From: a virus
Lineage: Duplodnaviria; Caudoviricetes
Virus record (IMG/VR): IMGVR_UViG_3300037601_000024
Span: 8,412 to 72,411 of that record
Length of the DNA: 64,000 nucleotides
Direction: 5' to 3' (one strand)
In this document: piece after piece, positions 1-64,000 of the stretch
How positions within the stretch are numbered: position 1 is the stretch's first letter
Layout: each line of letters opens with the position of its first letter
The notes under the pieces: generated by a model
Told to the model about the DNA's origin: nothing
Databases searched by the model: none
The model's input: only the letters and a program-made list of their open reading frames with translations
Translations under genes and position numbers: made by a program

Positions 1-2
1 GC

Positions 3-503
3 CGGCCACACCTCAAAAAATTTAAAGGCACGGGTTTCCAGCGGCAGGATATGCTGACGCGGGGATCCAAATCGCACGTCGGAAGTCTCTTCCGCGCCAT
101 GTGCTTTTGCGACACGCTCGGAATTCCATACGACTTTTATTGTTCGAAGGTTATGGAGCACACTGAACGGCTTGGATGGACTAATCTTCCAACGCCGAAC
201 CAAATCCAGCACACGAGCTTCATGATCCACGTGCAGCAAGAGTGGAAAGAGCGTCTGAAGCTTGGCACCCTCATTCGGACGCAAGATCCCTATTACTTTC
301 TGAACAACTATCTCGGCCACGCCTGGCAGGATGAGTACCAGAAGTGGTTGCTCGATCAGGCATTAGAGCGTCCGAACCCTAAGAACGCTCTTGCAAAAAT
401 CATGTTCGAAGAACCCCAGGTCAAACCGTCGTTCGCGGCGAAGTTTGTCGATATCGAGCGCATCAAACAAGCACGAAAGGTTGCAACAATTCCCACCGGC
501 TAA
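3..503 (+). CDS. Conserved phage hypothetical protein, 5'-truncated by the window edge
   Basis: Frame is open from position 3 to the stop at 503; directly upstream of the helicase. Confidence 0.7.
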   Translation, partial: RPHLKKFKGTGFQRQDMLTRGSKSHVGSLFRAMCFCDTLGIPYDFYCSKVMEHTERLGWTNLPTPNQIQHTSFMIHVQQEWKERLKLGTLIRTQDPYYFLNNYLGHAWQDEYQKWLLDQALERPNPKNALAKIMFEEPQVKPSFAAKFVDIERIKQARKVATIPTG

Positions 504-569
504 TTGTAATTAATTCTTGATAATCCAGCGCATTTCAATTATCAACATTAGCTGACAATACGGTGAAAT

Positions 570-1886
570 ATGACAGCAACCTACGAATTCGACGCCACGT
601 TCCAACAGAAAGTTGTGGCTATGCTCCTACGCGACGAAGTGTTTGTCGCGCGCACAGAGGGGATCATCTTCCCCGAATATTTTGACTCTGAAGCTCATTC
701 CTGGCTGGCCGACCTCGTCGATCGCCACTTCCGCAAGTATCGACAAATCCCTTCCGGCGCCGTCGTCACGAATGAAGTCCGCAAAGGTAAGGCTTCCGGA
801 CTTCTGAAGCCGGAGTTCGTGGACGACCTCAAGGAAGTTCTCAAATACGCTTACGCGAAGCCAGACCTCTCTAACCGCGACTATACGGTTGAAGCGGTGG
901 CCGGTTTCGCTCGTGAGCGCGCCATCGAAGAAGGTCTGTTGCGATCAGCCGACATCATCGAAAAGAAAGGCGACTTCGAAGATATCCGGAAGATCATGGG
1001 CGAAGCGCTCGACGTTGGCTCCAATGATGGAGTGGAAGCGTTTGACGCGTCTGAGAACATTGCAGACCGCGCGGACCTTCGTGCCGCTAAACTCTCATCC
1101 ACAAGTCTCGGATCAGGCATCACGACCGGATGGAAAGACCTCGACAACGCCATGTATCATAAAGGGTGGGGTCGAAAGGAACTCGCCTGCATTATGGGCG
1201 GCGCGAAGTCTGGTAAGTCGATCGCCTTGCAATACTTCGCGGTCAAAGCGGCCGAAGCAGGCTACAATGTCCTGTTTGTGTCGTGTGAGAACTCCGCCGA
1301 GATCACACTCGACCGGATGGATGCCAATATCAGTGACACTCGCATGGATGAACTGGCAACCAGTCCTGCGCGGGTGAAAGCTAAGGTCACGGACTTCTTT
1401 AAGAAATCTGGCATTCTGAAGGTACACGCATTTCCTAACGGTGTTGCGAAATGCTCGGACCTGCGCCGCCTTATCCGCAAGTATCAAAGCCAATCGGTGC
1501 TGTTCGATTTTCTCGTTGTAGACTACGCTGACGAGATGGCGCCGGAATTTCGCGAGAGCGAAGAGCGCTTCAATCTTCGCCAGATTTACCAAGGATTACG
1601 CCGCATCTGCGTCGAAGAAAACCTCGCCGGCTTAACCGCGACACAAACCAACCGTGCCGGCGGTAAAGCGAACGTGGCTACGAAGCATGACGTCGCTGAA
1701 GATATCAACAAAACCCGCCTGGTAGACCTGCTTATCTCGATCAACGCTGACGCCGATGAGAAAGCGCGTGGAGAGGTTCGGTTGTGGTTTGCGGCATCTC
1801 GTAACTCAGAAGACGAATGCGGCTTCCAGGCTAAGTGTAATCGCAGCACCATGCGCTTTGTCACAAAGATCATCGACAAGTTCTGA
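570..1886 (+). CDS. dnaB: Replicative DnaB-like (SF4) helicase
   Basis: Walker A GGAKSGKS, Walker B LVVDYAD, TATQTNR motif, A.DINK motif; 438 aa. Confidence 0.92.
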   Translation: MTATYEFDATFQQKVVAMLLRDEVFVARTEGIIFPEYFDSEAHSWLADLVDRHFRKYRQIPSGAVVTNEVRKGKASGLLKPEFVDDLKEVLKYAYAKPDLSNRDYTVEAVAGFARERAIEEGLLRSADIIEKKGDFEDIRKIMGEALDVGSNDGVEAFDASENIADRADLRAAKLSSTSLGSGITTGWKDLDNAMYHKGWGRKELACIMGGAKSGKSIALQYFAVKAAEAGYNVLFVSCENSAEITLDRMDANISDTRMDELATSPARVKAKVTDFFKKSGILKVHAFPNGVAKCSDLRRLIRKYQSQSVLFDFLVVDYADEMAPEFRESEERFNLRQIYQGLRRICVEENLAGLTATQTNRAGGKANVATKHDVAEDINKTRLVDLLISINADADEKARGEVRLWFAASRNSEDECGFQAKCNRSTMRFVTKIIDKF

Positions 1887-2959
1887 TGGCTAAGCTCGAC
1901 GATATCGAAGTCGCGGACATTCTCGATTATGAGGGGATCGAATATCGCGAGACATCAGGGAGCTCCGGTGAGCAGCTAAACCTTCGCGAATGTCCCACAT
2001 GCGGCAACGCCAAGTACAAAGTCTACCTGAACGCTGAGACAGGCTTCGGAAACTGCTTTGTATGTGACACCAAGTTCAACCGCTGGACATTCCTGGCAGA
2101 TTATCTTGGCACTCGAGATCGAAAAGCTATCCGCGACTTCATTTCCAAAATGTCGCGGGATCTCGGCTATCGTCCTAAGAAGAAGATGAAAGTTCTGGCC
2201 GAGACAGACGATCTCCAAGCCAAGCTTCCGCAAAGCATTCCTCTCCCCGATAGGAAAGGCAGGAACTCGCCTTATCTAGAAGAGCGCGGAATTACGGGTG
2301 AATACGCCAAGCGCTTCAACCTACGGCTCTGCCAGTATGGTGCGCACACCTACATCAAAGATGGCAAAGAGATCGACCAACGATTCGACGACCGAATCAT
2401 CATCCCGGTTTTCGACCTCTATGGCGACCTGGTAACCTTCCAGGGTAGGGATATTAGTGGAAAATCTGATCGCAAATATCTGTTCCCGGCTCGCCTGCCG
2501 GCCACCGCTAGATACCTTTATAATGGTCACGAAGCGCTCGCTCTGCGAGCCACCGAAGTGATTCTATGTGAAGGTGCCTTTGACGTTATACCTGTAGCGA
2601 AGGCATGTGATCTCTACCCAGAGATGCACAAAGTTGTTCCGGTCGGTTCATTCGGTAAAGATTTGACCGATACGAAATCCGGTCCTGGCCAAGTCGATGC
2701 GCTACGGACGCTTAAACAGAAGGGCGCGTTGAAAGCAGTCACCATCATGTGGGATGGAGAACAGTCTGCATTACTGGCAGCATTGGATGCAGCCACGAAA
2801 ATAAAAGGGATCGGGTTGAATGCAAAGATCGCGCTTCTCCCACAAGGTTGCGATCCAAACGAAGTAACTGTCACTCAAATCAGAGACAGTTACTTTAAAG
2901 CGCACAACTACTCTCGCCTGTTAGGTGTGAGATGGCGGACACACAACCCGTACAAATGA
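1886..2959 (+). CDS. DNA primase (Zn finger + TOPRIM)
   Basis: CPTC...CFVC zinc finger, YLEERGI, FQGR, TOPRIM CEGAFD and WDGE/DPNE; TGATG overlap with helicase. Confidence 0.9.
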   Translation: MAKLDDIEVADILDYEGIEYRETSGSSGEQLNLRECPTCGNAKYKVYLNAETGFGNCFVCDTKFNRWTFLADYLGTRDRKAIRDFISKMSRDLGYRPKKKMKVLAETDDLQAKLPQSIPLPDRKGRNSPYLEERGITGEYAKRFNLRLCQYGAHTYIKDGKEIDQRFDDRIIIPVFDLYGDLVTFQGRDISGKSDRKYLFPARLPATARYLYNGHEALALRATEVILCEGAFDVIPVAKACDLYPEMHKVVPVGSFGKDLTDTKSGPGQVDALRTLKQKGALKAVTIMWDGEQSALLAALDAATKIKGIGLNAKIALLPQGCDPNEVTVTQIRDSYFKAHNYSRLLGVRWRTHNPYK

Positions 2960-3013
2960 TCTTGATTGTCACTCATCTTTGAGTATAGTCGCACTCGCAA
3001 GACGGAGTTGACA

Positions 3014-3481
3014 ATGATCCATGTGATTCGCCAAAAGCAAATCATTACACCGAATCGGTTGATGGAATTGATCGTGTTTGAAGACAAAGACGAACAATTA
3101 TTGGCGGCATACATGAAAGTTGGCCTGGCCAGACAACCGGTTAAGCTCCTGATGGGGAAAGACTATCGCGACTTCAAACGAGAGGATCGCGCCTTAGCTA
3201 ACTGGAAGAAACGAGCCATATGGTTGCCTGGTAAAAAGATCAAAATCGAATCTACTTTAGCTGCAATTACAGCAGGTTATGATAATGACGACGAAAGTCT
3301 CGATCAGATGGCTGCTGAGTTTTCTGTCAAAGCGATCAAGGGATTAGCGTTCGTCCGGAAACAGGTTGAGACGCGTCCTCTCGCCGCCGCGAAAGCGGAA
3401 GTAGCGAGAGCCAAATATTTGGAAGTTAAAGAAGAACGAGAGCAATACTATGACGGCGTAGAAGGGTCTGGCCTGTTTTAG
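3014..3481 (+). CDS. Hypothetical protein with C-terminal ER..Y......GxF tag
   Basis: GGAG RBS before ATG 3014; ends EREQYYDGVEGSGLF*. Confidence 0.75.
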   Translation: MIHVIRQKQIITPNRLMELIVFEDKDEQLLAAYMKVGLARQPVKLLMGKDYRDFKREDRALANWKKRAIWLPGKKIKIESTLAAITAGYDNDDESLDQMAAEFSVKAIKGLAFVRKQVETRPLAAAKAEVARAKYLEVKEEREQYYDGVEGSGLF

Positions 3482-3625
3482 AATATTCACGAAAATCTAT
3501 GTTATGTGGCAAACTATCGATCGCGGTAATGGTTTATTTACTTTCCGCGACCGATTGTATATCAGTGTTGACATTCAATCCAATTCCGGATTGATGTAAA
3601 CAAGTTAGCACAAGGAGGGCGTCGC

Positions 3626-4057
3626 ATGCCACGTGGTGTCGCAGGAAGACCACAGCAATCTATCAAGACGGGTGAAACATTCGCGCTCGCGGAGTGGTTC
3701 AACAAGAACGTTGATTTTCTTACTGAACTGACGAACGAAGAACTCGCAGAACAGCTCGGCTATACACGGCCGAATATCATCAGCATGTGGCGCACGGGAC
3801 GCACCCGCATTCCGCTCGATCGGCTGACGAAGCTCTCAGAACTTTTGAAGGTGGATCTTTCCTTCCTTCTGCCGCTATGGGTGGAACAATACGGCGGTGC
3901 TGAAGCCTACACAGGTGTCATGAAGATACTCCAATCATCGGTCTCAGAAAGCGAGGCTAAATTGGTTGCAGCGGCACGTGAGCACACAAAGGGACGCGAC
4001 TTCAAATTAAAGGCTGGTGCTGCCAAGCAGCTTGCCGACCTAATTACGCTGAGCTAA
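3626..4057 (+). CDS. XRE/Cro-C1-type HTH transcriptional regulator (candidate repressor)
   Basis: LTNEELAEQLGYTRPNIISMWRTGRTRIPLDRL HTH; AGGAGG RBS. Confidence 0.88.
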   Translation: MPRGVAGRPQQSIKTGETFALAEWFNKNVDFLTELTNEELAEQLGYTRPNIISMWRTGRTRIPLDRLTKLSELLKVDLSFLLPLWVEQYGGAEAYTGVMKILQSSVSESEAKLVAAAREHTKGRDFKLKAGAAKQLADLITLS

Positions 4058-4130
4058 TTGTAAGTCCCACTTGATAATCTCCGGTTGTCGTGCTTAATTG
4101 TAAGCACACGGTGACAATTCGGAGGCAAGT

Positions 4131-6464
4131 ATGACTAAGAGACAATTCTCAGCCGAACAGGCAACCCTCGCAATCGAGAAAACCGCAAAGCTGTTGGCGC
4201 AAGAGAGTGTCAGTGTAACCACACGTGGCGCTCGCGCTTTCATCGAATGGCACCCATCCGGTGACATCAAGCGGATCAACCTACCAATGGTGCCTCGCGA
4301 CGCTGACCAAGAGTTTTTGGACGCGCTGCAAGGCTTTTTGGATCATGAGGTAGGTCACGCTCTCAACACCGAGCCGCTGAAGGGTCGAGCGCTCGAAGAT
4401 TCCCACATTAAACGCCTTGGTGTGCATCCCCAGGTTATTCGTTCGATGACGAATATCATCGAAGATGTGCGCATTGAAGACGCTATGGAAGAGCAATTCC
4501 GTGGCTGTAAGCGCAACCTCGAAGCGGTTCGCAAGTTCTTCGTCGAGCGTATGCGGCGGCCGACGCTGGATAGCATCGACCCCTCCCCTGCCGGCGACGA
4601 TGAGCGTCGCGCATATATTCTCCCAATCTTCTTCCGAGCACGCGGCGGTCAGACCGCTTGTGAGCACTTCATGGATGACATGGAATTGTGGAAGTACGTC
4701 GAACCCTACGACAAATTATTTCCAGACCTGTCGGAGCGTCTTGCCGCTCTAGCGAGCACCGAAGACGCCGCAAACTTGGCGGCAGAGATCGTCGAGCGGA
4801 CGTGCGAAACCACCCCGCCGAAAGACGATGAAGCTGAGCCTGAAGATCAGCAGCAAGACGGCGAAAGCGGCGATGACCAGACTGGTGACGAACAGGGCGA
4901 AGAACGTGAGTCCGACCAGTCGGGGGACCAAGAAACAGAGGCAGATAACAATGATGATGAAGGGGGACAGGATGACGATCCCGAGCAGAACGAGGATGAA
5001 GGCTCATCCGATGGGGACCAGCCTGGCGATGACGACGAGGATGATGAGGGACAGAGCGGTGACGACGGTGACACTGACGACTCCGAAGCCGAACCTGAAC
5101 CATCTGACGACGGCGGAGATGACGGAGATAGTGGCGAAGATCAGGGGGATGATGAAGAGCAAGACGACGCCAATTCTGACGCTTCCGACGGAGACGATGA
5201 AGATGCCAGCGACAACTCTGAATCTGGCGACTCAGACGATGACGCCGGGGAGAATTCCGACAGCGCGAACGATGATAATGAGAGCGAGACAGATGGGGAA
5301 GACGACGGCTCTGAGGCAGATGATAATGACAGCGAGACGGATGGATCAGAAGACACGTCTGACGGCGCCGAAAACGCTGAGAACCAAGACCTAGACGGCG
5401 CCGACGATACTGAAGTCGATAGCAGCGAGGATCAGTCTGGCGATATCGAAGAAGTCGAGAAAATGATTATCGGCGTCGACTATGACAAGATCGAAGACTT
5501 CGACAACTGCGCCGCAGATGAGTTTGAGCGCCTGGTTGGCGATATGGACACCAGCGACCCGTATCACATCTTCTCTCGGGACCATGACTTAATCGAGCCT
5601 GCACAAGCTTACGAGGACGCTCCCGTAAAGTATTGCGAAGACCGTGTTGAGAAAACGACTGGCGTTCTTCGAAAGGAATTACAGCGCCTAATTGCTGCAC
5701 GGTCCCTCTCTCATATGGTGCCAGGCAAGCGATCGGGCCGCATTCATCCTGCGTCCCTGCACCGCCTTCGTGTCGGGGACGACCGTGTCTTTGCCAGGAA
5801 ACATGAGGTTGTGACCAAAGACACGGCCGTGTCGCTCGTGGTCGATTGCTCCGGTTCGATGCACGGCGCCAAAATCCAAGTCGCGATGGAGTCCGCATGG
5901 GCGTTCTCGGACACGCTCAGCCGATTGAACGTCGATAACGAAGTTCTCGGCTTCACGACTAACCACCCGTATTATGGAAACAGTAGAGCTAAATCTTACG
6001 ACCCCGTTGAGATCGAGCGCTATTGCCGGACGCTTGGAGTTTCATCGCATCGCGTCCGACAGGTTCCGCTCTACGTTCCCATCTTCAAAGCATTCGACGA
6101 GAACTTCGGGATCGAGCAGAAGCGCCGCATGGCCTCCTATCCTGAAAAAGGTCTGCAAGGCGCGAACGTGGACGGCGAGTCCGTTCGGATTGCTGCGCAC
6201 CGTTTGATGCAGCGCCGTGCGCAACGTCGCGTGATGATCGTCTTCTCTGACGGTATGCCAGCCAGCGATGTCGCCGGCGAATTGCTCGATGCCGATCTCA
6301 GAAAGACGGTCAAAGAGCTGGAAGCCGCGAAGATCGAAACGATCGGCATCGGTATCCAGACCAAATCGGTGAAGCAATACTACCCGAAGAGCTTTGTGAT
6401 CAAGAACTCCGAAGAGCTTGCGGGGACCACTCTTCGCGAGCTGAAGGCAATTCTCACAAACTAA
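4131..6464 (+). CDS. CobT-like VWA protein (N-terminal HExxH domain, long acidic linker, C-terminal VWA)
   Basis: HEVGH and NIIEDVRIE at the N-terminus; about 215-aa D/E/G/S-rich linker; MIDAS DCSGS...T...SDG. Confidence 0.85.
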   Translation: MTKRQFSAEQATLAIEKTAKLLAQESVSVTTRGARAFIEWHPSGDIKRINLPMVPRDADQEFLDALQGFLDHEVGHALNTEPLKGRALEDSHIKRLGVHPQVIRSMTNIIEDVRIEDAMEEQFRGCKRNLEAVRKFFVERMRRPTLDSIDPSPAGDDERRAYILPIFFRARGGQTACEHFMDDMELWKYVEPYDKLFPDLSERLAALASTEDAANLAAEIVERTCETTPPKDDEAEPEDQQQDGESGDDQTGDEQGEERESDQSGDQETEADNNDDEGGQDDDPEQNEDEGSSDGDQPGDDDEDDEGQSGDDGDTDDSEAEPEPSDDGGDDGDSGEDQGDDEEQDDANSDASDGDDEDASDNSESGDSDDDAGENSDSANDDNESETDGEDDGSEADDNDSETDGSEDTSDGAENAENQDLDGADDTEVDSSEDQSGDIEEVEKMIIGVDYDKIEDFDNCAADEFERLVGDMDTSDPYHIFSRDHDLIEPAQAYEDAPVKYCEDRVEKTTGVLRKELQRLIAARSLSHMVPGKRSGRIHPASLHRLRVGDDRVFARKHEVVTKDTAVSLVVDCSGSMHGAKIQVAMESAWAFSDTLSRLNVDNEVLGFTTNHPYYGNSRAKSYDPVEIERYCRTLGVSSHRVRQVPLYVPIFKAFDENFGIEQKRRMASYPEKGLQGANVDGESVRIAAHRLMQRRAQRRVMIVFSDGMPASDVAGELLDADLRKTVKELEAAKIETIGIGIQTKSVKQYYPKSFVIKNSEELAGTTLRELKAILTN

Positions 6465-6559
6465 TTGGCAATCATCTTTGACTATTTACAAGTCATCCGC
6501 ATATGGTATGAATTGTCAGTCAGCAATGACAATACACGGAACAAACGGAGGCATAAGCA

Positions 6560-7732
6560 ATGAGTTCTAACATCACAACACCGGATCAAGGCGTGCTGGT
6601 TCACGGTTTCGACGTCTACGTCCATTCTGTGCCGCGATATCTCGAAGACACCGACGTCACATTGGCGGAATATCAGGAAGCATACGGTTCCGACACGCCT
6701 TTGTTTTCGGAGCGCTTCAAAGCGGCGAAGGCCAAGCGCGAGGATGATCTGAAATCAGATATGACGGCAAAGGTTCACACCATGCCAGGCGCAGCTTCCA
6801 AGCAACCATTCGCCAAGCTGTTTGATCTTGGAAATGCCAAAGCAGCGAAGAACGCTCGCGGCAAAGACATCATGTGTTCAGTCGTCGCACCGCCGACCAA
6901 TTACGAAGGGTGGGTTCCAGATGTGGATCCCAATTACGTCTATCATATCGACAACCTGAAAGCGGTTATGATGGCCGCTGAGCTTGGTATGACCATGCTG
7001 CTCTGGGGAATGCACGGTACGGGTAAAACAACGCTCGTCGAGCAATTCTGCGCACGCACAGGGCGTCCGTGGATTCGGGTGCAGCACACCGTCTCCACAG
7101 AAGAGTCGCACATTCTGGGACAGTACGTGGTCAAAGACGGCGCAACGGTCTTTGAGCTTGGTCCCCTTGCGATCGCGATGCGTGATGGTCTGGTCTACAT
7201 GGCCGACGAATATGACTTTGCGCTACCGTCTGTGACATCGGTCTATCAGCCGGTTCTCGAAGGTAAGCCGCTGGTGATCAAAGAAGCTCCGCCAGAGCTG
7301 CGGATCATCAAACCACACCCGAACTTCCGGTTCTTCGCAACCGGTAACACGAACGGCGCCGGAGATGAGACTGGTCTTTATTCCGGTACTCAGATCATGA
7401 ACGCCGCGAACTATTCGCGCTTCGGTATCACCATCGAAGTGACGTACATGCCGGCCGCTCAAGAGGTCGCAGTGGTCGCGGGTCAGGCGAAGATCCACAA
7501 GGATGACGCCGACCGCCTGGTGAAAGTCGCTAATGAAGTCCGTCGAGGCTTTGAGCGCGGTGACATGTCCGCGACGATCTCGCCTCGTGAACTCATCAAT
7601 GCAGGGATGCTTGCACGTGTCATGGGCGTCGAACCTGACCTCACTAAGGGTTTGGAGCTTGCGTACTGCAACCGCCTGGACTCGACCGACAAGAAGGCGG
7701 TGCTCGACTTCGCGCAACGCCACTTCGGTTAA
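6560..7732 (+). CDS. CobS-like / MoxR-type AAA+ ATPase
   Basis: Walker A GMHGTGKT, Walker B YMADEYD, ATGNTNG, SRF, SPRELI; follows the VWA gene. Confidence 0.9.
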   Translation: MSSNITTPDQGVLVHGFDVYVHSVPRYLEDTDVTLAEYQEAYGSDTPLFSERFKAAKAKREDDLKSDMTAKVHTMPGAASKQPFAKLFDLGNAKAAKNARGKDIMCSVVAPPTNYEGWVPDVDPNYVYHIDNLKAVMMAAELGMTMLLWGMHGTGKTTLVEQFCARTGRPWIRVQHTVSTEESHILGQYVVKDGATVFELGPLAIAMRDGLVYMADEYDFALPSVTSVYQPVLEGKPLVIKEAPPELRIIKPHPNFRFFATGNTNGAGDETGLYSGTQIMNAANYSRFGITIEVTYMPAAQEVAVVAGQAKIHKDDADRLVKVANEVRRGFERGDMSATISPRELINAGMLARVMGVEPDLTKGLELAYCNRLDSTDKKAVLDFAQRHFG

Positions 7733-7832
7733 TCGAACACCCGCTTTGAGCTTATGCGCGGTGAAAAGCTCAAAGCGGGTGACCTCCTCCGTGTAGCGGT
7801 GTCCGCGCCACCGCTTCAGAAGGGATTAGAAC

Positions 7833-8417
7833 ATGATCAAGATGGGGTGCTTTGGTTCAGTGGTCGCGTTCTCGCCAAAAACGAAGACCTGCCAGGATTG
7901 TCCGGTGAACAAGCAATGCGCAGCCGAAGTGTTCAGTAAAGAGGAAACCACCTTGCAGGCTATCGAACGAAAAGAGACTGAGCGCGACACAGAAGACGCG
8001 ACCCTTTTCAGCAAGAAACACCACAAGATCGAAGACCTTCCGAATGCCGCTTACCACAAGGTGAAGCGATTTTTCGCCACCAGGCGCCGGTACTTCACCG
8101 CGAAAGCGACAGGTAAGCCGATTGGACGCGCTGCTAAAGATTACGAGGCGATGATGAAGAACGGAATCGACTTCACGATGATGCGGATGCGCCTCAACCC
8201 GTTCAAGGAAGGCGGACACTATCCGCACATGCGCAAGATCGTCGGCATCATTTTCGATCTCGAATATTTCAAAACCAAAGACGTCGCCGAAGAGCTGAAG
8301 AAGCAAGGCTACAATTCACACAAATCGACAAGCTCAACGCTGGCCAGCCGAGGTATCAAAGTCTTGGAAATGGCCGGCGTAATTAAGAACGATGGAGGCA
8401 CATATTGTCTGTCATAA
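7833..8417 (+). CDS. Hypothetical protein, N-terminal Cys cluster and possible C-terminal winged helix
   Basis: GCFG...CQDC...C; basic C-terminal region. Confidence 0.7.
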   Translation: MIKMGCFGSVVAFSPKTKTCQDCPVNKQCAAEVFSKEETTLQAIERKETERDTEDATLFSKKHHKIEDLPNAAYHKVKRFFATRRRYFTAKATGKPIGRAAKDYEAMMKNGIDFTMMRMRLNPFKEGGHYPHMRKIVGIIFDLEYFKTKDVAEELKKQGYNSHKSTSSTLASRGIKVLEMAGVIKNDGGTYCLS

Positions 8418-11400
8418 TGACCATGCTGGGAGTTCGATCTCACTTTTCACTCGGTGAGAGCACTCTCAAACCCGAAGACATCAAGCGTATCGCCAAAGAG
8501 GCAGAGCAATCGAAGGTTGTCATCTGTGACACGATGACGATCAACGCCTTGATTGAGACCTCGAAGCTCGCCGACGACACGTTTGATCCGCGCTTTGGGG
8601 TCGCCTTGCGTGTGGTCGATGATATCACCATACGCGATAAGAAGACGCGCCAGAGCATCTATTTCCCCAAAGTGTACCCTCGCAACTGGGAAGCCGTTCA
8701 AGCGCTCTTCCGCGCTGTCTCTGAGGCGCACAGAGGTGATAACTTCTACATGGTGCCGCGCATGTCCTGGGAGATGTTCTTCCGGATGCTCGAACAGGGT
8801 GACTTCACTGTCACGTCCGGTGACTTCTATGGCGTTCTGGAGCGCAAAGATGCGGTCGCAAAGTGTGAAGCCATTCGGAGTAGCGCTCGCGACTTCTACG
8901 TGGAGCTGACGCCGGTTCCGACTGGATATCACGACCGCGTCAATCAGATCGCCGCGTTTCTGGTGAAGCACGGTGACTTTAAGCCGCTCCTGTCATGGCC
9001 AACCATGTACGACAAAGATGGCCACCAATCGTTCGTGATCAATCGCGGCATCCAGAAGCGTTCGAGCTACGCCAAAGAGGTTTTCCTAAACCAGCCGGTA
9101 CACGAAGCGTACCACGCACCCTCCCCTTCTGAGCTGGTCGCTTACGTCAAAAGCGCCGCTGAACGGTTGGAGAAGATCGAGCCAGGACACAAAGCCGTAT
9201 GGAAGCAAGCAATCCTGAACCAACACGAGTTCTTCGACGCCTTGGACTATAAGTGGGAGAAGCAACCAATCGCGCTTCCAAACCTCGCTGAAGATCCCGA
9301 CGAGCGCGTCAAAGAGCTTTGCGTGGCAGGTCTGAAGGAACGCATGAAGGCGCACGTGTTCGGTGAGCACATCTCTGCGGCCGATTACAAGTCAAAGTAC
9401 CTTCCGCGCCTGAAGTACGAACTTGGCATCCTGAAAGACATGGGTTTTGCCGAATACTTCCTGCTCGTGGATAACCTCGTGCGCTGGTGTAAGTCGAACG
9501 GCATTCTGGTTGGACCGGGTCGTGGATCGGTCGGCGGTTCGCTGGTCGCTTATCTGATGGGGATCACAGACGTTGACCCTATCCGTTTTGGATTGATCTT
9601 TGAGCGCTTCATCAACCCTTCCCGTAATGACCTTCCTGATATCGACTTGGACTTCATGTCCACGCGGCGCCAGGAAGTGATCGACTATCTCGTCGAAGAG
9701 TTCGGCGAAGAAAAGGTTGCCGGTATCTCTAACTACGGTGTGCTTGGCTCTGCGTCTGCGATCAAGGATGTTGGCCGTGTGTATGCGCTTGATGCCGCCA
9801 AGCTGACAGTGTCGAAGTACATCCCGAAGGTTCACGGACAGCCAGTCGATCTCGCGACGGCGGAGAAGGAAGTCGCTGAAATCTCCACGCTCGCCGATGA
9901 CCACCCTCAAATGTGGAAACACGCGGTCGGTCTCCAAGGCACAATGCGAAGCTACGGAAAACACGCCGCCGGCACGATCGTGGCAGGCTGCAACATCTCA
10001 GACCTGGCAATTGTCGAAAACCGATCCGGTGAGCGCACCATCAATTGGGACATGCGCGTTGCTGAAAGTATGGGACTGGTGAAGCTGGATATCCTTGGCC
10101 TCTCCACGCTCGATACGATCGCCAGAGCGGTCGACAACATCAAGAAACGGCACTCGAAGGACGTAGACATTCTGTCTATCCCGCTCGATGACGAAAAGAC
10201 GCTGAAGGCATTCTCAGAAGGTAGAACGATCGGCGTGTTCCAGTTCGAGGGTGGTGCTGCTCGCCGCATCCTCAAAGACATGTCTAAGGTCAACACCGTT
10301 GTCTTCAATGATATTGTCGCAGCGAACGCGCTCAACCGTCCCGGTCCTATCGACGCCGGTCTGGTTGAAAAGTACGTGGACGCCAAGAACGAGGAAGTCG
10401 AGAACGAGCTGCCTCACCCGAACATGGCTGACGCGTTGGACGAAACATACAACGTCATCGTCTATCAGGAACAGGTAATGCAGGTGGCTGTGGACTTGTG
10501 CGGCTTCTCACTCTCCGAAGCTGACACGCTCCGGAAAGCTATGGGTAAGAAAGACAAGAAACTCATGGCGAAGCTGAAGGACCAGTTCATCGACGGGGCG
10601 GAAAGCCACTCCGGAATGGATCGTGACCTCGCCGAAGACTTGTTCGATCAGATCGAAGTGTTCGCCGGATACGCGTTCAACAAATCTCACGCCGCAGAAT
10701 ACTCGCTGATCTCCTACCAGTGCATGTGGCTGAAGGTCCACTATCCGGTCGAGTTCTACGCCGCAGCGCTGTCCACGGTGAAGGAAGACAAGCTGAAGCC
10801 GATCTTGAAGGATGCGCTTGAAGCGGGGATCGAAGTTCTGCCGCCGGATATCAATCTCTCAGAGCGCGATTTTGTGATCGCGAACGATAAGACACTCATA
10901 ACACCGCTTTCACGCGTCAAGCGCGCTGCTGGACGCGCTCCAGAGGTAATCATGAGCATTCGCGCAGAAGGAAAGATTCTGAGCACTGACGACCTCAAGA
11001 AACGTCTTACAGAGAAGAAGCTGGGACGTTGGTGTAACAAGTCGGTCATCGCGAACCTAGACGCCGTTGGTGCGTTCGCACACGTCGAGCCGGGTCAGAA
11101 ACCGCCGCTCGATGACAGCCGGATCAAAGACCAACTCACTCTGATGCCTGGTCTGGTCACCCGCGTCCTGCGCGTCGATGAAAAGATCCCGCAGGACAAG
11201 CACACGAAGGCGCGCATCATCGGTTTGGTGAAGAATTACTCAGAAGCCGACGAACATGCCGTCCACTGCTCACCAGGTATCGGCAAAAGAGCTGCATTTA
11301 TGGCAGTCGCCGATTGTCCCAATCATTCTGAAGAGAATGAGAAGATGTTCGCCAAAGGTCGATCATTCGATTACTGCCGAGAAGCTTTGGCCGGCGCCGG

Positions 11401-11743
11401 TCTGTCGGTTCACGATGGCTACTGGACCGGACTGCTGAAGCGGATCAAAGACGACCGCATCATTTCGCCGGATGAAATCAAGACTTACTCTCCCTTCCTT
11501 GATCAGGAAGTCGAGCTGCTGAAGCCGCAATTGATCATCACACTTGGCTCAAATGCGATGCGCCATTTCATTCCGGAGTTGAAGGGTGGGATAATGGATC
11601 ACGTTGGGTCCACCCACTTCCTTCCGAAGCTGGATGCCACCGTTCTGATCGGTTTCAATCCTGGCATGATCTACCATGACCGGGACAAAATGAACGACCT
11701 TGAAGAGGTCTTCAAGAAAGCCGCAGAAATTATCGGTGCTTAA
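8417..11743 (+). CDS. dnaE: DNA polymerase III alpha-like (family C) with fused C-terminal uracil-DNA-glycosylase-like domain
   Basis: PHP N-terminus (RSHFSLGES), GPGRGSVGGSLVAY, PDIDLDF, KLDILGL, YQEQVM, YAFNKSH; C-terminal KPQLIITLG...GFNPG. Confidence 0.95.
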   Translation: MTMLGVRSHFSLGESTLKPEDIKRIAKEAEQSKVVICDTMTINALIETSKLADDTFDPRFGVALRVVDDITIRDKKTRQSIYFPKVYPRNWEAVQALFRAVSEAHRGDNFYMVPRMSWEMFFRMLEQGDFTVTSGDFYGVLERKDAVAKCEAIRSSARDFYVELTPVPTGYHDRVNQIAAFLVKHGDFKPLLSWPTMYDKDGHQSFVINRGIQKRSSYAKEVFLNQPVHEAYHAPSPSELVAYVKSAAERLEKIEPGHKAVWKQAILNQHEFFDALDYKWEKQPIALPNLAEDPDERVKELCVAGLKERMKAHVFGEHISAADYKSKYLPRLKYELGILKDMGFAEYFLLVDNLVRWCKSNGILVGPGRGSVGGSLVAYLMGITDVDPIRFGLIFERFINPSRNDLPDIDLDFMSTRRQEVIDYLVEEFGEEKVAGISNYGVLGSASAIKDVGRVYALDAAKLTVSKYIPKVHGQPVDLATAEKEVAEISTLADDHPQMWKHAVGLQGTMRSYGKHAAGTIVAGCNISDLAIVENRSGERTINWDMRVAESMGLVKLDILGLSTLDTIARAVDNIKKRHSKDVDILSIPLDDEKTLKAFSEGRTIGVFQFEGGAARRILKDMSKVNTVVFNDIVAANALNRPGPIDAGLVEKYVDAKNEEVENELPHPNMADALDETYNVIVYQEQVMQVAVDLCGFSLSEADTLRKAMGKKDKKLMAKLKDQFIDGAESHSGMDRDLAEDLFDQIEVFAGYAFNKSHAAEYSLISYQCMWLKVHYPVEFYAAALSTVKEDKLKPILKDALEAGIEVLPPDINLSERDFVIANDKTLITPLSRVKRAAGRAPEVIMSIRAEGKILSTDDLKKRLTEKKLGRWCNKSVIANLDAVGAFAHVEPGQKPPLDDSRIKDQLTLMPGLVTRVLRVDEKIPQDKHTKARIIGLVKNYSEADEHAVHCSPGIGKRAAFMAVADCPNHSEENEKMFAKGRSFDYCREALAGAGLSVHDGYWTGLLKRIKDDRIISPDEIKTYSPFLDQEVELLKPQLIITLGSNAMRHFIPELKGGIMDHVGSTHFLPKLDATVLIGFNPGMIYHDRDKMNDLEEVFKKAAEIIGA

Positions 11744-11827
11744 TTGTAAGTCATTATTGACAATATTTCTTGCGCTGGTATTGTGCAACCTCATTCAAAA
11801 CGAGTGAACAAAACAGAGGCTAAAACC

Positions 11828-12397
11828 ATGCAACAAACCACCATCCTTGGCTTTCTTGGAACAGAGGAATTCGACGCCATTCCCGGCTCGAACACGTTCC
11901 GAATTGGCCATCGCTATGATCAGATTTTGCGGAAAGGCGACGAAGTCGTAATTCGCGATGATGATCTGCACCAGCTTCGCGGCACAGCGGTCGTCTCAGA
12001 CGTCTGGACCGGGAGCTTGCGTAACATGCTGCAAGAGCACGGCGATGAAAATCACCACCTGACGCGCGAACACTCTGAAGTTCGCCGCGCGGACCTGAAG
12101 TGCTTCCTCGAAGACGTCTACCGCGAGCTTGGCTACGACGTGGACGACACGACGCCATTCACCGTCATCTACTTCGAAGAAGCCGAGGAAGACTCTTCTG
12201 GCGCCGAAGGTGAGATCGAAACCGAAGAAGAGCCTGCGACATCAGAAGATGACGGCGCCGGCAAGGTGGAAGCGACTCCAACCCCCGCTGCGTCTGAGAC
12301 TGAGCCGACCACTCAGGAGCCGCAGCCTGGCACCGTGTTCTCTGGCGCTCAGACCAGCGAGACTTCTACCGAAGCAGAGACAGAGGCTGCGGCCTAA
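11828..12397 (+). CDS. Hypothetical protein, possible ASCH/PUA-like fold with acidic tail
   Basis: FRIG...GDEVV...G.A.V...H..NH...L..VY...TVIY pattern; E/T/P-rich C-terminus. Confidence 0.6.
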   Translation: MQQTTILGFLGTEEFDAIPGSNTFRIGHRYDQILRKGDEVVIRDDDLHQLRGTAVVSDVWTGSLRNMLQEHGDENHHLTREHSEVRRADLKCFLEDVYRELGYDVDDTTPFTVIYFEEAEEDSSGAEGEIETEEEPATSEDDGAGKVEATPTPAASETEPTTQEPQPGTVFSGAQTSETSTEAETEAAA

Positions 12398-12909
12398 TGT
12401 CAGACACCATCTTAAAGGTTGGACCCTACAAGGTGGATCAATTCGTGTCGGCCGAGCAACTTGCGGCCGACACAAACCTCAACGGCGCAGATTTGAATGA
12501 CAGCTTCCTGAACCAATCCGGTTTGATGGCGTTCTATTCAACTCTGCTCGCGAAAGCAGGCTACCAGACCGGCGAGTTCAAATTGAAGCGCGATGTCCAA
12601 ATGGCCATCGTCTCCAAAGAGTTTCGGGAAAATCCACCTTCCGACAAGAAACTCACCGAATCGGCACTGTCTGAATTGGTTTTGACGGATAAGCGCGTTC
12701 AAGCGGTGAAAGCCGCCTACCTGCGCGCCGAAGAAGTTGAGGCTGTTATCAAGGGTGCTGTCGAAGCACTCCGCCATCGCAAGGATATGGTCGTCCAACT
12801 CGGCGCCGCATCTCGCGAGGAAGCTAAAGGCGCTGTCCGCATGAAAATGACGTCGGACACTTCTGATCGGAGCTCGGCTCTGAAAGCGAAGCTCGCAAAG
12901 GCGAAATAG
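12397..12909 (+). CDS. Helical protein, probable UvsY-like recombination mediator
   Basis: KLTESALSELV...ALRHRKDMVVQLG pattern; next to SSB and RecA (inferred). Confidence 0.55.
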   Translation: MSDTILKVGPYKVDQFVSAEQLAADTNLNGADLNDSFLNQSGLMAFYSTLLAKAGYQTGEFKLKRDVQMAIVSKEFRENPPSDKKLTESALSELVLTDKRVQAVKAAYLRAEEVEAVIKGAVEALRHRKDMVVQLGAASREEAKGAVRMKMTSDTSDRSSALKAKLAKAK

Positions 12910-13051
12910 GTTTCCCACGAGACCTGAAAAGTTTCGCACAGTAATGTGCGGATAACGGAACTCCGGTTCCACAACCCCGTCACAAAGTCAGTCATTCATG
13001 ACTGATAAGTGGCGAGACTGAAAGCAATGCAAGCAGAAAAGGAAAGTAAGC

Positions 13052-13939
13052 ATGGCAGGATTGAGAGACCGCATCGCGGCAAAACGTCAGGCAATCGCTG
13101 ACAAGAGCGCTGGCTTCGAACGTTCGTTCAAATGGTCAGTTGGGAAAACGTATTTCCGCCTCCTCCCAGGTAAGGCCGAAGCGGAAGAATTCTTCGAAGA
13201 AATCGGGGTCCACTGGATCAAGTCCAAAGGCAAAGTTGTCACCTCTGTTGGTGACCGCGAAATTTGCTTCGGCGAACCGTGTCCGATCCGCGAGGGTATC
13301 GAAAGCGTCATGGCTCACGCACGTGACATCGGCGACGACGATATGCTCAAGGAAGCAAAAGACATGCTCGCCAAACCGCGCTTCTTCGCGAACGGTATCA
13401 TCATCAAGGCTCCCGGCGAGTTTGAAAAAGACAAGCCGGAACTGCTCGAATTCTCCGAGCGGACTTGGGACCAAATCCTTTCGCAAATGGAAGACATGAT
13501 CGAAGAACTGGACGAAGGCGCGGACCTCACCAAAGAAGGTCCATTCGCTCTTGACGGCGGCGTTGTCTTCGTTCTGGAAAAATCGGGTTCGGGTCTGGAG
13601 ACGCGTTACAACGTCTATACCCACTCGAAGAAAGCGAAAGCTCCCGCAGGTGTGCTCGAAGCAGCAGTCGATCTCGCTGGCTATAAACGCTCGCAGTTCG
13701 ATGAACGGGGCCGCAAGGCACTCGCTGCTCTTGGTGCCATGATCGGTGAAGACCTGTCAGACTCCGTCGCCGACGCTCTGACAGCACCGGCTCAGACCAA
13801 GCAACTCGCCGCGCCAGAATCCACCGACGATGACTTTGTCGACGAAGACGACGTGATTGAAGGCGAAGTCGCCGAAGAGACTCCCGCAGAGGAAGAACTC
13901 TCCGACGATGACATTCTGGCGGACCTCGACGACCTGTAA
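13052..13939 (+). CDS. Phage single-stranded DNA-binding protein (gp32-like) with acidic tail
   Basis: YFRLLP...HW...C...CPI; GSGLETRY; acidic C-terminus DDDILADLDDL. Confidence 0.75.
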   Translation: MAGLRDRIAAKRQAIADKSAGFERSFKWSVGKTYFRLLPGKAEAEEFFEEIGVHWIKSKGKVVTSVGDREICFGEPCPIREGIESVMAHARDIGDDDMLKEAKDMLAKPRFFANGIIIKAPGEFEKDKPELLEFSERTWDQILSQMEDMIEELDEGADLTKEGPFALDGGVVFVLEKSGSGLETRYNVYTHSKKAKAPAGVLEAAVDLAGYKRSQFDERGRKALAALGAMIGEDLSDSVADALTAPAQTKQLAAPESTDDDFVDEDDVIEGEVAEETPAEEELSDDDILADLDDL

Positions 13940-13961
13940 GGGTACGTCAACCGTCCAAACC

Positions 13962-13993
13962 GAGGCCGCGTCGTTCGCATCCGGCGCGGCCTC
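13962..13993 (+). terminator. Stem-loop after the SSB gene
   Basis: GAGGCCGCG / CGCGGCCTC inverted repeat, weak T tail. Confidence 0.5.
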
Positions 13994-14008
13994 ATTTGCG
14001 AGGTTACT

Positions 14009-14947
14009 ATGGAACAGACCAAAAAGACAATCTTGGATGGCAACTCGATCGGTTTCCTGGCGCAACAATGCGGAGCGAAGCTGAAAGCCGGCGAAATCGA
14101 AACAACTGCGGTGTTTGGCTTCGTTCAAATCGTCCGCGATATCGTCAGCAAATCACGAGGCTCCGGAATTCTCGTCCTCTGGGATGGCTATTCTTGGCGC
14201 AAACAGGAGTCGACTGAGTACAAAGCCAACCGTGGCGTCACGAAAGAAAATCAGGCAATGCGTAAAGCGTACAAGTCGCAAGGCAAGTACATCCGCAAAT
14301 GTCTGACCGCTCTCGGCATCACACAAGCTGTGGCCGGAAATCTGGAAGCGGATGACATGGCCGCGATCCTGAGTGAACGATACGTCAAAAACGGTTGCAC
14401 CGTTCAGCTCTACACCCGAGACCGCGACTGGTTGCAGATGGTTCAACCCGGCGTCGTGTGGAAGGATCACCAAGATCACAACCGCATCTCTCATAAGAAG
14501 TTCATGGAAGAAACTGGGTATCCCGATCGCTTCCAGTTCGCAGAAGCGAAAGCTCTGACCGGAGATGCCTCTGACAACATCAAGGGTGTCGGCCAGATCG
14601 GTGAAGTGAAGGCAAAACTCATCCTCGAAATCTGGGGCAGCGTTCCAAAATTCCTCGAAGACGACAATCCTGCCGAGACTTGGAAGCAGACCCAATCCGG
14701 CAAGTTTCCGAAAGCCATGAACGACTTTCACTCAATGTCAGAACGCATTGAGAAGTGGGAAGAAAACCTGCGAATGATGCAACTGGTCTGGCCGGAACAA
14801 CTTCCGACGCCGGAGAACCTTCGCGTCGTCAAAGGTGACTTCAACCGTCAAGCTTTCGAAGCAATCTGCAAAGAGCTGGCGTTCCATTCTTTCCTTAAAG
14901 ACATGGACCGCTTCATCCACCCATTCACCCCTATCACTGGAGACTAA
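14009..14947 (+). CDS. 5'-3' exonuclease / flap endonuclease (Pol I N-terminal, T4 RNase H-like)
   Basis: LDGNS, WDG, EYKANR, EADD, DRDWLQ, ALTGDASDNIKGVGQIG. Confidence 0.92.
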   Translation: MEQTKKTILDGNSIGFLAQQCGAKLKAGEIETTAVFGFVQIVRDIVSKSRGSGILVLWDGYSWRKQESTEYKANRGVTKENQAMRKAYKSQGKYIRKCLTALGITQAVAGNLEADDMAAILSERYVKNGCTVQLYTRDRDWLQMVQPGVVWKDHQDHNRISHKKFMEETGYPDRFQFAEAKALTGDASDNIKGVGQIGEVKAKLILEIWGSVPKFLEDDNPAETWKQTQSGKFPKAMNDFHSMSERIEKWEENLRMMQLVWPEQLPTPENLRVVKGDFNRQAFEAICKELAFHSFLKDMDRFIHPFTPITGD

Positions 14948-14948
14948 T

Positions 14949-15938
14949 ATGGCATCTCTTGCAGACGCTCTCGCGAAGAAGAGTATCACAAACGCCGAAA
15001 ACCTGGCGCCTTCAATTTGGCTCGACACCGGCTACCCTGTCCTGAACAAGCGCGTGTCAGGCGACTATCAGAAAGGGTTCCCGCTCGGCCGCATTGTCGA
15101 GATTTTCGGACCTCCATCGGCTGGTAAGACCGCGATCGCCACCAAAGCGATGATCTCCGCACAAGCTGCCGGCGGACTGGCGATCTTCATGGATCACGAA
15201 CGAAGCTTCGACAGTCGCCTTGCTGAAAAGCTCGGCCTCGATCTCGATCCAAACCGGTTTGTCTATCTGGCGCCGGAGACGTTCGAGCAAAGCATGGATC
15301 AAGTTGTCGAGATTGGCGAAACTGTTCGCTCCGGTGACTTTGGTATCGATGCGGACGCGCCGATCTGCGTCGTCTTCGACTCGCTCGCCTCAATGGTCCC
15401 GAAGTCGAAGTGGGACAAAGCTGCTGCCGAATACAATATGAACGACAACACAGCGCTCGCTCGTGCGACGTCAGCCGCCTTCCCTGCTTTCGCGCAACGT
15501 TGCGAGAAATGGAACATGTTGGCGATTTTCCTGAACCAAGCGCGCACCAAGATCGGTGTCATGTTCGGGGATCCAACCACGACGCCAGGCGGAAGCTCGC
15601 CTGAGTTCTATTCGTCGATCCGCTTGAAACTTGGCGGCGGTAAGTTGAAAGAGAATGGCGGCAAGACGGTCGGTTGCGAAACGGTGAAAAACAAGGTTCA
15701 CCGACCGTTCCTGAAATGCTCTTGGGACTTCGTGTTCCAAGATGATGGGTCAGGCAAGTTCGACGTTGTTGGCGGCGTCATCGAAGAGCTGAAAGAACTC
15801 GGCGCACTCGAGACTGCTGGCGCGTACATCATCTGGACCGATGGTAAGAAGTACCACAAAGCGCCGCTGGTGAAGAAGATCGAAGACGAAGGACTTCAAG
15901 CGGAACTGTTCGCCTTGCTGCCTGGCTGGGAGGACTAA
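14949..15938 (+). CDS. recA: RecA/UvsX recombinase
   Basis: GRIVEIFGPPSAGKT, VFDSLASM, FLNQ, TPGG, RLKL, KNKV. Confidence 0.93.
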   Translation: MASLADALAKKSITNAENLAPSIWLDTGYPVLNKRVSGDYQKGFPLGRIVEIFGPPSAGKTAIATKAMISAQAAGGLAIFMDHERSFDSRLAEKLGLDLDPNRFVYLAPETFEQSMDQVVEIGETVRSGDFGIDADAPICVVFDSLASMVPKSKWDKAAAEYNMNDNTALARATSAAFPAFAQRCEKWNMLAIFLNQARTKIGVMFGDPTTTPGGSSPEFYSSIRLKLGGGKLKENGGKTVGCETVKNKVHRPFLKCSWDFVFQDDGSGKFDVVGGVIEELKELGALETAGAYIIWTDGKKYHKAPLVKKIEDEGLQAELFALLPGWED

Positions 15939-16229
15939 GTGTCCGTCGGATTTATCGAAGAAGCTGTGAAGGAAGAGATGGTCCCCGTGACTATCTCTTT
16001 TCACTCTGGCACCAAAGAGATTGCGAAGTTTGGCTATCGCAACGCGGTCGCGTTGTTCGCCAACCAAGAACTGTACGAAGCAGGCATAGTAAGTTTGCCA
16101 AGATACTATCCATCCGGAACGCGTCTATTTCAGCTCCAACATTCAACGATTGAACGGCTCGAAGTCGCAACGAACGACCTCAAAAAATTCATAGATGCAG
16201 TGAAGGATAAAATCGCCAATGAAGACTGA
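15939..16229 (+). CDS. Hypothetical protein
   Basis: GTG start after GGAGG, directly after recA. Confidence 0.55.
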   Translation: MSVGFIEEAVKEEMVPVTISFHSGTKEIAKFGYRNAVALFANQELYEAGIVSLPRYYPSGTRLFQLQHSTIERLEVATNDLKKFIDAVKDKIANED

Positions 16230-16793
16230 TGTTCGCTATATCAAAGGCGTCTCGTATGGAGTTTCGGTGCCGAAATCTTGGGACGAGAAAGGAATCTCAC
16301 TTTGTGAGTATTGTGCGGCTCAGAACTTCTGCGGCACAGCCTTATCATCACCGAACGATCCGATATCTGGATGTGATGCCACGATCTTGCCACTGACGTT
16401 CCAAGACAAGACCGGTCTACACCGGCAGTATTTTTCAACGATCCGCCTTGGTAAAGCATGGGGTGAACGCCTCTCCGCAATTTCTGGCATTGTAGCACTG
16501 GTTCACAAGACGAAGACGAAGGAAACCGTACTGGGATTTGCCGACGCCATACATCACGTGACCGTCCCAAAAGATGAGGCGATAAAAAGTTTTCGGACTT
16601 GAACCATCTCATAGTCGATCGTCCTGGCACTAAGGAACAGAAGTTAGATTTTTTGAGTAAGACGATCCGCCGCTACTATGGCGGCTTCGATCAAGACGGA
16701 ACCAAGCCATATACCGTAATCACATTGAAGAGGCTAACAGATGACGAAAGTGCGCGGATCGAAGCGACTTGGCCAGTGGATCACCGATTCTAA
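16219..16793 (+). pseudogene. Frameshift-split gene (16219-16602 + 16599-16793), paralogous to 11828-12397
   Basis: One extra A in the A5 run at 16584-16588 would join the two ORFs as ...AIKKFSDLNHL...; the joined product matches the motif order of 11828-12397. Confidence 0.6.
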
Positions 16794-17193
16794 TTCTGAA
16801 GTGATCGAGCGCTTCCACAAGCGCCGCTTCAAAGACGTCATGCTGGTCATCAAACGAAAGACCACCGGCGCCACCCTGGTCATCGTAACGCGCAAGCATC
16901 GCGATAGCTTCCGCAATGGTGAGAAGAGTATCAGCGCAGCGCGCAAGTCCGACCAAGAAACGTGGCCAATTGACGCTCATCTTTTACGTAAAACTAAACG
17001 CTACAAGCCGGATCGCGTTGTGGTCTATCTGGTGGACACAGATGATTTTTGGCTAAGCAACTTTGACGACTGGTTTGACCCGCATGTCCGCATCACACGG
17101 CGATCTAAGTATGGCGGTGAAGAAATATATCACATGCCGTCGAGTAAAATGACGCATGTCCCGAGCTTTAGCCACTTGCGTTCTGTGTCGTAA
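16741..17193 (+). CDS. Hypothetical basic protein
   Basis: 150-aa ORF within the operon; start uncertain. Confidence 0.6.
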   Translation: MTKVRGSKRLGQWITDSNSEVIERFHKRRFKDVMLVIKRKTTGATLVIVTRKHRDSFRNGEKSISAARKSDQETWPIDAHLLRKTKRYKPDRVVVYLVDTDDFWLSNFDDWFDPHVRITRRSKYGGEEIYHMPSSKMTHVPSFSHLRSVS

Positions 17194-17230
17194 CTGATTA
17201 TCACTTATTCATGACAATACGGAGGATCAA

Positions 17231-18283
17231 TTGACAGACATACCCTACGCTCTTTGCTCAGACGTGCACTGCCACGGATGGTCAGCTTTCGCGACCACAA
17301 ACAAAGACGGTGTAAACTCCCGCCTCCAGATCATTCTCGACGAGCTGTTGGCATGTGCAACCGAACTCCGGTCGCGAGGTGGTGAAGTCATGGTAATCGC
17401 CGGTGACCTCTTTCATGTTCGAGGCTCTGTGAAACCTTCGGTGATGAACCCCGTAATGGAGACATTTCAGAAGATCGGAAAGATGGGTGTCTTTGTTGTC
17501 GCGATTGCTGGAAATCATGACCTTGAGGGGAAGGATGCGGACACAATTGGAAACGCTATGCAGGCTCTTGGAGCGCTCACATCGTTCGATCCAGTTACTG
17601 CACCGACAGATCTCTTTGAACCTAAAATAGCTTTGCTCCCTTGGTACTCCGACATCAACGAGTTGCGAGCGAAAATTAAAACTGCTGCAGACAATGCCGA
17701 TCCCGGCGTGACAGATCTGGTGATCCACGCACCTCTAAATGGTGTCATTAAGGGAATACCTGACGCTGGATTGGATCCAGCTGAATTGTCTGATCTCGGA
17801 TTCAACCGCGTGTTCGTGGGTCACTTCCATAACCACAAGTCATTCGAAAACGGTAAAGTTTACTCGGTCGGGGCGACTACGCATCAAACCTGGAACGATC
17901 CTGGCAGTCGCGCTGGTTTCTGTATGGTGTACCCTGACCGAGTAGAGTTCATCCCGTCATCGGCTCCATCTTTCGTCGATATTAAAAAGCCGGAAGAGGT
18001 GGAAGAGGAGGTGGTCAGCGGAAACTATGTCCGCTTGAAGCTCGTTGATGTGACTGAAGCTGAGATCAAAACGTTCCGCACCGAATTGGAGAATCTCGGC
18101 GCTAAAGGTGTCAACATCATTGCGACCAAGAAAACTGAATCGACTCGCGCAGCTTCTATCAGTTCCGGCGCCTCACTCGAAGTTTCTGTCGCTGAGTATA
18201 TTGAGAAAGACTCAGGCTTTTCCGATCAGAAGAAACTCCAAGAGCTTGCGTCTAGTATCCTTACGGAGGCTCGCTCGCGATGA
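17231..18283 (+). CDS. sbcD: SbcD/Mre11-like metallophosphoesterase nuclease
   Basis: SDVH, AGDLFH, AGNHD, GHFH; TTG start after GGAGG. Confidence 0.9.
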   Translation: MTDIPYALCSDVHCHGWSAFATTNKDGVNSRLQIILDELLACATELRSRGGEVMVIAGDLFHVRGSVKPSVMNPVMETFQKIGKMGVFVVAIAGNHDLEGKDADTIGNAMQALGALTSFDPVTAPTDLFEPKIALLPWYSDINELRAKIKTAADNADPGVTDLVIHAPLNGVIKGIPDAGLDPAELSDLGFNRVFVGHFHNHKSFENGKVYSVGATTHQTWNDPGSRAGFCMVYPDRVEFIPSSAPSFVDIKKPEEVEEEVVSGNYVRLKLVDVTEAEIKTFRTELENLGAKGVNIIATKKTESTRAASISSGASLEVSVAEYIEKDSGFSDQKKLQELASSILTEARSR

Positions 18284-18492
18284 ACTCAACAGATAGAGAA
18301 GAATATTTCTATGTGCTGGTTGCCAGAGCGGCACGAGCGCTACTGACCGAGAAGAATACCAACGGTATGGCGTTTCAGCTCGGCGGTGTTCGAATAAACA
18401 TTCAGGACGCTGACACTCAAATTGCTGTCGGCAAAGATAGTCCGTCGATTCAGCACCTATCAGAACGAGCGAGACGACTTTATGAGATATAG
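18280..18492 (+). CDS. Hypothetical protein
   Basis: ATGA overlap with sbcD. Confidence 0.55.
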   Translation: MNSTDREEYFYVLVARAARALLTEKNTNGMAFQLGGVRINIQDADTQIAVGKDSPSIQHLSERARRLYEI

Positions 18493-18994
18493 AGAAACTT
18501 GGAAACCTGTCGCGGGTTATGAGGGTTATTACGAAGTTTCAGACGCTGGTAGAGTTCGCAGTATTCGAACCAACTTCGGCAATCCTCGTATCCGAGGTCT
18601 CCGACAGTCAACCACTCATGATGGTTATCGTCGCGTTTGCCTTTCTAAAGACAATAAGAAGCGTCACGCTCATGTCGCCCACCTAGTGTTAGAGGCGTTC
18701 GTTGGACCACGGCCAGCCGGGATGCAAGCGTGCCACGGACCTGCCGGCAAGACTCAAAACAGTTTGTCCAACCTGCGGTGGGATACCCCTGAAGCTAACT
18801 ATCAAGATCGCGCCAGAGACGGAAATGTAAAGGCTGGCGACAGTCATCCGATGGCTAAGATTACCACTGCTGTTGCTCGTAAAGTTAAACAATCACCCAG
18901 CTCGCTTACAGCGAGGCAAGTCGCTGAGAAGTTGGGAGTATCAATCCACACGGTTCGTATGATCCGACAGGGAAGAATTTGGAGAAAAGCGTGA
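18482..18994 (+). CDS. NUMOD4-HNH homing endonuclease
   Basis: WKPVAGYEGYYEVSDAGRVRS (NUMOD4); VAHLVLEAFVGPRP...CH...N.L.NLRW...N. Confidence 0.9.
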   Translation: MRYRETWKPVAGYEGYYEVSDAGRVRSIRTNFGNPRIRGLRQSTTHDGYRRVCLSKDNKKRHAHVAHLVLEAFVGPRPAGMQACHGPAGKTQNSLSNLRWDTPEANYQDRARDGNVKAGDSHPMAKITTAVARKVKQSPSSLTARQVAEKLGVSIHTVRMIRQGRIWRKA

Positions 18995-21009
18995 AAATAA
19001 CAAACGTAACAATCGAAAACTTCCTGGGGATTGGTACAGCAAAAATCAGTCTGCAAGATAAGGGACTGGTATTAGTCCAGGGACAAAACTTAGACGATCC
19101 GTCGGCGGACTCCAACGGCTCCGGCAAGTCGTCTATGATCGATGCTGTGTTCTGGGGTCTCTACGGTAAGACCGCGCGTGGCCTTGGTGGTGACGATGTG
19201 ATCAACCGAGTGATCGGCAAGCAGTGCGTCGTAACGATTGAGCTGGAAGACGGTACACAGACAGCGAAGATTACTCGCTGGAGAAAAGCCAAAGGTTTCC
19301 ATAAGCGATCCGGCGTTGTTATCGAGATCAACGGTTCCGATTGCTCAGGCGGCACAGACGCACTTACACAAGCCGAGATCGACAAGGTTGTAGGTTGCAG
19401 CGAGCAAGTCTTCGCCGCCGCTGTCTACGCAGGACAGGAAGCGATGCCAGACATCCCTTCCCTCACCGATCGCCAGTTGAAGTCACTGATCGAGGAAGCT
19501 GCCGGCATTGACCTGATCGAGGAAGCTTACGTCGTTGCGCGGGAGGTTGTTCGCGATGCACAGGAAGCGCAAGATAAGTTCTCCGACGCCTTAGACTTAG
19601 TTCGTTCATCGGTTGAACGCGTCGAGGGTCAGATAGCTACCGTCGAAGATGACATCGAAGGGTGGGAAAAGACACGCGAGTCTCGTGTGAAACAAGCTAC
19701 GGATGAAGCTGCGGAACTGAAAACACGCGCCACCGACGTAAAGAAAGAAATCGCGGACTTCGACGAAAAGGGAATCAACGATCAAATCAAAAAGATCGAC
19801 GACGAGATATCGGCTTTGGATGAGCAAATGCAGGAGATCGATAAAGAGATCGCCGGCGTTTCCGAAGAGAACGAGAAGGCTCGCAAACTTGGTGAAGACG
19901 TTTTAAACGCACGTCACTTATTCGACGACGCGACCAAAACCGCAAAACGGATCGCCGAGACATTCAAGAAACAGAAGAGCAAGTTTGAAAACGTCGAGTC
20001 TCAAGTCGGCGAACCTTGTGGTGAATGCGGCAAGCTCACGACTGAAGAAGACTTGGCTGATGTGAAAGCGAATCTGAAAGAGACTTTGCGCGAGCTAAAG
20101 GAAACGTATGAAGGCGCTCGCGATGACGCCGCTGATCTAAAAGCTAAATTGGAAGAGTGTGAGACCGCGCGCGATGAATTCGAAGCGCAACGCACCGACA
20201 TTAGCGCACAGCAAGCGCAGCAGCGCGAGTTAACTTCTAAACAGCGCGATCTTACCTCTGACAAAAACAAGCTCTCAGCGACGCTCTCTGAGCTTCCCAG
20301 ACTGAAGGATCGATATTCCAATTTGAAGGAGCGTTTCGATGCGAAGCGTCAGGACATCAAGAAGCTCAAGGAAGAGAAAAACCCGCACGGAAAATCCCTC
20401 GATCGTTACAAGACGGAACTGGTCGAAGCTCAAAAGGCGGTCGAAGAGAAAGAAGTTGAATACGCCAATGCGGCGGAACATCTGGTGGTCGCCAAAGCGG
20501 CAGCGCAGGTCTTTGGACCTAAAGGCGTCCGAGCGCACATTCTTGATACCGTCACACCTTTCCTCAACGATCGCACGGCTCACTACCTAAGCACGTTGTC
20601 AGACGGCTCTCTCGAAGCGATCTGGTCAACGCTGACCGAAGGACGCGACGGCGAGCTGAAAGAAAAGTTCACAATCGGCGTGGAGAAGTATGGAACAGGT
20701 ACGTTCGCATCACTTTCCGGCGGTGAGAAGCGGAAGGTTAGACTAGCGACTACCCTCGCCTTGCAGGACTTGGTTGCGTCACGTGCGACCAAGCCAATCA
20801 ATCTATGGATCGGTGACGAAATCGATACCGCGTTGGATCCCGCAGGACTGGAGCGTCTTATGACGCTACTGGAAATGAAAGCGCGTGAAAAAGGTACGGT
20901 TCTAATCGTGTCTCACCACGACCTGAAGGATTGGGTGCGCGACACGGTTGTCGTCACGATGGAAGACAAAGCAGCAAGAGTGGAGGGAGTTCTATGTCCA
21001 GTCCCCTAA
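18991..21009 (+). CDS. sbcC: SbcC/Rad50-like ATPase
   Basis: Walker A NGSGKSS, coiled coil with CGEC zinc hook, signature LSGGE, Walker B IGDE, VSHH. Confidence 0.93.
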   Translation: MKITNVTIENFLGIGTAKISLQDKGLVLVQGQNLDDPSADSNGSGKSSMIDAVFWGLYGKTARGLGGDDVINRVIGKQCVVTIELEDGTQTAKITRWRKAKGFHKRSGVVIEINGSDCSGGTDALTQAEIDKVVGCSEQVFAAAVYAGQEAMPDIPSLTDRQLKSLIEEAAGIDLIEEAYVVAREVVRDAQEAQDKFSDALDLVRSSVERVEGQIATVEDDIEGWEKTRESRVKQATDEAAELKTRATDVKKEIADFDEKGINDQIKKIDDEISALDEQMQEIDKEIAGVSEENEKARKLGEDVLNARHLFDDATKTAKRIAETFKKQKSKFENVESQVGEPCGECGKLTTEEDLADVKANLKETLRELKETYEGARDDAADLKAKLEECETARDEFEAQRTDISAQQAQQRELTSKQRDLTSDKNKLSATLSELPRLKDRYSNLKERFDAKRQDIKKLKEEKNPHGKSLDRYKTELVEAQKAVEEKEVEYANAAEHLVVAKAAAQVFGPKGVRAHILDTVTPFLNDRTAHYLSTLSDGSLEAIWSTLTEGRDGELKEKFTIGVEKYGTGTFASLSGGEKRKVRLATTLALQDLVASRATKPINLWIGDEIDTALDPAGLERLMTLLEMKAREKGTVLIVSHHDLKDWVRDTVVVTMEDKAARVEGVLCPVP

Positions 21010-21335
21010 AAGGAAAATACATCTGCTTCACTGGTAAGCTGGATGACTTCACACGAGCCGATCTCGAGGAAATGGCTGAAGAGTACGGCTTCACGTTCAT
21101 GAATAGCGTGACCAAGTCGACCGACATTTTGGTGAAGGGTGAAAAGCCAGGAAAGACCAAGGTCGATAAAGCGTTTAATCAGGGTGTGCGTATCATCAGC
21201 GCCGAGGATTTTCTTCATCTACTGATGGCCAACGATGATCTAGGTCTTCCAGAGCCGAAGGTGAAGGAAACCAAGACACAAAAGAAAGAGCGCCTTGGTT
21301 ACTACGAGCAACACGAGCAAGCCGGAATCTTTTAA
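20994..21335 (+). CDS. Stand-alone BRCT-domain protein with C-terminal tag
   Basis: LKGKYICFTGKL...SVTKSTDILVKGEKPGKTKVDKA...GVRIIS; ends ERLGYYEQHEQAGIF*. Confidence 0.85.
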   Translation: MSSPLKGKYICFTGKLDDFTRADLEEMAEEYGFTFMNSVTKSTDILVKGEKPGKTKVDKAFNQGVRIISAEDFLHLLMANDDLGLPEPKVKETKTQKKERLGYYEQHEQAGIF

Positions 21336-21350
21336 CAGTCATTGTTGACT

Positions 21351-22046
21351 ATGAAGACAATCGAATGGAACGCCGGAGTGAAGATACTGAGTCCGGTCAA
21401 CGCGCACCACTTATCAGGGATAGACGAAATGGAAGGATATCACGGCAGCACTGGTCGATCTACGGATTTAGGTATCTTTGACGAGGTAGCTGAAGCGCAC
21501 GCGACCGGCTTCAAAGACGAGACTGCCGAAGAGCCGCACGCGTTCTCCTACCAGGCCGACCTTGTCGAACTGGACAAGCTGTTTGGCGAATTGCCTGGTG
21601 AACATGCCGATGTGTTCGTTTCCGCGATCCTCTGGGACGAAGAGCAAGACGCACGAACCGGCGAGTCTATTCGGATCGCTCCCGGTGAGTTGCTGGTCCC
21701 CTATCGCCTGCGCCTGGGTAATAAGGGTCAGCTTCAGTTCCTTGTGTGGTGGAGCCGCGAAGAAGGACATCGTGCACCGTTGGTCGTGAACCGATCAACT
21801 TTGGAAGACCTTCTGCCAGCGACCTATGCCAAGCTGGAAGAGAAATTCCTGCAACACAATAGCCGACTGATCTACCTGCTCGAACGAGAGAATAAGGCGG
21901 TGATCGGATCACGAAATCGCGTGATCGAAAGTCTCAATACGGCGATCAAGACGCGCTCCGAAGTGGACCTGCTCAAAGAGATGCAGCGCCGCGAAGAAGA
22001 GCGCACTCAGTCTTACGCAGACGATGACCGCGCGGGGATGTTCTGA
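21351..22046 (+). CDS. Hypothetical protein with C-terminal tag (start may be 21429)
   Basis: Ends ERTQSYADDDRAGMF*. Confidence 0.7.
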   Translation: MKTIEWNAGVKILSPVNAHHLSGIDEMEGYHGSTGRSTDLGIFDEVAEAHATGFKDETAEEPHAFSYQADLVELDKLFGELPGEHADVFVSAILWDEEQDARTGESIRIAPGELLVPYRLRLGNKGQLQFLVWWSREEGHRAPLVVNRSTLEDLLPATYAKLEEKFLQHNSRLIYLLERENKAVIGSRNRVIESLNTAIKTRSEVDLLKEMQRREEERTQSYADDDRAGMF

Positions 22047-22297
22047 TGGACCCCGATTACGCTGAAATGTTCTATCCCGAATACATCGACCTGGGGCAAG
22101 GCAGAAGACTTCCTGCCGGCGCCATGACGTTCGACGCCAGGAAGAAAATGCTGCTCGATTTAATAAACGGCGGCGGACTGTCTAAAGACGCACTAGAGGC
22201 TCTGCTCGAACAGACGAAGAATATCGAGATCGTCGAAGATGAGAAAGACGTTCGCCAGCGACACATCGACAACGATGAGATGGCGGGGATGTTCTGA
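22046..22297 (+). CDS. Hypothetical protein with C-terminal tag
   Basis: TGATG coupling; ends VRQRHIDNDEMAGMF*. Confidence 0.7.
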   Translation: MDPDYAEMFYPEYIDLGQGRRLPAGAMTFDARKKMLLDLINGGGLSKDALEALLEQTKNIEIVEDEKDVRQRHIDNDEMAGMF

Positions 22298-22638
22298 TGG
22301 CCGCACTCTCAAAAGGCCAATTGGACGTACTTCTTAGTAATCCAGGCAATCGCGATTTTTACGACAAGCTCTTCGAAGACATGAAAGAGGCTTCGACTCT
22401 TTCTGATCTTCTGACGAAGCCGATCAAGCACGAACCCGCCGTGTTTTGGGTCGATGAAGCGCACGAATTTGAGAACGAGCGTGAGTACACCTGGCCATCC
22501 TTTCAAGATCGCTGGCATATCGACACGTTTCGCAGAGAAGAAATAAAGCGCTCATACGCAGCCGAGCTTGAAGAAAGCCGCAAGGTCAAAGAACGCACAG
22601 ATTTTTACGAAAACCAAGAAGACGCAGGAGCATTCTAA
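22297..22638 (+). CDS. Hypothetical protein with C-terminal tag
   Basis: TGATG coupling; ends ERTDFYENQEDAGAF*. Confidence 0.7.
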   Translation: MAALSKGQLDVLLSNPGNRDFYDKLFEDMKEASTLSDLLTKPIKHEPAVFWVDEAHEFENEREYTWPSFQDRWHIDTFRREEIKRSYAAELEESRKVKERTDFYENQEDAGAF

Positions 22639-22639
22639 A

Positions 22640-23224
22640 ATGAAAATAACAATAGCCGGGATTGATCCAGCGTTGGCCAATTTCGGTCTGGCCAAAGTGG
22701 AGTATGACCTTGAGACAGATACCTTCTCGCCAATCGCCATCAAACTTGTCCAAACTGAAAAGCGAACTGGGAAGACGGTTCGACAAAACTCCGATGATAT
22801 CCGGCGTGCTTCAGAGCTGTGCAGCGGTATGCACGACTGGATCAAAGACTGCCATGTCGTCTTCGCGGAAATTCCAACCGGATCGCAGAGCGCTCGGGGA
22901 GCCTTCTCCAATGGAACCTGCCTCGGGATACTGGCAAGTATTGGAAAGAGCACTGGTTATAGTGGACGACTCATCCAAGTTCTCCCACACGAAGTTAAAC
23001 TGGCCGCCGTTGGTTCCAAGCACGCCTCTAAAAGCGAGATGATCGAGTGGGGTTATGAACTCTATCCCGAACTTGATTGGTTCATGCACCGAGGAAAGCC
23101 GCAGAATAAGAACGAGCACATGGCCGATGCTCTCGCGTCAATCCACGCCGGATTGATGACCGACGAATTCGCCAATCTCGCACAGTCGCTGAATTTGATC
23201 GTCAAAACTCAAAATCAAGACTAA
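22640..23224 (+). CDS. ruvC: RuvC-like Holliday junction resolvase
   Basis: IAGIDPALANFG, FAEIP, EVK...ASKSEM, EHMADA. Confidence 0.85.
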   Translation: MKITIAGIDPALANFGLAKVEYDLETDTFSPIAIKLVQTEKRTGKTVRQNSDDIRRASELCSGMHDWIKDCHVVFAEIPTGSQSARGAFSNGTCLGILASIGKSTGYSGRLIQVLPHEVKLAAVGSKHASKSEMIEWGYELYPELDWFMHRGKPQNKNEHMADALASIHAGLMTDEFANLAQSLNLIVKTQNQD

Positions 23225-23294
23225 AATTGTAAGTCATTTTTGACTATCATATTAGGTTCGCTCTAATACTCGAACTCACAAAATAAGGTATCCA

Positions 23295-25139
23295 ATGTCG
23301 GAACTCGAAACCTTCCGTGGCAGAACGCGCTGCGGGAAAGAAAGAACAATTGTCCTCAATAACGCACGTGACGCCAACCTGACCGAATTCGGTAAAGTCA
23401 CACTCCAAGATCGCTACCTTCTGCCAGGCGAGTCGTATCAGCGCCTTTTCGGCCGCGTTGCAGCCGCCTACTCCAAGAGCCAGGAACACGCTCAACGCCT
23501 CTACGATTACATGTCCAAGCTGTGGTTCATGCCGGCCACTCCAGTTCTGTCGAACGGTGGCACCGATCGCGGTATGCCAATCTCGTGCTTCCTGAACAGC
23601 GTCGAAGACTCGCTGGAAGGCATCTCGGAAACTTGGAATGAAAACGTCTGGCTCGCGGCGCGTGGTGGCGGTATTGGAACCTACTGGGGCAACGTCCGCT
23701 CAATCGGTGAGAAGATCGGTGAAGTTGGCGAGACCTCCGGCGTTATCCCGTTCATTAAAGTGCAGGACTCGCTCACCCTCGGCATCTCGCAAGGTTCACT
23801 CCGGCGCGGCTCCGCAGCGGTCTACCTCGACGTTGACCATCCAGAGATTGAAGAGTTCATCGAAATCCGCCTTCCGACTGGCGATCCAAACCGACGCTCT
23901 CTGAACATCCATCACGGCGTGAACATCTCCGACGCGTTCATGGAAGCGGTGAAAGCCGGTGACATGTGGGATTTGAAATCTCCGCGCACTGGTGAAGTGG
24001 TCAAGTCCGTTCCGGCACGGAATATCTGGACCAAGATGCTCCAGACCAGGCTGAAGTCAGGCGAGCCGTACATGCTCTTCGTCGATACGGTGAACCGCGC
24101 CATTCCGGAGCATCAAAAGCAGCTCGGACTGAAGGTGACACAGTCAAACCTTTGTTCAGAGATCACGCTGCCGACCGGCATTGATCACCTTGGCAACGAT
24201 CGCACGGCTGTGTGCTGCCTGTCTTCGCTGAACGCGGAGAAGTTCTTTGAGTGGGAAGGCGACTCTCAGTTCCTTTCCGACGTGCTCCTGTTCGCCGACG
24301 AGGTGTTGCAAGACTTCATCGACCGCACCGATGGCGTCACTGGATTTGAGAAGGCGCGTTACTCTGCGATGCGTGAGCGGTCCATCGGCATTGGATTGAT
24401 GGGTTTCCATTCGCTGCTTCAGTCGATGAATGTGCCGATGGAAGGTCCGATCGCCAAGTCGATGAACCGTAAGATTTGGCGCTGGATGAAAGAGACCGGT
24501 GATCAGGTTAACCTCGTGGCCGGCCACAAGTACGGTCCATGTCCGGATGCTGAAGACGCCGGACTGTCGAAGCGATGGTCAAACATGTTCTCGATCGCGC
24601 CAACCGCATCGATCTCCATTATCTGCGGCACGACTTCGCCTTGTATAGAGCCGTTCTCCACGAACATCTTTACCCAGAAGACGCTCTCTGGCTCGTTCAC
24701 GGTGAAGAACAAATATCTCGACGCCTTGCTGCGCGAAAGAGCCGAAGAGGTCGGCCACGATGACGCGTGGGTCGAAGGTTCATGGCAGATCATCCTCGCA
24801 GATGAAGGGTCGGTACGAAAGATCGCCGAACTGAGCGATCTTGAGAAGGACGTGTTCAAGACGGCGTTTGAGATCGATCAACGTTGGCTGCTGGAACATG
24901 CGGCCGACCGCGCTCCGTTTATCTGCCAGGCGGCGTCCAACAACCTGTTCCTCCCCGGCGACGTGAACGCTCGGGATCTTCACTACCTGCACTTCGGAGC
25001 ATGGGAGAAGGGAATCAAATCTCTCTACTATTGCCGCTCTAAGTCTATCCAGCGCGCCACAAGTGTCGGTCATGTTGCTGGCGAAATGCCAGAGCCGGAA
25101 CAGCAAACCCAATATGATGTGTGCCTCGCATGTCAGTAG
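23295..25139 (+). CDS. nrdA: Ribonucleotide reductase class Ia alpha subunit (no ATP cone)
   Basis: ATPVLSN, PISCFL, GGGIG, SNLCSEI, APTASIS, KSLYYCRS, C-terminal CLACQ. Confidence 0.95.
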   Translation: MSELETFRGRTRCGKERTIVLNNARDANLTEFGKVTLQDRYLLPGESYQRLFGRVAAAYSKSQEHAQRLYDYMSKLWFMPATPVLSNGGTDRGMPISCFLNSVEDSLEGISETWNENVWLAARGGGIGTYWGNVRSIGEKIGEVGETSGVIPFIKVQDSLTLGISQGSLRRGSAAVYLDVDHPEIEEFIEIRLPTGDPNRRSLNIHHGVNISDAFMEAVKAGDMWDLKSPRTGEVVKSVPARNIWTKMLQTRLKSGEPYMLFVDTVNRAIPEHQKQLGLKVTQSNLCSEITLPTGIDHLGNDRTAVCCLSSLNAEKFFEWEGDSQFLSDVLLFADEVLQDFIDRTDGVTGFEKARYSAMRERSIGIGLMGFHSLLQSMNVPMEGPIAKSMNRKIWRWMKETGDQVNLVAGHKYGPCPDAEDAGLSKRWSNMFSIAPTASISIICGTTSPCIEPFSTNIFTQKTLSGSFTVKNKYLDALLRERAEEVGHDDAWVEGSWQIILADEGSVRKIAELSDLEKDVFKTAFEIDQRWLLEHAADRAPFICQAASNNLFLPGDVNARDLHYLHFGAWEKGIKSLYYCRSKSIQRATSVGHVAGEMPEPEQQTQYDVCLACQ

Positions 25140-25238
25140 GGACAACATAAGCGAAAATGACGTTCCCAACGATATTTAGGTTGTAATTTCAACCTCAATA
25201 TGTTCTCTCTTTGTTCCATTTTTCATAAGGATAATTGT

Positions 25239-26222
25239 ATGTCAGGACTGACAACTCCCCAAGACGGTTACAAACCGTTCCGTTACCCGCAAGCTTACGA
25301 GTTCTGGAAACGCCAGCAGCAAACGCACTGGCTCCCAGAAGAAGTTCCAATGGCGGATGATGTGAAGGACTTCCACCAGAAGTTAACGCCGGCAGAGGTG
25401 AACCTGCTCACCCAGATTTTCCGGTTCTTCACTCAAGGCGACGTGGAGGTGAACGACTGTTATCATCGCCACTATCTCAGCACGTTCAAACCGACTGAGA
25501 TCGTGATGATGCTGACGGCATTTGCTAACATGGAAACCATCCACGTCGCCGCCTATTCTCACCTGCTCGATACGGTCGGAATGCCAGAAAGCGAATACGC
25601 CGCATTCCTCGACTACGAAGAGATGAAGGCCAAGCACGACTATCTTCAGCAGTTCAACGCCGACGATCCGTATGAGCTTGCTAAGACGATGGCCGTGTTC
25701 GGTGCATTTACAGAAGGATTACAACTGTTTGCCAGCTTCGCGATCCTTCTGAACTTTCCACGCTGGAACCGGATGAAGGGTATGGGACAGATCGTGACAT
25801 GGTCCGTTCGCGATGAGTCTCTGCACTGCGAAGGTGTCATGTGGCTGTTCCATAAATGGCTGGAAGAACACCCCGAAATCGACCGCACTCTTTTGGGTGT
25901 GGAGCTGCGCATGGCTTGCCAGGAAATCGTGAAGATCGAAGACGCCTTTATCGACCTTGCATTCGAGATGGGTCCGGTGCGCGGTCTGGAGGCGTCGGAA
26001 GTCAAAGAGTACATCCGATACATCGCCGACATGCGTATGGGTGGCCTCGGATACAAGCCTATCTACGGCATTGAAAAGAACCCCCTCCCCTGGTTGGCGG
26101 AAATCCTGAACGGCGTGGAGCACGCGAACTTCTTTGAGGCTCGTGCGACCGAATACTCCAAAAGCGGAATGACCGGTGATTTTGCCGATGTGTTCCGGGA
26201 AATGGACGGGAATAATACGTAA
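25239..26222 (+). CDS. nrdB: Ribonucleotide reductase class Ia beta subunit
   Basis: HWLPEE, FFTQGD, ETIHVAAY, EGLQLF, RDESLH, ANFFE. Confidence 0.95.
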   Translation: MSGLTTPQDGYKPFRYPQAYEFWKRQQQTHWLPEEVPMADDVKDFHQKLTPAEVNLLTQIFRFFTQGDVEVNDCYHRHYLSTFKPTEIVMMLTAFANMETIHVAAYSHLLDTVGMPESEYAAFLDYEEMKAKHDYLQQFNADDPYELAKTMAVFGAFTEGLQLFASFAILLNFPRWNRMKGMGQIVTWSVRDESLHCEGVMWLFHKWLEEHPEIDRTLLGVELRMACQEIVKIEDAFIDLAFEMGPVRGLEASEVKEYIRYIADMRMGGLGYKPIYGIEKNPLPWLAEILNGVEHANFFEARATEYSKSGMTGDFADVFREMDGNNT

Positions 26223-26331
26223 TTGTTGACAATTATTCGGACGCGGTGTCTAACTGTCTCACGAACTATAACACCGCGTCAGACGGTGCTCCCAAAAACT
26301 AAACTCGAAACAAAATAGAGGTACAATTTAC

Positions 26332-27219
26332 ATGACAATTAGCAGCCGACTCATCACCGCTCCCACGGTGGTGCCAATCGCCTGGTCTAAGATCGACTAT
26401 TCCGCGCTCTTGGCGTGGTCCGCGTCTCAGGAACTCGTTGACGTGGCATTGGATGAACAAACCCCACTTGGAAAGATTGCATCAAGCGTCGCCGTAGAAC
26501 GCAGCACTCATCAAACCGGTGCGAAGCCAGAATTCTCCAGCATCGACTTGCTGCCAGAACTCGCAGGGCGCTTCTGCTACGGTTCCTGGCGTAAAGGTCG
26601 ATCCACACCAGCGTACTACGAAAACATCCGCGAAGAAGGCCACGGTTCGATCCTCGAACATGCGAACATCACGCTCGCAATCTCCGGCGTCTCTCGTTCG
26701 CTGACGCATGAGCTGGTCCGTCACCGCGCAGGTTTCGCAATCAGCCAAGAGTCTCAGCGCTACGTGAACGCGAACGACATTAAGTTCGTTGTCCCTCCCC
26801 TGCTGCTGCACATCGCTCGTAGCAACCTGTCCGGCTCAGAGCTGGAAGATTGGTTCCAAAATCAGAATGCCGCGCTGGAAGCGTATGAATCTGATCAGGC
26901 GCTCTATCAGGAAATCTTGGAAGCGGACGGCTTCGCCGGTCACACTCGCAAGAAGCGTGCGAACGAAGCGGCGCGTGCGCAGCTTCCCAATGCTGTTGAG
27001 ACCAAGCTGATCTGGACTGGCAACATTCGTTCGCTACGCCACTTCCTCGCGACACGCGGCGGTGCAGGTGCGGACTTGGAAATCCGTCGTCTGGCGATCG
27101 AGGTTCTTCGCGCTTGCGAAATGCTGGCTCCAGAGAACTTCATGGATATCGAGACTGTGGACGCCACTGACGGCGACTTCGGTGTCGGAACCATCGTCGC
27201 AACCAACCCAAAGGTGTAG
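26332..27219 (+). CDS. thyX: FAD-dependent thymidylate synthase
   Basis: GHGSILEH, ELVRHR...SQESQRY, NIRSLRHFLATR, EIRRLA. Confidence 0.93.
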   Translation: MTISSRLITAPTVVPIAWSKIDYSALLAWSASQELVDVALDEQTPLGKIASSVAVERSTHQTGAKPEFSSIDLLPELAGRFCYGSWRKGRSTPAYYENIREEGHGSILEHANITLAISGVSRSLTHELVRHRAGFAISQESQRYVNANDIKFVVPPLLLHIARSNLSGSELEDWFQNQNAALEAYESDQALYQEILEADGFAGHTRKKRANEAARAQLPNAVETKLIWTGNIRSLRHFLATRGGAGADLEIRRLAIEVLRACEMLAPENFMDIETVDATDGDFGVGTIVATNPKV

Positions 27220-27222
27220 CGT

Positions 27223-27696
27223 ATGTTCCGATTTATCGTGGAAGACCCACGTGTGATCGACTCACACACCGGCCGAGTTAAGCAGTTCTTGCGAGGCTCA
27301 AACAGTGCGGCAGGTTTTGACCTCGTCGCGTGGCCGAAAGAACCCGTCGTGCTGCAAGCTGGTGCGCCAGCGCGGCTCATCCCTCTCGGCGTGAAGCTCT
27401 TCATTGAAGACCCTTCCTACTTCGGCGCGATCTATCCGCGCTCCGGTAAGGGTCACAAGGAAGGTCTGGTGATGGGCAACAGCACCGGCATCATCGACGC
27501 GGATTACCAAGGCGATCTGTTCGTGTCTGCTCTGAACCGAAACCAGAACGGCTACGCACCGATCCGGATTAATCCCGGCGATCGCATCGCGCAGATCGTG
27601 TTCCAGCGCTACCTGGCGCCAGAACTGATGCGCGTTGACAACTTTGAAACTGAAACATCGCGCGGAGCCGGCGGCTTCGGCTCAACTGGGGTATAA
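27223..27696 (+). CDS. dut: dUTPase (trimeric type)
   Basis: AGFDL, PRSG, GIIDADYQG, GDRIAQ, RGAGGFGSTG. Confidence 0.95.
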   Translation: MFRFIVEDPRVIDSHTGRVKQFLRGSNSAAGFDLVAWPKEPVVLQAGAPARLIPLGVKLFIEDPSYFGAIYPRSGKGHKEGLVMGNSTGIIDADYQGDLFVSALNRNQNGYAPIRINPGDRIAQIVFQRYLAPELMRVDNFETETSRGAGGFGSTGV

Positions 27697-27700
27697 GGGA

Positions 27701-28384
27701 ATGGAAGAACTTCTCGAAGACGGCATGTATGAAGATGTCGATTATGTTCCGAGTCCGCCAATCAGTGCGCTCGGAATGGGTCTCACCGGATCGCACCGAA
27801 CCGGAAAGACCACGCTCGTTAAAACGCTCTCAGAGATCAACGAGGCGCCTATTGCGCTATCGTCCGCGTCTGCGGTCGCTGAAGAGATGGGTATCGATCT
27901 AACGAAGCCTCTCTCATTTGAGCTCCGCTTGGCTTTTCAGGAACGGCTGCTGACCGCCTATGAGCAACTTTACGCCAGCTATGACTGTCTGTTCTTTGCA
28001 GATCGGACGCCGCTCGATCTTGCCGCCTATCTGATTGCAGATGTGCCGAATGATCTCACCGACGAGAGTGTCATCCAGCGGGTTGGCGAGTACGTCGAGC
28101 GCTGTATGGCGGTGACAGAGATCTTTTTCTGTCAGGTGACGATGGTTCAGCCGGGTATCGAGTATGTGCCGGAGCCAGGTAAGCCGCTTCCGAACTCGGC
28201 CTATCAGGAAGCCATCAACACGATCATCCTCGGACTTCTCTACGATGACCGCCTTGAGGTGAACTTCGACGTTCTGCCGCGACAGTTGACTGACCACAAT
28301 GAGAGAATCCGGTGGATCTCGACCCAAGGTCAGCGAACAATGGCAGAATTCATCGCGAAAGTGCGTGAATTGCCAAGCTGCTAG
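27701..28384 (+). CDS. P-loop nucleotide kinase-like protein
   Basis: GLTGSHRTGKTTL; FADRTPLD. Confidence 0.75.
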   Translation: MEELLEDGMYEDVDYVPSPPISALGMGLTGSHRTGKTTLVKTLSEINEAPIALSSASAVAEEMGIDLTKPLSFELRLAFQERLLTAYEQLYASYDCLFFADRTPLDLAAYLIADVPNDLTDESVIQRVGEYVERCMAVTEIFFCQVTMVQPGIEYVPEPGKPLPNSAYQEAINTIILGLLYDDRLEVNFDVLPRQLTDHNERIRWISTQGQRTMAEFIAKVRELPSC

Positions 28385-28450
28385 CATTTTCCCAGTTGCG
28401 TTATTGTCAGTCATATGTGACTAATAATAACGCAACGGAGGATATACCGA

Positions 28451-28705
28451 GTGATTCAATCGCCTTCCAACCAGATATTGCCTGACGAGCAATACGAGTT
28501 AACGGCAGAACTAGAGCGGAAATATTTAGAGGCTCTGGCCAATGTTTTGGCGAAGTATGAAGCAGGCGATATCACACTAGATGCAATGATGACGGCATTC
28601 GAGGCAGTCTACATCACTGTATCTGGACTAGTTAACTGGGACGATCTAAACGAAATCATGCAAGAATTCAATCAATATACTAGGCAGGGAGCCAAAGCAG
28701 CATGA
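28451..28705 (+). CDS. Hypothetical protein
   Basis: GGAGG RBS, GTG start, downstream of an operator/promoter. Confidence 0.6.
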   Translation: MIQSPSNQILPDEQYELTAELERKYLEALANVLAKYEAGDITLDAMMTAFEAVYITVSGLVNWDDLNEIMQEFNQYTRQGAKAA

Positions 28706-29271
28706 TTAAGACTATTGGCGGACTCGACTTTGAAACCACAGGTCTGCTCACGCCAGAACACCGGATCATTGAAGCATGTCTGATCACATATCGGTTCGAC
28801 ACGTCTCAGCCGGAGCTGAACAAGATCAAGCAAGAATTCACGCAGCGGATCGATCCCCAACGGAGCATCACTCCGAAGAGCCAGGAGGTTCATGGGATCA
28901 CCGCTGCGGACCTGAAGGGTGAGCCGACCTTTGACGTGGTTGGTCCGGTGCTCTCCGATCTTTGTAACGAGTGCGACATTGTCGTGGCTCACAATGGAAT
29001 GGACTTCGACTTCCCATTCCTGATCCAAGAACTGGATCGGATCGGCCATGAGCTACCGGAGTTCGAGCCTTTCGACACGATGACGGAAGGACGGTGGGCG
29101 ACACCATTCGGTGAAGTCCCCTCCCTCCAAAAACTCTGCTTCACATGCGGGGTCGATTACGATCCGGCCGAAGCACACGCCGCGCGCTATGACGTGGTGA
29201 AGATGATGGACTGTTTCTTCTGGGGTGTGCAGCACGGCCACTTCCGGATCGGGAGCGAAGAAAAGGTTTGA
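28702..29271 (+). CDS. DEDDh 3'-5' exonuclease (DnaQ/epsilon-like)
   Basis: LDFETTG, VAHN..FDF, DTM, AHAARYD. Confidence 0.9.
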   Translation: MIKTIGGLDFETTGLLTPEHRIIEACLITYRFDTSQPELNKIKQEFTQRIDPQRSITPKSQEVHGITAADLKGEPTFDVVGPVLSDLCNECDIVVAHNGMDFDFPFLIQELDRIGHELPEFEPFDTMTEGRWATPFGEVPSLQKLCFTCGVDYDPAEAHAARYDVVKMMDCFFWGVQHGHFRIGSEEKV

Positions 29272-29279
29272 CGCGCGTT

Positions 29280-29388
29280 GGACCAAGGCAGGTTGAGTGT
29301 GGTACAATAACGGTGCCTCTGTTTTGCTACGCAAGTACCAAAATGGGAACTCAACCTCCCTTGGTCCTCGGATCAAGGGAGTTCTTTT
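29280..29388 (+). promoter_or_regulatory. Candidate attenuator / antisense switch with terminator
   Basis: Nested helices 29280-88/29359-67, 29291-98/29349-56 and 29300-05/29335-40, exclusive with a CTCCCTTG/CAAGGGAG hairpin plus T tract. Confidence 0.5.
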
Positions 29389-30045
29389 ATGTCGCCTATT
29401 AACGTCGAAGCCATGCAAGATGACTGGCTTAAACAACGTATCGACAAGCTCGAACGGATAATGAAGGGGTATGTTGAGCAGGCTTTGGACAACGCCACTG
29501 TAGTGGCGCTAATCAATCAACAGGCGACCCCAACAGCAGATGAAATTGAAAACAGTCATGATCTGGCGCTCGACCTATGGAGTCAAGACGAACGGATATC
29601 TATAGATGTTCAGCTTGAGATTGATGAAAAAGAACAAAAACACGAATGGGAAGTTATGCTATTTCTTCCCTCGCTGCTCGAGGGCGACAGTGTCGTCGCG
29701 ATGTATCATTCCTCTAACTATATCGCACCAGGCGAAATCCCCATCGACGAAATTCCTTTCATTCAAGAATGGCTTCTTCGAGAGTGTGAGCGCGTTGCAT
29801 GGCATATCGAGCGGAATGAGGAAGAGAACAGAGCGAACTATCGCCACGATCGAGACAAGAAGTGGGATGAGCGCCAAGCGAGAGAAGAGCGCGAGCGTAT
29901 GGAGCTGGAACGTCAACTGGCCGCTGAAGCAGCTCGCCTAGAAGAGGAACGTCTTCAGAAAGAAGCCGCTGAGCGCCGCGCGGCCGAAGATGCCTGGATC
30001 GATCAGGAAGTCCGCCTGGCTGATCCATTGGTGGGTGCTTTTTAA
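29389..30045 (+). CDS. Hypothetical coiled-coil protein with degenerate C-terminal tag
   Basis: E/R-rich helix; ends LADPLVGAF*. Confidence 0.7.
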   Translation: MSPINVEAMQDDWLKQRIDKLERIMKGYVEQALDNATVVALINQQATPTADEIENSHDLALDLWSQDERISIDVQLEIDEKEQKHEWEVMLFLPSLLEGDSVVAMYHSSNYIAPGEIPIDEIPFIQEWLLRECERVAWHIERNEEENRANYRHDRDKKWDERQAREERERMELERQLAAEAARLEEERLQKEAAERRAAEDAWIDQEVRLADPLVGAF

Positions 30046-30087
30046 TGTGCTACAATATAAGTAATTAATGACTGACTGGAGTATGAC

Positions 30088-30426
30088 ATGCCAATTGGAA
30101 TTGTAACCTCGCAGGCCGAAATCGATTTGGTTCAGGACATCTGGCCAGAACCAACTGACGGCATGCCAAGTGTCCGGAGCGGTATCATTGAATTCGCGCC
30201 GGCCAAGTCGCGCCAGATCGTGGACGAAATTCAGAACCATAATGCCGCTGATGACGCCGCCGCTACGCGCCTCATTAACCGGATCGTAGATATCGCCGGT
30301 GCATCTTTCATTCCTGGCGATGATAACCCGATTGAAATCGACGACGAAACCGACGATATAGATCAGGAAGACAGCGCGGACGGTGAAGACTTTATCCGTG
30401 ACTGGACAGAAGAAGAATTCGAATAG
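30088..30426 (+). CDS. Hypothetical acidic protein
   Basis: GGAG RBS; D/E-rich tail. Confidence 0.6.
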   Translation: MPIGIVTSQAEIDLVQDIWPEPTDGMPSVRSGIIEFAPAKSRQIVDEIQNHNAADDAAATRLINRIVDIAGASFIPGDDNPIEIDDETDDIDQEDSADGEDFIRDWTEEEFE

Positions 30427-30464
30427 GAGCGCGCCTCCGTACTTGCTGAACTGAAATGCGCTCC

Positions 30465-30499
30465 AAGAAGCCGGACCACCCTCGTGGGTCCGGCTTCTT
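30465..30499 (+). terminator. Intrinsic terminator-like hairpin
   Basis: AAGAAGCCGGACC / GGTCCGGCTTCTT. Confidence 0.65.
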
Positions 30500-30610
30500 C
30501 ATGTCTGGCATACAGCCTTTCCCATGCGAATAGCCTTGATGGCATTAATAGTCAATGTTACATGATTATTGAGCAAGAAAGCTCACAGCAAACACGAAAC
30601 GGAGGCAACC

Positions 30611-31321
30611 ATGTCGAAGACTGCTACGAAAGCAAAAACCACCACGAAGCCGAAGGCTAACTCAGTTACGCGAACCAAAGGCAAAGCGAAGCCACGCTCG
30701 CTGAAGGACATCAAGGCGCAGAGCGAAGATGATGACATTCTCGCGGCTTTGGATGACGAAGCGACCAATACCGCCGATGACATTCTCGCGGATATCGCCA
30801 GTGCCGAGACGATCGACAAATCGGACATCTACGAAAGCCAGGAAAGCAAACTCTCTGTCGATGACACGGCGACGAAATCTTCGCCGCCGAAGAAGACTAA
30901 GCGTAAGCGCAAAGCCGCCGACGGAACCGAAAAGGAAATCCGAGCACGCCGCGAGATCGACATGACGAAGCTCGCCGAGATCTATCAGGATGCACCGAAG
31001 ATGGTCGAATCAATCACCGGTCTGCCGAAGAAGGTTCAGGACAAGGCGAAGAACGCGATGCTGGCAATGACGACCGGCGCCAGATTGTCGCAGTACACCG
31101 GATACGCCGTCGAAGCGCTGAAGATCGCGGAAGGCGGAACGATCGAGGTGGGAACTCTGCGCAGCATCCTCGAAAATCGTGGATACAAGCAAGGGACAGC
31201 AAATGCGCAAGCGCAACAGCAGATGGCACTGCTTCCGTTTCTGGGGGTAGCAGAACGGAACGGTCGCCTGCTGACACTGAAGGAAGGGGACGCCTTCACA
31301 GCGCTCGCTGCGCTCGTCTAA
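30611..31321 (+). CDS. Hypothetical protein, basic/acidic N-terminus and possible winged-helix C-terminus
   Basis: GGAGG RBS; K-rich and DDILA repeats; GTANAQAQQQMALLPFLG. Confidence 0.7.
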   Translation: MSKTATKAKTTTKPKANSVTRTKGKAKPRSLKDIKAQSEDDDILAALDDEATNTADDILADIASAETIDKSDIYESQESKLSVDDTATKSSPPKKTKRKRKAADGTEKEIRARREIDMTKLAEIYQDAPKMVESITGLPKKVQDKAKNAMLAMTTGARLSQYTGYAVEALKIAEGGTIEVGTLRSILENRGYKQGTANAQAQQQMALLPFLGVAERNGRLLTLKEGDAFTALAALV

Positions 31322-31342
31322 TCTGGGAGGATGGACGAAAGG

Positions 31343-31372
31343 AAGAGCGGTGCTTATACGGCACCGCTCTTT
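31343..31372 (+). terminator. Intrinsic terminator
   Basis: AAGAGCGGTGC / GCACCGCTCTT. Confidence 0.65.
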
Positions 31373-31549
31373 GCGCGTCTCGTAAGCGCACAGAAGCGCG
31401 AGCACTATAACCGGACACATCACACCTAATTCACAAAACGCGCGCTGAGCACCGCTTAAAATCGCTCCAGCGAAGCCAACGAAACCCGATGGATTGTAAT
31501 TCAATCTAAGGTTACAAAGAGATCATAGCAGTTGAGGAATAGATTATTT

Positions 31550-31819
31550 ATGCGAGAACTGAATATTAGAGGCTACAAGACCACGACGGAACCGATCGAA
31601 GAGGGAGATGTCGCGGTTGTTATCCGGCGAGATGGTGAAGTTGAAGTCGCGATTAAGTCGGCGGACGAAAACGGCCATAACCCTTCTGCCAATACAGAAG
31701 ACCTCCTGTCGGCGTATGCGCTCGTGACCTTGCTCGCCAACCCTGAGTTGATGGACGCCGCGCGTGCGGACGCCTTCAGCAAAGTTCAGGACGCGATGAA
31801 GTTGAGGGTTGTGAACTGA
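31550..31819 (+). CDS. Hypothetical protein
   Basis: GAGG RBS; 89 aa. Confidence 0.55.
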   Translation: MRELNIRGYKTTTEPIEEGDVAVVIRRDGEVEVAIKSADENGHNPSANTEDLLSAYALVTLLANPELMDAARADAFSKVQDAMKLRVVN

Positions 31820-31881
31820 GCCGCTTGCGTCTCAGTTCTATGTGTGTAATTGTAAGTCATTGCTGATTATGCGGAGGCGAC

Positions 31882-32769
31882 ATGACTGGTTTCCCGGTTT
31901 ATAGCGAGATCGATCCCAGCCAGTGCCTCTACCAAGGCATCCCGGCAATCGCCTTAGATGGTCAAAAGTCTACCGACTGTTGGGATCCCTGGTTGAGCGA
32001 CACAGCGCGAGCGTATGACAGTTACGCCGTTCAAACTGATCGCGCGCATAGACTGACCGATTGGTTGAATATCATCGGTGACGACAAGTGGCATGACCCC
32101 GACTTTCTTTCTCCGGAACAAATATTCCACTTGAACGCCATTCAATCTCAAATTGATTGGAATGAAAACCAATTGAAGATGCGGCGATCAGGTGAAGGGC
32201 GCAGCTATAAATCGCAGATCGCAACATTGGCCACTTCCGAAGATGACACAGTCATCACGGCAATCGATTGTCCGAAAGATTACCAACGAGACATTACCGA
32301 CCAGGGAGGCTTGGTCGCCGAGAACACCGCCACCGCGAAAGTTATTTACATCGGCGGTTTCGAATACATTTGTCGCACACAGATGAACTTTGGCAGGGAT
32401 TCCGGTACAAAGACGGTCTGGTGGGACAACGTAGGAGTGTGTGAGCCGGACGGCACCAGTCAGATGATGGAGGACATCGGCCAATACAACGTAATGTCGT
32501 CGCGCCTGAAGCGTGAGGTGACCCCTCCAGACGGCACCGGAAGTTGGGTCGACTTCGCTCGCGACCACCTACTCCCAATCCACATGGAAAAGTACGGTTT
32601 CATGCAGCCTATCGATCACCACATGGATTGGGTCGAAGAGCATATGATTGCATCGCCGCCTCTCAATTCGAAGTGGATTACCTGCGCAGCTACGCGCCTC
32701 AAGAACGCAGAGGCCAATGCTGAGCGCCTGGCATTCTATCAAGATGACGCTATGACCGCGATGTTTTAG
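31882..32769 (+). CDS. Hypothetical protein with C-terminal tag
   Basis: GGAGG RBS after operator; ends ERLAFYQDDAMTAMF*. Confidence 0.75.
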   Translation: MTGFPVYSEIDPSQCLYQGIPAIALDGQKSTDCWDPWLSDTARAYDSYAVQTDRAHRLTDWLNIIGDDKWHDPDFLSPEQIFHLNAIQSQIDWNENQLKMRRSGEGRSYKSQIATLATSEDDTVITAIDCPKDYQRDITDQGGLVAENTATAKVIYIGGFEYICRTQMNFGRDSGTKTVWWDNVGVCEPDGTSQMMEDIGQYNVMSSRLKREVTPPDGTGSWVDFARDHLLPIHMEKYGFMQPIDHHMDWVEEHMIASPPLNSKWITCAATRLKNAEANAERLAFYQDDAMTAMF

Positions 32770-32829
32770 CGTTGACACGGTAATGAATTGTCATTAATCA
32801 ATGACTATAAACCATGCAGGAGATTAAAC

Positions 32830-33243
32830 ATGGCAGACACAGAGTCCCGTTGGACCACATTCGCAGACAACATGATCGAGTTTTCGGTCACCCCACTTGA
32901 GATTCTTCCTCGCTGGTATTGGGGCGCCGCAGCGCTCGCAAGCTATGCGACCTGGCTGGCTCACTACAACACCCTTCTGGTGGCGCCTTGGTACTTGTCA
33001 TTGGCGCCTTTGTACGGACCGCTGCTGCCGGTTCTTGCTATGGTGGCCGTCGTGATCGCCATCGTGATCGTGTTGTGCGTGATCATCGGCGTTCTGTTCA
33101 TCGTCAAGGCGATCGCAATCGCGATCCAAATGATCCTTCGATACATCTACAACTCGATCAAGCGCGGCTTCACCGCTGTCGGTAATCGCGTCAAAGCCGC
33201 CTGGAACGGAACCATCGGAGCGCTCTACTCCCGCATCGCTTAG
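32830..33243 (+). CDS. Membrane protein
   Basis: Long hydrophobic segments (LLPVLAMVAVVIAIVIVLCVIIGVLFIV). Confidence 0.65.
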   Translation: MADTESRWTTFADNMIEFSVTPLEILPRWYWGAAALASYATWLAHYNTLLVAPWYLSLAPLYGPLLPVLAMVAVVIAIVIVLCVIIGVLFIVKAIAIAIQMILRYIYNSIKRGFTAVGNRVKAAWNGTIGALYSRIA

Positions 33244-33310
33244 TTCGATGCCGATTGTAAGTCATCTTTGAGTATTCTAAAACAGTGCATCAGCAACGGA
33301 GATAAGAGCA

Positions 33311-33730
33311 ATGACGTATGATGAAGCGGAACAATTCCCGGACAAACACTCGCTGCGCCACGCGCTGGTTGAGGGTTCGAAGAACACCGACCTAGATGAG
33401 GCGGTTCTCGGAATCCAAGCGATCCTGGGAATTCGGAGCGGTGACGCCGCTGCCTGCTTCTTCTCCGGACTGGATGACGATGAGTGGCCACAAATGGACG
33501 AGTTCTTTCGGTTCGAAAAACTCTACGCCTACGCTCTCATGGAACTCCAATGCGATCTGGTCGGCGCCTTTCATCAAGCACAAGAGGAGGCAGAAGATGA
33601 CAAACCTAACGCTTGCGGTGGGAACTGCGGTTCCTGCGCTAAAAAGATTTGGAACTTCGACCAAGAACCGAACGCCATTTCTGACGACGATAATGACGAT
33701 GGGCGATGCTATGTTCGCGGCACAGATTAA
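33311..33730 (+). CDS. Hypothetical protein (CGGNCGSC cluster)
   Basis: GGAG RBS after operator. Confidence 0.6.
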   Translation: MTYDEAEQFPDKHSLRHALVEGSKNTDLDEAVLGIQAILGIRSGDAAACFFSGLDDDEWPQMDEFFRFEKLYAYALMELQCDLVGAFHQAQEEAEDDKPNACGGNCGSCAKKIWNFDQEPNAISDDDNDDGRCYVRGTD

Positions 33731-34184
33731 TTACGTGACCGCCTCATACTCGAACATGATGCGCTGGTTCGCCATTCGCCAGATTTCCATCAAGGAAATG
33801 CTTGGCGGTCTGCGACAATACCGGATGCAGCTCGTGAAGAAGGCAGTCTTCAAGCGTTGGCTGGAAGACAGCATCGAGCGACACGGCCACTACAACACGT
33901 GGTCTCTGTTCGGCGAACCGGTCATCGCGCGCTTTCTGCGTCACCAGGGGTTCAAGCGTATCGAGCTGGCGGATGACCACGCATCGTTCACCGCAGGTGT
34001 CGCGCTCGGATGGCTCCCCCTCCCAGTGAAGCGTCGTCAGTTCTTCCTTCCACGGTGGGCGATCATCTACTCAGAGGTCGAAGTCCTGGCGAAGAAGAAG
34101 TCTGGCAACATTTCACACGGTGAAGCGCTGAGCCTCTTCGACACGATGGAAGTCTACGACCACCACGCAGGAGCCACATCATGA
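33711..34184 (+). CDS. Hypothetical protein
   Basis: 3' part of the 33396-34184 ORF; start uncertain. Confidence 0.5.
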   Translation: MFAAQINYVTASYSNMMRWFAIRQISIKEMLGGLRQYRMQLVKKAVFKRWLEDSIERHGHYNTWSLFGEPVIARFLRHQGFKRIELADDHASFTAGVALGWLPLPVKRRQFFLPRWAIIYSEVEVLAKKKSGNISHGEALSLFDTMEVYDHHAGATS

Positions 34185-34480
34185 ACGATATTATCTACGC
34201 ATTTGCATTTGGCATTATCGGAGCAGCAATCGGCATTGGATATGTCCAGGCTGACGCACGTCCCGGTCCCGAACAGAAGCTTCTGGCAGAAACGGCCGGC
34301 GTGCTCTGCTCCAATCACGAACACTCATCAGACGAAATGCCTCACGAGGTGTGCCGCGAGTGGTGTGAAACTCTTTTCACCAATGGTGATCAGAAGAACC
34401 ACTGCATCGTTGGGTACAACCTGCGCACGTCTGAGCTGATGGCTGTCGACACAGCGATGGAGGACATTAGTGCTCAGTAA
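34181..34480 (+). CDS. Hypothetical Cys-rich secreted/membrane protein
   Basis: N-terminal hydrophobic segment; 4 Cys. Confidence 0.55.
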   Translation: MNDIIYAFAFGIIGAAIGIGYVQADARPGPEQKLLAETAGVLCSNHEHSSDEMPHEVCREWCETLFTNGDQKNHCIVGYNLRTSELMAVDTAMEDISAQ

Positions 34481-34817
34481 GTACATCATCGCACTTGGCG
34501 CCGCGATTGGCATCGCTGCTGCCGTCGTGGACATCTCCAACATCAAGCCGATGAGCGCGAATGAGATGGCTCTGATCGCAGAGGTAGACTTTCATTGCGA
34601 GCGGTTGAGCATCAATGACGCGCGCTGTGGAGCGTGCGAGCGCATGGGTCGCAAGGATCGAGAGATTTGCACCCACTACAAAGAGCTCGCCGCGTCAGAC
34701 TACGAACAATTTTACAGACATCCGGCTCTCATGGTTTTGGATAGCGAAGTCCAATTGGCAGAGGAAAGAGACGAGCGCCGGAAACAGATCAGCGCAAGCA
34801 CCATGGCGCTACCGTAG
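34470..34817 (+). CDS. Hypothetical secreted/membrane protein
   Basis: N-terminal hydrophobic segment; Cys-rich. Confidence 0.55.
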   Translation: MLSKYIIALGAAIGIAAAVVDISNIKPMSANEMALIAEVDFHCERLSINDARCGACERMGRKDREICTHYKELAASDYEQFYRHPALMVLDSEVQLAEERDERRKQISASTMALP

Positions 34818-35062
34818 CTGTGGAATAGTTGGTGTGGGTCGGAGATCGGCTGGCTGGAATGCAATTCCTTCTGGCTTGGCAAGTAAGGTGTGAACCCGAG
34901 AAGTAGCACCCCTTGTCTATCCATAACGTGGAAGTTTGTGGCGCAAACTGAGTGTTGCGCGATATCAGGCGGAGACACCCGTGATCACATGGCTACCTTA
35001 CTTCCCGATAGTAAGTCATCGGTGAGTGAGTAAAATGAAAGAAACAAAACGGAGGCATAAGA

Positions 35063-36187
35063 ATGAAATCTCTACCGACCATCTTTAAAATGGACAGCAC
35101 AGGCAGAGTGCGAGAGTGGACAGCACAGGTTGAAGGATCGCGCTGGCGCACTGTCGCAGGTCTCACTACCGGCGCCAAGGTTACGTCCGGATGGACCGAC
35201 TGCGTCGCAAAGAGTCAGGACACCGACGAAGAGCAGGCATTGTTCGAAGCGAACGCTGCACGCGACCATAAGCTGGCGCGTGAGTATTACGACAACGTCT
35301 CGGAAGCCGCATCCGGTGTGCCGGCTATGTTCAAACCGATGCTGGCGAAAGACTTCGCGAAGATCAAGCCGGAGAAGATCACGTTCCCCTGCCTCGTTCA
35401 GCCGAAGCTCGATGGCATCCGGTGTATTGTGAAAGCTGAAGGCGCATTCACGCGTCAAAACAAACCGATCCACTCGATCCCGCACATTCTCGCCGAATTG
35501 AAGGAATTCTTCGAGCTTAACCCAGACGCGGTCTTGGATGGCGAACTCTATAACCACGACCTGCGCGAGGACTTCCAGGCGATCACCTCAATTGTGCGAC
35601 GAGAGAAGTTCAAAGACGGCGATCTCGAGCGCTCTGCCGAGCTGATCCAGTATCACGTCTATGACGCTGCCGGCGACCGTGCTGGATGGAGCGATTGCGA
35701 ACTCCGGCTTGATGAGTTCTTTACCTACACCGACGAGTGTGGGTGGGACTGGGACGCTGGTGGCGTTCGGCTTGTCGAGACCAACGTCGCCAAATCTATG
35801 CAGGACATTGATACCCTGCACGGCCAAGCGACAGCGGATGGCTATGAAGGATCGATGATCCGCCTCTCCGGTCCCTATGAGAACAAACGCAGCGGCAATC
35901 TGCTAAAACGCAAAGACTTCGACACTGCCGAATTTACTATTGAGCGTGTCGAAGAGGGTAACGGTAACTGGAAGGGATACGCCAAGCGTATCGTCTACAA
36001 GACCGCTGCCGGCCAAGAGTTTGGTTCTGGTGTTCGAGGATCCCAGGCGCAGATGAAGGAAGTGCTGGATAACGCCAGCGACTATGAAGGGTCGATCGCC
36101 ACGGTGCGATACTTCGGTCTCACCGATGACGGCATCCCTCGCTTCCCTGTCACCATCGATTTCCACGGAGAGAGCCGTGTTGATTGA
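35063..36187 (+). CDS. ATP-dependent DNA ligase
   Basis: PMLA, VQPKLDGIR (motif I KxDG), LDGELY, YHVYD, YEGSMIR, LLKRK, OB-fold PRFP. Confidence 0.93.
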   Translation: MKSLPTIFKMDSTGRVREWTAQVEGSRWRTVAGLTTGAKVTSGWTDCVAKSQDTDEEQALFEANAARDHKLAREYYDNVSEAASGVPAMFKPMLAKDFAKIKPEKITFPCLVQPKLDGIRCIVKAEGAFTRQNKPIHSIPHILAELKEFFELNPDAVLDGELYNHDLREDFQAITSIVRREKFKDGDLERSAELIQYHVYDAAGDRAGWSDCELRLDEFFTYTDECGWDWDAGGVRLVETNVAKSMQDIDTLHGQATADGYEGSMIRLSGPYENKRSGNLLKRKDFDTAEFTIERVEEGNGNWKGYAKRIVYKTAAGQEFGSGVRGSQAQMKEVLDNASDYEGSIATVRYFGLTDDGIPRFPVTIDFHGESRVD

Positions 36188-36318
36188 GGCTGAGATCGAT
36201 ATCGAATACCTGTACCGGCGGTGGGTGAACTACCTCCGCCGGAACGCGAAGAACCTGACGAGAGGCGAGCGTGTTCGACGTGCGCGCCTCTACGCCGGCC
36301 AAGGACGGAGCGTGCCAA

Positions 36319-36531
36319 TTGTCTAAGCATCCTATCTGTCCAGATTGTGGCTCGACCGATAGCCTGGTTTTGGAAACCACTGGTTATTGGGACTCTGCAA
36401 CAGGAGACTGGTGCATGTCAGACGGCAATGACGATCCGGTTTGGTGTAACGGCGGTGACGACGGTGTTTGCTCTTGGGAGGGACACTTGATGAATTTGAA
36501 GTGGGAGGGTGGTGATGGGAAAACTGTCTAA
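36319..36531 (+). CDS. Small zinc-ribbon protein
   Basis: CPDCGS...WC...C; probable TTG start. Confidence 0.55.
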   Translation: MSKHPICPDCGSTDSLVLETTGYWDSATGDWCMSDGNDDPVWCNGGDDGVCSWEGHLMNLKWEGGDGKTV

Positions 36532-36945
36532 GTTGCAAAAGCTCACTGCGCAGCTCTACGGCGGTGGCGACTATGCGCACCACGAAACCACCGAAGAAAC
36601 GCAAGATGTCGGCGACGGTCTCTACACCTTTCTCCAGCGGGAGCTCGATCCGGCCGAAGGCTGTAAAAGCGCGGCTGTAGCGATCCACCGCATTAACAGC
36701 GCCATTTATGATCTGAATTTGATCAAAGCAGCGATCATTCAACGAGAGACCAAGAGATGACCCGCAAAGAAAAAGAGGCGGTGGTCGACCTGCTCAAAGC
36801 AGCCAAGGATATGAGCGGTAACTCTATGCCGATCATAGTCCACCTCCCCTCCCAGGACGCAATCGATTTCGCGAACACCGCCATCAAAGGTCGTCGCGGC
36901 TTCAAACACATATCTTTCAAACTCAAGGAGGCAGAAAATGTCTAG
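36509..36945 (+). CDS. Two small hypothetical ORFs (36509-36760, 36757-36945)
   Basis: Overlapping start/stop codons in the operon. Confidence 0.5.
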
Positions 36946-37441
36946 AAAGTACAACGTCCGCGTCGGCGACAAAGCTCGCTGTAAGGTCTCTGGCATGACT
37001 GGAATTGTCACCGCTCGAAAAGAGCAACTGTTTGGCAATCTCCAGTTCATTATCGAGACGCATAACGACGCAGGTGATCAACCAAGCGAGTCATGGTCGA
37101 TCGATTGGCAGCAACTCGAACTGATCGAGAAGGACGTCATGGACGCCGTGAAGGCCAATCGACCAAATCACTTGGAACTTGGCGACAAAGTGGAAGACCG
37201 CATTTCCGGATACGCAGGAATCGCCACAACCATGTGGTTCTGGTTGAACGGTTGCGTTCATGTTGGCGTTGAAGGACCGGATGTGGAAGACAAACCGTCT
37301 TTCCGCCGCGACGAAGTCCACCGTTGGACCCGAAAGAAGAAAGCCGTGATCAAACCTGAAGAGGTTCCGCAGGCAAAGGAAGCCGTTGAGAAGAAGACCG
37401 GCGGTCCTTCTATGCGCATCTCCCGCGACTCTATTCGGTAA
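36938..37441 (+). CDS. Hypothetical protein with internal tandem duplication (two small beta domains)
   Basis: VGDKARCKVSGMTGIVTA...LFG vs LGDKVEDRISGYAGIATT...LNG. Confidence 0.65.
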   Translation: MSRKYNVRVGDKARCKVSGMTGIVTARKEQLFGNLQFIIETHNDAGDQPSESWSIDWQQLELIEKDVMDAVKANRPNHLELGDKVEDRISGYAGIATTMWFWLNGCVHVGVEGPDVEDKPSFRRDEVHRWTRKKKAVIKPEEVPQAKEAVEKKTGGPSMRISRDSIR

Positions 37442-37446
37442 CCCTA

Positions 37447-37475
37447 TTGTAAGTCATCTCTGACTATTGTATAAA
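37447..37475 (+). promoter_or_regulatory. Sigma70-like promoter with embedded operator (type example of about 30 copies)
   Basis: TTGTAA-N17-TATAAA with AGTCA-TCTC-TGACT at 37452-37465; same geometry at 43478-43506. Confidence 0.75.
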
Positions 37476-37507
37476 AGCTTAAAGCAAGACAAACGGAGGT
37501 GACTTAC

Positions 37508-37900
37508 ATGACACTGACACGCGAACGAACTCAGATGATCAACCGTGAAGCGCAGACAGCTCTGGAAGCTGTAGCGCGCAAGCACGGTCTCGCGGTCCAA
37601 CCACAAGGTGGCTCATGTGACGCAGAAGGTCTCAGTGCCACGTTGAAGTTTATGTTCACGGACGTGACGACTGACGGCCAACCAATGACGCCAGAATTCG
37701 TCGCGCTCCGCTACAAGTATCCGGAGATCGCCGGGTACACTTTCTACGTTCCTGGCAAAGGCTATGTGAAACCGATCGGCTTCAACAGTCGTGCCAAGAA
37801 GTACCCATACATCTACAAAATGTGCAGCACCGGCGAGGTCTACAAGACCAGCAAGTGGATCATTGACGCCTGCACTCCAGAACGCCGAGAGGAGGCATAA
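37508..37900 (+). CDS. Hypothetical protein
   Basis: GGAGG RBS 8 nt upstream. Confidence 0.6.
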   Translation: MTLTRERTQMINREAQTALEAVARKHGLAVQPQGGSCDAEGLSATLKFMFTDVTTDGQPMTPEFVALRYKYPEIAGYTFYVPGKGYVKPIGFNSRAKKYPYIYKMCSTGEVYKTSKWIIDACTPERREEA

Positions 37901-38365
37901 TTGAAAGTTGTTTTTGATCTGGATGGGACGCTCGCCAACGCTGAGAAGCGGGTAAAGCAATTCCTGACCTGTCCGAAGATGGGGCATCCCCACAAGCGCA
38001 CAGACAAGATCGATTGGGACGCATTCTTCCAAGCTTGCGACCAAGATGAGCCGATTAAGCCAAACCTGACGGTTCTTCACTCGCTCTACGAAGCCGGACA
38101 CCGCGTAGAAATCTGGACGGGTCGATCTGACCTCGTTCGGGAGAAGACAGAGCAATGGCTCCTGATGCACGGTGTACCGCAAGCGGTCGTGGCGTCGATG
38201 AAGATGCGGCCATACACGGATCACCAGCCAGACGACACGCTCAAGGCGTACTGGATGGATATCAGCGGCAAGCCGGACCTCGTCTTTGAAGATCGCGACC
38301 GCGTGGTGGCCATGTACCGCTCTCACGGCGTTGACTGTCACCAAGTCAACGAAGGTGCCTTCTGA
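37901..38365 (+). CDS. HAD-family phosphatase (PNK 3'-phosphatase-like)
   Basis: VVFDLDGTLA, IWTGR, MRP..DHQPD, VFEDR. Confidence 0.88.
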   Translation: MKVVFDLDGTLANAEKRVKQFLTCPKMGHPHKRTDKIDWDAFFQACDQDEPIKPNLTVLHSLYEAGHRVEIWTGRSDLVREKTEQWLLMHGVPQAVVASMKMRPYTDHQPDDTLKAYWMDISGKPDLVFEDRDRVVAMYRSHGVDCHQVNEGAF

Positions 38366-39321
38366 TGCCGCGCCATTCCGACCACAACATGACCCCTGTC
38401 TACGACAGAAACGGCGAGGTTTACGGTTGGATGTGCTCCCGCTGTGGCTCCGGAGCTCTACTGCCAGAGGACGCAGAAGAGATGCACGGATCGCCATGCT
38501 TCCAAGCTCAACCCGCACCCTGGACCAGTGTCGCGCTTGTCGCACTGGCCGTTGCGGTTCTCATCTTCGCCGCAGTCCACGGCGTCACCATGTATTACAA
38601 TTAGGAGACACACATGACCCCAATTTTCGCACACGTTCAGAAGTCTGACGGCACCGTCAAGCAGTTGAACCTCTCGGCCATCATCGAAATGGTGCCAGAC
38701 CACAACGCTGGAACCACAACGCTCTACTTCGCCAACAATTGTCTCAGCAATGGACAAGCGTTCAACGTGGCGCCGTCCGAGATCACCAGTGCGATTGACT
38801 CGCCTGAAAAGGACGATGACGGCTTCGTGGATCTGTTGCCGCCAGAGCCGGAACCGGTCGAAGAGGAAGAGGCTGAAGAGGCCGAGACCGAGGAAGCCGA
38901 TGACTAAGTTCTCGGTTCTCGTCGATGGCGATCTCATGCAGGTGACCGCGAACACGGTCGCGATTGTGCCAGATATCGTGGTGCTCCACCTTCGCCACAA
39001 GCACAGCTTGGAGCAGGATAAAGGGGTGCCGTTCGTAGGACCGCGAGACATCAGAATTGTGGGAGTAGGATAATGGCCATTACACTTGAGATCGATTGCT
39101 TTGGCATGAAGAAGGTCGCTGACGACCACTTCACCCTGGCGCAGAACCGCGAAGAAGTTGAATTCTGGGATGTTACCCTAGTCCGACGAAACGACGAGAC
39201 TGGCGAGATCGAAGAGTTGGAAGACCACTCCGGTTTGTCTGGCGAAGAATCAATGGACAAAGTGGAAGATATCGAGCGGCGCTACCCTGACGCAGAGGTG
39301 AACGATCCCTGGCCGAGCTGA
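38365..39321 (+). CDS. Cluster of four small hypothetical ORFs (38365-38604, 38614-38907, 38900-39073, 39073-39321)
   Basis: Tightly coupled starts/stops with GGAG RBSs. Confidence 0.55.
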
Positions 39322-39406
39322 GCGGCACTTGAATAACCCTATTGTCATTCATTCCTGACTATTTTAAAGTCTTCGTATCGACAGCAAAGATACGGAGACT
39401 TTTTTA

Positions 39407-40837
39407 ATGGCAGATGGAATGAACCTACCAGACCTCGCGTTCCCAATCGATCGCATTGTTGAACAGCGAGAGACGGCAATCGCCAAGTTTGGAGAAGCAA
39501 TTTCGCTTCTTACTCAGGCACACAGCACCGCCGAAGCAGCTATGGAGCTGGTTAGAGACGCTTCATACGCCAACACGCACTACGACGACCGAACCAACTA
39601 TCGCAACGCCGTAGACAATGTCCGATCACCGAACGGCTTTGATCGCGAACTGTCCGCAACCGCGTTCCGGCATTACGCGGACGCATCGATCTGGAACGGA
39701 ATCTTTAATCGCACCGGCATCCTCGACATGATGGATCACCGAGAAAAGAAGAAGTGGCGCGAACAACTATCAACAGAGATCGCCGAGATCACCGCTGAGA
39801 ACATTGAAGCGACCATGACCGGCGTCATCTCAGAAGCTCCATTGATGTTCATGAGAGGACTGGCGAACGCTTTCTCGTCGTTGGATAAGCGGTTTAAATC
39901 GCATGACGCTTTCAAAGTCGGTGACCGCATTATCATCACGCGGCTGTTCGATGAGTGGGGATATATGAACCACGGAAGCTGGGCGGAGAACACTCTGACC
40001 GATATCGAACGATGCTTCGCCAAGCTGGACGGTGTCGCTCCCTCGCCAGGTGATCTTCGACAGGCAATCAATGACAGCCGCACTCCTGGCGCCGGACGAC
40101 AGCAAAGCGAGGTTCAGACGCGGTTCTTTAAGGTTCGCGGCTTCAAGAACGGTAACGCTCATTTGTGGTTCACGCGCGACGATCTGGTGAAGCGGGTCAA
40201 TCTGACACTCGCCGACTATTACGGTGAAGTTCTGCCAGACGCAGCGACAAAAGGCGACGGGTCGCCTTGTACGAGTACAGAGGTAGCCAAAGACCTCCAA
40301 TTCTATCGAACGCCAGACGCATTGGCACAGAGGATTATCGATGATTATCCCGTCCACACTGACGCTCACATTCTGGAGCCAAGCGCCGGTGATGGATCGT
40401 TTGTCATCCCACTTTTGAAGCGCGGCAACACTGTCGAGGCTGTGGAGTATGACCATGATCGCGGCAACAAGATCATTGACCGTGCGCGGGTCGAAGGATT
40501 GTCCGGCTACACAGTGCGCAATGCCAACTTCCTCGAGATGGAGCCGCGAGAAGACTTCGACGCGGTGTATATGAACCCGCCATTCTATGGAACGCATTGG
40601 GTCGACCATGTCGTCCACGCGATGAAGTTCGTACAGCCAGGAGGACGATTGTTCGCGATCCTGCCGGCGACAGCCGAGATCGGTCAGACCGCGCGCCACA
40701 AAAGCTTCCGCCAGTGGATGAAGTCATACGAGGGATGGTATCGCGATCCCTTCATGTCACTGCCGGCCGAAAGCTTCGCAGAGTCGGGAACCCGTGTCGC
40801 TACGGTCCTGCTCCGCCTTGAGAAACCACGAGCATAG
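39407..40837 (+). CDS. DNA methyltransferase (amino-MTase, NPPF) with DUF4942-like N-terminal region
   Basis: FYRTP, ILEPSAGDG (motif I), YMNPPFY (motif IV), FAESGT; FKNGNAHLWF. Confidence 0.85.
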   Translation: MADGMNLPDLAFPIDRIVEQRETAIAKFGEAISLLTQAHSTAEAAMELVRDASYANTHYDDRTNYRNAVDNVRSPNGFDRELSATAFRHYADASIWNGIFNRTGILDMMDHREKKKWREQLSTEIAEITAENIEATMTGVISEAPLMFMRGLANAFSSLDKRFKSHDAFKVGDRIIITRLFDEWGYMNHGSWAENTLTDIERCFAKLDGVAPSPGDLRQAINDSRTPGAGRQQSEVQTRFFKVRGFKNGNAHLWFTRDDLVKRVNLTLADYYGEVLPDAATKGDGSPCTSTEVAKDLQFYRTPDALAQRIIDDYPVHTDAHILEPSAGDGSFVIPLLKRGNTVEAVEYDHDRGNKIIDRARVEGLSGYTVRNANFLEMEPREDFDAVYMNPPFYGTHWVDHVVHAMKFVQPGGRLFAILPATAEIGQTARHKSFRQWMKSYEGWYRDPFMSLPAESFAESGTRVATVLLRLEKPRA

Positions 40838-40846
40838 GAGGCTCCA

Positions 40847-41355
40847 ATGAGTAAGAAGACATTTGCCGTAGATGTACCGGTTTGGGCGACGATCCGAGTG
40901 GAAGCTCGGTCCCACAAGGAAGCAATCCGCAAGGTCGTCGCTGAAGCCAAGTGTTCAGAGCTTCACGTAGAAACCCATGAGTTGACCGGAATGGACCTCT
41001 CTCCCGTAGCAACCATCGCCTGTGATCCTGAAGACTGGATCGGCGTGGCACCAAGATTGGATGACGAAGAATGAACGGATTTGTCGAAAACGCCGAAGAG
41101 AAGGAGGTCATCTCAGTCTCACCACCAGAGCCGAAGCAGCGCTACTTCTTCGCCTTGATCACAGTGATCGAATACAACGATCCCGACGTAGACACCTTCT
41201 GGACGAAGGAAGAGGCAGAAGCCGAAGCCATCAAGTTCTGGAACAAGGTCTATGATCTTGAGATGGAAACCGCCGACGAACTCATGGAAATGGAGATGCG
41301 ATCCGGCGACTTTGTGTGGATTAAGACAATACTTTTGCCTGACACACCCACTTGA
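40847..41355 (+). CDS. Two small hypothetical ORFs (40847-41074, 41071-41355)
   Basis: RBS and ATGA overlap. Confidence 0.55.
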
Positions 41356-41416
41356 CCATCTAACCTCACACTTTTAATTGTCAGTCATTGATTACAATAC
41401 GGAGAGCTAAGCACCC

Positions 41417-41686
41417 ATGAAATATTTCGCAATCATCGCAGTCGCAGCCGCTGGTATCACCATCTTTGGGACGGTTTCCAGTTTTGAAGCCAAGAAAGAC
41501 GATGCGGTTCGCATTCTGGAAGACACCCACAACGTGAAGGTCACGTCGATCGGCTACGCAATGTACGGGTGCGGCGAGGAAGACAACTTCAGCTTCAAAT
41601 GGAAGGGAGTGAACGAAGACGGCAAAGAAGTTCAAGGCAATGCGTGCTCTGGATTTCTCAAAGGCACAACCATCCGGTTCAAATAG
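41417..41686 (+). CDS. Small secreted/membrane-anchored phage protein
   Basis: Signal-like N-terminus; GC...D.F...V.G.AC.G..KG.TIRF. Confidence 0.65.
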   Translation: MKYFAIIAVAAAGITIFGTVSSFEAKKDDAVRILEDTHNVKVTSIGYAMYGCGEEDNFSFKWKGVNEDGKEVQGNACSGFLKGTTIRFK

Positions 41687-41695
41687 GAGGCTTCA

Positions 41696-42088
41696 ATGTC
41701 CAAACCTCACCTCAACAAAGAATCCGCACTGCCGATCATCCGGAAGGCGTATCTCGAAAAGAAACTCCAGGCGCAGAACGTCGAAAATGGCATGCCTAAT
41801 GTTTCTTGCCAGTACCGAGACGGCGAAGGTAACGCGTGTGCGATCGGCCAGCTAATTGATGATGAAACCGCTGCGCGATGGGACAAACCAGACGGTGGCG
41901 AATTTAGCAGCCTAAATATTACTATGGTGATCGAGCGCAACCTCGCCACCGTGGAAGCAGGCGATAAGGATTGGTTTGCAGAAGTGCAGGATGCGCATGA
42001 CGAATGGGTTCAATCTGCACCTGGCGCGACGCCCTGTGGCTCCGACAAAACCTACGAAGAAAAATTCCGGTCATTGATCGGCCTATAA
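41696..42088 (+). CDS. Hypothetical protein
   Basis: CQYR...CAIG.LI...QDAHD pattern; GGAGG RBS. Confidence 0.65.
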   Translation: MSKPHLNKESALPIIRKAYLEKKLQAQNVENGMPNVSCQYRDGEGNACAIGQLIDDETAARWDKPDGGEFSSLNITMVIERNLATVEAGDKDWFAEVQDAHDEWVQSAPGATPCGSDKTYEEKFRSLIGL

Positions 42089-42118
42089 TTGTAAGTCACG
42101 TTTGACTAAAGGAATAAA

Positions 42119-43471
42119 ATGACCACTACCCCCTCCCCCATTGGACCGCAAAACAGCTACGTCCACCCGTCCCTCAATTACATGATCACAGATGTCGACG
42201 TAGAAGGCATTCGGTATCGCGGCGCCGCTCCACTGATGGACAAGTTCATTGAAGCGATCAAGCAAGGCAAATATCTCGTCGGTATGACCTTCTATCGGGA
42301 CTTGGAAATCGACGTGAGATTGCCAATCCGGTTCATTCGAACACTTTGTCTCATCACACAGGATGCCTCACAAGCTTGGGAGTATCGCTACGATACACAG
42401 CTTGGCACTGTCATTGAGTCTATCGCCGATCCGTCCGTGGTCACGCGTGAAACCCAATCCATGCACGTCTCCAACCCCTACGATGAGGTCGCAGTCCTTC
42501 GCCAGGACACGCAAGCGATGCAGCGCCGCACAGACATGATCCTTGAGCTGTCGGAGATCCCCGAAGCGGATACTGCCAAGGTCATTGAACACTGTGAACA
42601 GATTTGGCCAGGTCGATCGATCACCCTCGTTGAGAACCAAGTCATGGTCGGCAAGAAACCGTACAAGGAAGCTGCCAAGCAAGAGCTGTCCGATATCGCC
42701 AGCATCTCAAAGGACATGAACGTGCCGGTCAAAGCACGGCCAACCGGTCCATTCCTTGAAGGCGTAGCGATCTTCGCCGACATGCTCGAACAGCTCAACA
42801 AGATTGCCTACGACGAGAACATGTCTCCGCTGGACAAAGCCAACCTCTGTATGGAGTGGATGGCACGCTCGCGAGTGATCATTGATGATCCACGCTGTCC
42901 GGCGTCCGAAGAGGAAAAGGACGCTCTGAAGGCTGAGTCCGCCGCTATCATGCGTGAGGTACAGGAAAGCCTCAACCAGATGATCCAAGCAGAGATGGCC
43001 GAACCACCGCTCTATGTCGGCTATCCAACTGTCAGCTCTGACATCGAGCCATACTTCTCCATTCCGGCCGGCGGCACTGACCACTATTTCGGACTTGGTA
43101 CCGATCTCAGCATTAATACTGGCTCTATGTTCTCAAGCGTCCGAGATGTTACCGCCGATTGGTTTCTCGATCTCGACCCTGACAACACAGCCGTGCTTGA
43201 ATTCATGGACGCACACGTCACCGGCGAGTTCTACTTTACCAAAGAGATCGACTTTCTTGGCCGTAAACACCGCAAGACTGAAGCGATCATCCCAGTCTAC
43301 TGCACTGATCCAATCCAGCTCGCTCGTGGGGAGTTTCCTGACGACTCAGAGGTGACCGAGGACTTCGTGCCAGGAAGACCGCTGGACTTCGAACCATACG
43401 CAGTTTCGGACGCTCCAGTGACACCTATAGACGATGGACCGCTCTCTTGGCTTACGCGTCTGTTCCGCTAA
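42119..43471 (+). CDS. Hypothetical protein (450 aa)
   Basis: Long ORF after an operator; no motif recognised. Confidence 0.75.
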   Translation: MTTTPSPIGPQNSYVHPSLNYMITDVDVEGIRYRGAAPLMDKFIEAIKQGKYLVGMTFYRDLEIDVRLPIRFIRTLCLITQDASQAWEYRYDTQLGTVIESIADPSVVTRETQSMHVSNPYDEVAVLRQDTQAMQRRTDMILELSEIPEADTAKVIEHCEQIWPGRSITLVENQVMVGKKPYKEAAKQELSDIASISKDMNVPVKARPTGPFLEGVAIFADMLEQLNKIAYDENMSPLDKANLCMEWMARSRVIIDDPRCPASEEEKDALKAESAAIMREVQESLNQMIQAEMAEPPLYVGYPTVSSDIEPYFSIPAGGTDHYFGLGTDLSINTGSMFSSVRDVTADWFLDLDPDNTAVLEFMDAHVTGEFYFTKEIDFLGRKHRKTEAIIPVYCTDPIQLARGEFPDDSEVTEDFVPGRPLDFEPYAVSDAPVTPIDDGPLSWLTRLFR

Positions 43472-43675
43472 TTTAGATTGTAAGTCATTGTTGACTATTG
43501 TATAAGACAGCAACGAAGAAACCCCGGAGAAATCAATGCCTAAATGGCTCCATAACACGATCTGGTTTGTACCAGTCATCACCATTCGAGCGCCGATCGT
43601 AACTCTCGCAATCATCTGTGAGGCGACGGCCGACTTCATCGAAGACTATATCTATCCGCACCTCCCAGGTTTGAA

Positions 43676-43993
43676 ATGAAAGACTTCCTAGAGCGACTGT
43701 ATATGACGGCATCACCGGTTCTGATCAGGATTCCATATGTCCCGATCGAACGACGCGTGAAAGAGAAATGGTGGCGCCCAGCTACCAAGGTTGTCGATTA
43801 CAAACACCCATTTGATCTCTCAGTCGCCGACATGAAGTTCCGGCTAGGTTTGAACAATGACATGTCAGACCTCCGGATGGCTCTCAACAATATGCTCGTG
43901 GCCATTCACAGGCATATCCCCGGAAACGACGGTCAAAGTGAAACCTTAGAGCTTAAACTGACCGATCGTGGCCTAACGTACATAGGACGCTAG
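43676..43993 (+). CDS. Hypothetical protein
   Basis: ORF in cassette. Confidence 0.5.
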   Translation: MKDFLERLYMTASPVLIRIPYVPIERRVKEKWWRPATKVVDYKHPFDLSVADMKFRLGLNNDMSDLRMALNNMLVAIHRHIPGNDGQSETLELKLTDRGLTYIGR

Positions 43994-44043
43994 GCCAATT
44001 GTAAGTCATTATTGACTATCTTACCCCAACCAAGGAAAATGAA

Positions 44044-44676
44044 ATGAAACTCCCAACCCTTGCTCTCGCTGCGCTGGCATGTGCCGCCGTGGCAAACGCC
44101 GATATCTATGCAGGCGGATCACTCGGCACCTGCACCGTGGACCGAAACAACATCGAAGTCGATGGCTGCAAACAATTCGAAGGCATCCTCGGATACGAAT
44201 ACAGCGACAAGATCGATATCGAGGCGCGCTACAACATCCTCGACGGCGACATCACCGGTCTGAACGGCGCATCGAACAGCAAAGGCACCTATGGTCGCAA
44301 AGAGCTGAAACTCGGCGCAACCTACACCTTCAATCCAGAAGACAAATCTAGCTTCTACGCCGGCGCCTTCATTGGTCGTGGCAAGATCGAGTCTGAGTTC
44401 GTTGGCACCGCAGACAAGCACCCCACGATCACCATCTCCGCCGACAGTGAGACGTCTGAATTCCTTTACGGCTTCACCGCTGGTTATGGCTGGTCGGTCA
44501 AGCCAAACGTGTCGGTCTTCGCAGAGACGGCGTACACGTCTTATCTCGATAACGGCATCGACACTCGCTACCACGTTGCAGGCAACGGCGCGACCGGTGA
44601 GCTTCACCCTGGCGGCGTGATGGGAGAAGACCGCTCCTACGACCTGAAAGTGGGTTTCCGCTACCGCTTCGACTAA
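44044..44676 (+). CDS. Outer-membrane beta-barrel protein (porin/OmpA-membrane-domain-like)
   Basis: Signal peptide ...AVANA, amphipathic beta strands, C-terminal YDLKVGFRYRFD. Confidence 0.8.
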   Translation: MKLPTLALAALACAAVANADIYAGGSLGTCTVDRNNIEVDGCKQFEGILGYEYSDKIDIEARYNILDGDITGLNGASNSKGTYGRKELKLGATYTFNPEDKSSFYAGAFIGRGKIESEFVGTADKHPTITISADSETSEFLYGFTAGYGWSVKPNVSVFAETAYTSYLDNGIDTRYHVAGNGATGELHPGGVMGEDRSYDLKVGFRYRFD

Positions 44677-44737
44677 CCCTATTGTAAGTCATCTCTGACT
44701 ATGCTTTATTGAATTCAGCAAGACGGAGATGACTTAC

Positions 44738-45883
44738 ATGAAGTCGTACATCGACACTTTTCGAACCCACACTGGAGAGATCGTGCAAGGCGCGAAGCTT
44801 CGGAAAGCTCTTCGAGCAACCGCCAAGTTCTATCGAGACAACGCGCAGGCAATCTACGACGAAGACTGCTACGCCAGTCACGTCACGCAAGAGACGAAAG
44901 ACAACGCGTTAGCCAAAGGTCTCGCAGCGGCCGAAGAGATCAAGAAAGGCAGAGTAGACAGCTTGGCGGTCGCACAGCGCCTCAACATGGAACTAACCGG
45001 CGAGTGTATCGCTCTACTGGGAGGCGCGTGATGACCAAAGTGATTTTCAAGATCATCGAAGGCTCTGACGTCCAGGCATTCTTTCCGGAACTGGCTGGAG
45101 ACAACAACCCATACACAATGCTCTGCTACGCTCACATTGGACAGCACAGCGCCGCACACGAAGGTTACGTGGTGCAAGGTCGCAACGCTACCCCAAGCGA
45201 GTACAACGCGCTCCTGAACGAACTGGAGAGCGTTGGCTACGACGACCTGAATGTCGTCTACCGCTTCACACGTGACGACTGGCGCAAGCGATACGCTCAA
45301 TGCTTCGAAAAGGTGCCAGCATGAGACTTATCACACTCCCAATCGTCGCGCTCGGAACGTACGTCATCCGCTTTTTTGCTCTGATGCCATTCTTCATCAT
45401 CGAATACAAAATCCGCCTCAGATACAAAAGCGGCCATCGGATAACGGCTTGGTACAACAAATTCGAAATCAAAATGGACAACGGCACGATTAACTACCTT
45501 TCGTGGAACCAAGCGGCAGGAGTCCGAACGCAACTCCAATTTAACACCAGCCAGATCGAAAGCGTCGAGCAGATCGGCATGAGATTAGCGTGGAATGTGA
45601 AATGAGCGGCGAGACCAAGCTTCATATCGTTTGTGCCGCTTGCAGAGTCGGAGACATCATCTTCGCCGGCGCCAGGCATTACGACACTGTGATGCAGACT
45701 CAAATGAAAGCTGTGTACGGCGACCCAGAGACAAACGAATACCCCAAGATGGAACAAGGCTTCATCGACAACACGGGGAAATTCAGAAGTCGCGCCGTCG
45801 CACTGCTGATCTGCCACGATTACGGTCAACCTCTGCTCAATGACAAGCAAACCGGCCACCTTTTCAGTGAGGATTTATACTGA
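44738..45883 (+). CDS. Cluster of four hypothetical ORFs (44738-45031, 45031-45324, 45321-45605, 45602-45883)
   Basis: Coupled starts/stops; last ORF carries a QGFID..G.F.SR...LFSEDLY phage-type motif. Confidence 0.6.
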
Positions 45884-46284
45884 TGGAATGCAAAGTCCCA
45901 GGCATGAGCTGTGACAACATGGAATGCTCGTTCGGCTGCGCCTATGAAGACATCTTTGGTCCGCTGCCAGGATCAGAACAGGAAAGCACCCTATTCGCAG
46001 ATATCCACGGTCGAGAGATTATGGTTGGTGATCGCGTCCGGCTTTCCACCGAAATCAACGTCGAAGTTCATGGCAAGTGGGTCGACTATACGGTAATCAA
46101 AAGACCTGGCGGCTATGCACTGTCCTACCTGATCTCTGAGAAGGGACAAATCCTCCCTGTCGGATACTCAGGCAACTATATGCCGGACATCGCACTAGGT
46201 GGCGGAAACACAGACTTGAAGCATCTTCTGCATGTCTGTCACCTGCCAGAGGTGTGCGAACTTTTCGAGGTGATAAACGAATGA
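45883..46284 (+). CDS. YopX-like protein
   Basis: D.HGREIMVGDRV motif resembling YopX D.NG.EIYEGD. Confidence 0.5.
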   Translation: MECKVPGMSCDNMECSFGCAYEDIFGPLPGSEQESTLFADIHGREIMVGDRVRLSTEINVEVHGKWVDYTVIKRPGGYALSYLISEKGQILPVGYSGNYMPDIALGGGNTDLKHLLHVCHLPEVCELFEVINE

Positions 46285-46464
46285 GTTGGCACTACGTCCG
46301 CATGAAGCATCTGTTTAGAACTGGTGAGTACATCCCAATGATGTCAGATCGAGGGACGTTCTAGTGCACGAAATCATCCCGCACATCACGACAACAAACC
46401 AAGCGATCGCGGCAATCGTGATCACGGTCCTATTCCTAGGACTGGCGTACATGGCAATTGATGG

Positions 46465-47428
46465 ATGGTACGATTAATGACCCAAAAACAATGGTATGAC
46501 TCGACAGGCTACGCTCAAGGTCAAAGAGGAACGATCGAGCCAACGTGCTGGAGCTTGGAAATCTCTCGCAACGCCACACTGACGGTGACAAAGGGACATA
46601 TCTACTTTCCGGACGAGTGGATCACCCATTTCCATCCGTTCTATGAGAAGCGCCGCCTGAACATGCCGGCGAAAGACTTCACGAAGGAAGAGGCGCAGAA
46701 AGCAGCGCTCGACCTGGCAGAGAAATACGCCTCGCAGGTCTACATCACGATCAGAGAGGCGGCTAAGACATAACCGATGTTTGAAGGCTTAAAGATCGTC
46801 ACCGATGAAGAACTTCGCCAAACGAACTACGTTTGGTTTCACTTCCAATACCGGGAAGGCGACCTTATAGAAGCTGAAGGCATCACACTCACCGGCGAGC
46901 TTCACATACTGGACTATCAGGAATGACAGACGAAACCTACCCAACCGATCTCCAGAAGGCAGTCACCAAACACTTCAGACAGCCTCCCACAGCCGAAGAC
47001 TTCCGGAAGTGTGGCTTCACCACAGAAGCAATCAACTACCCACTCACAGAGCGCGGTGTCGCCGCTCTAGCGTACATCAATGGCCTCTCCTACGAACAGT
47101 ATGTGAAGATCAGTCCGGCAGTCTTCTTCGCGCCAAACAAGTACATGCAGGAACTCACTGAGAAACGTGGCGAGGCACACGCAGAAGGGCGCCTGATCAA
47201 AGACTCATCTGGACGATGGGTGATCGAGGAAGAGGACTAGAGGCTATGGACATCAAAGTAAGCATCGAAGAGTTGGCTGTGATCGTAGCAGCACGACGAA
47301 ACCCAGACCTGTTTGATCCCGATCGAAACGTCAGAGTTGAAGCTGCCGGTGATGAAGAGATTGGCTACGTACAGAAGCGTCTAATCAATGAGGCTAGAGA
47401 GTTCATCCTGTCTCCGGCAGAGATATAG
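46465..47428 (+). CDS. Cluster of small hypothetical ORFs (46465-46773, 46923-47240, 47246-47428)
   Basis: ORF track and RBSs. Confidence 0.5.
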
Positions 47429-47429
47429 A

Positions 47430-48300
47430 CACTCCCTCTTTTCTTATCGTTTATCGATAATAGAACACCCACTATGTAACACACCCTAAGTGTTCTATAA
47501 GTAGTATGCAATTCCCACGATAAAATAGTACCGGTCTTTCGCCGCGCGGCACATACGTCATACACACGTATATAGGTCGATCCCAAATCAGTAACGATTG
47601 AAGCTCCTGGCGATACATAAGGAATTACCAGAAGAACCAGCTATTTTGCCTGTGAATCAATTAGAGTCACAACGAATCTAGAGACAGATATGGCTATAAA
47701 GGATCACTAGTGCTGACCGGTTTTGTAGACGTATCACAAAGCAGCTCAGATTGACTCAGGAGAGACGTGGGAGAGCTTAGTGGTAGGTAGGTGACCTATA
47801 GAGGTAAAACGCGCTGTATGAGCTTCTAAGAGGTTAGCTGTTTTGGGTGGATATGAGGTATGTAAGATAAAGGAAGCAGGAAAGCCGGAAATAAAAAATT
47901 CCGCGCCAAGCCAAACAATTCGTCAAGCGGCTAATTTCCTTCCCTTCGCACCTGCTCCCTCACACTAATCTGCCTTCACCTGGTGACTGAGCTCACGGCT
48001 CCAGGATACCAGCAAACACCGGCTATCCAGCGGTCCCATGGGATCGGCTATACAAGAGAATGGCTCCCCTCCCCTATATAATAATCGGCTAGCTTTAGCC
48101 TTGCCGCTGGAAAGCCGAAGCCACGGGTTCGGATCGCCTTGGCTGACCTCCTGAGTATCCCACGGCAATTTTGTGCCAATATACAGAGCCATGGCGCAAT
48201 TTTATTCTTGCCATACCGTGGCATCGTTAGTGGCTTCTTCCGTTCCCGAGTGATTTCACGCAAAAATTTGCTACATTGTATGTGTCGCGACAGCAAGCGC
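47430..48300. other. Long non-coding region with purine-skewed tract, repeats and nested inverted repeats
   Basis: About 870 bp without a credible ORF. Confidence 0.6.
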
Positions 48301-48316
48301 GACGTTGTTTGACAAT
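48284..48316 (+). promoter_or_regulatory. Leader hairpin (ACAGCAAG loop) + boxA-like motif, copy A
   Basis: GTCGCG-ACAGCAAG-CGCGAC then TGTTTGACAAT; downstream of a TGCTACATT extended -10. Confidence 0.65.
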
Positions 48317-48330
48317 CTACGGAGGTGCCT

Positions 48331-48726
48331 ATGGCACATGTATTCTATCGTGAGAACGGTGAGCCGTTCACTCTTTCGCCGATCGAAGTGGTCGCCGAGC
48401 CAATCGCAGAAGATTTCTACGAGCTGCTCGAAGACTTCGGCGCCAAGTGCGACGAAATTCTTGAAGAGGGAGATGAGTAATGGCTAGAGCTGTTTTGATC
48501 GATGTGGACGCGGACGGGAACGAGCAAGAGCTGGTCACCGTCGAGGTTCCGAAGGGACTTGAGACATTCGAAGAGTTTCACGAATGGCTCGATAAGACAC
48601 TCTTCAGCGAGGAACCTGCCGATGCTTGAAGCCGTCATTGAATTCGCCGGTTACGCTGCAATGGTCGCAGCCTATCTCGCTAAATGGTTCTTGATCGCTC
48701 TCCTGGCGATCGCGTTCACCAAGTAA
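48331..48726 (+). CDS. Three tiny ORFs (48331-48480 acidic, 48480-48629 acidic, 48622-48726 single TM)
   Basis: Translated by hand; GGAGG RBS; TAATG and overlap coupling; terminator follows. Confidence 0.6.
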
Positions 48727-48737
48727 CTCCACCGAGG

Positions 48738-48766
48738 AAGCCAGGTTTCACGGCCTGGCTTTTCTC
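48738..48766 (+). terminator. Intrinsic terminator
   Basis: AAGCCAGG / CCTGGCTT + TTCT. Confidence 0.65.
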
Positions 48767-48882
48767 ATGCCTCGCTGCCGTCCCATGGCATCTTCATTTC
48801 CCAGCAACCCCGACTTAATGGCAAGCGAAGATGCCAGGTTAATCGATATTGTAGGCGTGTTTACGTGTGCTAGATTCAGTGT

Positions 48883-48931
48883 GTCAGCCGGTGTGTGACA
48901 GCAAGCGCACCTCTGACGGCTGTTTGAAAAT
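48883..48931 (+). promoter_or_regulatory. Leader hairpin + boxA-like motif, copy B
   Basis: GTCAG..GTGTG-ACAGCAAG-CGCAC..CTGAC then TGTTTGAAAAT. Confidence 0.65.
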
Positions 48932-48950
48932 CTAGCGGAGGTTTATCCCC

Positions 48951-49823
48951 ATGAGCAAGTCTATCAAGACTGAGATCGAAGCCGTGAAATCCAATAACGC
49001 GGCTGAATGTGCTCTCTGGAGCATTGTCGTGGTTATGGGTCTATTCGGAGCCTATGGAATGTACGTTCTCTTGTGGGACGTTTCCAAGGTTGCCTACTTC
49101 TTCACTGCCGCAATCTTCTTTGCAGTGAGCATCGCTACCCCAATGATGGTGATGCGCGCTGAGAAAGGCACAGGCAAATGGCAAGCGTCTGCGTTTGTCA
49201 TCGCCGGATTGCTCGCGCTCGTTGATTGGGGTGCCGGTTACAATTCCGGTATCCAAGTCGAGGCGCAGGTGATGAAGGATAAGTGGGTCATTGGTGAGCA
49301 GGCTTATAATCAGCGCGTCATCGACGCCACGACCGATCTGAAAACTGCCAAAACAAATCTCCAAGAGGCTACTGAGAAACGTATGGCAATTGTGTTCCCT
49401 GATCTGTCCGATGCCGGACCTCAGACCACGAAAGCCAAGACTGAAGCTTACAAGGCGGAAGTCAAAGCGGCCGACACAGCGGTGAAGCTCACCACTAAAG
49501 CCAGGGATGAAGCGCAAGCGACATTCGACGCACTGCCGGCCACGTATCAAAAGCCACGCCTGATCGATCATACCTTTTTGGGTTTCGTGATGGCAGGCTT
49601 GCAGTTCATCACGCTTTTCGGCTTCGTTACTGTTCAGCGCATCACACGCCAGCGTGTCGAGGCTATTCAGTCAACGGCTGAAGCGATTGAAGCCGAGGTG
49701 AACCGGAAGGTATCGGCTCGCACACGTTCCCGTCCTGCTCGTAAGAAAGGCGCGAACAAGAAAGGTGAACAGCCAAAGACGAAGACCCTGCCAGATGGTC
49801 AGGTGATCTATCTCACAGCCTAG
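48951..49823 (+). CDS. Multi-pass membrane protein with coiled coil and basic tail
   Basis: 3 N-terminal TM segments, coiled coil, fourth TM segment, K/R tail. Confidence 0.75.
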   Translation: MSKSIKTEIEAVKSNNAAECALWSIVVVMGLFGAYGMYVLLWDVSKVAYFFTAAIFFAVSIATPMMVMRAEKGTGKWQASAFVIAGLLALVDWGAGYNSGIQVEAQVMKDKWVIGEQAYNQRVIDATTDLKTAKTNLQEATEKRMAIVFPDLSDAGPQTTKAKTEAYKAEVKAADTAVKLTTKARDEAQATFDALPATYQKPRLIDHTFLGFVMAGLQFITLFGFVTVQRITRQRVEAIQSTAEAIEAEVNRKVSARTRSRPARKKGANKKGEQPKTKTLPDGQVIYLTA

Positions 49824-49837
49824 TGGAGTACGAGATT

Positions 49838-49866
49838 AGGGAGCTCTCCGGAGTTCCCTTTTCTTT
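49838..49866 (+). terminator. Intrinsic terminator
   Basis: AGGGAGCTC / GAGTTCCCT + TTTCTTT. Confidence 0.7.
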
Positions 49867-50060
49867 GTGCTCACCTAGCAAGCCATGGCGCCTTTAGTAC
49901 CGGTCTTTGGTCGCGCGGCTATACGTGTATAGGACTGCCATAAACGAGTGTTGCAGTTTGCAATAAGCCATCACGAAACAGGGTTTTGCCATTAGTAACA
50001 CAATGTTTGTGTGCTATCTTATGAGTGTCAGCAAGACAAGACACTTAATGAGGCACACAA

Positions 50061-50186
50061 ATGAAGAAACGCAGCAAAGAATGCTTGATCACCAGCCACT
50101 TTGGTTCGGTCTATCTGGGAAAGCAAGCGCGCCGACAAAAGCGTGATCGCAAGCTCAGTGACAAGCGTCGCCGCAGAGCACGATAA
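50061..50186 (+). CDS. 41-aa Arg/Lys-rich peptide
   Basis: MKKRSKECLITSHFGSVYLGKQARRQKRDRKLSDKRRRRAR; GAGG RBS; TAATG coupling. Confidence 0.6.
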   Translation: MKKRSKECLITSHFGSVYLGKQARRQKRDRKLSDKRRRRAR

Positions 50187-50305
50187 TGACACCTGACATT
50201 ATCCACCCGCTCGCTGAGATCGCCTTTTACAAGATCTTCCCGATCGCCGGCACTCTCATCGCAATTGGCTGCCTTTTGGTTTGCACCACTGCCAAAGAGT
50301 GGTAG
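50186..50305 (+). CDS. 39-aa single-TM peptide
   Basis: MTPDIIHPLAEIAFYKIFPIAGTLIAIGCLLVCTTAKEW; terminator at 50351-50396. Confidence 0.55.
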   Translation: MTPDIIHPLAEIAFYKIFPIAGTLIAIGCLLVCTTAKEW

Positions 50306-50633
50306 AATTCGAGTCTGACCTGGCTTGTTACCTTTCGCCGGTCAAACCCTGAAAGCGCCTCCGGAACTAAACCACCCGGTAAGGCGCTTTCTTTTTGGGT
50401 TGATGCCGAGCCATGGCAATTTTCAATTATAGAAAGGCTCGTCCGGCGCCACTTATTATAGAACGGCTCCCATTAGCCATTTCCCCAAAAGAAAGGCGCC
50501 ATGGCGCCTTGTGTAGACCGGTATAGATCGCCATGGCTCCAGGCGGCAATTGTCAGTCAAACATTACAAATTTGTAATGTAGAAATTGTGTTCTGACCCT
50601 TGTGTTACACCCTCTGTGTGCTATCTATTGTGT

Positions 50634-50676
50634 GTCGGAAGCGAACAGCAAGCGCGACCGACAGTTGTTTGAAAAC
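50634..50676 (+). promoter_or_regulatory. Leader hairpin + boxA-like motif, copy C
   Basis: GTCGG..GCG-AACAGCAAG-CGC..CCGAC then TGTTTGAAAAC. Confidence 0.65.
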
Positions 50677-50715
50677 TGCTCAATAGTGAGCATTCATTTA
50701 CGGAGGACATTACAC

Positions 50716-51459
50716 ATGTCAAATCGCACTTCAGTTACCACTGCAAACTCTGAGCTTCTGGATCAACCAATGATCGAAGCTATGTGGAGCGCTTCACCGC
50801 AACAGGTTGGAGGTATGCGCAAGCGTATCAGTGACCTGATCGACGACCGGAAAGCTCGCGACAGCGAGAAACTTCCGGAGGGAGGTGAACTTTCAAAGGA
50901 CTTTCGTCACTTGGAAGACTGGAAAGAATCGGACGCACTGCACCGGTTTTTCCTCGCGATGCAGATTGATCCGAAAGGATACATTCTCAATCCATACTTG
51001 GACGACGCAGAACTGAAAAAGCGCGGTTTTGATCCTTCCGCTCGGACACGCAACCTCAAAGCTTACAAGAAAGTCCGCGAGGTCGCTGAATATGTCGTCA
51101 CCGGACAAGCGAAGCTTGAAGCGGTGTTTAAGACGTTCGTCGCGTGCTCTATCGTCGCGTCTCGCACGGTGAGCTTTATTGACAGCAACGTCTGCGAGCG
51201 GTTCCTCTCAAGCATTCCTCTGACCGATGTCAGCGCGGACCTTGCGGAAGCTATCGACGCTTTCCAAGCGAAGCACATGACAACCGGAGCTGCGACACAA
51301 GCGTCTCAAATGCGCTTGACGCTCGCTAATCTTGGAGCGGTCACGATGCAGAAGGAAGACGGTCGCAAAGGTTTCGTTCTGAAACCGGAAAGCGGTCTGA
51401 TCCAGGCGCTCGCTGAGCGCTTCGGGATGCAGGATCAGTTGCAGCAAATCGCTGCCTAA
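50716..51459 (+). CDS. Hypothetical protein, possible winged-helix C-terminus
   Basis: GGAGG RBS; NLKAYKKV; GAATQASQMRLTLANLG resembles the C-terminus of 30611-31321. Confidence 0.75.
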   Translation: MSNRTSVTTANSELLDQPMIEAMWSASPQQVGGMRKRISDLIDDRKARDSEKLPEGGELSKDFRHLEDWKESDALHRFFLAMQIDPKGYILNPYLDDAELKKRGFDPSARTRNLKAYKKVREVAEYVVTGQAKLEAVFKTFVACSIVASRTVSFIDSNVCERFLSSIPLTDVSADLAEAIDAFQAKHMTTGAATQASQMRLTLANLGAVTMQKEDGRKGFVLKPESGLIQALAERFGMQDQLQQIAA

Positions 51460-51480
51460 ACCGACGTAAAACAACACGGA

Positions 51481-51509
51481 AAGGGACGCTCAATCGAGCG
51501 TCCCTTTTT
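51481..51509 (+). terminator. Intrinsic terminator
   Basis: AAGGGACGCT / AGCGTCCCTT + TTTG. Confidence 0.75.
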
Positions 51510-51714
51510 GCGTTTGTATATGGGAAGAAACCGCCTCCCTATGGGTGGAACTCGCCTTGCCTAGAGAGGGAGCCGCCTTGGGACGATCTGAATTGTCACT
51601 CAAACATTACAAATATTTAATCTAAAACCCATGCCACACACCTTGCGTAACACACGAAATGTGTTACATTAGAGATAGTTCAGGTGGTTCTGAACTAACT
51701 CGAAAGGTAAAACA

Positions 51715-51989
51715 ATGATTGATCAAAAAGACCAACGCGACATGGACCGGATTAAGCGACACAGAGACCGGATCAGGAAAGCGAAAAAAGCAAGAGAGGA
51801 GCGGTCCCGAAAGGACCGTTCCGACCTCCTCGAAGCGATCGGACTCTCATTTTCCAGCTTCATGTGGATGTCATAAAAATGAAAGGTTTTAAACAGTTCG
51901 TCAAAGACACCGCATTCAATCTTCTGCTTTTGTTCTGGGTTGCACTCGCATTCTTCTGGGTCATGGAGCAGGTCAACATTAACTTTTAG
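51715..51989 (+). CDS. 53-aa Arg/Lys-rich peptide (51715-51876) and 36-aa TM peptide (51879-51989)
   Basis: Translated by hand; AAGG RBS; terminator at about 52009-52043. Confidence 0.55.
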
Positions 51990-52054
51990 TCATAATCGAG
52001 ACACCCTGGGGACCGCGTTACACCTGTAGCGCGGTCTCTTTGTGCGCTCCCTCC

Positions 52055-52098
52055 AAACATTACAAATAATTAATGTGCATTAAACATTTGTAATGTTT
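52055..52098. repeat. 44-bp imperfect palindrome (ACATTACAAAT family)
   Basis: AAACATTACAAAT...ATTTGTAATGTTT, 38/44 self-complementary; related sites at 50561-50580 and 51602-51614. Confidence 0.85.
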
Positions 52099-52318
52099 CT
52101 TGACGTCGCGGAAGTCTTAGGATTTCCCGACTTTGCTGTGGGGGTTCCCTCGGGATTTTTCGGCGAAATTAACACCTATCCCTTATATCCCAGGCTCCCC
52201 GGCTGTCGAGCTTCCCTTATACCCATACGAAAACGCGCATAAAACAGGTTTATCCGGCTTCGCGTATATCGTTTCGATATCAGCCGGCGGTTTTGATGTC
52301 TTTTGAGATATCAGGCGA

Positions 52319-52654
52319 TCAGAACGTATCTTCGATCTCTTCGGCTTCCGTCTTCTCATCTTGCGATGCCTGGTTCCAGATAGACACGTAGACCATGACC
52401 GCGATGAATGTGCCTGTCGCATAGTTGCGAAGAAGAGCTGTGTCCACTTCGACGCCGGGAGCGAACAAGTCCGCGAACATCCAGATCGTCAGTGCGCCTT
52501 CTATGAGAACCCAGATGATCACACCTGTCTTTACGCGTGGCTCCCATTTGCTCTTCCAGAAGAGTTTGAGGATCCAGGCGGTCAGAAACACTAAGCCTAG
52601 TCGAACCAGCGCAGCGATGACCGCCACGACGACAAACATTAGAATTCCAATCAT
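52319..52654 (-). CDS. Small membrane protein
   Basis: 3 hydrophobic segments. Confidence 0.65.
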   Translation of the reverse strand: MIGILMFVVVAVIAALVRLGLVFLTAWILKLFWKSKWEPRVKTGVIIWVLIEGALTIWMFADLFAPGVEVDTALLRNYATGTFIAVMVYVSIWNQASQDEKTEAEEIEDTF

Positions 52655-52674
52655 GCCTGGACCCCCGATTTAGC

Positions 52675-53061
52675 TTATTCGGTCGTTTCGCCAGAAGCTT
52701 CGACCGCCTTTTGAGCCGCCTCTGCTTCTGCCTTGCAGTTTGTGTCCACTGCACGCTCTAGTGCTCTTACCTGTCCCTTAGCAAGAGCGAGTTCGCCTTC
52801 AACATCGGCGCCGAACACCGATCCCGCAGGAACGAGAAGAAGGAAGACGCCGACCGTATCGGCCGTTGCTGCGTTGTTTTGTTTCTTACGAAGCGTTTCT
52901 TCTTCCGCGCGCTTCAGGTCCAGCTCCGCCCGAGACTCTTCGCAGGTCAGATCATAATACTCTGACGCCGACACTGAGACTGGAGCGACACCAGACGCTC
53001 TTGTGGCGCAAGCAGACAATAATCCTGCTGCTACCAGTGAAATAAATAAGGCATTTTTCAT
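52675..53061 (-). CDS. Lipoprotein
   Basis: Signal peptide with lipobox LLSAC. Confidence 0.75.
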   Translation of the reverse strand: MKNALFISLVAAGLLSACATRASGVAPVSVSASEYYDLTCEESRAELDLKRAEEETLRKKQNNAATADTVGVFLLLVPAGSVFGADVEGELALAKGQVRALERAVDTNCKAEAEAAQKAVEASGETTE

Positions 53062-53174
53062 TACGCACCCCGTTGGTTAATAGGAGCGCTTAGTAAATCG
53101 AATCCGAGTCCTTCCGCAACCGAAAAGTTAAGGCAATTCAAGATTGTATCTTTGTTTACACTCGACTTAAATCG

Positions 53175-53218
53175 AAGGCGGTGGGTACGATCTTGAGTTT
53201 CCACAACCCACCGCCTTC
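53175..53218 (-). terminator. Strong hairpin downstream of the tRNA-like element
   Basis: GAAGGCGGTGGGT / ACCCACCGCCTTC 13-bp stem. Confidence 0.65.
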
Positions 53219-53219
53219 T

Positions 53220-53294
53220 AAATCCCTATGCTCTGCCTGACTGAGCTACCCAGCGCGTAGCCGGGGTGAGATTCGAACTCACGACCTAGGGTTT
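53220..53294 (-). ncRNA. Circularly permuted tRNA-like RNA (T arm - closed acceptor stem - D arm; YrlA-like topology)
   Basis: AAA-CCCTA-GGTC-GTGAG-TTCGAAT-CTCAC-CCCGGC-TACGC-GCTGGG-TA-GCTC-AGTCAGGCA-GAGC-A-TAGGG-ATTT. Confidence 0.75.
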
Positions 53295-56174
53295 CCTCTT
53301 TGATGGAGATGCCGTTAGCACCTCCCACCAACTGTCTGCATCTTCGAAATCGTCGCGCTCCACCGCCTCGATGTAAAACGTCGCCAAGTCTACCCGCGCT
53401 TTATGTACCTCACGCGGGTCTTCTGGGTAAGACTGCATCGCCATGATTTGTTCTTTGGTGTAGCCGCCGTCAGTCATCGCGCTCCCCTGTCGGGTAGAGG
53501 CATCCAGTGGGTGCGGCTTTCAGGGCGGCTTGCATGGATCGGATCATCCGGTCTTTGTGGTCATTCGGCAGCTCATCCCACGAGCGCTCAAGGTCTTCCA
53601 CGCCGGACATGTATTCCTGATAGTGAGCTTTCGCCATTGCTTCCATCAAAACCTCACGCAATGCCGCATCGTTATCCTGTGCGGAGTAGTTGACAACATC
53701 AAAAGCTGACCCCTCCAACCAATCGCGCACCATAGAAACAACGCTCTCAACGGTCTCTTCAGTCGACAGATCGTTTTCGGTACACCGTTGCGCCCGCTTG
53801 ATGATCAAGTCCGGCAGCTTTCTTGCGGCTCGATCATTGCTCTTCGACAACCTTGTTAAAACCGCCTGGCGATCCTCGTCAGATAGCTTCATCGGATCAT
53901 TTCGCATTACCCCACTCCATACACAACTGCTTCAGCGATGCGCTCCCAGTGTCTTTTGATATTCTCAGTATGCTTATCCCAGAGCGCACGAGCTGATTCT
54001 TCAGATAAAGCTGGCTGCGCCGCCCTGAACGCTCGAAACCCTGCACCGAATGTCCCCAGAATTTTCAGAGACTGAAGCTCATAATTGTAATCCGACAGCT
54101 CGTCATACGCTTCCAATAGGCGTTGAAGTTCGTCGACCTGAATTTTGACGCTTTGCTCGCCGGCCTTCTTCAGGTCTTCAACAAGCTGGCGTGTGGAGTG
54201 AACGATATCGGTCATACCGGAAGTCCTCTCCAGCCGTCTTCCCACCAATAGCCGACATAATCGCGCTGATATTTGATGTGGTCGAACCACTCATTGATCT
54301 CGCCGATCGTATCCTCCTCGATTGTGAATGGGATTACCCATTGGACGTAGAGAATGTGCTGCTTCATGCGCTTGTCTCCCGCTTCAAAAGCATCAATCGG
54401 TTCCTGAGAGCGTGGATCGCTTGCAATCTGGTCGCGTGACTATTGATCTGGTCATCGAGAACACCACTCAGAGCGACGTTTAGCTCGTCTTGCTCCTGCT
54501 GATACCTGTCGACCTGTTCTTCGCGCTCACGGAGCTCCTGTGTCGTTTTCTCAGCGCGTTGTTTCCACGTGCGCTTGTCTTCCATCGCCCCGTTGTAAGC
54601 ATCTGCATCCGGAACTGCGACAGTATCGGACCTGACCCACGATTGAATGCGCGGACCATCTAGGTGAGCTTTCGTTTGAAAGCGCGCGATGTGATACGAC
54701 CGGCGCCATATCCGGTATCCGTCGATCATCTTGGTTGGGATCCAGGCGAACTTCTTCCGCCACGGTCCAACACGTTCCATGAACATCATCATTCCTGAAG
54801 TCCCTCGTTCTCGATTTCGGTAATGAACTCTTCGACGCGTAGGTGAAGTTCGACCCACTTCTTTCCGAAGCCGTCTTTGGTCTCGCAAGTGGGATCAACC
54901 ATACGCCGGTGTCCTTCGAGATCAGTCAGTGCTCTCAGGTTTCCTTTCGCCTGGTTCCAGACGATCGCCTTGTTCATGGATAGCGTTTCGTAGCTCAAAA
55001 GCTGCTCCCTAGCGCTTGGACGAATTTGTAGAGAAAGAACGGAATGCCGATCACAACGATGGCCAGACCGATCAGAAGGTTCCAGCATACTCTAGGCATC
55101 GGCGTGCTTCCCGAGCAGGTAGACCGTGTTTCGGGTGTGAGCGAGCTTCATGTCACCCACGTCCTCGATCTTTGTGACCGTACTGGTGAAGACCGGCTCT
55201 GAGTCTTTGAAACGACCCTTCCGGTCAAAAAAGATCCAGCCTTGCAGACGATCGCCGATTTGCTCCCAGTTGTGGAGCATGGCGTGTGCGATCATGATAT
55301 CGTTCGGGACGTTGTTCATTCCGCCACCTTCTCGAACCACTCCTGGCGCGACGCCAAAGACAGCTCTCCCCAAGATGGGAAACGGTTGCAGTGAATACCG
55401 GAGCTATCGACATGTTTGATGTACGCCGCTTTGGCTTTCTGCTCGCGCTCGGAGACCTCTCGAAGCGGTGTCAGCTCCCGCTGTGCTTCGTCACGAACCA
55501 TCGCCGCCCATCCGCGAGCCTCATCAGGATCGCATGGACGCTCACTGGTCCGGCTGTTTGGACATTCGCCGTCGTGGTCTGCGCAATCCCGGCACATCGG
55601 TGATGGGATGAAGACCTCCAGCGCGTCTAAGAGTTTTTCGATAGTCGCCTTGGTCATCACAAAAGCTCACTCAGTGCCGGCGCCGAAAACGCACGCGGAG
55701 CGGCCTGTCTCGCGATCATCATTGCGAAGTTGGCGACGTCAGCCGCCTCCCTGGCGATCCCTCTTTCGATCTCTTCGTCGATACGAGGATCGCCGTCTCT
55801 GTCGCTGTGAACCACTTCGGCCAGCTCCATGACCTCTTCACCAAGCCGACGCAGGAGCGCCGCCGGTGAATCATCGAGCGTTCCGTTCTTATGGTCATTC
55901 TCTCGCAGCTTCGCTTCCATCCAGAGCGCGAACTGACTGATTGCGGGACGGAAAGGTGGTTTCGACATCACAGCGCCTCGTAGAGCGACTTCTGTTCGCC
56001 GACAGATTTCTCGAACGCGCGGCCGAAACGATCTTCGCAGTCTTCGTCATCGACGCTGATACCCATCAGCGTACAGACACGCATCAAATCCTCGTCAACA
56101 TCTCCGGTGTGCTCCCAATGCTGAGAACCTGCGATCAAACGCATGAGAATTTCTTTGTAGTCGATGGTCGGCAT
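53286..56174 (-). CDS. Minus-strand operon of small hypothetical ORFs (53286-53477, 53470-~53895, 53907-54215, 54212-54367, 54364-~54790, 54789-~54977, 55092-55319, 55316-55660, 55657-55971, 55968-56174)
   Basis: Chain of ATGA/TGATG overlaps; 55657-55971 has a KLRENDHK...EAADVANFAMMI MazG-like pattern. Confidence 0.6.
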
Positions 56175-56404
56175 AGAGCACTCCGTTATTTCGTTACGGA
56201 GTTCTATTATCACTCATTAATGACTATGTGAAGTGGGAATTGGTCAGCGCTCGCTCCGATGTCTAACTTTCCCACACCAGAACGAGCGCCTTCCCGATCT
56301 GTATCGAAGTTTACACCCAGATACAGACGAGCTTGAAAGCAGTTCAATTGAACCCTTTTGCTCGTCTGTGCAACAACTAATATAGATAAATTTGTTAGCG
56401 CTTG

Positions 56405-57268
56405 TTATTGCAGCAATTCCAACATTTCTGGTGTCAGTTCTTTAAGGTTGATTTGGACTTCACGATCGTCCAGATAGGCCGTCAATACGGGGTTTTCGGT
56501 AGTTAATGCCGCTTGAAATTCGGTTAACGTCAGACCGCTGACAAATGACGGGTGATACCCTGTCATTGTGCCGTAGAGATCACCGTCCATGAACGCACCA
56601 GTCGCATCGGTTCCAGCGAAGTCAAAATAGAATTTCTTCAAATACCCGCTTGGCGTGTAGATATCGGTTGAAATGCCAAATGCCAGGGTCGGCTTTCGAT
56701 GCGCGCCGGCCGATTCCATACCTAGTCCAACCACATACAGCATATAGTCAGGGGTGACATATTTTATGCCGCCTCCGGACGCCGGTTCCCAGTTCGAGTC
56801 TTTGAACACATCATAGTTCGACACGTGCTGCGTGACGTCGCCTTTAAATGAAGCGGTCGTCCGATTACCACAGTGGTCCGTGAGCCTTACGAGCATCGAT
56901 CCGTGCTGGCGCATCTTGTCTGCAATGTACGCCGGTGACGTGAAGAAGATCGCCTCATTGTCAGTTGAAACTGAGAAATTCGCTTCTTCTGGATCTTCCT
57001 GGCCAAATCTCAGCGTGACATCCGGATCAGTCGCGTCACAGATGAATGCAAGCGGTGTGACCCAAAAGAAATCCACGTCATCACCGTCTTGTCGATGCAC
57101 AAGCGTGGTGCGCTGGTTTGGATGGTCCAAGACCTCCCCTGACAGGTAGTACCCGACGATCGCTTCATCGGTGAATGGATCGACGTGCTCTTGGCTCTGC
57201 CACTCTTGTGCGGCGCCTGAAACGGCCAGGAGCGACGCTACGGCTGTACTTAGGAGGAATTTGCGCAT
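56405..57268 (-). CDS. Secreted/periplasmic hypothetical protein
   Basis: Signal peptide MRKFLLSTAVASLLAVSGAA; WQ...DPFTD. Confidence 0.7.
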   Translation of the reverse strand: MRKFLLSTAVASLLAVSGAAQEWQSQEHVDPFTDEAIVGYYLSGEVLDHPNQRTTLVHRQDGDDVDFFWVTPLAFICDATDPDVTLRFGQEDPEEANFSVSTDNEAIFFTSPAYIADKMRQHGSMLVRLTDHCGNRTTASFKGDVTQHVSNYDVFKDSNWEPASGGGIKYVTPDYMLYVVGLGMESAGAHRKPTLAFGISTDIYTPSGYLKKFYFDFAGTDATGAFMDGDLYGTMTGYHPSFVSGLTLTEFQAALTTENPVLTAYLDDREVQINLKELTPEMLELLQ

Positions 57269-57335
57269 GTGTGTCCCTTTATTTGATCGGTGCGACACTA
57301 TTCTGATGCGTTTTGACGTTCAACTGGCAAAAGAA

Positions 57336-57359
57336 AACCGCACTCCGAAGAGTGCGGTT
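57336..57359 (-). terminator. Intrinsic terminator
   Basis: AACCGCACTC / GAGTGCGGTT with T tract on the minus strand. Confidence 0.7.
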
Positions 57360-57393
57360 CCTTTAAGCAACAAAACTCTACAATGAGCCGATA

Positions 57394-58968
57394 TTACTGA
57401 CCGGCTGGGTTATGGGTGTCGACTTTGAACGTCTCATAACCGTGGTGAACGAAATTGAATTCACCGGAGCGCAGGTTCGCACCCCAGACTTCACTGTCTA
57501 CGGTGTAGATGATGCGTGGGTACATCGGCACATCAAACGGCCAGCGAAGACCGTTTGGAACCTCATCACCGCGTTCGATCATCTTGCCGGCGAAGTCCTG
57601 CATGTTCTGTTCAGAGAAAATTCCAGACAGGATGGTTTCGCCTGTGTCGAGGTTTGTCACATCGACAGAGACTTGATTGGTGTTGCTGACACGGATGATC
57701 TCGCAGAAGAGAGTCGTGTTCCCCCAGTCATAAGCGACACTGGTCAGCAGCAGCGGACCATTGCCGTTATCAAGGGTGAAGCGGACGTTTCCACGACCAA
57801 GCAGTTCGATTGCGTACTTATGCTTGTCGTCGCCTGAGTAACCGAAAGCTTCGGCACCGTCAGAAACGAGCGCAAGAGGCGTTGCGATCATGCCGTCCAC
57901 CATCTCTGGTGTTTCGACAACTGTCGCATAGCCACCGTCACGCCAACCGCGCTGCTTCTGACCTTCAAAGTTCAGACCACCAGATGTCGCCAGTGCAGGC
58001 TCCATTTTGAAGGTGATGTCATCTTCGGTCAGAACGACATTTTCCCAGGTGAAGTTCAGGTCATCCTGAGACGTCATAACTGGGTGGAACTCGCGGTTGA
58101 AATCATACGGCGCCATCGGAAACAACCCGAATGAGATCATTTCTTCAGTGCCGTTACTTGGATCACCATCGAACAGCGTTGGTGCGGCGACAGCAGTTTC
58201 GGCCGGAGCTTCCTCTACTGCCGCTTCACTAAAAACCGTTGGGTCTGCCTCATCTTGGTCAACGACAGGAGCAGGTGCTTCAGTGGTCGGCTCAGCAGGC
58301 AGCTGAGCGATCACTTCTTCAGCAGCCGTTGCCTCTTCGACAGGAGCTTCCGCAATTGGCTCTTCCGTGACCGCAGTTTCAGTTTCGATCACAGGCTCCG
58401 CCGGAGCCTCTTCAACGGCGACTTCTTCCGTTTCGATGACCGGATCAGCAGCGACCGTTTCCGCCGGTGCTTCAACGGCAACTGGCTCAGCGACAGGGGT
58501 TTCCACGACCGCTTCTGCGACCGGTTCTTCCGTTGGCGCTTCGACTGGAGCTTCAGCGACAGGCTCAGCAGGTGCTTCTTCTGTCTCGATGACCGGCAAC
58601 GGTGCTTGAGCGTCCGTGGCAGGTTCTTCGATCACCGGCTCTTCGACCGGTTGATGGACAACCACGTCAACGATTTGAACACCGCCTTCGGCGGTGGTGT
58701 CTTCGGTGACTGTCTCAGCAGGTTCCTCGGCAACATCTTCCGGAGTTTCCGGTGCGATGGTTGCCGGCTCTTCGCCTGCAAACGGATTGGAGAGGATTGG
58801 CGCGAGTTCGGTGCGGATATCCGCGACGATCTCATCAATGCGCGTTGCAAGAGCGGGGATAGCGGCGTTCGCCTTGTCCCGAGCAGCGACGGTTTTGTCG
58901 TGTTCGTCTTGCGCAGATTCAAGATCAATGATCAGGTCTTGAACCTTAATGAAGTTAAGGGAGGACAT
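57394..58968 (-). CDS. Protein with N-terminal coiled coil, long E/A/P/V linker and possible GH16/ConA-like C-terminal domain
   Basis: Repetitive EEPVAEAPVE linker; KYAIELLG aligns with the GH16 EIDIEFLG position. Confidence 0.75.
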   Translation of the reverse strand: MSSLNFIKVQDLIIDLESAQDEHDKTVAARDKANAAIPALATRIDEIVADIRTELAPILSNPFAGEEPATIAPETPEDVAEEPAETVTEDTTAEGGVQIVDVVVHQPVEEPVIEEPATDAQAPLPVIETEEAPAEPVAEAPVEAPTEEPVAEAVVETPVAEPVAVEAPAETVAADPVIETEEVAVEEAPAEPVIETETAVTEEPIAEAPVEEATAAEEVIAQLPAEPTTEAPAPVVDQDEADPTVFSEAAVEEAPAETAVAAPTLFDGDPSNGTEEMISFGLFPMAPYDFNREFHPVMTSQDDLNFTWENVVLTEDDITFKMEPALATSGGLNFEGQKQRGWRDGGYATVVETPEMVDGMIATPLALVSDGAEAFGYSGDDKHKYAIELLGRGNVRFTLDNGNGPLLLTSVAYDWGNTTLFCEIIRVSNTNQVSVDVTNLDTGETILSGIFSEQNMQDFAGKMIERGDEVPNGLRWPFDVPMYPRIIYTVDSEVWGANLRSGEFNFVHHGYETFKVDTHNPAGQ

Positions 58969-59033
58969 TGCAATTCCTTAGTTGGTTAAAGGTCCGCAAT
59001 AATTAACACGAATTGCTTACAATGTCGAGACGT

Positions 59034-60246
59034 TTACTCCACGCAGGCGTCGCCACAACCGACGTAACTCTCCGCAAACTCAATGGCCTTCACACATGCA
59101 GCGAATGTGTCGGAATCTTGATATTTTCCACATGCCTTGATGCACCCCATTTCCGTAGGGTCTTCACCGGCCATGCAGCGCAATCCTTCCAAAAACGCCT
59201 GTCTATGCGCCTCTTCTGTGATGGCGCCAGGTTCGGTTGGCGTTCGATCGCTGACTGTGACGACCGGCGGGGATGGTTCGGTTGGCTCGATGGTGCAAGT
59301 TGCGACACCTGCCAGGCAGAAGCAGCCGATAGCGAATGCTATGATGGAGGGTTTCATGTAAGAGGTCCAATTAATAGTTAGGGTTGACTTACATTATAGC
59401 GCAAATAGGCTACGTCAGGTATTCCTCGTCTTCGAATTCGTCCTCACCATCTTCCTGGCGCTGCGAATAGAGCTCTACGAGACCTTCAAATGCCTCATTG
59501 AAGCCGTCGACCAATCCCTCATACGATCCAGACGCCTTCATCTTCTTCTGGGTGGTCTCGATCTGCTCATTCGACCACGAAAGTTGCCGACCATAACTGC
59601 GGACCATTCCAAGAATGGCGAATGCGTTTCCCGCTGTGCCATCAATATCAATTCGAACCATTACGACCTCCGTTTCGTTATCCTTGGTCTAGTGATGCAG
59701 ATCGATTTGTCTTTCGGCTTCGGTCGCAGTTTCTTCGGCTTCGGAATTCCAAGTTTATCGAGAACGCACGGCAGGTCTTTGATCCAGAACTCGGCCGACG
59801 CGGTCGCATCGTTTCCGCAGATCACCGCATTGGCGAATGAACGCAGGTTCTCGTCGTTGCACATGGCGGCATAGCCGTAGACCAAGTGCAAAGCGTCGAT
59901 TGCGTTCTCGAAGGCGTTCTCAGCTCTCATTTTCGCGCTCTTTGCGCCGCTGAAGCGCGCGGTCAGCCAATCCATGGTAACAATCATCCGTCTTATGGAT
60001 GAAGTTCATGTAGCCGCTTTCGCGCAACGCGAATTGCAGGCCGGCGCCAATCCCCTCGAAAATAGCGTCAACGAGCGCGGCCAAGTTTTGCAAGATTAAG
60101 GCGATAACACCGATGACGAATAGCGGAATCATGACCGGCGCCAGGCTACCCCAATAGAATACCCGTCGAACGTTGATCTTGAGGTAAGGCCAAATGAGCG
60201 CGCGATCGTGGCGAAGGATGTACTTCCAGTTCTTAAACCAGATCAT
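59034..60246 (-). CDS. Four small hypothetical ORFs (59034-59357, 59410-59661, 59661-59930, 59920-60246)
   Basis: RBS and overlaps; 59410-59661 has a DGTAGNAFAILG phage-type motif; two have TM/signal segments. Confidence 0.55.
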
Positions 60247-60922
60247 GACGCTCTTCCAAACTTTGAGAAAGGAATTGCGGGATCTCGAGCGTGACGTCGG
60301 TTGACCCTTTGACCAAGCCGATATTGCCGGTGTTTGTTCCGCCGATCGTGCGCCACGCTGCCTGAACCAGCTTAGCCTGGTACACACAATCCCATACTGC
60401 GTCATGCGCACCGCCTGGGATCAGCGCGGAGATGCCTTGATTGATCTCCTGCTTCTGCTCGTCGGTGACAAAGTCCTGCATGGTGCGGACGTCACGATAA
60501 TTACGGAAACACCCCATGAACGGAGAGTTGTCGGCGAACTCGATTGAAAGGTGGTCAATCATCGCCAGATCGAAGGCTGGACCTTTGGACCAGATGCCGG
60601 CGAACCCTGTCCACCCGCTCCGACCATGCATCGACGGCCAGTTTCGCATCTCATAAAGAGCGACGCCAGGGTGAATAGCGTTCTTCAGACCTTCCTGTAG
60701 ACGCTCGCGCGCTTCATCGCTCTGAGACAACCACCACTGAAGCGTACCGTGCTCTACGACGCGATAAGCGTCCTGCTGCGCATTAATGTCGAGGTACGTA
60801 TCAAAGCGCTCGCGGATATAGACGCGCTCACGATCAAACGGAATGGCGCTAATCTGCGTGATGACAGATTCGAGACCCGTTCCCAGAGTCTCGATATCGA
60901 TCATGACATGAATGTCAGTCAT
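60233..60922 (-). CDS. 3'-5' exonuclease (DEDDh, exonuclease VIII / Rv2179c-like)
   Basis: VMIDIETLG, T..WW..Q, WSKGPAFD, RDVRT, HDAVWD. Confidence 0.85.
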   Translation of the reverse strand: MTDIHVMIDIETLGTGLESVITQISAIPFDRERVYIRERFDTYLDINAQQDAYRVVEHGTLQWWLSQSDEARERLQEGLKNAIHPGVALYEMRNWPSMHGRSGWTGFAGIWSKGPAFDLAMIDHLSIEFADNSPFMGCFRNYRDVRTMQDFVTDEQKQEINQGISALIPGGAHDAVWDCVYQAKLVQAAWRTIGGTNTGNIGLVKGSTDVTLEIPQFLSQSLEERHDLV

Positions 60923-61392
60923 TTGTGAGTTCCTTTGTGCAGAAATCCTTATATCGCACAGAAGGAACTAATTGTCACTGATAATTTACAATGTTAAGCG
61001 GAAAGCCACCGTTCGTGTATGGCGACGCGAAGAGAGCCTGGTTACCGGCTCTGTGATATGCGTGCAGCAAAACGATCGGCACGCCTCGATTAGTTTTTGG
61101 GGGTTGGTCATCTCCCAATGGACTTTCATATCAGCACCACAGTCTTGTTCTTGGCATAATAATTGCGCATCCAGTTCACCGGCGCAGTGCTCGCATTCTA
61201 CTCGCATTTCGACCCCATCCTCTGTTTCACCATTGAAATACTCAAAGCGTCGAACCTAAAAAATATGAAATGTAAATTCGACGTGATTTTGATAGCAAGT
61301 GAAAATTGGATGACAAGCGGGTTGTCGCTCATTTTGAGCGAGGACGAACCATTTTGAGTGGCAACTCTATGCCAAATTGTCGCACCTGGCCA

Positions 61393-61740
61393 CTACATTA
61401 ACGCACTGTTCCCGTAACGCTCAAATTCGTGAACGATTTTATCAAAATTGTCCCGAAAATCAGAATCTTCTGGTAAAAAGTACCGAGCGTCGCGCCGATC
61501 GACCCATCCGTCATCCACAAGATAGCGCAGACGTCGTCTTGCTGTCTCTGGGGAAAGTTTGTGAGCGCGAGCCAGAACCGCCGGAGTAAGTCCGTCGCGT
61601 CCAGCAGTGGCAATTTCTTGGAAAGTAACCTCAAGCAGAATTAGGACATCAATCGAGTCAATGTCATGTTCTCCGTAGGCAATATCGAACATTCTGTTCA
61701 AAAAGTGGACGACCCTAAGTCGCCTTGCATTCTCAGGCAT
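61393..61740 (-). CDS. Winged-helix DNA-binding protein
   Basis: TPAVLARAHKLSPETARRRLRYLVDDGWV. Confidence 0.75.
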   Translation of the reverse strand: MPENARRLRVVHFLNRMFDIAYGEHDIDSIDVLILLEVTFQEIATAGRDGLTPAVLARAHKLSPETARRRLRYLVDDGWVDRRDARYFLPEDSDFRDNFDKIVHEFERYGNSALM

Positions 61741-61841
61741 TGTTGCACAACCGAAAGTTAGAACTAGCCAAAAAGCTAGTGGGGGTTGTTTACATAGTGA
61801 GATGATGGCGATTGTAAATGATGACTAATCGAAACGAACCG

Positions 61842-62081
61842 TCATATCGAATAAGAATAACTGATCATGTCGGACCAATCGACAGCGCCTACCGACGATC
61901 CCGCTGAATCGACCGGCCAGACGCACACGGGTGCCTTTTTGTCATATGGCCACTCATTTTCATCGCAATACTCCAGCCAAGCGTCATACGCCTCCCTGGG
62001 AGATTCGGAATTGACGAAGAGATCACAGTTAAAAGATTCTACGCCATCGTGGCTAACGTAGTATGTTTTCACCTCAGCCAA
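61842..62081 (-). CDS. Hypothetical protein
   Basis: GGAGG RBS. Confidence 0.55.
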   Translation of the reverse strand: MAEVKTYYVSHDGVESFNCDLFVNSESPREAYDAWLEYCDENEWPYDKKAPVCVWPVDSAGSSVGAVDWSDMISYSYSI

Positions 62082-62477
62082 TTAATCCTCCAAATCTTCG
62101 ATCGCGGCATCCACACCGTCCGGCGCCCAGCGACCTAACCACATGTGTAGACCTGATCTCTTCATACCTAAAAGCTCAGCGATCTTCTTCTGGGAAGCAC
62201 CGCGCTCCTGATATTGCTTGACGAATTTCAAACGCCACAGCGCGTCCTTGCTGCTGAATAGATTTCCCATCCCCTTGTTGGCGCCGAAGTGCTCACGCAG
62301 ACCTGCATCATGACGCCGGAGATATTGAGATGCTGCGACCTTAGACACACCCCAGGTATCAGCAAGGTCTTTCAGCGTAGCATTGGGATCTCTTGATAAT
62401 ACGTTCGCCTGTTTAAGACGCGCGCGTACTGTCACTGCGCATGGGGATTTTGGCATTCTTATCTCTACAATTATCAC
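62082..62477 (-). CDS. Double-HTH DNA-binding protein
   Basis: TLKDLADTWGVSKVAASQY and SQKKIAELLGMKRSGLHMW. Confidence 0.7.
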   Translation of the reverse strand: MIIVEIRMPKSPCAVTVRARLKQANVLSRDPNATLKDLADTWGVSKVAASQYLRRHDAGLREHFGANKGMGNLFSSKDALWRLKFVKQYQERGASQKKIAELLGMKRSGLHMWLGRWAPDGVDAAIEDLED

Positions 62478-62506
62478 TAATCAGTTACAATCGCAGGACA
62501 AGAAGG

Positions 62507-63679
62507 TCAACTGGCTTCGGTAGGCATTGTAACAATCGATTGAATATAATCGGACCAGGCTTGAAGCGCTTCCCGCCTTTCTTCGAGATAGTCGTAGTGA
62601 TTATAGTGACTGAGAGCGCCGAGCGATCGGACAGAGTGATTGATACACCGCCGGATTAAATCGTCGCCGATACCTTTCTTCACTTGTGGCAATTGAGTTG
62701 CGAACGTCCGCCGGAGATCATGTGCCGTAAACCGGCCGTTGAACCGCTCGTCATCGTCAAACTTCTTTAGCGCCTGCGTTACCGCCGAACTCTTGCAGAG
62801 GAAGACATCTCCGATCTTACGAGTGCCAACCTGCTCGCGCAGAAGCTTAATGGCGAACAAGCTGAGCGGAACTTTGTGCTCCCTACCATTCTTGGTTCTC
62901 TCTTTGGGAATAATCCAAACCCTATTTTCAAAGTCGATATCCTTGACCTTCATAGACGCCGTCTCGCCTGATCGCTGAGCGGTCAGAAGGATGAACCGTG
63001 TCAGAGCAGCACTGTCGCGTGTGTAACGCCGTTCCCGGTCGCAGGCGTGCCAGAGAGCTTTAATCTCATCTTCCGATAACACCCTGGTTCTTCGCCTCTT
63101 GCCGGCAACATGTGGCACTGAACGCATAGGGTCGTATTCGACATACTCTCTTTGCGCACCCCAATTAAAGATGACAGCCAGGACGACACGGCAGGTTCTC
63201 GCAACACCCTCACCTCCCTCCTTCGTCAACAAGCTCTCCAAGAACTGAAAGAGCGCACCTCTCCGGATCGACTTTAATCTGCGATCGCCGAAAACCGGCA
63301 GAATGTGTACGTCCAGCATGATGCGATAAACACGCTGGCTGGCTGGCTTTAAGTTCCTGAACTTCGGAGATTCCAGATACATTTTGGCTAAATCTCGAAA
63401 CGTCCATGTTCCAAATACATCCTCGTCGCCGATACCAATACCGGCGTCCAATTCCTCTTGAAGCTTGAGAGATCGCCGGCGTGCCTCTCTCAGTGAGATC
63501 GTGTCGGCGTCACCAACTTTCTTTTCTTTTTGTTGGCCGTATCCGGTGAAGCGATAAAAATATGTTTTACTTCCTGATTTATACACCCTTAGACAGAGTC
63601 CTGATCCGGTCACGTCGCTTAGGCGATAGTCTCTATTTTTGACCGGCGCGCGATCGACTTTTGTCTGCGTTAAACCCAC
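62507..63679 (-). CDS. int: Tyrosine integrase with N-terminal arm-binding domain
   Basis: DYRLSD..GSGLCLRV..SGSKTY; catalytic R (TAQRSGE), K (TKNG), HDLRR, NH, HY; GTG start after AGGA. Confidence 0.95.
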   Translation of the reverse strand: MGLTQTKVDRAPVKNRDYRLSDVTGSGLCLRVYKSGSKTYFYRFTGYGQQKEKKVGDADTISLREARRRSLKLQEELDAGIGIGDEDVFGTWTFRDLAKMYLESPKFRNLKPASQRVYRIMLDVHILPVFGDRRLKSIRRGALFQFLESLLTKEGGEGVARTCRVVLAVIFNWGAQREYVEYDPMRSVPHVAGKRRRTRVLSEDEIKALWHACDRERRYTRDSAALTRFILLTAQRSGETASMKVKDIDFENRVWIIPKERTKNGREHKVPLSLFAIKLLREQVGTRKIGDVFLCKSSAVTQALKKFDDDERFNGRFTAHDLRRTFATQLPQVKKGIGDDLIRRCINHSVRSLGALSHYNHYDYLEERREALQAWSDYIQSIVTMPTEAS

Positions 63680-63705
63680 AGTTGTATCCTCAATAATTTG
63701 AATCC

Positions 63706-63725
63706 TGCGTCCAGTTTGCGTCCAG
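63706..63725. repeat. Tandem 9-bp direct repeats, candidate integrase arm-type sites
   Basis: TGCGTCCAG at 63706 and 63717 (11-bp period). Confidence 0.55.
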
Positions 63726-63873
63726 ATTGAGCAGGTTTTCGACATTAGTAACGGATTGTTGTTATTTACAATTTTTTATCGCGGTCAAGCGCGTTCTGTT
63801 GCCGTTATTGGGGTTAAGGGTCTAATTAATTGTAATCTTTGACTTATTTTCTGTTTTTCGATTTTTGGTAGAA

Positions 63874-63889
63874 TTATTCGCTTATTAAC
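63874..63889 (+). promoter_or_regulatory. CtrA-box-like site upstream of flgE
   Basis: TTAT-N7-TTAAC, one mismatch to TTAA-N7-TTAAC. Confidence 0.4.
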
Positions 63890-63934
63890 CTATGATTTCT
63901 ACTTTCGGTTGCATCGACTGCAGGAGCAACCGAC

Positions 63935-64000
63935 ATGAGTATATCATCATCTTTGAATGCCGGGGTCATGGGCCTCAACGCCAACTCGACCCGCCTCTCA
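63935..64000 (+). CDS. flgE: Flagellar hook protein N-terminus (host gene, truncated by the window)
   Basis: MSISSSLNAGVMGLNANSTRLS resembles alphaproteobacterial FlgE N-termini; AGGAG RBS. Confidence 0.75.
   Translation, partial: MSISSSLNAGVMGLNANSTRLS

Follow-up and report, generated by a model that had tools for sequence, protein, structure and literature searches.

A C-terminal aromatic-glycine tail shared by unrelated replication and repair accessory proteins in a clade of phages: a probable docking motif

Shared docking peptides are known to organise replisomes, as in the case of the clamp motifs, the tip of SSB and the tails of phage T7. In T7, the SSB gp2.5 and the helicase-primase gp4 both carry acidic C-terminal tails, and the terminal Phe docks on the T7 DNA polymerase. 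The tip of E. coli SSB has many binding partners. Outside replication, the stalk P proteins of eukaryotic and archaeal ribosomes end in ..GFGLFD, which is read by several partners via a hydrophobic pocket. Described here is a C-terminal tail on accessory proteins of a prophage and its relatives. In the literature on CobT/CobS/DnaE phages, SSU5 and the WGR-primase a description of this tail was not found and, as far as these searches reach, it appears to be newly recognised, as an earlier note on this DNA had supposed.

The window, i.e., the whole stretch of DNA analysed (64,000 nucleotides), encodes seven early proteins of the prophage that bear the tail, five in the full form ER-x3-Y-x6-[GA]-x-F and two in a degenerate form, each followed by a stop codon (Table 1). 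These five identically spaced tails and two further degenerate ones had been reported before, and all seven C-termini translate as written. Six-frame translation of the whole 72,411-base element (72.4 kb) gave five matches to the full pattern, of which 5/5 are directly followed by a stop codon and belong to long plus-strand open reading frames that represent real genes. In 200 base shuffles, the pattern ER...Y......[GA].F occurred on average 0.00 times with the stop codon and 0.02 times without it. The statement that the bodies are unrelated and that one of them is a BRCT protein was also confirmed: blastp of the bodies without the last 16 residues gave no significant similarity (best E 0.006 over 53 residues), and Pfam recognised the BRCT domain of T2 with an E value of 5.8e-16.

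Table 1. Tagged genes and neighbouring genes in the window
Feature	Coordinates	Strand	Tail	Tail coordinates	Remarks
T1, 171-aa orphan	2966..3481	+	EREQYYDGVEGSGLF	3434-3478	directly after primase
T2, BRCT-domain protein	20931..21335	+	ERLGYYEQHEQAGIF	21288-21332	directly after Rad50
T3, 234-aa orphan	21342..22046	+	ERTQSYADDDRAGMF	21999-22043	
T4, 83-aa orphan	22046..22297	+	VRQRHIDNDEMAGMF	22250-22294	degenerate tail
T5, 113-aa orphan	22297..22638	+	ERTDFYENQEDAGAF	22591-22635	
T6, 218-aa orphan	29389..30045	+	..RLADPLVGAF	29998-30042	
T7, 295-aa orphan	31882..32769	+	ERLAFYQDDAMTAMF	32722-32766	
DnaB-like helicase	570-1886	+			operon preceding T1
Primase	1886-2959	+			operon preceding T1
CobT-like VWA protein	4131-6464	+			MIDAS DxSGS intact
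CobS-like MoxR AAA+	6560-7732	+			
Mre11	17231-18283	+			operon preceding T2-T5
NUMOD4/HNH endonuclease	18422-18994	+			between Mre11 and Rad50
Rad50	18979-21009	+			operon preceding T2-T5
ATP-dependent DNA ligase	35063..36187	+			DNA_ligase_A_M + DNA_ligase_OB_2 core

At the nucleotide level, the 45-nt tail-coding stretches have a pairwise identity of only 2-8/15 at third codon positions, they use differing codons, and all three stop codons are in use; the conservation is therefore at the level of the peptide. Because the bodies are unrelated and the synonymous sites are random, it is the peptide that was selected and not a DNA repeat. The tail is also kept in homologues while the neighbouring linker diverges: the tails AERLAFYEKDSMAAMF and ERREFYKANQTALF were found in homologues of T7 with 59% and 54% identity, and the homologues of T6 retain RLxDPLVG[AS]F. 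Position -4 is A, S, T or V in the tails of the window and A, S or T in the full-pattern version, and one of the tails reads ..DDDRAGMF. The T5 tail ERTDFYENQEDAGAF is similar to the tail ERAKQYENSKTDFGGWA of gp091 of phage nickie.

Of the seven tagged proteins, six had no match in PHROGs, and neither Pfam nor PHROG gave a family for T1, which occupies the position where the relatives have a tagged WGR protein. No usable match was obtained for T7 and T3 in ESM Atlas look-ups or in pattern scans of IMG/VR, and megablast and tblastn of the tagged proteins against the phage collection gave no relatives. The likely start codon of T2 is the ATG at 20994. An open reading frame at 37901-38365 that ends in GAF was considered as an eighth tagged gene and rejected, as its Pfam HAD_PNKP domain reaches the last residue.

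The tail had been thought to be specific to this phage, and this did not hold. Relatives sharing the module DnaB-primase-CobT/CobS-DnaE-SSB-RecA-Mre11/Rad50, i.e., RHEph10, nickie, SSU5 and ~150 IMG/VR contigs, were gathered by alignment-based scans; a scan of IMG/VR and GTDB genomes with Rad50 as the single protein had returned only distant, irrelevant loci. In the relatives, the tail [Y]..[N/D]-P-x-[F/W/Y]-G-x-[F/W]-COOH is present on >40 unrelated protein clusters. At least seven proteins of RHEph10 end in ..NPNFGRF and, at syntenic positions, the tails of nickie end in FGGWA or GWGAFG and those of SSU5 in WATW (e.g., ..CPTWATW). In 80 Rad50-anchored IMG/VR loci, [FWY]G.[FW] was found exactly at the C-terminus 54 times vs 0.86 expected, and short cores of the tail are almost exclusively C-terminal. 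In the tagged clusters, the tail was present in 21/22, 18/18, 9/9, 7/7 and 7/7 members, and the aromatic-G-x-F/W end was absent from the core clusters of Rad50 (85 members), Mre11 (83), RuvC (74), RecA (65), SSB (64) and DnaE (47). These tag counts and those below are approximate, because the genes of the relatives are longest-ORF calls and at least one genome first taken as untagged (G001) proved to encode a WGR protein ending in ..NENWGTW, its apparent lack of a tag being a gene-calling artefact. The only solid tail-less complete genome (G003) retains the ligase, CobS/CobT, SSB, RecA and Mre11/Rad50. The N-terminus of a conserved 238-aa protein upstream of DnaB (..EYLGGFYGSGF) was also considered as a tag; it is not conserved in the relatives and was rejected.

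The general tail has a near-invariant Gly at -3, Pro at -6 and Tyr near -10, with no conserved acidic residue besides the carboxylate. The ER at -15/-14 of the 15-residue motif proposed previously lies outside this general tail. The ER..Y..AGxF of the window is a derived local form of the clade-wide aromatic-G-x-F/W-COOH tail; among the tails of the window, that of T6, with the [N/D]-P-x-hydrophobic-G-x-F form, is the closest to the clade consensus. A free terminal carboxylate is not strictly required, as the tails of nickie type have one extra residue at the end and one metagenomic homologue of T6 has eight extra residues after the tail. Ends in F and W are mixed within one phage, and the tails vary little across phages of very different hosts.

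As in T7, a single phage has the tail on several replication proteins, and its last aromatic residue would be the key contact. The window variant also resembles the T7 tails in being acidic before the terminal Phe, but the clade-wide tail is not acidic, and within the clade such an acidic run was seen only in the variant of the window. Moreover, the T7 tails belong to two conserved core proteins and their reader is known, while here the tail is found on dozens of accessory proteins that are unrelated and change fast, and the general motif has the invariant Gly at -3 and a second aromatic residue at -4. The bacterial SSB tip (D-D-D-[I/L]-P-F) is likewise a flexible tail ending in Phe with its carboxylate free, and serves for docking in replication and repair; however, the arrangement is reversed, in that there one hub carries the tip and the partners have the pockets, while here many clients carry the tail. 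The tail was found on 0/64 of the gp32-like SSBs of the clade, and the consensus N/D-P-x-aromatic-G-x-F/W has neither an acidic run followed by [I/L]-P-F nor a Pro at -2. With the clamp motifs (bacterial QL[SD]LF, the PIP box and the T4 gp45-binding C-termini) it shares the use of one short hydrophobic motif, often at the C-terminus, by many unrelated clients, which in clamp systems bind one site on the hub, but it has no Q and no L at -4, where F, Y or W is found in the clade. Q at -5 occurs in 1/7 tails of the window, the position counts gave neither a conserved Q nor an adjacent aromatic pair as in the PIP box (Q-x-x-[ILM]-x-x-[FY]-[FY]), and the module has no recognised clamp gene. The aromatic-G-x-aromatic core near the free C-terminus also recalls the stalk P proteins; these belong to an unrelated system (translation factors) that is absent from bacteria, and the likeness in motif shape is only a lead.

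The tail clusters at two fixed places, one after the primase and before the ligase and the other around Mre11-Rad50. The gene directly after the primase is tagged in 57/68 loci and a gene no more than three genes from Rad50 in 59/77; in most loci, a tagged gene follows Rad50 with no gene in between, the stop and start codons frequently overlapping, or just precedes Mre11. A WGR domain is present in 38/48 of the post-primase proteins, which are usually stand-alone WGR proteins, and the order primase-[WGR-tag]-[4-Cys protein]-[ligase] is found in 43/47 loci. Apart from the BRCT of T2, an ExoX-like_C domain was recognised in five tagged proteins. The post-Rad50 family comprises 740 representative clusters, and [FWY][GA].[FW] ends were found in 137 of the best 150, a diverse set. 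In its AlphaFold model (pLDDT 89), the body is folded, residues 120-152 form a long helix and the tail is free. Fold searches with this model and with that of the 4-Cys pre-ligase protein gave no significant match, a search for longer forms, in which the family would be fused to other parts, gave none, and the N-terminally extended members of the family carry no Pfam domain.

The tail thus exists as a selected C-terminal peptide, which families retain and which is found again on unrelated families throughout the large clade, and we consider it rather likely that it is a portable short linear docking motif for one conserved partner. It has the traits of such motifs, being short, situated in a disordered region with diverging flanks and convergent on unrelated proteins. 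The proposal of a shared address tag is upheld in so far as the tail is selected, strictly C-terminal on unrelated proteins and kept in homologues, though not in its restriction to a single phage. In terms of anatomy, a variable body is followed by a charged helical linker and a free tail of ~10 residues. This tail has Tyr near -10 and, in many cases, N/D-P at -7/-6; the residue at -4 is aromatic or small, that at -3 is Gly (or Ala) with hardly an exception, and the chain ends in Phe or Trp. The bodies are mostly small modules that sense DNA ends or nicks (WGR, BRCT, ExoX-like C domain) or orphans, and one further body fold is without a match among solved structures. Most likely, one or two aromatic side chains would insert into a hydrophobic groove of one conserved partner, and rapidly changing replication and repair accessory proteins could be swapped while the connection is kept. 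We infer that the tail is bound by a protein, that all tails have the same reader and that this reader is encoded by the phage, the last point because the hosts of tagged phages span Alpha- and Gammaproteobacteria and the tail is unlike the clamp and SSB-tip motifs of the host. For the hubs named in the earlier note (CobS/CobT, a protease, virion loading or a host protein) no direct support was gained. Against the docking reading, there is no core gene whose presence or absence follows that of the tail, and the tail is not in every case strictly terminal.

Almost invariant on hundreds of clusters, the tail marks >40 otherwise unannotatable orphan clusters as one interaction network and offers a way to approach the function of the unexplained accessory genes near the primase, the ligase and Mre11-Rad50. 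It is carried by tractable phages, i.e., the SSU5-like phage-plasmids of Salmonella, E. coli and Klebsiella, Pseudomonas phage nickie and Rhizobium phage RHEph10, and a peptide pull-down could therefore directly identify the reader.

The best-supported candidate for the reader, although of rather low probability itself, is the minimal ATP-dependent ligase of the phage, because fusions of ligases with WGR and BRCT domains are known from other systems. In the largest cluster of bacterial NT-OB_2 ligases, over two thirds have an annotated WGR domain (reviewed in PMC7470946), and among PHROG and LigA families BRCT occurs as a domain of ligases. The ligase of the window consists of the NT+OB_2 core, in which Pfam recognised no DNA-binding domain, and the WGR and BRCT modules would serve it in trans. 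In the known fusions (NT-OB_2-WGR, PMC7470946; the BRCT of NAD-dependent LigA) the same nick- and end-sensing modules are joined to a ligase core, whereas in these phages the modules are separate polypeptides with a shared tail and the gene for the WGR protein lies one or two genes ahead of that for the NT-OB_2 ligase; the tail may replace the covalent link between module and ligase. The ligase would account for the WGR and BRCT clients and for the pre-ligase hot spot, but not obviously for the hot spot at Mre11/Rad50, and in the window T7, four genes upstream of the ligase, is the only tagged gene near it. It is conceivable, if rather doubtful, that the whole forms a split modular repair machine, in which a minimal enzyme of the phage (most plausibly the NT-OB_2 ATP-dependent ligase, perhaps Mre11-Rad50 as well) would have one conserved groove. 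Sensor modules that can stand in for one another (WGR, BRCT, ExoX-like C and the post-Rad50 family without a matching solved fold) would dock there by means of the tail. If so, a universal plug would stand in place of the domain fusion of other organisms, and modules could be exchanged between phages without re-evolving the interface. Should the ligase prove to be the reader, it would be seen how minimal ligases acquire nick sensors in trans.

Against docking in general, the tail could be a C-terminal degron, by which a host protease (Lon, ClpXP or FtsH) or a phage protease would turn the early accessory proteins over together. The ssrA tag and other C-terminal degrons are known, and Lon prefers aromatic-rich tags. 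The strict C-terminal position on unrelated early proteins and the exposed, unstructured tail after a helix, with hydrophobic or aromatic last residues, would be consistent with this. However, the near-invariant Gly at -3, the Pro at -6 and the Tyr near -10 suggest that a particular bound conformation is recognised and not hydrophobic character as such, the tail is unlike the LAA-type motif of ClpX, one extra residue is tolerated, and no protease gene was seen in the module, and we regard a degron as unlikely.

If the tail is instead taken as a docking motif, its partner could be another than the ligase. It could be a cofactor peptide for the Mre11-Rad50 nuclease of the phage, the tagged proteins being interchangeable third subunits, comparable to the short motifs of Nbs1, CtIP/Sae2/Ctp1, Rif2 and TRF2 that dock on MRE11/RAD50. 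In eukaryotes, short motifs of unrelated proteins have been reported to converge on RAD50 (bioRxiv 10.1101/2023.03.25.534200). The tagged genes at Mre11-Rad50 in most loci, with four after Rad50 in the window, would be explained in this way, but the more constant hot spot after the primase and before the ligase would not, and in RHEph10 and the window tagged genes are also found far from Mre11-Rad50. Complex prediction with the 45-aa tail of T3 (and a tail alignment) against Mre11 and the two Rad50 head lobes, run without controls, gave a score of 0.12 against a mark of 0.32, which weighs neither for nor against binding. Such a role is quite improbable.

A similarly low probability is given to docking on another hub of replication or recombination, either of the phage (the gp32-like SSB core, the RecA-like recombinase, DnaE including its UDG-like C-terminal domain, or DnaB) or of the host (the beta clamp or SSB partners). 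The logic of many clients and one site is typical of SSB and clamp systems, and the acidic run precedes the terminal Phe in the window variant. On the other hand, the Q and L of the clamp motif are missing from the tail, and the DnaE of the window (1112 aa) has its own internal clamp-like QLTLMPGL at residues 910-917; the SSB of the window ends in ..DDILADLDDL, a different acidic-leucine tail; none of the tagged genes adjoins that for SSB or RecA; and the tails are alike across very different hosts, with F and W ends mixing within one phage.

Still less probable is capture of the tail by the MIDAS site of the CobT-like VWA domain or otherwise by the motor CobS/CobT (MoxR-VWA), whose task would be to remodel or assemble the tagged clients. 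CobS/CobT are conserved throughout the clade, where they have no known role or CobN partner, and the DxSxS, T and D positions of the MIDAS site are conserved in all eight aligned homologues. In the solved CobST structure, the VWA domain sits on the AAA+ pore and the MIDAS face is free for a partner (bioRxiv 10.64898/2026.10.09.757910). However, the tail and the motor do not co-vary: the complete tail-less genome keeps CobS/CobT with an intact DxSxS, and MIDAS integrity was rejected as a discriminator between tagged and untagged genomes as the site is intact in all genomes compared. Profiling of core genes by presence, absence and identity against tag status likewise gave no correlate, CobS/CobT included. 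In addition, the tagged genes are not adjacent to cobT/cobS, and the sole conserved acidic group of the general tail is the carboxylate.

Finally, the absence of any functional tag, in which case the tails would be alike by chance, through recent paralogy or because a DNA repeat at the ends of genes (terminator or operator) is translated, would fit the last four codons and the TGATG stop/start overlap, which are identical in T3 and T4, but is refuted by the shuffles (0 vs 5 observed), the random third codon positions, the unrelated bodies and the clade-wide counts, with tails on >40 unrelated clusters and on nearly all of the best-matching clusters of the post-Rad50 family.

All seven C-terminal tails proposed in the earlier note (proteins T1 to T7) were confirmed on translation. 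In a six-frame translation of the whole genome, the pattern ER...Y......[GA].F occurred five times, always directly before the stop of a long plus-strand ORF; 200 shuffles gave no match with a stop and a mean of 0.02 without the stop requirement. The bodies proved as unrelated as had been claimed: with the tails removed, pairwise similarity was not significant, and the only known domain was the BRCT of T2, the protein following Rad50. In the 45-nt tail-coding stretches codon choice differs, each of the three stops occurs and only 2-8 of the 15 third codon positions match; selection therefore acts on the peptide and not on a DNA repeat or a regulatory site. The GAF end of the PNKP phosphatase was rejected as a further tag, as these residues belong to its domain. 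T3 and T4, directly after T2, share identical final codons (GCG GGG ATG TTC TGA), and both stops overlap the next start (TGATG), which suggests that the tail was duplicated locally and that T3, T4 and T5 are translationally coupled.

Only two close relatives of the region containing the downstream orphans T6 and T7 were found in a large protein collection. The T7 homologues (59% and 54% identity) end in AERLAFYEKDSMAAMF and ERREFYKANQTALF, and the 25 residues before the tail are unalignable. RLxDPLVG[AS]F is retained in the T6 homologues, one of which, metagenomic, reads on for 8 residues past the tail.

The window covers 64 kb of the 72,411-base virus record. Its long plus-strand early region encodes, in order, a DnaB-like helicase, primase, an HTH protein, a CobT-like VWA protein, a CobS-like MoxR AAA+ protein, DnaE with a UDG-like C-terminal domain, a gp32-like SSB, a 5'-3' exonuclease, RecA, Mre11, an HNH endonuclease, Rad50, a RuvC-like resolvase, ribonucleotide reductase, ThyX, dUTPase, an RNase T-like exonuclease, an ATP-dependent ligase and a PNKP-type phosphatase. 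This module is syntenic in Rhizobium phage RHEph10, Pseudomonas phage nickie, Salmonella phage SSU5 and Stenotrophomonas phage ANB28, with 35-52% identity of the core proteins to those of the window. Mre11 and Rad50 are separated by the insertion of the NUMOD4/HNH homing-endonuclease-like gene; the HNH genes of relatives lie elsewhere within the module. Two paralogous small proteins, one with a long acidic tail, cluster with a family found in 61 related loci; in RHEph10 the matching place after RecA holds a gene annotated as ASCH-domain, a correspondence of position only. A 238-aa aromatic-rich protein between the PhoH-like gene and DnaB is conserved in nearly all relatives, among which its tag-like N-terminus EYLGGFYGSGF is not.

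The tail, which the earlier note had taken to be phage-specific, is in fact clade-wide, occurring in RHEph10, nickie, SSU5 and the IMG/VR loci. At least seven RHEph10 proteins end in Y-A-x-N-P-N-F-G-R-F with the spacing of the window (Tyr -10, Gly -3, Phe -1); nickie proteins end in ..ERAKQYENSKTDFGGWA, ..DIGGWA and ..GWGAFG, and two SSU5 proteins in WATW. The tagged genes of nickie and SSU5 follow primase and Rad50, two map positions that carry the tag in the window as well. The short cores FGRF and WATW are nearly confined to C-termini (5/6 and 2/2, respectively). Alignment-based scans of IMG/VR recovered 80 loci with Rad50 and 80 more with primase. Among the 195 occurrences of [FWY]G.[FW] in the 1980 ORFs of the Rad50 set, 54 were exactly C-terminal against an expected 0.86. 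When all ORFs were clustered, tagged families were tagged throughout (21/22, 18/18, 9/9, 7/7 and 7/7, plus about 40 singletons), and no aromatic-G-x-F/W end was found in the core clusters of Rad50 (n=85), Mre11 (n=83), RuvC (n=74), RecA (n=65), SSB (n=64) or DnaE (n=47). The first post-primase gene was tagged in 57 of 68 loci and a tagged gene lay at most three genes from Rad50 in 59 of 77, counts that are lower bounds because longest-ORF calls miss genes in GC-rich genomes, as in the relative G001. An extreme expansion was seen in one locus, where six tagged genes follow primase in a row (..WGMWA, ..WALFG, ..WGMWA, ..WGAW, ..WGTWQ, ..WATW).

Homologues also keep the tail. The commonest post-Rad50 family comprised 740 representative clusters in a profile search of 1.8 billion proteins; 137 of the best 150 members end in [FWY][GA].[FW], and 148 of the best 150 in a looser form. 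Set against the position counts of this family, the window tails, with their A/S/T at -4, ER at -15/-14 and acidic middle, are thus a local, derived variant; among them T6 (D-P-L-V-G-A-F) comes nearest to the general form.

Features of the window and of related loci, and residues of the general tail (L-numbers, IMG/VR loci; tail positions counted from the C-terminus, residue counts from the commonest post-Rad50 family)
Feature	Location	Residue or remark	Count
238-aa aromatic-rich protein	genome 8198-8914 (window -213 to 503)
DnaE polymerase	window 8405-11743	UDG-superfamily domain at residues 972-1095 (Pfam UDG)
Paralogous small proteins	window 11783-12397, 16219-16602
gp32-like SSB	window 13052-13939; L010-L089
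NUMOD4/HNH gene	window 18422-18994
T3 and T4 final codons	window 22035-22051, 22286-22302
Tyrosine integrase	window 62507-63745	minus strand
Commonest post-Rad50 family	L062:9487-9966	alignment A6
Six tagged genes	L184:11047-14492
4-Cys protein	L137:12391-12993 and 45 related loci; RHEph10 gp036, nickie gp107, SSU5_043, ANB28 12844-13452
General tail	-10 or -9	Y	61 or 42 of 139
General tail	-7	N/D
General tail	-6	P	73
General tail	-4	F/Y/W	137
General tail	-3	G	137
General tail	-1	F or W	88 or 51

In the main post-primase family, to which RHEph10 gp034 belongs, the protein is a WGR domain standing alone, with Pfam WGR matches in 38 of 48 members; an ExoX-like C domain is found in a family encoded directly before Mre11. 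For the commonest post-Rad50 family, a confident model (pLDDT 89) shows an alpha/beta body, a long helix (120-152) and then a free tail, with no match among solved structures (Foldseek and VIA, PDB). The remaining carriers, beside the BRCT protein T2, are mostly orphans. The clients of the tail are thus small, fast-changing modules, several of them typical DNA-break or nick sensors.

A putative short linear docking motif best accounts for how the tail is built and conserved, a reading we consider somewhat favoured by the evidence: the tail is short, lies in a disordered region, is conserved amid diverging flanks and is convergent on unrelated proteins. It would dock unrelated accessory proteins onto a conserved phage-encoded reader, i.e., a protein partner. 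By sequence it is unlike both a clamp motif and the SSB tip, the hosts of the tag-bearing phages span Alpha- and Gammaproteobacteria, a single phage has both F and W ends, and DnaE carries its own internal QLTLMPGL (residues 910-917), which resembles a beta-clamp motif; a phage-encoded reader is therefore favoured. In principle the tail can be grouped with clamp-binding motifs, the SSB tip and the acidic tails of phage T7, but it differs from all of them in sequence, in its many volatile clients and in that the readers of the others are known. No published description of the aromatic-G-x-F/W tail was found in the literature searched. It is noteworthy for its breadth and near-invariance and because it occurs in phages open to experiment, SSU5 among them.

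CobS/CobT, suggested in the earlier note as a possible hub, does not discriminate. In a complete relative of 101,852 bases with the same core module (G003, the IMG/VR contig of L044/L045), the WGR gene and aromatic-G-x-F/W tails are absent from the whole genome, and CobS/CobT, SSB, RecA, Mre11, Rad50, RuvC and ligase are present there and in tagged genomes alike; the MIDAS site was intact in all CobT homologues compared. Several G003 proteins end in Tyr (..SESPY, ..FLNNY, ..DLIKY, ..ELEVY), which might have replaced the tag. The best lead for the reader would be the phage ATP-dependent ligase, a bare NT+OB_2 core. The order primase, tagged WGR protein, 4-Cys protein, ligase is kept in 43 of 47 loci, and BRCT is a ligase module of LigA-type enzymes. 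According to a review (PMC7470946), the largest bacterial NT-OB_2 ligase cluster has an annotated WGR domain in over two thirds of its members. However, a ligase reader by itself leaves the Mre11-Rad50 hot spot unexplained. The 4-Cys protein, which is conserved, has four invariant cysteines and is about 200 aa long, is always encoded between the tagged WGR gene and ligase; its model (pLDDT 79) gave no fold match, and the window yielded no homologue. G001 was rejected as an untagged genome, as its WGR protein ends in ..NENWGTW and adjoins the 4-Cys protein and ligase.

In DnaE, the UDG-superfamily domain stands in place of the usual OB and tau-binding end, a fusion conserved in RHEph10, nickie, SSU5 and ANB28. 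The stretches that would correspond to the catalytic motifs of family 4 are ADCPN and FNPG, so that the domain may be inactive. The gp32-like SSBs have their own conserved acidic-leucine tail across the clade (e.g., DDILADLDDL, LDELDDLLED, LDKLLADLG), a second and distinct C-terminal motif within the same module.

What the first reader, a model, noticed from the sequence alone, without database searches (positions are those of the whole stretch)
48284..50676. Covarying leader hairpins with a fixed ACAGCAAG loop followed by a boxA-like motif: possible new nut-type antitermination signal
Seen in sequence: three leaders just after promoters have different stems but the same loop. They are GTCGCG-[ACAGCAAG]-CGCGAC (48284), GTGTG-[ACAGCAAG]-CGCAC within GTCAG/CTGAC (48883), and GCG-[AACAGCAAG]-CGC within GTCGG/CCGAC (50634). 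Each is followed within 3 nt by TGTTTGA(C/A)AA. A fourth, AGTGTC-[AGCAAGACAA]-GACACT (50024), lacks that motif, and CAGCAA recurs in leaders near 33290, 39381, 43508 and 44716. Established: lambda nut and rrn leaders combine a boxB hairpin with boxA (E. coli GCTCTTTAACAA); these copies match it at 8-9 of 12 positions in the rrn boxB-boxA order. Inference: a phage antitermination or translational-control element with a loop unlike the GNRA-like lambda boxB.
Basis: partly seen in the sequence, partly recalled or inferred. Interest (0 to 1): 0.8.

Follow-up and report, generated by a model that had tools for sequence, protein, structure and literature searches.

The report
Phage leader hairpins with host-type boxA
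Three operons of a prophage of the marine bacterium Henriciella begin with a conserved RNA hairpin followed by a copy of the host's own ribosomal-RNA boxA signal, so the phage probably borrows the host's Nus transcription factors much as phage lambda does, in a bacterial group where this has not been described.

Summary
Three promoter-proximal leaders (48284, 48883, 50634) each have a hairpin with an AGCAA-containing loop, then 2-3 nt, then G(C/U)UGUUUGA(A/C)AA. I found 16 hairpin+boxA modules (14 distinct) in seven loci (this phage and relatives). All fold the same way with different stems: 6th pair G-C to A-U, 4th pair G-C to A-U, and inner stems GCG/GAAG/GAAAG/CGG. The loop core and the downstream motif stay fixed.

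The prophage sits beside flgE in a Henriciella genome. That host's rrn leader carries GCUGUUUGACAU in the boxA slot, and 6 of 8 rrn loci (7 family genomes) have it at the same position. Across Alphaproteobacteria the slot reads UCUUUGACA or UGUUUGA(C/A)A. The phage motif is therefore the host-lineage variant of rrn boxA, with the same hairpin-to-boxA spacing.

Best reading (about 45%): a nut/rrn-like site that loads Nus factors and confers termination resistance, chiefly against Rho. Rivals are suhB-type Nus translational repression and a Nus-independent loop-binding regulator. No function was tested and no transcription start was mapped.

CAGCAA also marks seven boxA-less leaders, one of them before a conserved 41-aa arginine-rich peptide gene. 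Verdict: new variant of a known kind. The scan had noted this stretch before.

The parts
48269..48277 (+). Unit 1 extended -10 promoter element TGCTACATT. The predicted start is G48284.
   Evidence: The same TGCTAnnnT, then 4 nt, then GTGTC is present in all four units and is kept in orthologues. No transcription-start data.
48284..48303 (+). Hairpin 1: GUCGCG / ACAGCAAG loop / CGCGAC.
   Evidence: Orthologue stems are GUCACG/CGUGAC (L071) and GUCGCA/UGCGAC (L169), two compensatory pairs.
48304..48315 (+). boxA-like 12-mer GUUGUUUGACAA. It lies 5 nt before the Shine-Dalgarno GGAGG (48321-48325); the ATG is at 48331.
   Evidence: It matches the host rrn leader GCUGUUUGACAU.
48737..48766 (+). 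Intrinsic terminator closing unit 1: GCCAGG..CCTGGC followed by TTTTCTC.
   Evidence: Read.
48868..48876 (+). Unit 2 extended -10 element TGCTAGATT.
48883..48917 (+). Hairpin 2, two-tier: outer GUCAG/CUGAC, inner GUGUG/CGCAC, loop ACAGCAAG.
   Evidence: The outer stem becomes GUUACAGG/CCUGUAAC in L073. The whole stem becomes CAUCGGAG/CUCCGAUG in L203. The inner U.G pair fits only the + strand RNA.
48919..48930 (+). boxA-like 12-mer GCUGUUUGAAAA, upstream of the 290-aa membrane protein gene (48951-49823).
   Evidence: The motif GCTGTTTGAAAAT is also present in the rrn leader of another alphaproteobacterium (L206).
49838..49866 (+). Intrinsic terminator closing unit 2.
   Evidence: 9-bp stem followed by TTTCTTT.
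50012..50020 (+). Unit 4 extended -10 element TGCTATCTT.
50025..50044 (+). Hairpin 4, without boxA: UGUC-AGCAA-GACA (or GUGUC..GACAC).
   Evidence: Orthologues are GUGUC-AGCAA-GACAC (L169), GUC-AGCAA-GAC (L073) and GUCG-AAGCAAG-CGAC (L203).
50061..50186 (+). 41-aa arginine-rich peptide P0035, a candidate loop reader. This role is inferred only.
   Evidence: Homologues are present in L070, L071, L169, L073 and L203. No Pfam or Atlas match.
50351..50397 (+). Intrinsic terminator closing unit 4: GAAAGCGCC..GGCGCTTTC followed by TTTTT.
   Evidence: Read.
50619..50627 (+). Unit 3 extended -10 element TGCTATCTA.
50634..50662 (+). Hairpin 3, two-tier: outer GUCGG/CCGAC, inner GCG/CGC, loop AACAGCAAG.
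   Evidence: Inner stems are GAAG/CUUC (L071), GAAAG/CUUUC (L169) and CGG/CCG (L073). In L203 the stem is a continuous 9 bp with loop AAGCAAG.
50664..50675 (+). boxA-like 12-mer GUUGUUUGAAAA.
50677..50692 (+). Second leader hairpin UGCUCA-AUAG-UGAGCA, between boxA and the Shine-Dalgarno of the 247-aa gene (50716-51459).
   Evidence: The structure is kept with different sequence: UGACCA/UGGUCA in L071 and L073, UCCGGA/UCCGGA in L169, L203 and L204. The U-tail is not conserved, so it is not a true terminator.
51477..51515 (+). Strong two-way intrinsic terminator closing unit 3.
   Evidence: 15-bp stem.
39366..39402 (+). boxA-less leader hairpin with loop GACAGCAAA. Its 3' arm contains the Shine-Dalgarno of gene 39407-40837.
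6512..6533 (+). boxA-less leader hairpin AUUGUCA-GUCAGCAA-UGACAAU, before gene 6560-7732.

Best explanation
These are nut-like RNA control sites at the 5' ends of three host-RNA-polymerase-transcribed operons of a roughly 103-kb temperate Henriciella phage.

Proposed sequence of events:
1. Transcription starts at the first base of a hairpin. Its stem is free to vary, but its apical loop always shows AGCAA (usually ACAGCAAG).
2. One to three nucleotides later comes G(C/U)UGUUUGA(A/C)AA, a copy of the host lineage's ribosomal-RNA boxA.
3. As this RNA emerges, host NusB-S10 binds the boxA and, with NusA, NusG and SuhB, stays tethered to the elongating polymerase, as at rrn leaders and lambda nut sites.
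4. The modified polymerase resists premature termination, most plausibly the Rho-dependent silencing that otherwise hits prophage accessory genes.
5. The phage-specific loop is the counterpart of boxB and is probably read by a phage factor. It also gives the mRNA a protected 5' end.

Shown here: the sequences, the conserved fold with compensatory changes, the identity with the host rrn boxA, and the shared spacing.

Inferred: the transcription start, Nus binding, the effect on termination, and the loop reader.
For: Motif statistics:
- TGTTTGAMAA occurs three times in the window, against 0.29 expected, each time 2-3 nt after the hairpin. No other YTNTTTGAMA exists in the 72-kb record.

Conserved structure:
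- All 16 hairpin+boxA modules from seven loci (this phage and relatives) fold with AGCAA in the apical loop.
- Stems differ by compensatory changes while loop and boxA are kept.
- U.G pairs fit only the + strand RNA.

Host identification:
- A near-identical prophage (290-aa protein 98% identical) lies beside flgE/flgK/flgI in a 3.27-Mb contig.
- Its FlgI is 100% identical to that of a Henriciella genome.

Match to the host boxA:
- That genome's rrn leader has GCUGUUUGACAU, 3 nt after a hairpin. Its 16S-23S spacer has a hairpin, 1 nt, then UGUUUGUAAA.
- 6 of 8 rrn loci (from 7 family genomes) carry UGUUUGACAU at -241 to -259 from the 16S start, or -249 in L165.
- In other Alphaproteobacteria the same slot reads UCUUUGA(C/A)AUUG or UGUUUGA(C/A)A. 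One genome reads GCUGUUUGAAAAUUG, which contains the phage 12-mer.
- The host genome has only 32 TGTTTGAMAW in 3.7 Mb on both strands. A chance hit in a 250-nt leader is about 1 in 1000.

Persistence in distant relatives:
- More distant phages keep a boxA-like element before the homologous 247-aa gene although the loop has changed: UAUUUGACAA in L171 and the canonical-type UCUUUGACAA in L172.

Background from the literature: rrn-type Nus complexes prevent Rho-dependent termination (PMC5725501, PMC4807359).
Against: - No transcription start, expression or binding data.
- Each boxA unit is short and ends in its own intrinsic terminator followed by a fresh promoter. The block then meets convergent genes at about 52.3 kb, so lambda-style read-through has no clear target.
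- Cellular boxAs known outside rRNA repress translation and promote Rho termination (PMC5725501). [quoted passage not shown]
- Position 4 is G, whereas C4 is critical in E. coli (PMC5725501). The host's own rrn boxA has G there too.
- No N homologue was found.
- The CAGCAA loop motif also occurs in seven leaders without boxA, so the hairpin may have a separate job.
Confidence: 0.45

Rival explanations
1. Nus-dependent repression, of the suhB or lambda nutL type. NusB-S10 and the other Nus factors bind the boxA and loop the leader back to the polymerase. This blocks ribosome entry at the nearby Shine-Dalgarno. Expression of these prophage genes is then held low and tied to the pool of free Nus factors, with Rho termination following.
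For: - The boxA identity is as in the main explanation.
- The boxA ends 5-6 nt before GGAGG in copies 1 and 2. The suhB boxA is 6 nt from its Shine-Dalgarno.
- Every non-rRNA cellular boxA tested so far represses, including one before a ParE-like toxin gene (PMC5725501).
- Lambda N with Nus factors at nutL also represses N translation (cited in PMC5725501).
Against: - The boxA to Shine-Dalgarno distance is not conserved: about 27-33 nt, with an intervening hairpin, in copy 3 and in L203 copy 2. The hairpin-to-boxA distance, by contrast, is fixed.
- This model does not explain the conserved loop.
- A phage would gain little from repressing three separate operons through a host factor, unless they are toxic.
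Confidence: 0.2
2. Nus-independent leader operator. The 5'-terminal hairpin stabilises the mRNA against 5'-end-dependent decay. Its AGCAA loop is the binding site of a phage RNA-binding regulator of translation or stability. The U/A-rich tract before the Shine-Dalgarno is a translational enhancer that resembles boxA only by convergence.
For: - CAGCAA is among the most enriched hexamers in leaders and occurs in seven leaders without boxA, often directly before the Shine-Dalgarno (CAGCAAcGGAG). It recurs there in distant relatives.
- At 39366-39402 the hairpin sequesters the Shine-Dalgarno.
- Other units have 5' hairpins with unrelated loops, for example at 51688.
- A conserved arginine-rich peptide gene follows hairpin 4.
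Against: - A 10-12-nt identity with the host lineage's rrn boxA, including its unusual G at position 4, is unlikely by convergence.
- So is the same 1-3-nt spacing from a hairpin as in the host rrn leader and spacer.
- The motif occurs nowhere else in the 72-kb record.
Confidence: 0.2
3. Promoter-proximal attenuator. The GC-rich hairpin followed by UUGUUUG acts as a weak intrinsic terminator or pause that limits transcription of each unit.
For: There is a stem-loop followed within 1-3 nt by a U-rich run. Copy 3 has a second terminator-like hairpin.
Against: - The U run is interrupted by G and separated from the stem by GGC or AG.
- The scan did not call these sites as terminators.
- The same layout exists in the host rrn leader, which is not terminated.
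- The U-tail of the second hairpin is not conserved.
Confidence: 0.03
4. DNA-level operator. The inverted repeats are binding sites of a dimeric DNA-binding protein just downstream of the -10 element.
For: The position overlaps +1 to +35 of four promoters. A winged-helix protein is encoded nearby.
Against: - The half-site sequences change freely while complementarity is kept, and the non-palindromic loop is what is conserved.
- G.U pairs would be C-A mismatches on the other strand.
- Other palindromes (GCCATGGC, ACATTACAAA-TTTGTAATGT) are better operator candidates.
Confidence: 0.03

Closest known systems
Ribosomal RNA operon antitermination leader (boxB-boxA-boxC; NusB, S10, NusA, NusG, SuhB, S4)
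   Same: - The same boxA sequence as the host's own rrn leader.
- The same order: hairpin, then boxA.
- The same 1-3-nt spacing.
- A position shortly after a housekeeping-type promoter.
   Different: - It sits on short translated phage mRNAs, not on long untranslated rRNA.
- The hairpin loop is strictly conserved here, whereas the host rrn hairpins have unrelated loops.
- No boxC was identified.
Lambda nutL/nutR sites with N protein
   Same: - A phage-borne pairing of a host-type boxA with a phage-specific hairpin whose loop is the conserved part.
- Placement just after early-type promoters.
- Several copies per genome.
- A small arginine-rich protein gene sits behind one of the hairpins.
   Different: - The order is reversed (lambda has boxA, then boxB).
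- The loop AGCAA cannot form the GNRA-like fold of GAAAA or GACAA.
- No N homologue.
- The host is an alphaproteobacterium.
- Each unit is insulated by its own terminator and the next promoter.
mEp021 Gp17 with three nut sites (Nus-dependent non-lambdoid coliphages, PMC11893012)
   Same: It shows that N-like arginine-rich antiterminators with more than two nut sites exist outside the lambdoid phages. One nut site lies upstream of the antiterminator gene.
   Different: That is an enterobacterial host with an adenine-rich boxB loop and an experimentally shown antiterminator. Here nothing has been shown, and the loop and host differ.
suhB 5'UTR boxA (Nus-factor autoregulation, PMC5725501)
   Same: A boxA in the leader of a protein-coding gene, a few nucleotides from the Shine-Dalgarno.
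   Different: suhB has no adjoining conserved hairpin and encodes a Nus factor. Its effect is repression. The genes here are phage accessory genes.
HK022 put RNA
   Same: A cis-acting RNA structure just downstream of early phage promoters.
   Different: put consists of two stem-loops of about 70 nt that act without boxA or Nus factors. Here there is one hairpin plus a boxA.

Membership tests
boxA (NusB-S10 binding element) | Sequence agrees with the boxA of the host's own rrn leader | tested here: met
   The host rrn leader has GCUGUUUGACAU. 6 of 8 rrn loci (7 family genomes) have UGUUUGACAU in the same slot, and other Alphaproteobacteria have UCUUUGACA or UGUUUGAAAA there. The phage has G(C/U)UGUUUGA(A/C)AA.
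boxA (NusB-S10 binding element) | Gammaproteobacterial consensus GYUCUUUAANA with C at position 4 | tested here: not met
   The phage has G at position 4 and G at position 8, giving 8-9 of 12 matches to E. coli. The host rrn boxA shares both deviations (PMC5725501).
boxA (NusB-S10 binding element) | Lies in the transcribed leader on the sense strand, largely unpaired | tested here: inconclusive
   It lies 20-42 nt downstream of the predicted +1 of conserved extended -10 promoters. It is mostly unpaired, or in weak helices, in minimum-energy folds.
boxA (NusB-S10 binding element) | Bound by NusB-S10 | not testable with these tools
   Needs EMSA or ITC with host proteins.
Lambdoid nut site | boxA followed by the boxB hairpin | tested here: not met
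   The hairpin precedes boxA in all 16 modules.
Lambdoid nut site | boxB pentaloop of GNRA-like type (G first, A last) | tested here: not met
   The invariant core is AGCAA. The loops are ACAGCAAG, AAGCAAG, UCAGCAAG and AGCAA.
Lambdoid nut site | Phage N protein with an arginine-rich motif | tested here: inconclusive
   No Pfam or PHROG N family was found among the proteins scanned. A 41-aa arginine-rich peptide, conserved in five related loci, follows hairpin 4.
Lambdoid nut site | Downstream terminators that are read through | not testable with these tools
   Intrinsic terminators are present at 48737, 49838, 50351 and 51477. Read-through is unknown.
rrn antitermination leader | Hairpin, then boxA within a few nucleotides | tested here: met
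   The spacing is 2-3 nt in this phage and 1-3 nt in its relatives. The host leader has 3 nt and the host spacer 1 nt.
rrn antitermination leader | boxC downstream; long untranslated transcript | tested here: not met
   The leaders run straight into a Shine-Dalgarno and short ORFs. boxC was not searched for formally.
suhB-type boxA repression | boxA within 50 nt of the start codon of a protein-coding gene | tested here: met
   The boxA end is 16, 21 and 41 nt from the ATG in copies 1-3.
Any Rfam family | Covariance-model match | tested here: not met
   No match at gathering score in the window. The E-value scan of 48200-50800 gave only a chance lncRNA hit.

The most novel reading that the evidence does not exclude
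This is a new N-like antitermination and RNA-control system in phages of Alphaproteobacteria. The conserved 41-aa arginine-rich peptide (50061-50186) reads the AGCAA loop.

- At the three leaders that also carry the host's variant boxA, it assembles a Nus-factor termination-resistant complex.
- At its own leader and at the six other boxA-less CAGCAA leaders, it acts as a genome-wide RNA-level regulator.

The G4 boxA shared by phage and host would then be a natural specificity variant of the NusB-S10 to boxA contact.
Probability: 0.15. Interest if true: 0.8.

Novelty: new variant of a known kind. Interest (0 to 1): 0.6.

Why it matters
- Factor-dependent processive antitermination through boxA-containing RNA sites has been worked out almost wholly in enterobacteria and their phages. 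A phage of a marine alphaproteobacterium that copies its host's rrn boxA, including the lineage-specific G where E. coli requires C, next to a covarying hairpin with a new invariant loop, would extend the nut principle to another bacterial class.
- It offers a natural test of how NusB-S10 specificity has drifted.
- It provides a compact module of about 35 nt, testable in Caulobacter-type hosts, for protecting genes from Rho.
- If the effect is instead repressive, it would be the first phage use of the suhB-type mechanism.

Tried and rejected
- **IMG/VR pattern scan** for ACAGCAAGCGC..TGTTTGA: 61 hits, all in coding sequence without stems. They serve as a negative control.
- **Phage database DNA search** of 47500-52000: no match.
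- **Search for relatives of the 247-aa protein in IMG/VR:** none.
- **Scan of 262 Hyphomonadaceae genomes** for CAGCAA..TGTTTGAMAA: 44 hits, of which the 30 retrieved were inspected. All were coding coincidences, for example one conserved gene end in about 20 genomes, and none had the hairpin.
- **Cluster of three TGTTTGACA in host genome G001 at 1.805-1.814 Mb:** all inside ORFs.
- **Rhizobium phage RHEph10,** the closest isolate by DNA polymerase (41% identity): its single boxA-like match lies inside a CDS.
- **RNAalifold on plain MAFFT alignments** proposed pairing of loop ACAGC with boxA G(Y)UGU.
  - This helix excludes the hairpin and is 2.9-9.3 kcal/mol less stable.
  - The boxA-less CAGCAA leaders have no such partner.
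  - I treat it as an artefact of two invariant motifs. For copy 1, a switch that sequesters boxA is not excluded.
- **Covariance model:** not built. The three paralogues have different stem architectures and MAFFT put them out of structural register. Pairs were tabulated from single-sequence folds instead.
- **Pfam, PHROG, Atlas and PDB searches** of the small proteins and the 247-aa protein gave no named family.
- **Frame error:** my query window:48332-48480 was one base out of frame (the true ORF is 48331-48480), so that single negative does not count.
- **Foldseek's weak top hit** of the 247-aa model to the Roquin ROQ domain (E 0.09, TM 0.23) is not meaningful. VIA-align shows only a generic winged helix.

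Full report
**1. The observation**

- TGTTTGA(A/C)AA occurs exactly three times in the 64-kb window, at 48306, 48921 and 50666. Shuffles expect 0.29, and none of 100 shuffles reaches three.
- A looser pattern, YTNTTTGAMA, finds only these three in the whole 72-kb virus record.
- Each copy lies 2-3 nt after a hairpin whose loop is (A)ACAGCAAG.
A start about 7 nt after the -10 therefore falls on the G that opens the stem, and the hairpin is the 5' end of the RNA. This start is inferred.
- Each unit ends in an intrinsic terminator (48737-48766, 49838-49866, 50351-50397, 51477-51515) and is followed by the next promoter.

**2. Relatives and covariation**

The window is part of an IMG/VR record. 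DNA searches of isolated phages found nothing. A motif scan of IMG/VR returned 61 chance hits in coding sequence, none with more than 3 bp next to the loop.

Protein searches opened the way:
- The 290-aa protein behind copy 2 has three homologues.
- The 247-aa protein behind copy 3 has thirty.

I fetched the DNA around nine of them. Six of these loci (L070, L071, L073, L169, L203, L204; 72-100% identity in the 247-aa protein) carry the same modules. Together with the window this gives 16 hairpin+boxA modules, 14 of them distinct, plus five orthologues of the boxA-less hairpin 4. All fold with AGCAA in the apical loop.

The stems change by compensation:

| Copy | This phage | Relatives |
|---|---|---|
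| 1 | GUCGCG/CGCGAC | GUCACG/CGUGAC (L071); GUCGCA/UGCGAC (L169) |
| 2, outer stem | GUCAG/CUGAC | GUUACAGG/CCUGUAAC (L073); whole stem CAUCGGAG/CUCCGAUG (L203) |
| 3, inner stem | GCG/CGC | GAAG/CUUC (L071); GAAAG/CUUUC (L169); CGG/CCG (L073); 9-bp GUCAGCAGA/UCUGUUGAC (L203) |
| 4 | GUGUC..GACAC | GUC/GAC (L073); GUCG/CGAC (L203) |

- The loop varies only outside the core: ACAGCAAG, AACAGCAAG, UCAGCAAG, AAGCAAG, AGCAA.
- U.G pairs occur, for example in GUGUG/CGCAC. They would be C-A mismatches on the other strand, so the + strand RNA is the folded form.
- The hairpin-to-boxA distance is always 1-3 nt. The boxA-to-Shine-Dalgarno distance varies from 5 to about 33 nt.

**3. Host and the boxA test**

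- The near-identical prophage in a 3.27-Mb metagenome contig lies next to flgE, flgK, flgL, flgI and fliG.
- That FlgI is 100% identical to the FlgI of a Henriciella sp. genome. That genome itself lacks the prophage.
- Its single rrn operon has a TTGACG-17-TATAAG promoter, GC-rich hairpins, and then GCUGUUUGACAU three bases after a hairpin. The 16S-23S spacer has a hairpin, one base, then UGUUUGUAAA.
- Among eight rrn loci from seven Hyphomonadaceae genomes, six carry UGUUUGACAU at -241 to -259 from the 16S start (-249 in L165). The two loci of the remaining genome carry UUCUUUGAAC.
- In a sample across the class, most leaders read g(c/u)UCUUUGA(C/A)Auug. Several read gcUGUUUGACAuug in the same context. 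One reads gcUGUUUGAAAAuug, which contains the phage 12-mer of copy 2.

UGUUUGA is therefore the position-4 G variant of the alphaproteobacterial rrn boxA, and the phage carries the variant of its own host lineage. The host genome holds only 32 matches to TGTTTGAMAW in 3.7 Mb on both strands. A chance match inside a 250-nt leader is therefore about 1 in 1000.

More distant phages keep a boxA-like element before the homologous 247-aa gene, although promoter type and loop have changed. L171 has UAUUUGACAA after a CGCGAC/GUCGCG hairpin. L172 has the canonical-type UCUUUGACAA. None of these claims rests on the unpublished genome G302, which I left out.

**4. What it most likely does**

The sequence evidence makes a NusB-S10 site likely (my estimate is about 70-75%). 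What the bound Nus factors then do is open.

I favour rrn-like termination resistance, aimed mainly at Rho, for three reasons:
- The module copies the rrn layout (hairpin, 1-3 nt, boxA).
- It sits at the very start of independently promoted prophage accessory operons, each with its own intrinsic terminator.
- rrn-type complexes act against Rho (PMC5725501, PMC4807359).

A lambda-type version, in which a phage protein reads the conserved loop, is possible. A conserved 41-aa arginine-rich peptide is encoded right behind the boxA-less hairpin 4, much as N lies behind nutL and mEp021 gp17 behind nutR1 (PMC11893012). It has no detectable family.

Three points count against read-through as the purpose:
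- The units are insulated by terminator and promoter pairs.
- The block ends against convergent genes at about 52.3 kb.
- The known cellular boxAs outside rRNA repress translation and favour Rho termination. The suhB boxA lies 6 nt from its Shine-Dalgarno (PMC5725501), as in copies 1 and 2 here.

**5. The loop motif is wider than the boxA**

- CAGCAA is among the most enriched hexamers in leaders. It lies in ten + strand leaders.
- Seven of these have no boxA. Most follow the phage's other, operator-bearing promoter class (ATTGTAAGTCAT..TGACTAT).
- Several place CAGCAA directly before the Shine-Dalgarno. Two place it in hairpin loops: 6512-6533, and 39366-39402, where the 3' arm holds the Shine-Dalgarno.
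- Distant relatives also show CAGCAAcGGAG and CAGCAAuGGAG.

The loop is thus likely a recognition signal in its own right, and the three nut-like modules combine it with boxA.

**6. Comparison and novelty**

- No Rfam family matches.
- The module fails the lambdoid nut definition in order and in loop type.
- It meets the rrn layout but sits on translated mRNAs.
- It meets the positional criterion of suhB-type boxAs.
- The closest isolated phages by DNA polymerase (Rhizobium phage RHEph10 group, 41%) have no leader boxA.
- 262 Hyphomonadaceae genomes have no further copy.

I rate it a new variant of a known kind, real as a cis-element, with the mechanism untested.

**7. Limits**

- There are no transcription starts and no binding or expression data.
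- Covariation was tabulated from single-sequence folds, not from a covariance model, because the paralogues differ in architecture.
- Host assignment rests on one integrated copy and on FlgI identity.
- A note from this scan had already flagged the same stretch and the arginine-rich peptides.

Noticed in passing
48188-50537: GCCATGGC palindromes: five of the six (G)CCATGGC sites in the window cluster here, 60-130 nt upstream of the boxA-unit promoters (48188, 49882, 50410, 50498, 50530; half-site at 48783). The palindrome is also seen in L169. It may be the operator of a separate regulator.
   Followed up: partly
50561-50580, 51604-51613, 52057-52096: ACATTACAAA / TTTGTAATGT inverted repeats. 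One is a perfect 20-bp palindrome just upstream of the unit 3 promoter. A split pair lies at the junction with the convergent - strand genes. They look like operators.
   Followed up: partly
50716-51459: The 247-aa protein is conserved in at least 30 clusters, many on contigs of about 103-109 kb. The AlphaFold model is confident (pLDDT 91.5). The C-terminal half (about 133-240) is a winged helix (Z 8.4, rmsd 2.7, 81 aligned) and the N-terminal half is helical without a match. It is probably a DNA-binding regulator. It is the gene most constantly linked to a boxA.
   Followed up: partly
51715-51876: A second arginine/lysine-rich small protein (53 aa, P0034) lies behind a promoter with a 5' hairpin GUUCAG/CUGAAC that lacks AGCAA. 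It is conserved in L169, L071, L204 and L073.
   Followed up: partly
33255, 39345, 43475, 44680 and many others: A second promoter class has a conserved block ATTGTAAGTCATnTnTGACTATnnT, with an inner AGTCA-N4-TGACT palindrome. Other first-stage findings already note it as a regulon of about 30 copies. The boxA units lack it.
   Followed up: no
L159 (host rrn), L160-L167, L205-L224: Hyphomonadaceae and some other Alphaproteobacteria have G at boxA position 4 (UGUUUGACAU), where E. coli needs C. This implies a shifted NusB-S10 specificity in these lineages.
   Followed up: partly
62507-64000; L074, L075, L078: The prophage is integrated beside flgE, not in a tRNA gene. The same integrase occurs twice, 102,738 bp apart, on a 112-kb JGI contig, which indicates a circular or terminally redundant genome of about 102.7 kb with two ParB-like genes. 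A same-species genome (G001) lacks the prophage.
   Followed up: partly
28390-28440: A long leader hairpin (GUUGCGUUAUU..AAUAACGCAAC) lies between a TGCTAGCAT -10 element and the Shine-Dalgarno of gene 28451. It is another 5' structured leader, without AGCAA.
   Followed up: no
44044-44676: An outer-membrane beta-barrel protein (OMP_b-brl, E 4.6e-13) is encoded in the accessory region. It is a likely lysogenic-conversion gene.
   Followed up: no

What the first reader, a model, noticed from the sequence alone, without database searches (positions are those of the whole stretch)
53220..53294. Circularly permuted tRNA mimic with no Ro/Rsr partner in the window
Seen in sequence (minus strand): the 3' half (CCCTA-GGTC-GTGAG-TTCGAAT-CTCAC-CCCGGC) comes before the 5' half (GCTGGG-TA-GCTC-AGTCAGGCA-GAGC-A-TAGGG). 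The acceptor stem is closed by a 5-nt loop (TACGC), the anticodon stem TAGGG/CCCTA becomes the terminal helix, and there is no CCA and no intact anticodon loop. All elbow contacts are preserved (U8-A14, G15-C48, G18-U55, G19-C56, U54-A58), which suggests selection on the fold. It overlaps the stop codon of ORF 53286-53477 and is followed by a 13-bp hairpin. Established: bacterial YrlA Y RNAs have this T-AS-D topology and usually lie near a Ro60/Rsr gene; permuted tRNA genes are known from algae and an archaeon. No TROVE protein is encoded here, and I see no extended Rsr-binding stem. Inference: a minimal tRNA-elbow decoy (for example against tRNA-targeting defence nucleases or tRNA sensors), a 3'-processing signal, or a permuted tRNA matured by ligation.
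Basis: partly seen in the sequence, partly recalled or inferred. Interest (0 to 1): 0.85.

Follow-up and report, generated by a model that had tools for sequence, protein, structure and literature searches.

The report
Orphan tRNA-mimic RNA in a prophage
A prophage carries an intact "inside-out" tRNA body of the kind that forms the business end of bacterial Y RNAs. It lacks both the docking stem and the Ro60-type partner protein that almost always accompany such RNAs, so it is a stripped-down variant of a known RNA type, and its function is untested.

Summary
On the minus strand, 53291-53224 folds as T arm, hairpin-closed acceptor stem (6 bp, loop UACGC) and D arm, all closed by a 5-bp anticodon-type stem. 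All 20 stem pairs and all elbow nucleotides are intact. Rfam YrlA aligns it end to end at 40.8 bits, below the gathering score of 69. ARAGORN calls the de-permuted halves a complete tRNA.

It is the tRNA-like (effector) module of a YrlA-type Y RNA, without the Ro-binding stalk. The 72.4-kb record (66% complete) has no TROVE, DUF2828, Band-7 or RtcB gene, and no homologue of a 712-747-aa protein I found beside TROVE-less phage modules. Five complete cultured relatives lack the three ring-partner families I searched (TROVE, DUF2828, the 712-747-aa family).

I surveyed 42 other viral records that carry such modules. 38 encode one of those three partner families, usually within 2 kb downstream. 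This element therefore belongs to a minority of at most about 10%.

No orthologue, transcript or host genome could be reached, so selection and function remain inferred. This scan has flagged permuted tRNA mimics often (436 notes). Verdict: a real new variant of a known kind, of moderate interest.

The parts
53224..53291 (-). Circularly permuted tRNA-like core (68 nt). AC-stem 3' strand 53291-53287; variable loop 53286-53283; T arm 53282-53266; acceptor hairpin 53265-53249 (6 bp, loop UACGC at 53259-53255); U8-A9 53248-53247; D arm 53246-53230; A26 53229; AC-stem 5' strand 53228-53224.
   Evidence: Sequence; RNAfold MFE and centroid; Rfam YrlA 40.8 bits over model 1-114; de-permuted halves called a tRNA by ARAGORN.
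53174..53218 (-). Perfect 13-bp hairpin with a 19-nt loop, 5 nt downstream of the core. It is the probable 3' boundary or protective structure of the RNA. It is not a canonical intrinsic terminator.
   Evidence: Inverted repeat I2, 100% complementary; -26.3 kcal/mol, z -5.0; not called by the terminator scan, weak U tract.
53286..53477 (-). 63-aa ORF, last gene of a minus-strand run of small ORFs. Its last codons and its stop (UAG) lie in the closing-stem strand of the RNA module. Its start overlaps the upstream ORF (ATGA).
   Evidence: ORF list. Codon-position GC of 0.58/0.41/0.62 resembles confirmed genes of the phage. No relatives found.
53305..53325 (-). 9-bp hairpin inside the end of the ORF, about 14 nt upstream of the core. 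It occupies the 5' flank that would otherwise be needed for a Y-RNA stalk. Its significance is weak.
   Evidence: RNAfold (50-nt stretch, z -2.05).

Best explanation
The element is a genuine, intact tRNA mimic of the YrlA type. It corresponds to the tRNA-elbow ('effector-binding') module of bacterial and phage Y RNAs, present here on its own without the 5'/3' stalk that binds Ro60/Rsr and without a Ro-type gene beside it. It lies at the 3' end of a minus-strand run of small phage ORFs. It is probably made as the tail of that transcript, bounded and protected by the 13-bp hairpin, and may be trimmed to a stable small RNA. Its sealed acceptor stem and missing anticodon loop mean it cannot be charged, decoded or cut by anticodon nucleases. 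Only the elbow (T loop, D loop and their stems) is displayed. The most likely mode of action is therefore binding, titrating or recruiting a host protein that reads the tRNA elbow, independently of a phage Ro protein. Shown here: the fold, its intactness, its kinship to YrlA modules, and the absence of the known partner genes. Inferred: transcription, stability, the binding partner and any benefit to the phage.
For: The fold and elbow nucleotides are intact: 20 of 20 stem pairs. There is an end-to-end YrlA alignment in permuted order. The halves form a complete tRNA body. No tRNA or tmRNA was called in the window or the record. The same closed-acceptor architecture recurs in viral contigs with different stem sequences: 40 of 123 pattern hits have 6 of 6 acceptor pairs against a chance of about 0.3%, 33 modules were found and 14 candidates (12 free of tRNA calls), and the alignment is. 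That supports a selected RNA type. The record has no TROVE, RtcB, DUF2828, Band-7 or A2-family gene, and five complete relatives have no TROVE, DUF2828 or A2 family. The flanks fold on themselves rather than into a stalk, and the outer YrlA helices are mismatched. Published structure work places the unknown YrlA effector at the elbow (10.1101/312249).
Against: It is a singleton. No orthologue was found in phages, plasmids, viral contigs, genomes or metagenomes. There is therefore no covariation for this locus and no proof of selection. No promoter or canonical terminator defines a discrete gene. The record is only 66% complete and the host genome could not be searched, so a distant Ro-type partner is not excluded. 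In 38 of 42 other viral records such modules do come with a ring-protein partner, so a partner-free mechanism would be the exception.
Confidence: 0.45

Rival explanations
1. It is a conventional Y RNA whose Ro-type protein is encoded elsewhere, either by the host or in the missing third of the prophage. Ro would then bind an unconventional handle, such as the 13-bp hairpin or the weak flank pairing UCCAUC/GGUGGG.
For: About 90% of phage modules surveyed co-occur with TROVE, DUF2828 or the 712-747-aa family. The record is 66% complete. The cmscan alignment can draw a short outer helix. Some TROVE-less phage modules keep long stalks, for example L234, whose complete genome has none of the three partner families.
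Against: Where a partner exists it is adjacent: a TROVE-like ORF starts 0.1-2 kb downstream on the same strand in 20 loci. Here the neighbours are small orphans. Five complete relatives lack all three partner families. The stalk positions of YrlA are mismatched and both flanks are sequestered in their own hairpins. The one Caulobacterales control genome (Caulobacter vibrioides) has no TROVE.
Confidence: 0.2
2. It is a non-functional relic. It could be the remnant of a Y RNA that lost its stalk and partner by recombination in this accessory region, or a scar of two adjacent copies of one tRNA gene truncated on both sides.
For: It is a singleton in an orphan-gene region with no conserved neighbours. 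An ORF reads into it, as at an insertion junction. Relatives such as B1VFA carry small tRNA clusters, and adjacent tRNAs score on the YrlA model. The 7 nt after the 5' half (AUUUAGA) look like an anticodon loop.
Against: All 20 stem pairs and all tertiary-contact nucleotides are intact. Both truncations would have to fall exactly at the ends of the anticodon stem. Only 5 nt separate the acceptor strands, which leaves no room for a discriminator, a CCA and a spacer. As a tRNA the acceptor would have a C1-U72 mismatch. The same terminal-stem architecture recurs in unrelated phages.
Confidence: 0.2
3. It is a cis-acting 3'-end element of the upstream operon. The compact tRNA-like fold plus hairpin would stabilise the mRNA against 3' exonucleases or mark a processing site for a tRNA-processing nuclease.
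For: It overlaps the stop codon of the last ORF and precedes a very stable hairpin. M. smegmatis YrlA is cut by RNase P (PMC4201824).
Against: The hairpin alone would protect the 3' end. The acceptor has 6 bp, and YrlAs with fewer than 7 bp were not RNase P substrates (PMC4201824; 10.1101/312249). Full conservation of the elbow is not needed for a mere stability element.
Confidence: 0.12
4. It is a permuted tRNA gene. The transcript would be circularised or ligated and opened at the acceptor loop to give a working tRNA, for example an ochre suppressor with anticodon UUA taken from the 3' flank.
For: The de-permuted sequence with the natural 3' flank as its loop is called tRNA(uua) by ARAGORN.
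Against: There is no RtcB or other ligase in the record. The 5' flank supplies no matching splice motif. The acceptor is 6 bp with C1-U72 and no discriminator or CCA. No bacterial or phage precedent for such a gene is known to me (my own knowledge).
Confidence: 0.03

Closest known systems
YrlA (Y RNA-like A; Rfam RF02553), the tRNA-like Y RNA bound by Rsr/Ro60 in Salmonella, Mycobacterium and TROVE-encoding phages (PMC4201824; 10.1101/312249)
   Same: Identical T arm, closed acceptor stem and D arm order, closed by an anticodon-type stem. The elbow nucleotides and the D stem GCUC/GAGC are conserved. There is no CCA and no anticodon loop. The acceptor has fewer than 7 bp.
   Different: It lacks the long 5'/3' stem that carries the Ro60 site. 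No rsr gene is adjacent or anywhere in the record. The T-stem sequence is GUGAG/CUCAC rather than the YrlA consensus. The score is 40.8 bits against a gathering score of 69. It sits in the 3' end of an mRNA.
Phage Y-like RNAs encoded beside Ro60-type ring proteins (TROVE or DUF2828), for example Thermus phage phiLo Yrl1/2 (PMC12135203) and the handle-bearing RNAs noted earlier in this scan
   Same: It is phage-encoded, and some of those RNAs carry the same permuted tRNA body.
   Different: Those RNAs sit within about 2 kb of the protein gene and carry a stalk or an ACAGCAA-type handle. Here neither the handle nor the protein is present.
b7a-tRNA, the predicted tRNA-like RNA next to Band-7 and RtcB genes (Burroughs and Aravind 2016, as cited in 10.1101/312249)
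   Same: It is a tRNA-like RNA proposed to act without Ro60.
   Different: b7a-tRNA resembles an authentic, unpermuted tRNA and is defined by Band-7/RtcB neighbours. Neither gene is in this record.
Circularly permuted tRNA genes of Cyanidioschyzon merolae and related cases; two-piece (permuted) tmRNA genes of Alphaproteobacteria
   Same: In the gene, the 3' half precedes the 5' half.
   Different: Those genes keep an anticodon loop or a tag reading frame and are matured to free acceptor ends. Here there is no anticodon loop. ARAGORN found no tmRNA and Rfam found no tmRNA family.

Membership tests
YrlA / bacterial Y RNA | tRNA-like effector module: T arm, closed acceptor stem and D arm with conserved elbow nucleotides | tested here: met
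YrlA / bacterial Y RNA | Long stem formed by the 5' and 3' ends that contains the Ro60/Rsr binding site (stated for all characterised Y RNAs in 10.1101/312249) | tested here: not met
   The outer helices of the model align with non-standard pairs. Only 3 weak pairs extend the 5-bp closing stem. Each flank folds into its own hairpin.
YrlA / bacterial Y RNA | Encoded next to an rsr/Ro60 (TROVE) gene | tested here: not met
   There is no TROVE in the 72.4-kb record or in five complete relatives. The host genome could not be reached.
YrlA / bacterial Y RNA | Rfam gathering score (69 bits) | tested here: not met
   The score is 40.8 bits. The threshold is not informative for phages: YrlA was listed at that score in none of 15 TROVE-linked viral loci.
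YrlA / bacterial Y RNA | Bound by Rsr; carries tRNA modifications (by TruB, DusA) | not testable with these tools
   This needs immunoprecipitation and modification mapping.
tRNA / permuted tRNA gene | Anticodon loop, 7-bp acceptor stem with free ends, discriminator and CCA or a processing route to them | tested here: not met
   There is no anticodon loop. The acceptor has 6 bp, is sealed by UACGC and has C1-U72. ARAGORN and Rfam tRNA models find nothing. There is no RtcB.
DUF2828/Ro60-like-associated phage Y-like RNAs | Conserved handle (ACAGCAA-type 5' strand) and a DUF2828 gene in the genome | tested here: not met
   The handle is absent from the flanks, in contrast to L023, L027 and L129. 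DUF2828 is absent. DUF2828 is present in positive controls.
b7a-tRNA / Band-7 RNA-repair module | Adjacent Band-7 and RtcB genes | tested here: not met
Two-piece (permuted) tmRNA | tmRNA-type tRNA-like domain plus tag reading frame; detected by ARAGORN or Rfam tmRNA models | tested here: not met
   A full D stem is present, unlike in tmRNA.

The most novel reading that the evidence does not exclude
It is a Ro-independent, handle-less tRNA-elbow mimic. The effector module of Y RNAs would have been set free as a stand-alone small RNA derived from a 3' UTR. A temperate phage would use it to occupy a host protein that reads the tRNA elbow, such as a tRNA-sensing defence or RNA-repair regulator or a tRNA-processing enzyme. 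That would make it the first natural case showing what this module does on its own.
Probability: 0.2. Interest if true: 0.7.

Novelty: new variant of a known kind. Interest (0 to 1): 0.4.

Why it matters
[quoted passage not shown] All studied cases are tied to Ro60 through a stalk. A natural module that keeps a perfect elbow but has neither stalk nor Ro-type gene would be a clean handle for finding the elbow-binding effector by pull-down. It would also allow a test of whether phages use tRNA mimicry independently of Ro60. If it proves to be a relic or to use a host Rsr, it is simply one more YrlA-like RNA.

Tried and rejected
- **Orthologue searches, all empty.** blastn of the locus against phages and plasmids found nothing. 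Protein-anchored scans with the 145-aa, 524-aa and 63-aa neighbours found nothing useful. The 145-aa protein has no relative among 5.8 billion proteins. Pattern scans of genomes, metagenomes and viral contigs gave only unrelated modules or tandem tRNAs.
- **Relatives found through DNA polymerase III alpha.** These were fragments or cultured phages at about 41% identity, and none has the module. The one YrlA hit, in B1VFA, is two adjacent tRNA genes, and there is no synteny.
- **Rfam gathering score as a membership test.** I rejected it because YrlA was not listed at that score in any of the 15 TROVE-linked phage loci searched.
- **Counting flank pairs around the closing stem.** I rejected this as a stalk detector because shuffled flanks give about 15 pairs on average. 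The raw numbers should not be over-read.
- **Neighbour annotation.** PHROGs, Pfam and the protein atlas gave nothing relevant to RNA. The CobT/CobS-like pair is unrelated to the 712-747-aa family.
- **Reaching the host.** The 'of' argument needs a genome handle.
- **Other dead ends.** No supplements were held for PMC4201824. The PDB sequence search with the 712-747-aa family was empty.

Full report
**What is there.** On the minus strand the 68 nt from 53291 to 53224 read, in order: a 5-nt strand (CCCUA), a 4-nt variable loop ending in C, a T arm (GUGAG-UUCGAAU-CUCAC), a 6-bp hairpin in the place of the acceptor stem (CCCGGC-UACGC-GCUGGG), UA, a D arm (GCUC-AGUCAGGCA-GAGC), A, and the complementary strand UAGGG.

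RNAfold gives exactly this permuted cloverleaf as minimum-energy and centroid structure for the 75-nt and 151-nt stretches. In the 301-nt stretch the three arms persist and the centroid keeps 4 of the 5 closing pairs. All 20 stem pairs are standard, with one G-U. The nucleotides that build the tRNA elbow and core (U8, A14, G15, G18, G19, A21, C48, U54, U55, C56, A58) are all in place.

The Rfam YrlA model aligns the element over its whole length at 40.8 bits, E about 1e-8. That is below the curated 69 bits. No tRNA, tmRNA or other Rfam family is called in the window or in the whole 72.4-kb record. When the two halves are put back into tRNA order in silico, ARAGORN calls a complete 76-nt tRNA. 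The core coordinates are 53224-53291.

**A caution on the score.** A sub-threshold YrlA hit is not enough on its own. The same model rings in most control genomes. It gave 32 bits to the junction of two ordinary tRNA genes in Rhizobium phage B1VFA. What separates the present element from such junctions is threefold:
- the acceptor strands pair with each other across a 5-nt loop;
- the outer strands pair to close the domain;
- neither half continues into a full tRNA.

**Setting.** The window is the right-hand 64 kb of an IMG/VR virus record of 72,411 bases, judged 66% complete. It ends with a tyrosine integrase at 62507-63745. It carries a replication module that includes a DNA polymerase III alpha-UDG fusion, a CobT/CobS-like pair and ribonucleotide reductase. 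The closest cultured relatives, at about 41% polymerase identity, are the 108-122-kb Rhizobium phage RHEph10 group, Stenotrophomonas phage ANB28 and Pseudomonas phage nickie.

The element lies at the end of a minus-strand run of small ORFs. The last is a 63-aa ORF (53286-53477) with gene-like codon-position GC. Its stop codon sits inside the CCCUA strand. Five nucleotides after the core comes a perfect 13-bp hairpin with a 19-nt loop (53218-53174). That hairpin is very stable, but its large loop and poor U tract keep it from being called a terminator. The neighbouring proteins have no informative family or relatives.

**Comparison with Y RNAs.** Published work defines Y RNAs as modular. A long stem formed by the 5' and 3' ends carries the Ro60/Rsr site. 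A second module binds an effector. In YrlA that second module is a tRNA-like domain with the same T, closed acceptor and D order (PMC4201824; 10.1101/312249). The present element matches the second module and fails the first:
- The outer helices of the YrlA model align with non-standard pairs.
- Each flank forms its own hairpin.
- The record has no TROVE gene and no RtcB.
- It has no Band-7, the alternative neighbour described for b7a-tRNA.
- It has no DUF2828.

**How unusual is the lack of a partner?** I sampled viral contigs with two sequence patterns that demand a T loop followed at acceptor-hairpin distance by a D arm. I kept only hits with a closed acceptor hairpin, a paired T stem and a closing stem, and removed those overlapped by tRNA calls. 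That left modules in 42 searchable records besides this one.

| Partner family in the record | First sample | Second sample | Total |
|---|---|---|---|
| TROVE (second sample: one below Pfam's cut-off) | 22 | 5 | 27 |
| Pfam-less 712-747-aa protein (alignment A2) | 4 | 1 | 5 |
| DUF2828 (one weak match in each sample) | 3 | 3 | 6 |
| None of these | 2 | 2 | 4 |

In 20 loci a TROVE-like ORF of about 430-555 aa (two cut shorter) starts 0.1-2 kb downstream on the same strand. The 712-747-aa protein was found adjacent to four TROVE-less modules of the first sample and occurs in the record of L166 in the second. Of the four records with no partner, two are small fragments and two are complete genomes: L107 (39.8 kb) and L234 (107 kb).

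So about 90% of phage modules travel with a candidate ring-protein partner, usually right beside them. The present element belongs to the small remainder. Five complete cultured relatives of this phage lack all three partner families. That makes it less likely that the missing third of the prophage hides one. The host genome could not be searched, so a host Rsr remains possible. The one Caulobacterales control genome, Caulobacter vibrioides, has no TROVE.

**Selection.** No orthologue of this locus was found anywhere. Two indirect arguments remain:
- The architecture as such recurs in unrelated phages with different stem sequences but kept pairing. 40 of 123 pattern hits have all six acceptor pairs, against about 0.3% by chance (alignment A1).
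- The element shows no decay at all in 20 pairs and 11 tertiary positions.
Both arguments fit function or very recent acquisition, and they cannot tell the two apart.

**Mechanism.** With a sealed acceptor end and no anticodon loop, the RNA cannot be aminoacylated, decoded or cleaved by anticodon nucleases. A 6-bp acceptor stem makes RNase P cleavage unlikely, by analogy with Salmonella YrlA (PMC4201824). What remains exposed is the elbow, which is where the unknown YrlA effector is thought to bind (10.1101/312249).

My best reading (0.45) is a stand-alone elbow mimic, made from the 3' end of the small-ORF operon and capped by the hairpin, that binds a host elbow-reading protein without Ro. 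The rivals are:
- a Y RNA served by a distant or host Ro-type protein (0.2);
- a relic or tRNA scar (0.2);
- a purely cis-acting 3'-end element (0.12);
- a permuted tRNA gene matured by ligation (0.03). The 3' flank AUUUAGA would give anticodon UUA, but there is no ligase, a defective acceptor and no precedent that I know of.

**Novelty and score.** Permuted tRNA mimics of the YrlA kind are published, and this scan has noted them 436 times in at least 390 genomes. This copy differs by lacking the stalk or handle and any partner gene. That makes it a new variant of a known kind, but one supported by a single sequence with no expression or conservation data. I score interest at 0.4.

Noticed in passing
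L025:1233-3380(-), L066:11508-13646(+), L115:992-3232(-); also in the records of L106 and L166: A 712-747-aa protein with no Pfam or PDB sequence match lies beside four TROVE-less permuted tRNA-like modules and also occurs in the record of L166. It has conserved motifs such as HSGDITSAP..GA.EFIDID. It is a candidate third partner family for phage tRNA-mimic RNAs.
   Followed up: partly
L023, L027, L052, L114, L129, L216 (flanks of the modules): A subset of phage modules inside tRNA arrays is clamped by a shared handle (5' CUAACAGCAA / UUUCAGCAA, 3' GUUAA-rich). Their records carry DUF2828 rather than TROVE. I did not test whether the two are linked.
   Followed up: partly
window 60233-60922 (-): A 229-aa protein matches the Rv2179c-like 3'-5' exoribonuclease family (PF16473, E 8e-29). 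It lies in the same minus-strand arm, 7 kb upstream of the RNA. Y RNAs are known to tether exoribonucleases, but no link is shown here.
   Followed up: no
window 53217-53223 (-): The 7 nt after the 5' half (AUUUAGA) have the form of an anticodon loop (U33, purine 37) with anticodon UUA. ARAGORN calls the de-permuted construct tRNA-Stop(tta). This may be a trace of the tRNA from which the module arose, or it may be chance (about 1 in 8).
   Followed up: partly
window 53127-53148 and 53186-53207: The 19-nt loop of the 13-bp hairpin is 77% complementary over 22 nt to the intergenic region upstream of the next gene, a lipoprotein-like ORF at 52675-53061. At this seed length it could be chance.
   Followed up: no
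L107:1700-1960: A complete 39.8-kb phage genome with none of the three partner families carries a module preceded by two 5-bp hairpins with 7-nt loops. One of them (GCGGA-CUCCAAA-UCCGC) looks like an anticodon arm. A 9-bp long-loop hairpin follows the module. It is the nearest analogue to the present orphan.
   Followed up: partly
L008 (two copies, minus strand): Two copies of a variant module lie 4 kb apart. Their acceptor hairpins have the same two internal mismatches and GAAA loops, but the top pairs covary.
   Followed up: no
15 TROVE-linked viral loci: YrlA is not listed at Rfam's gathering score in any of the 15 TROVE-linked viral loci searched, so routine annotation would miss phage Y RNAs.
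   Followed up: partly
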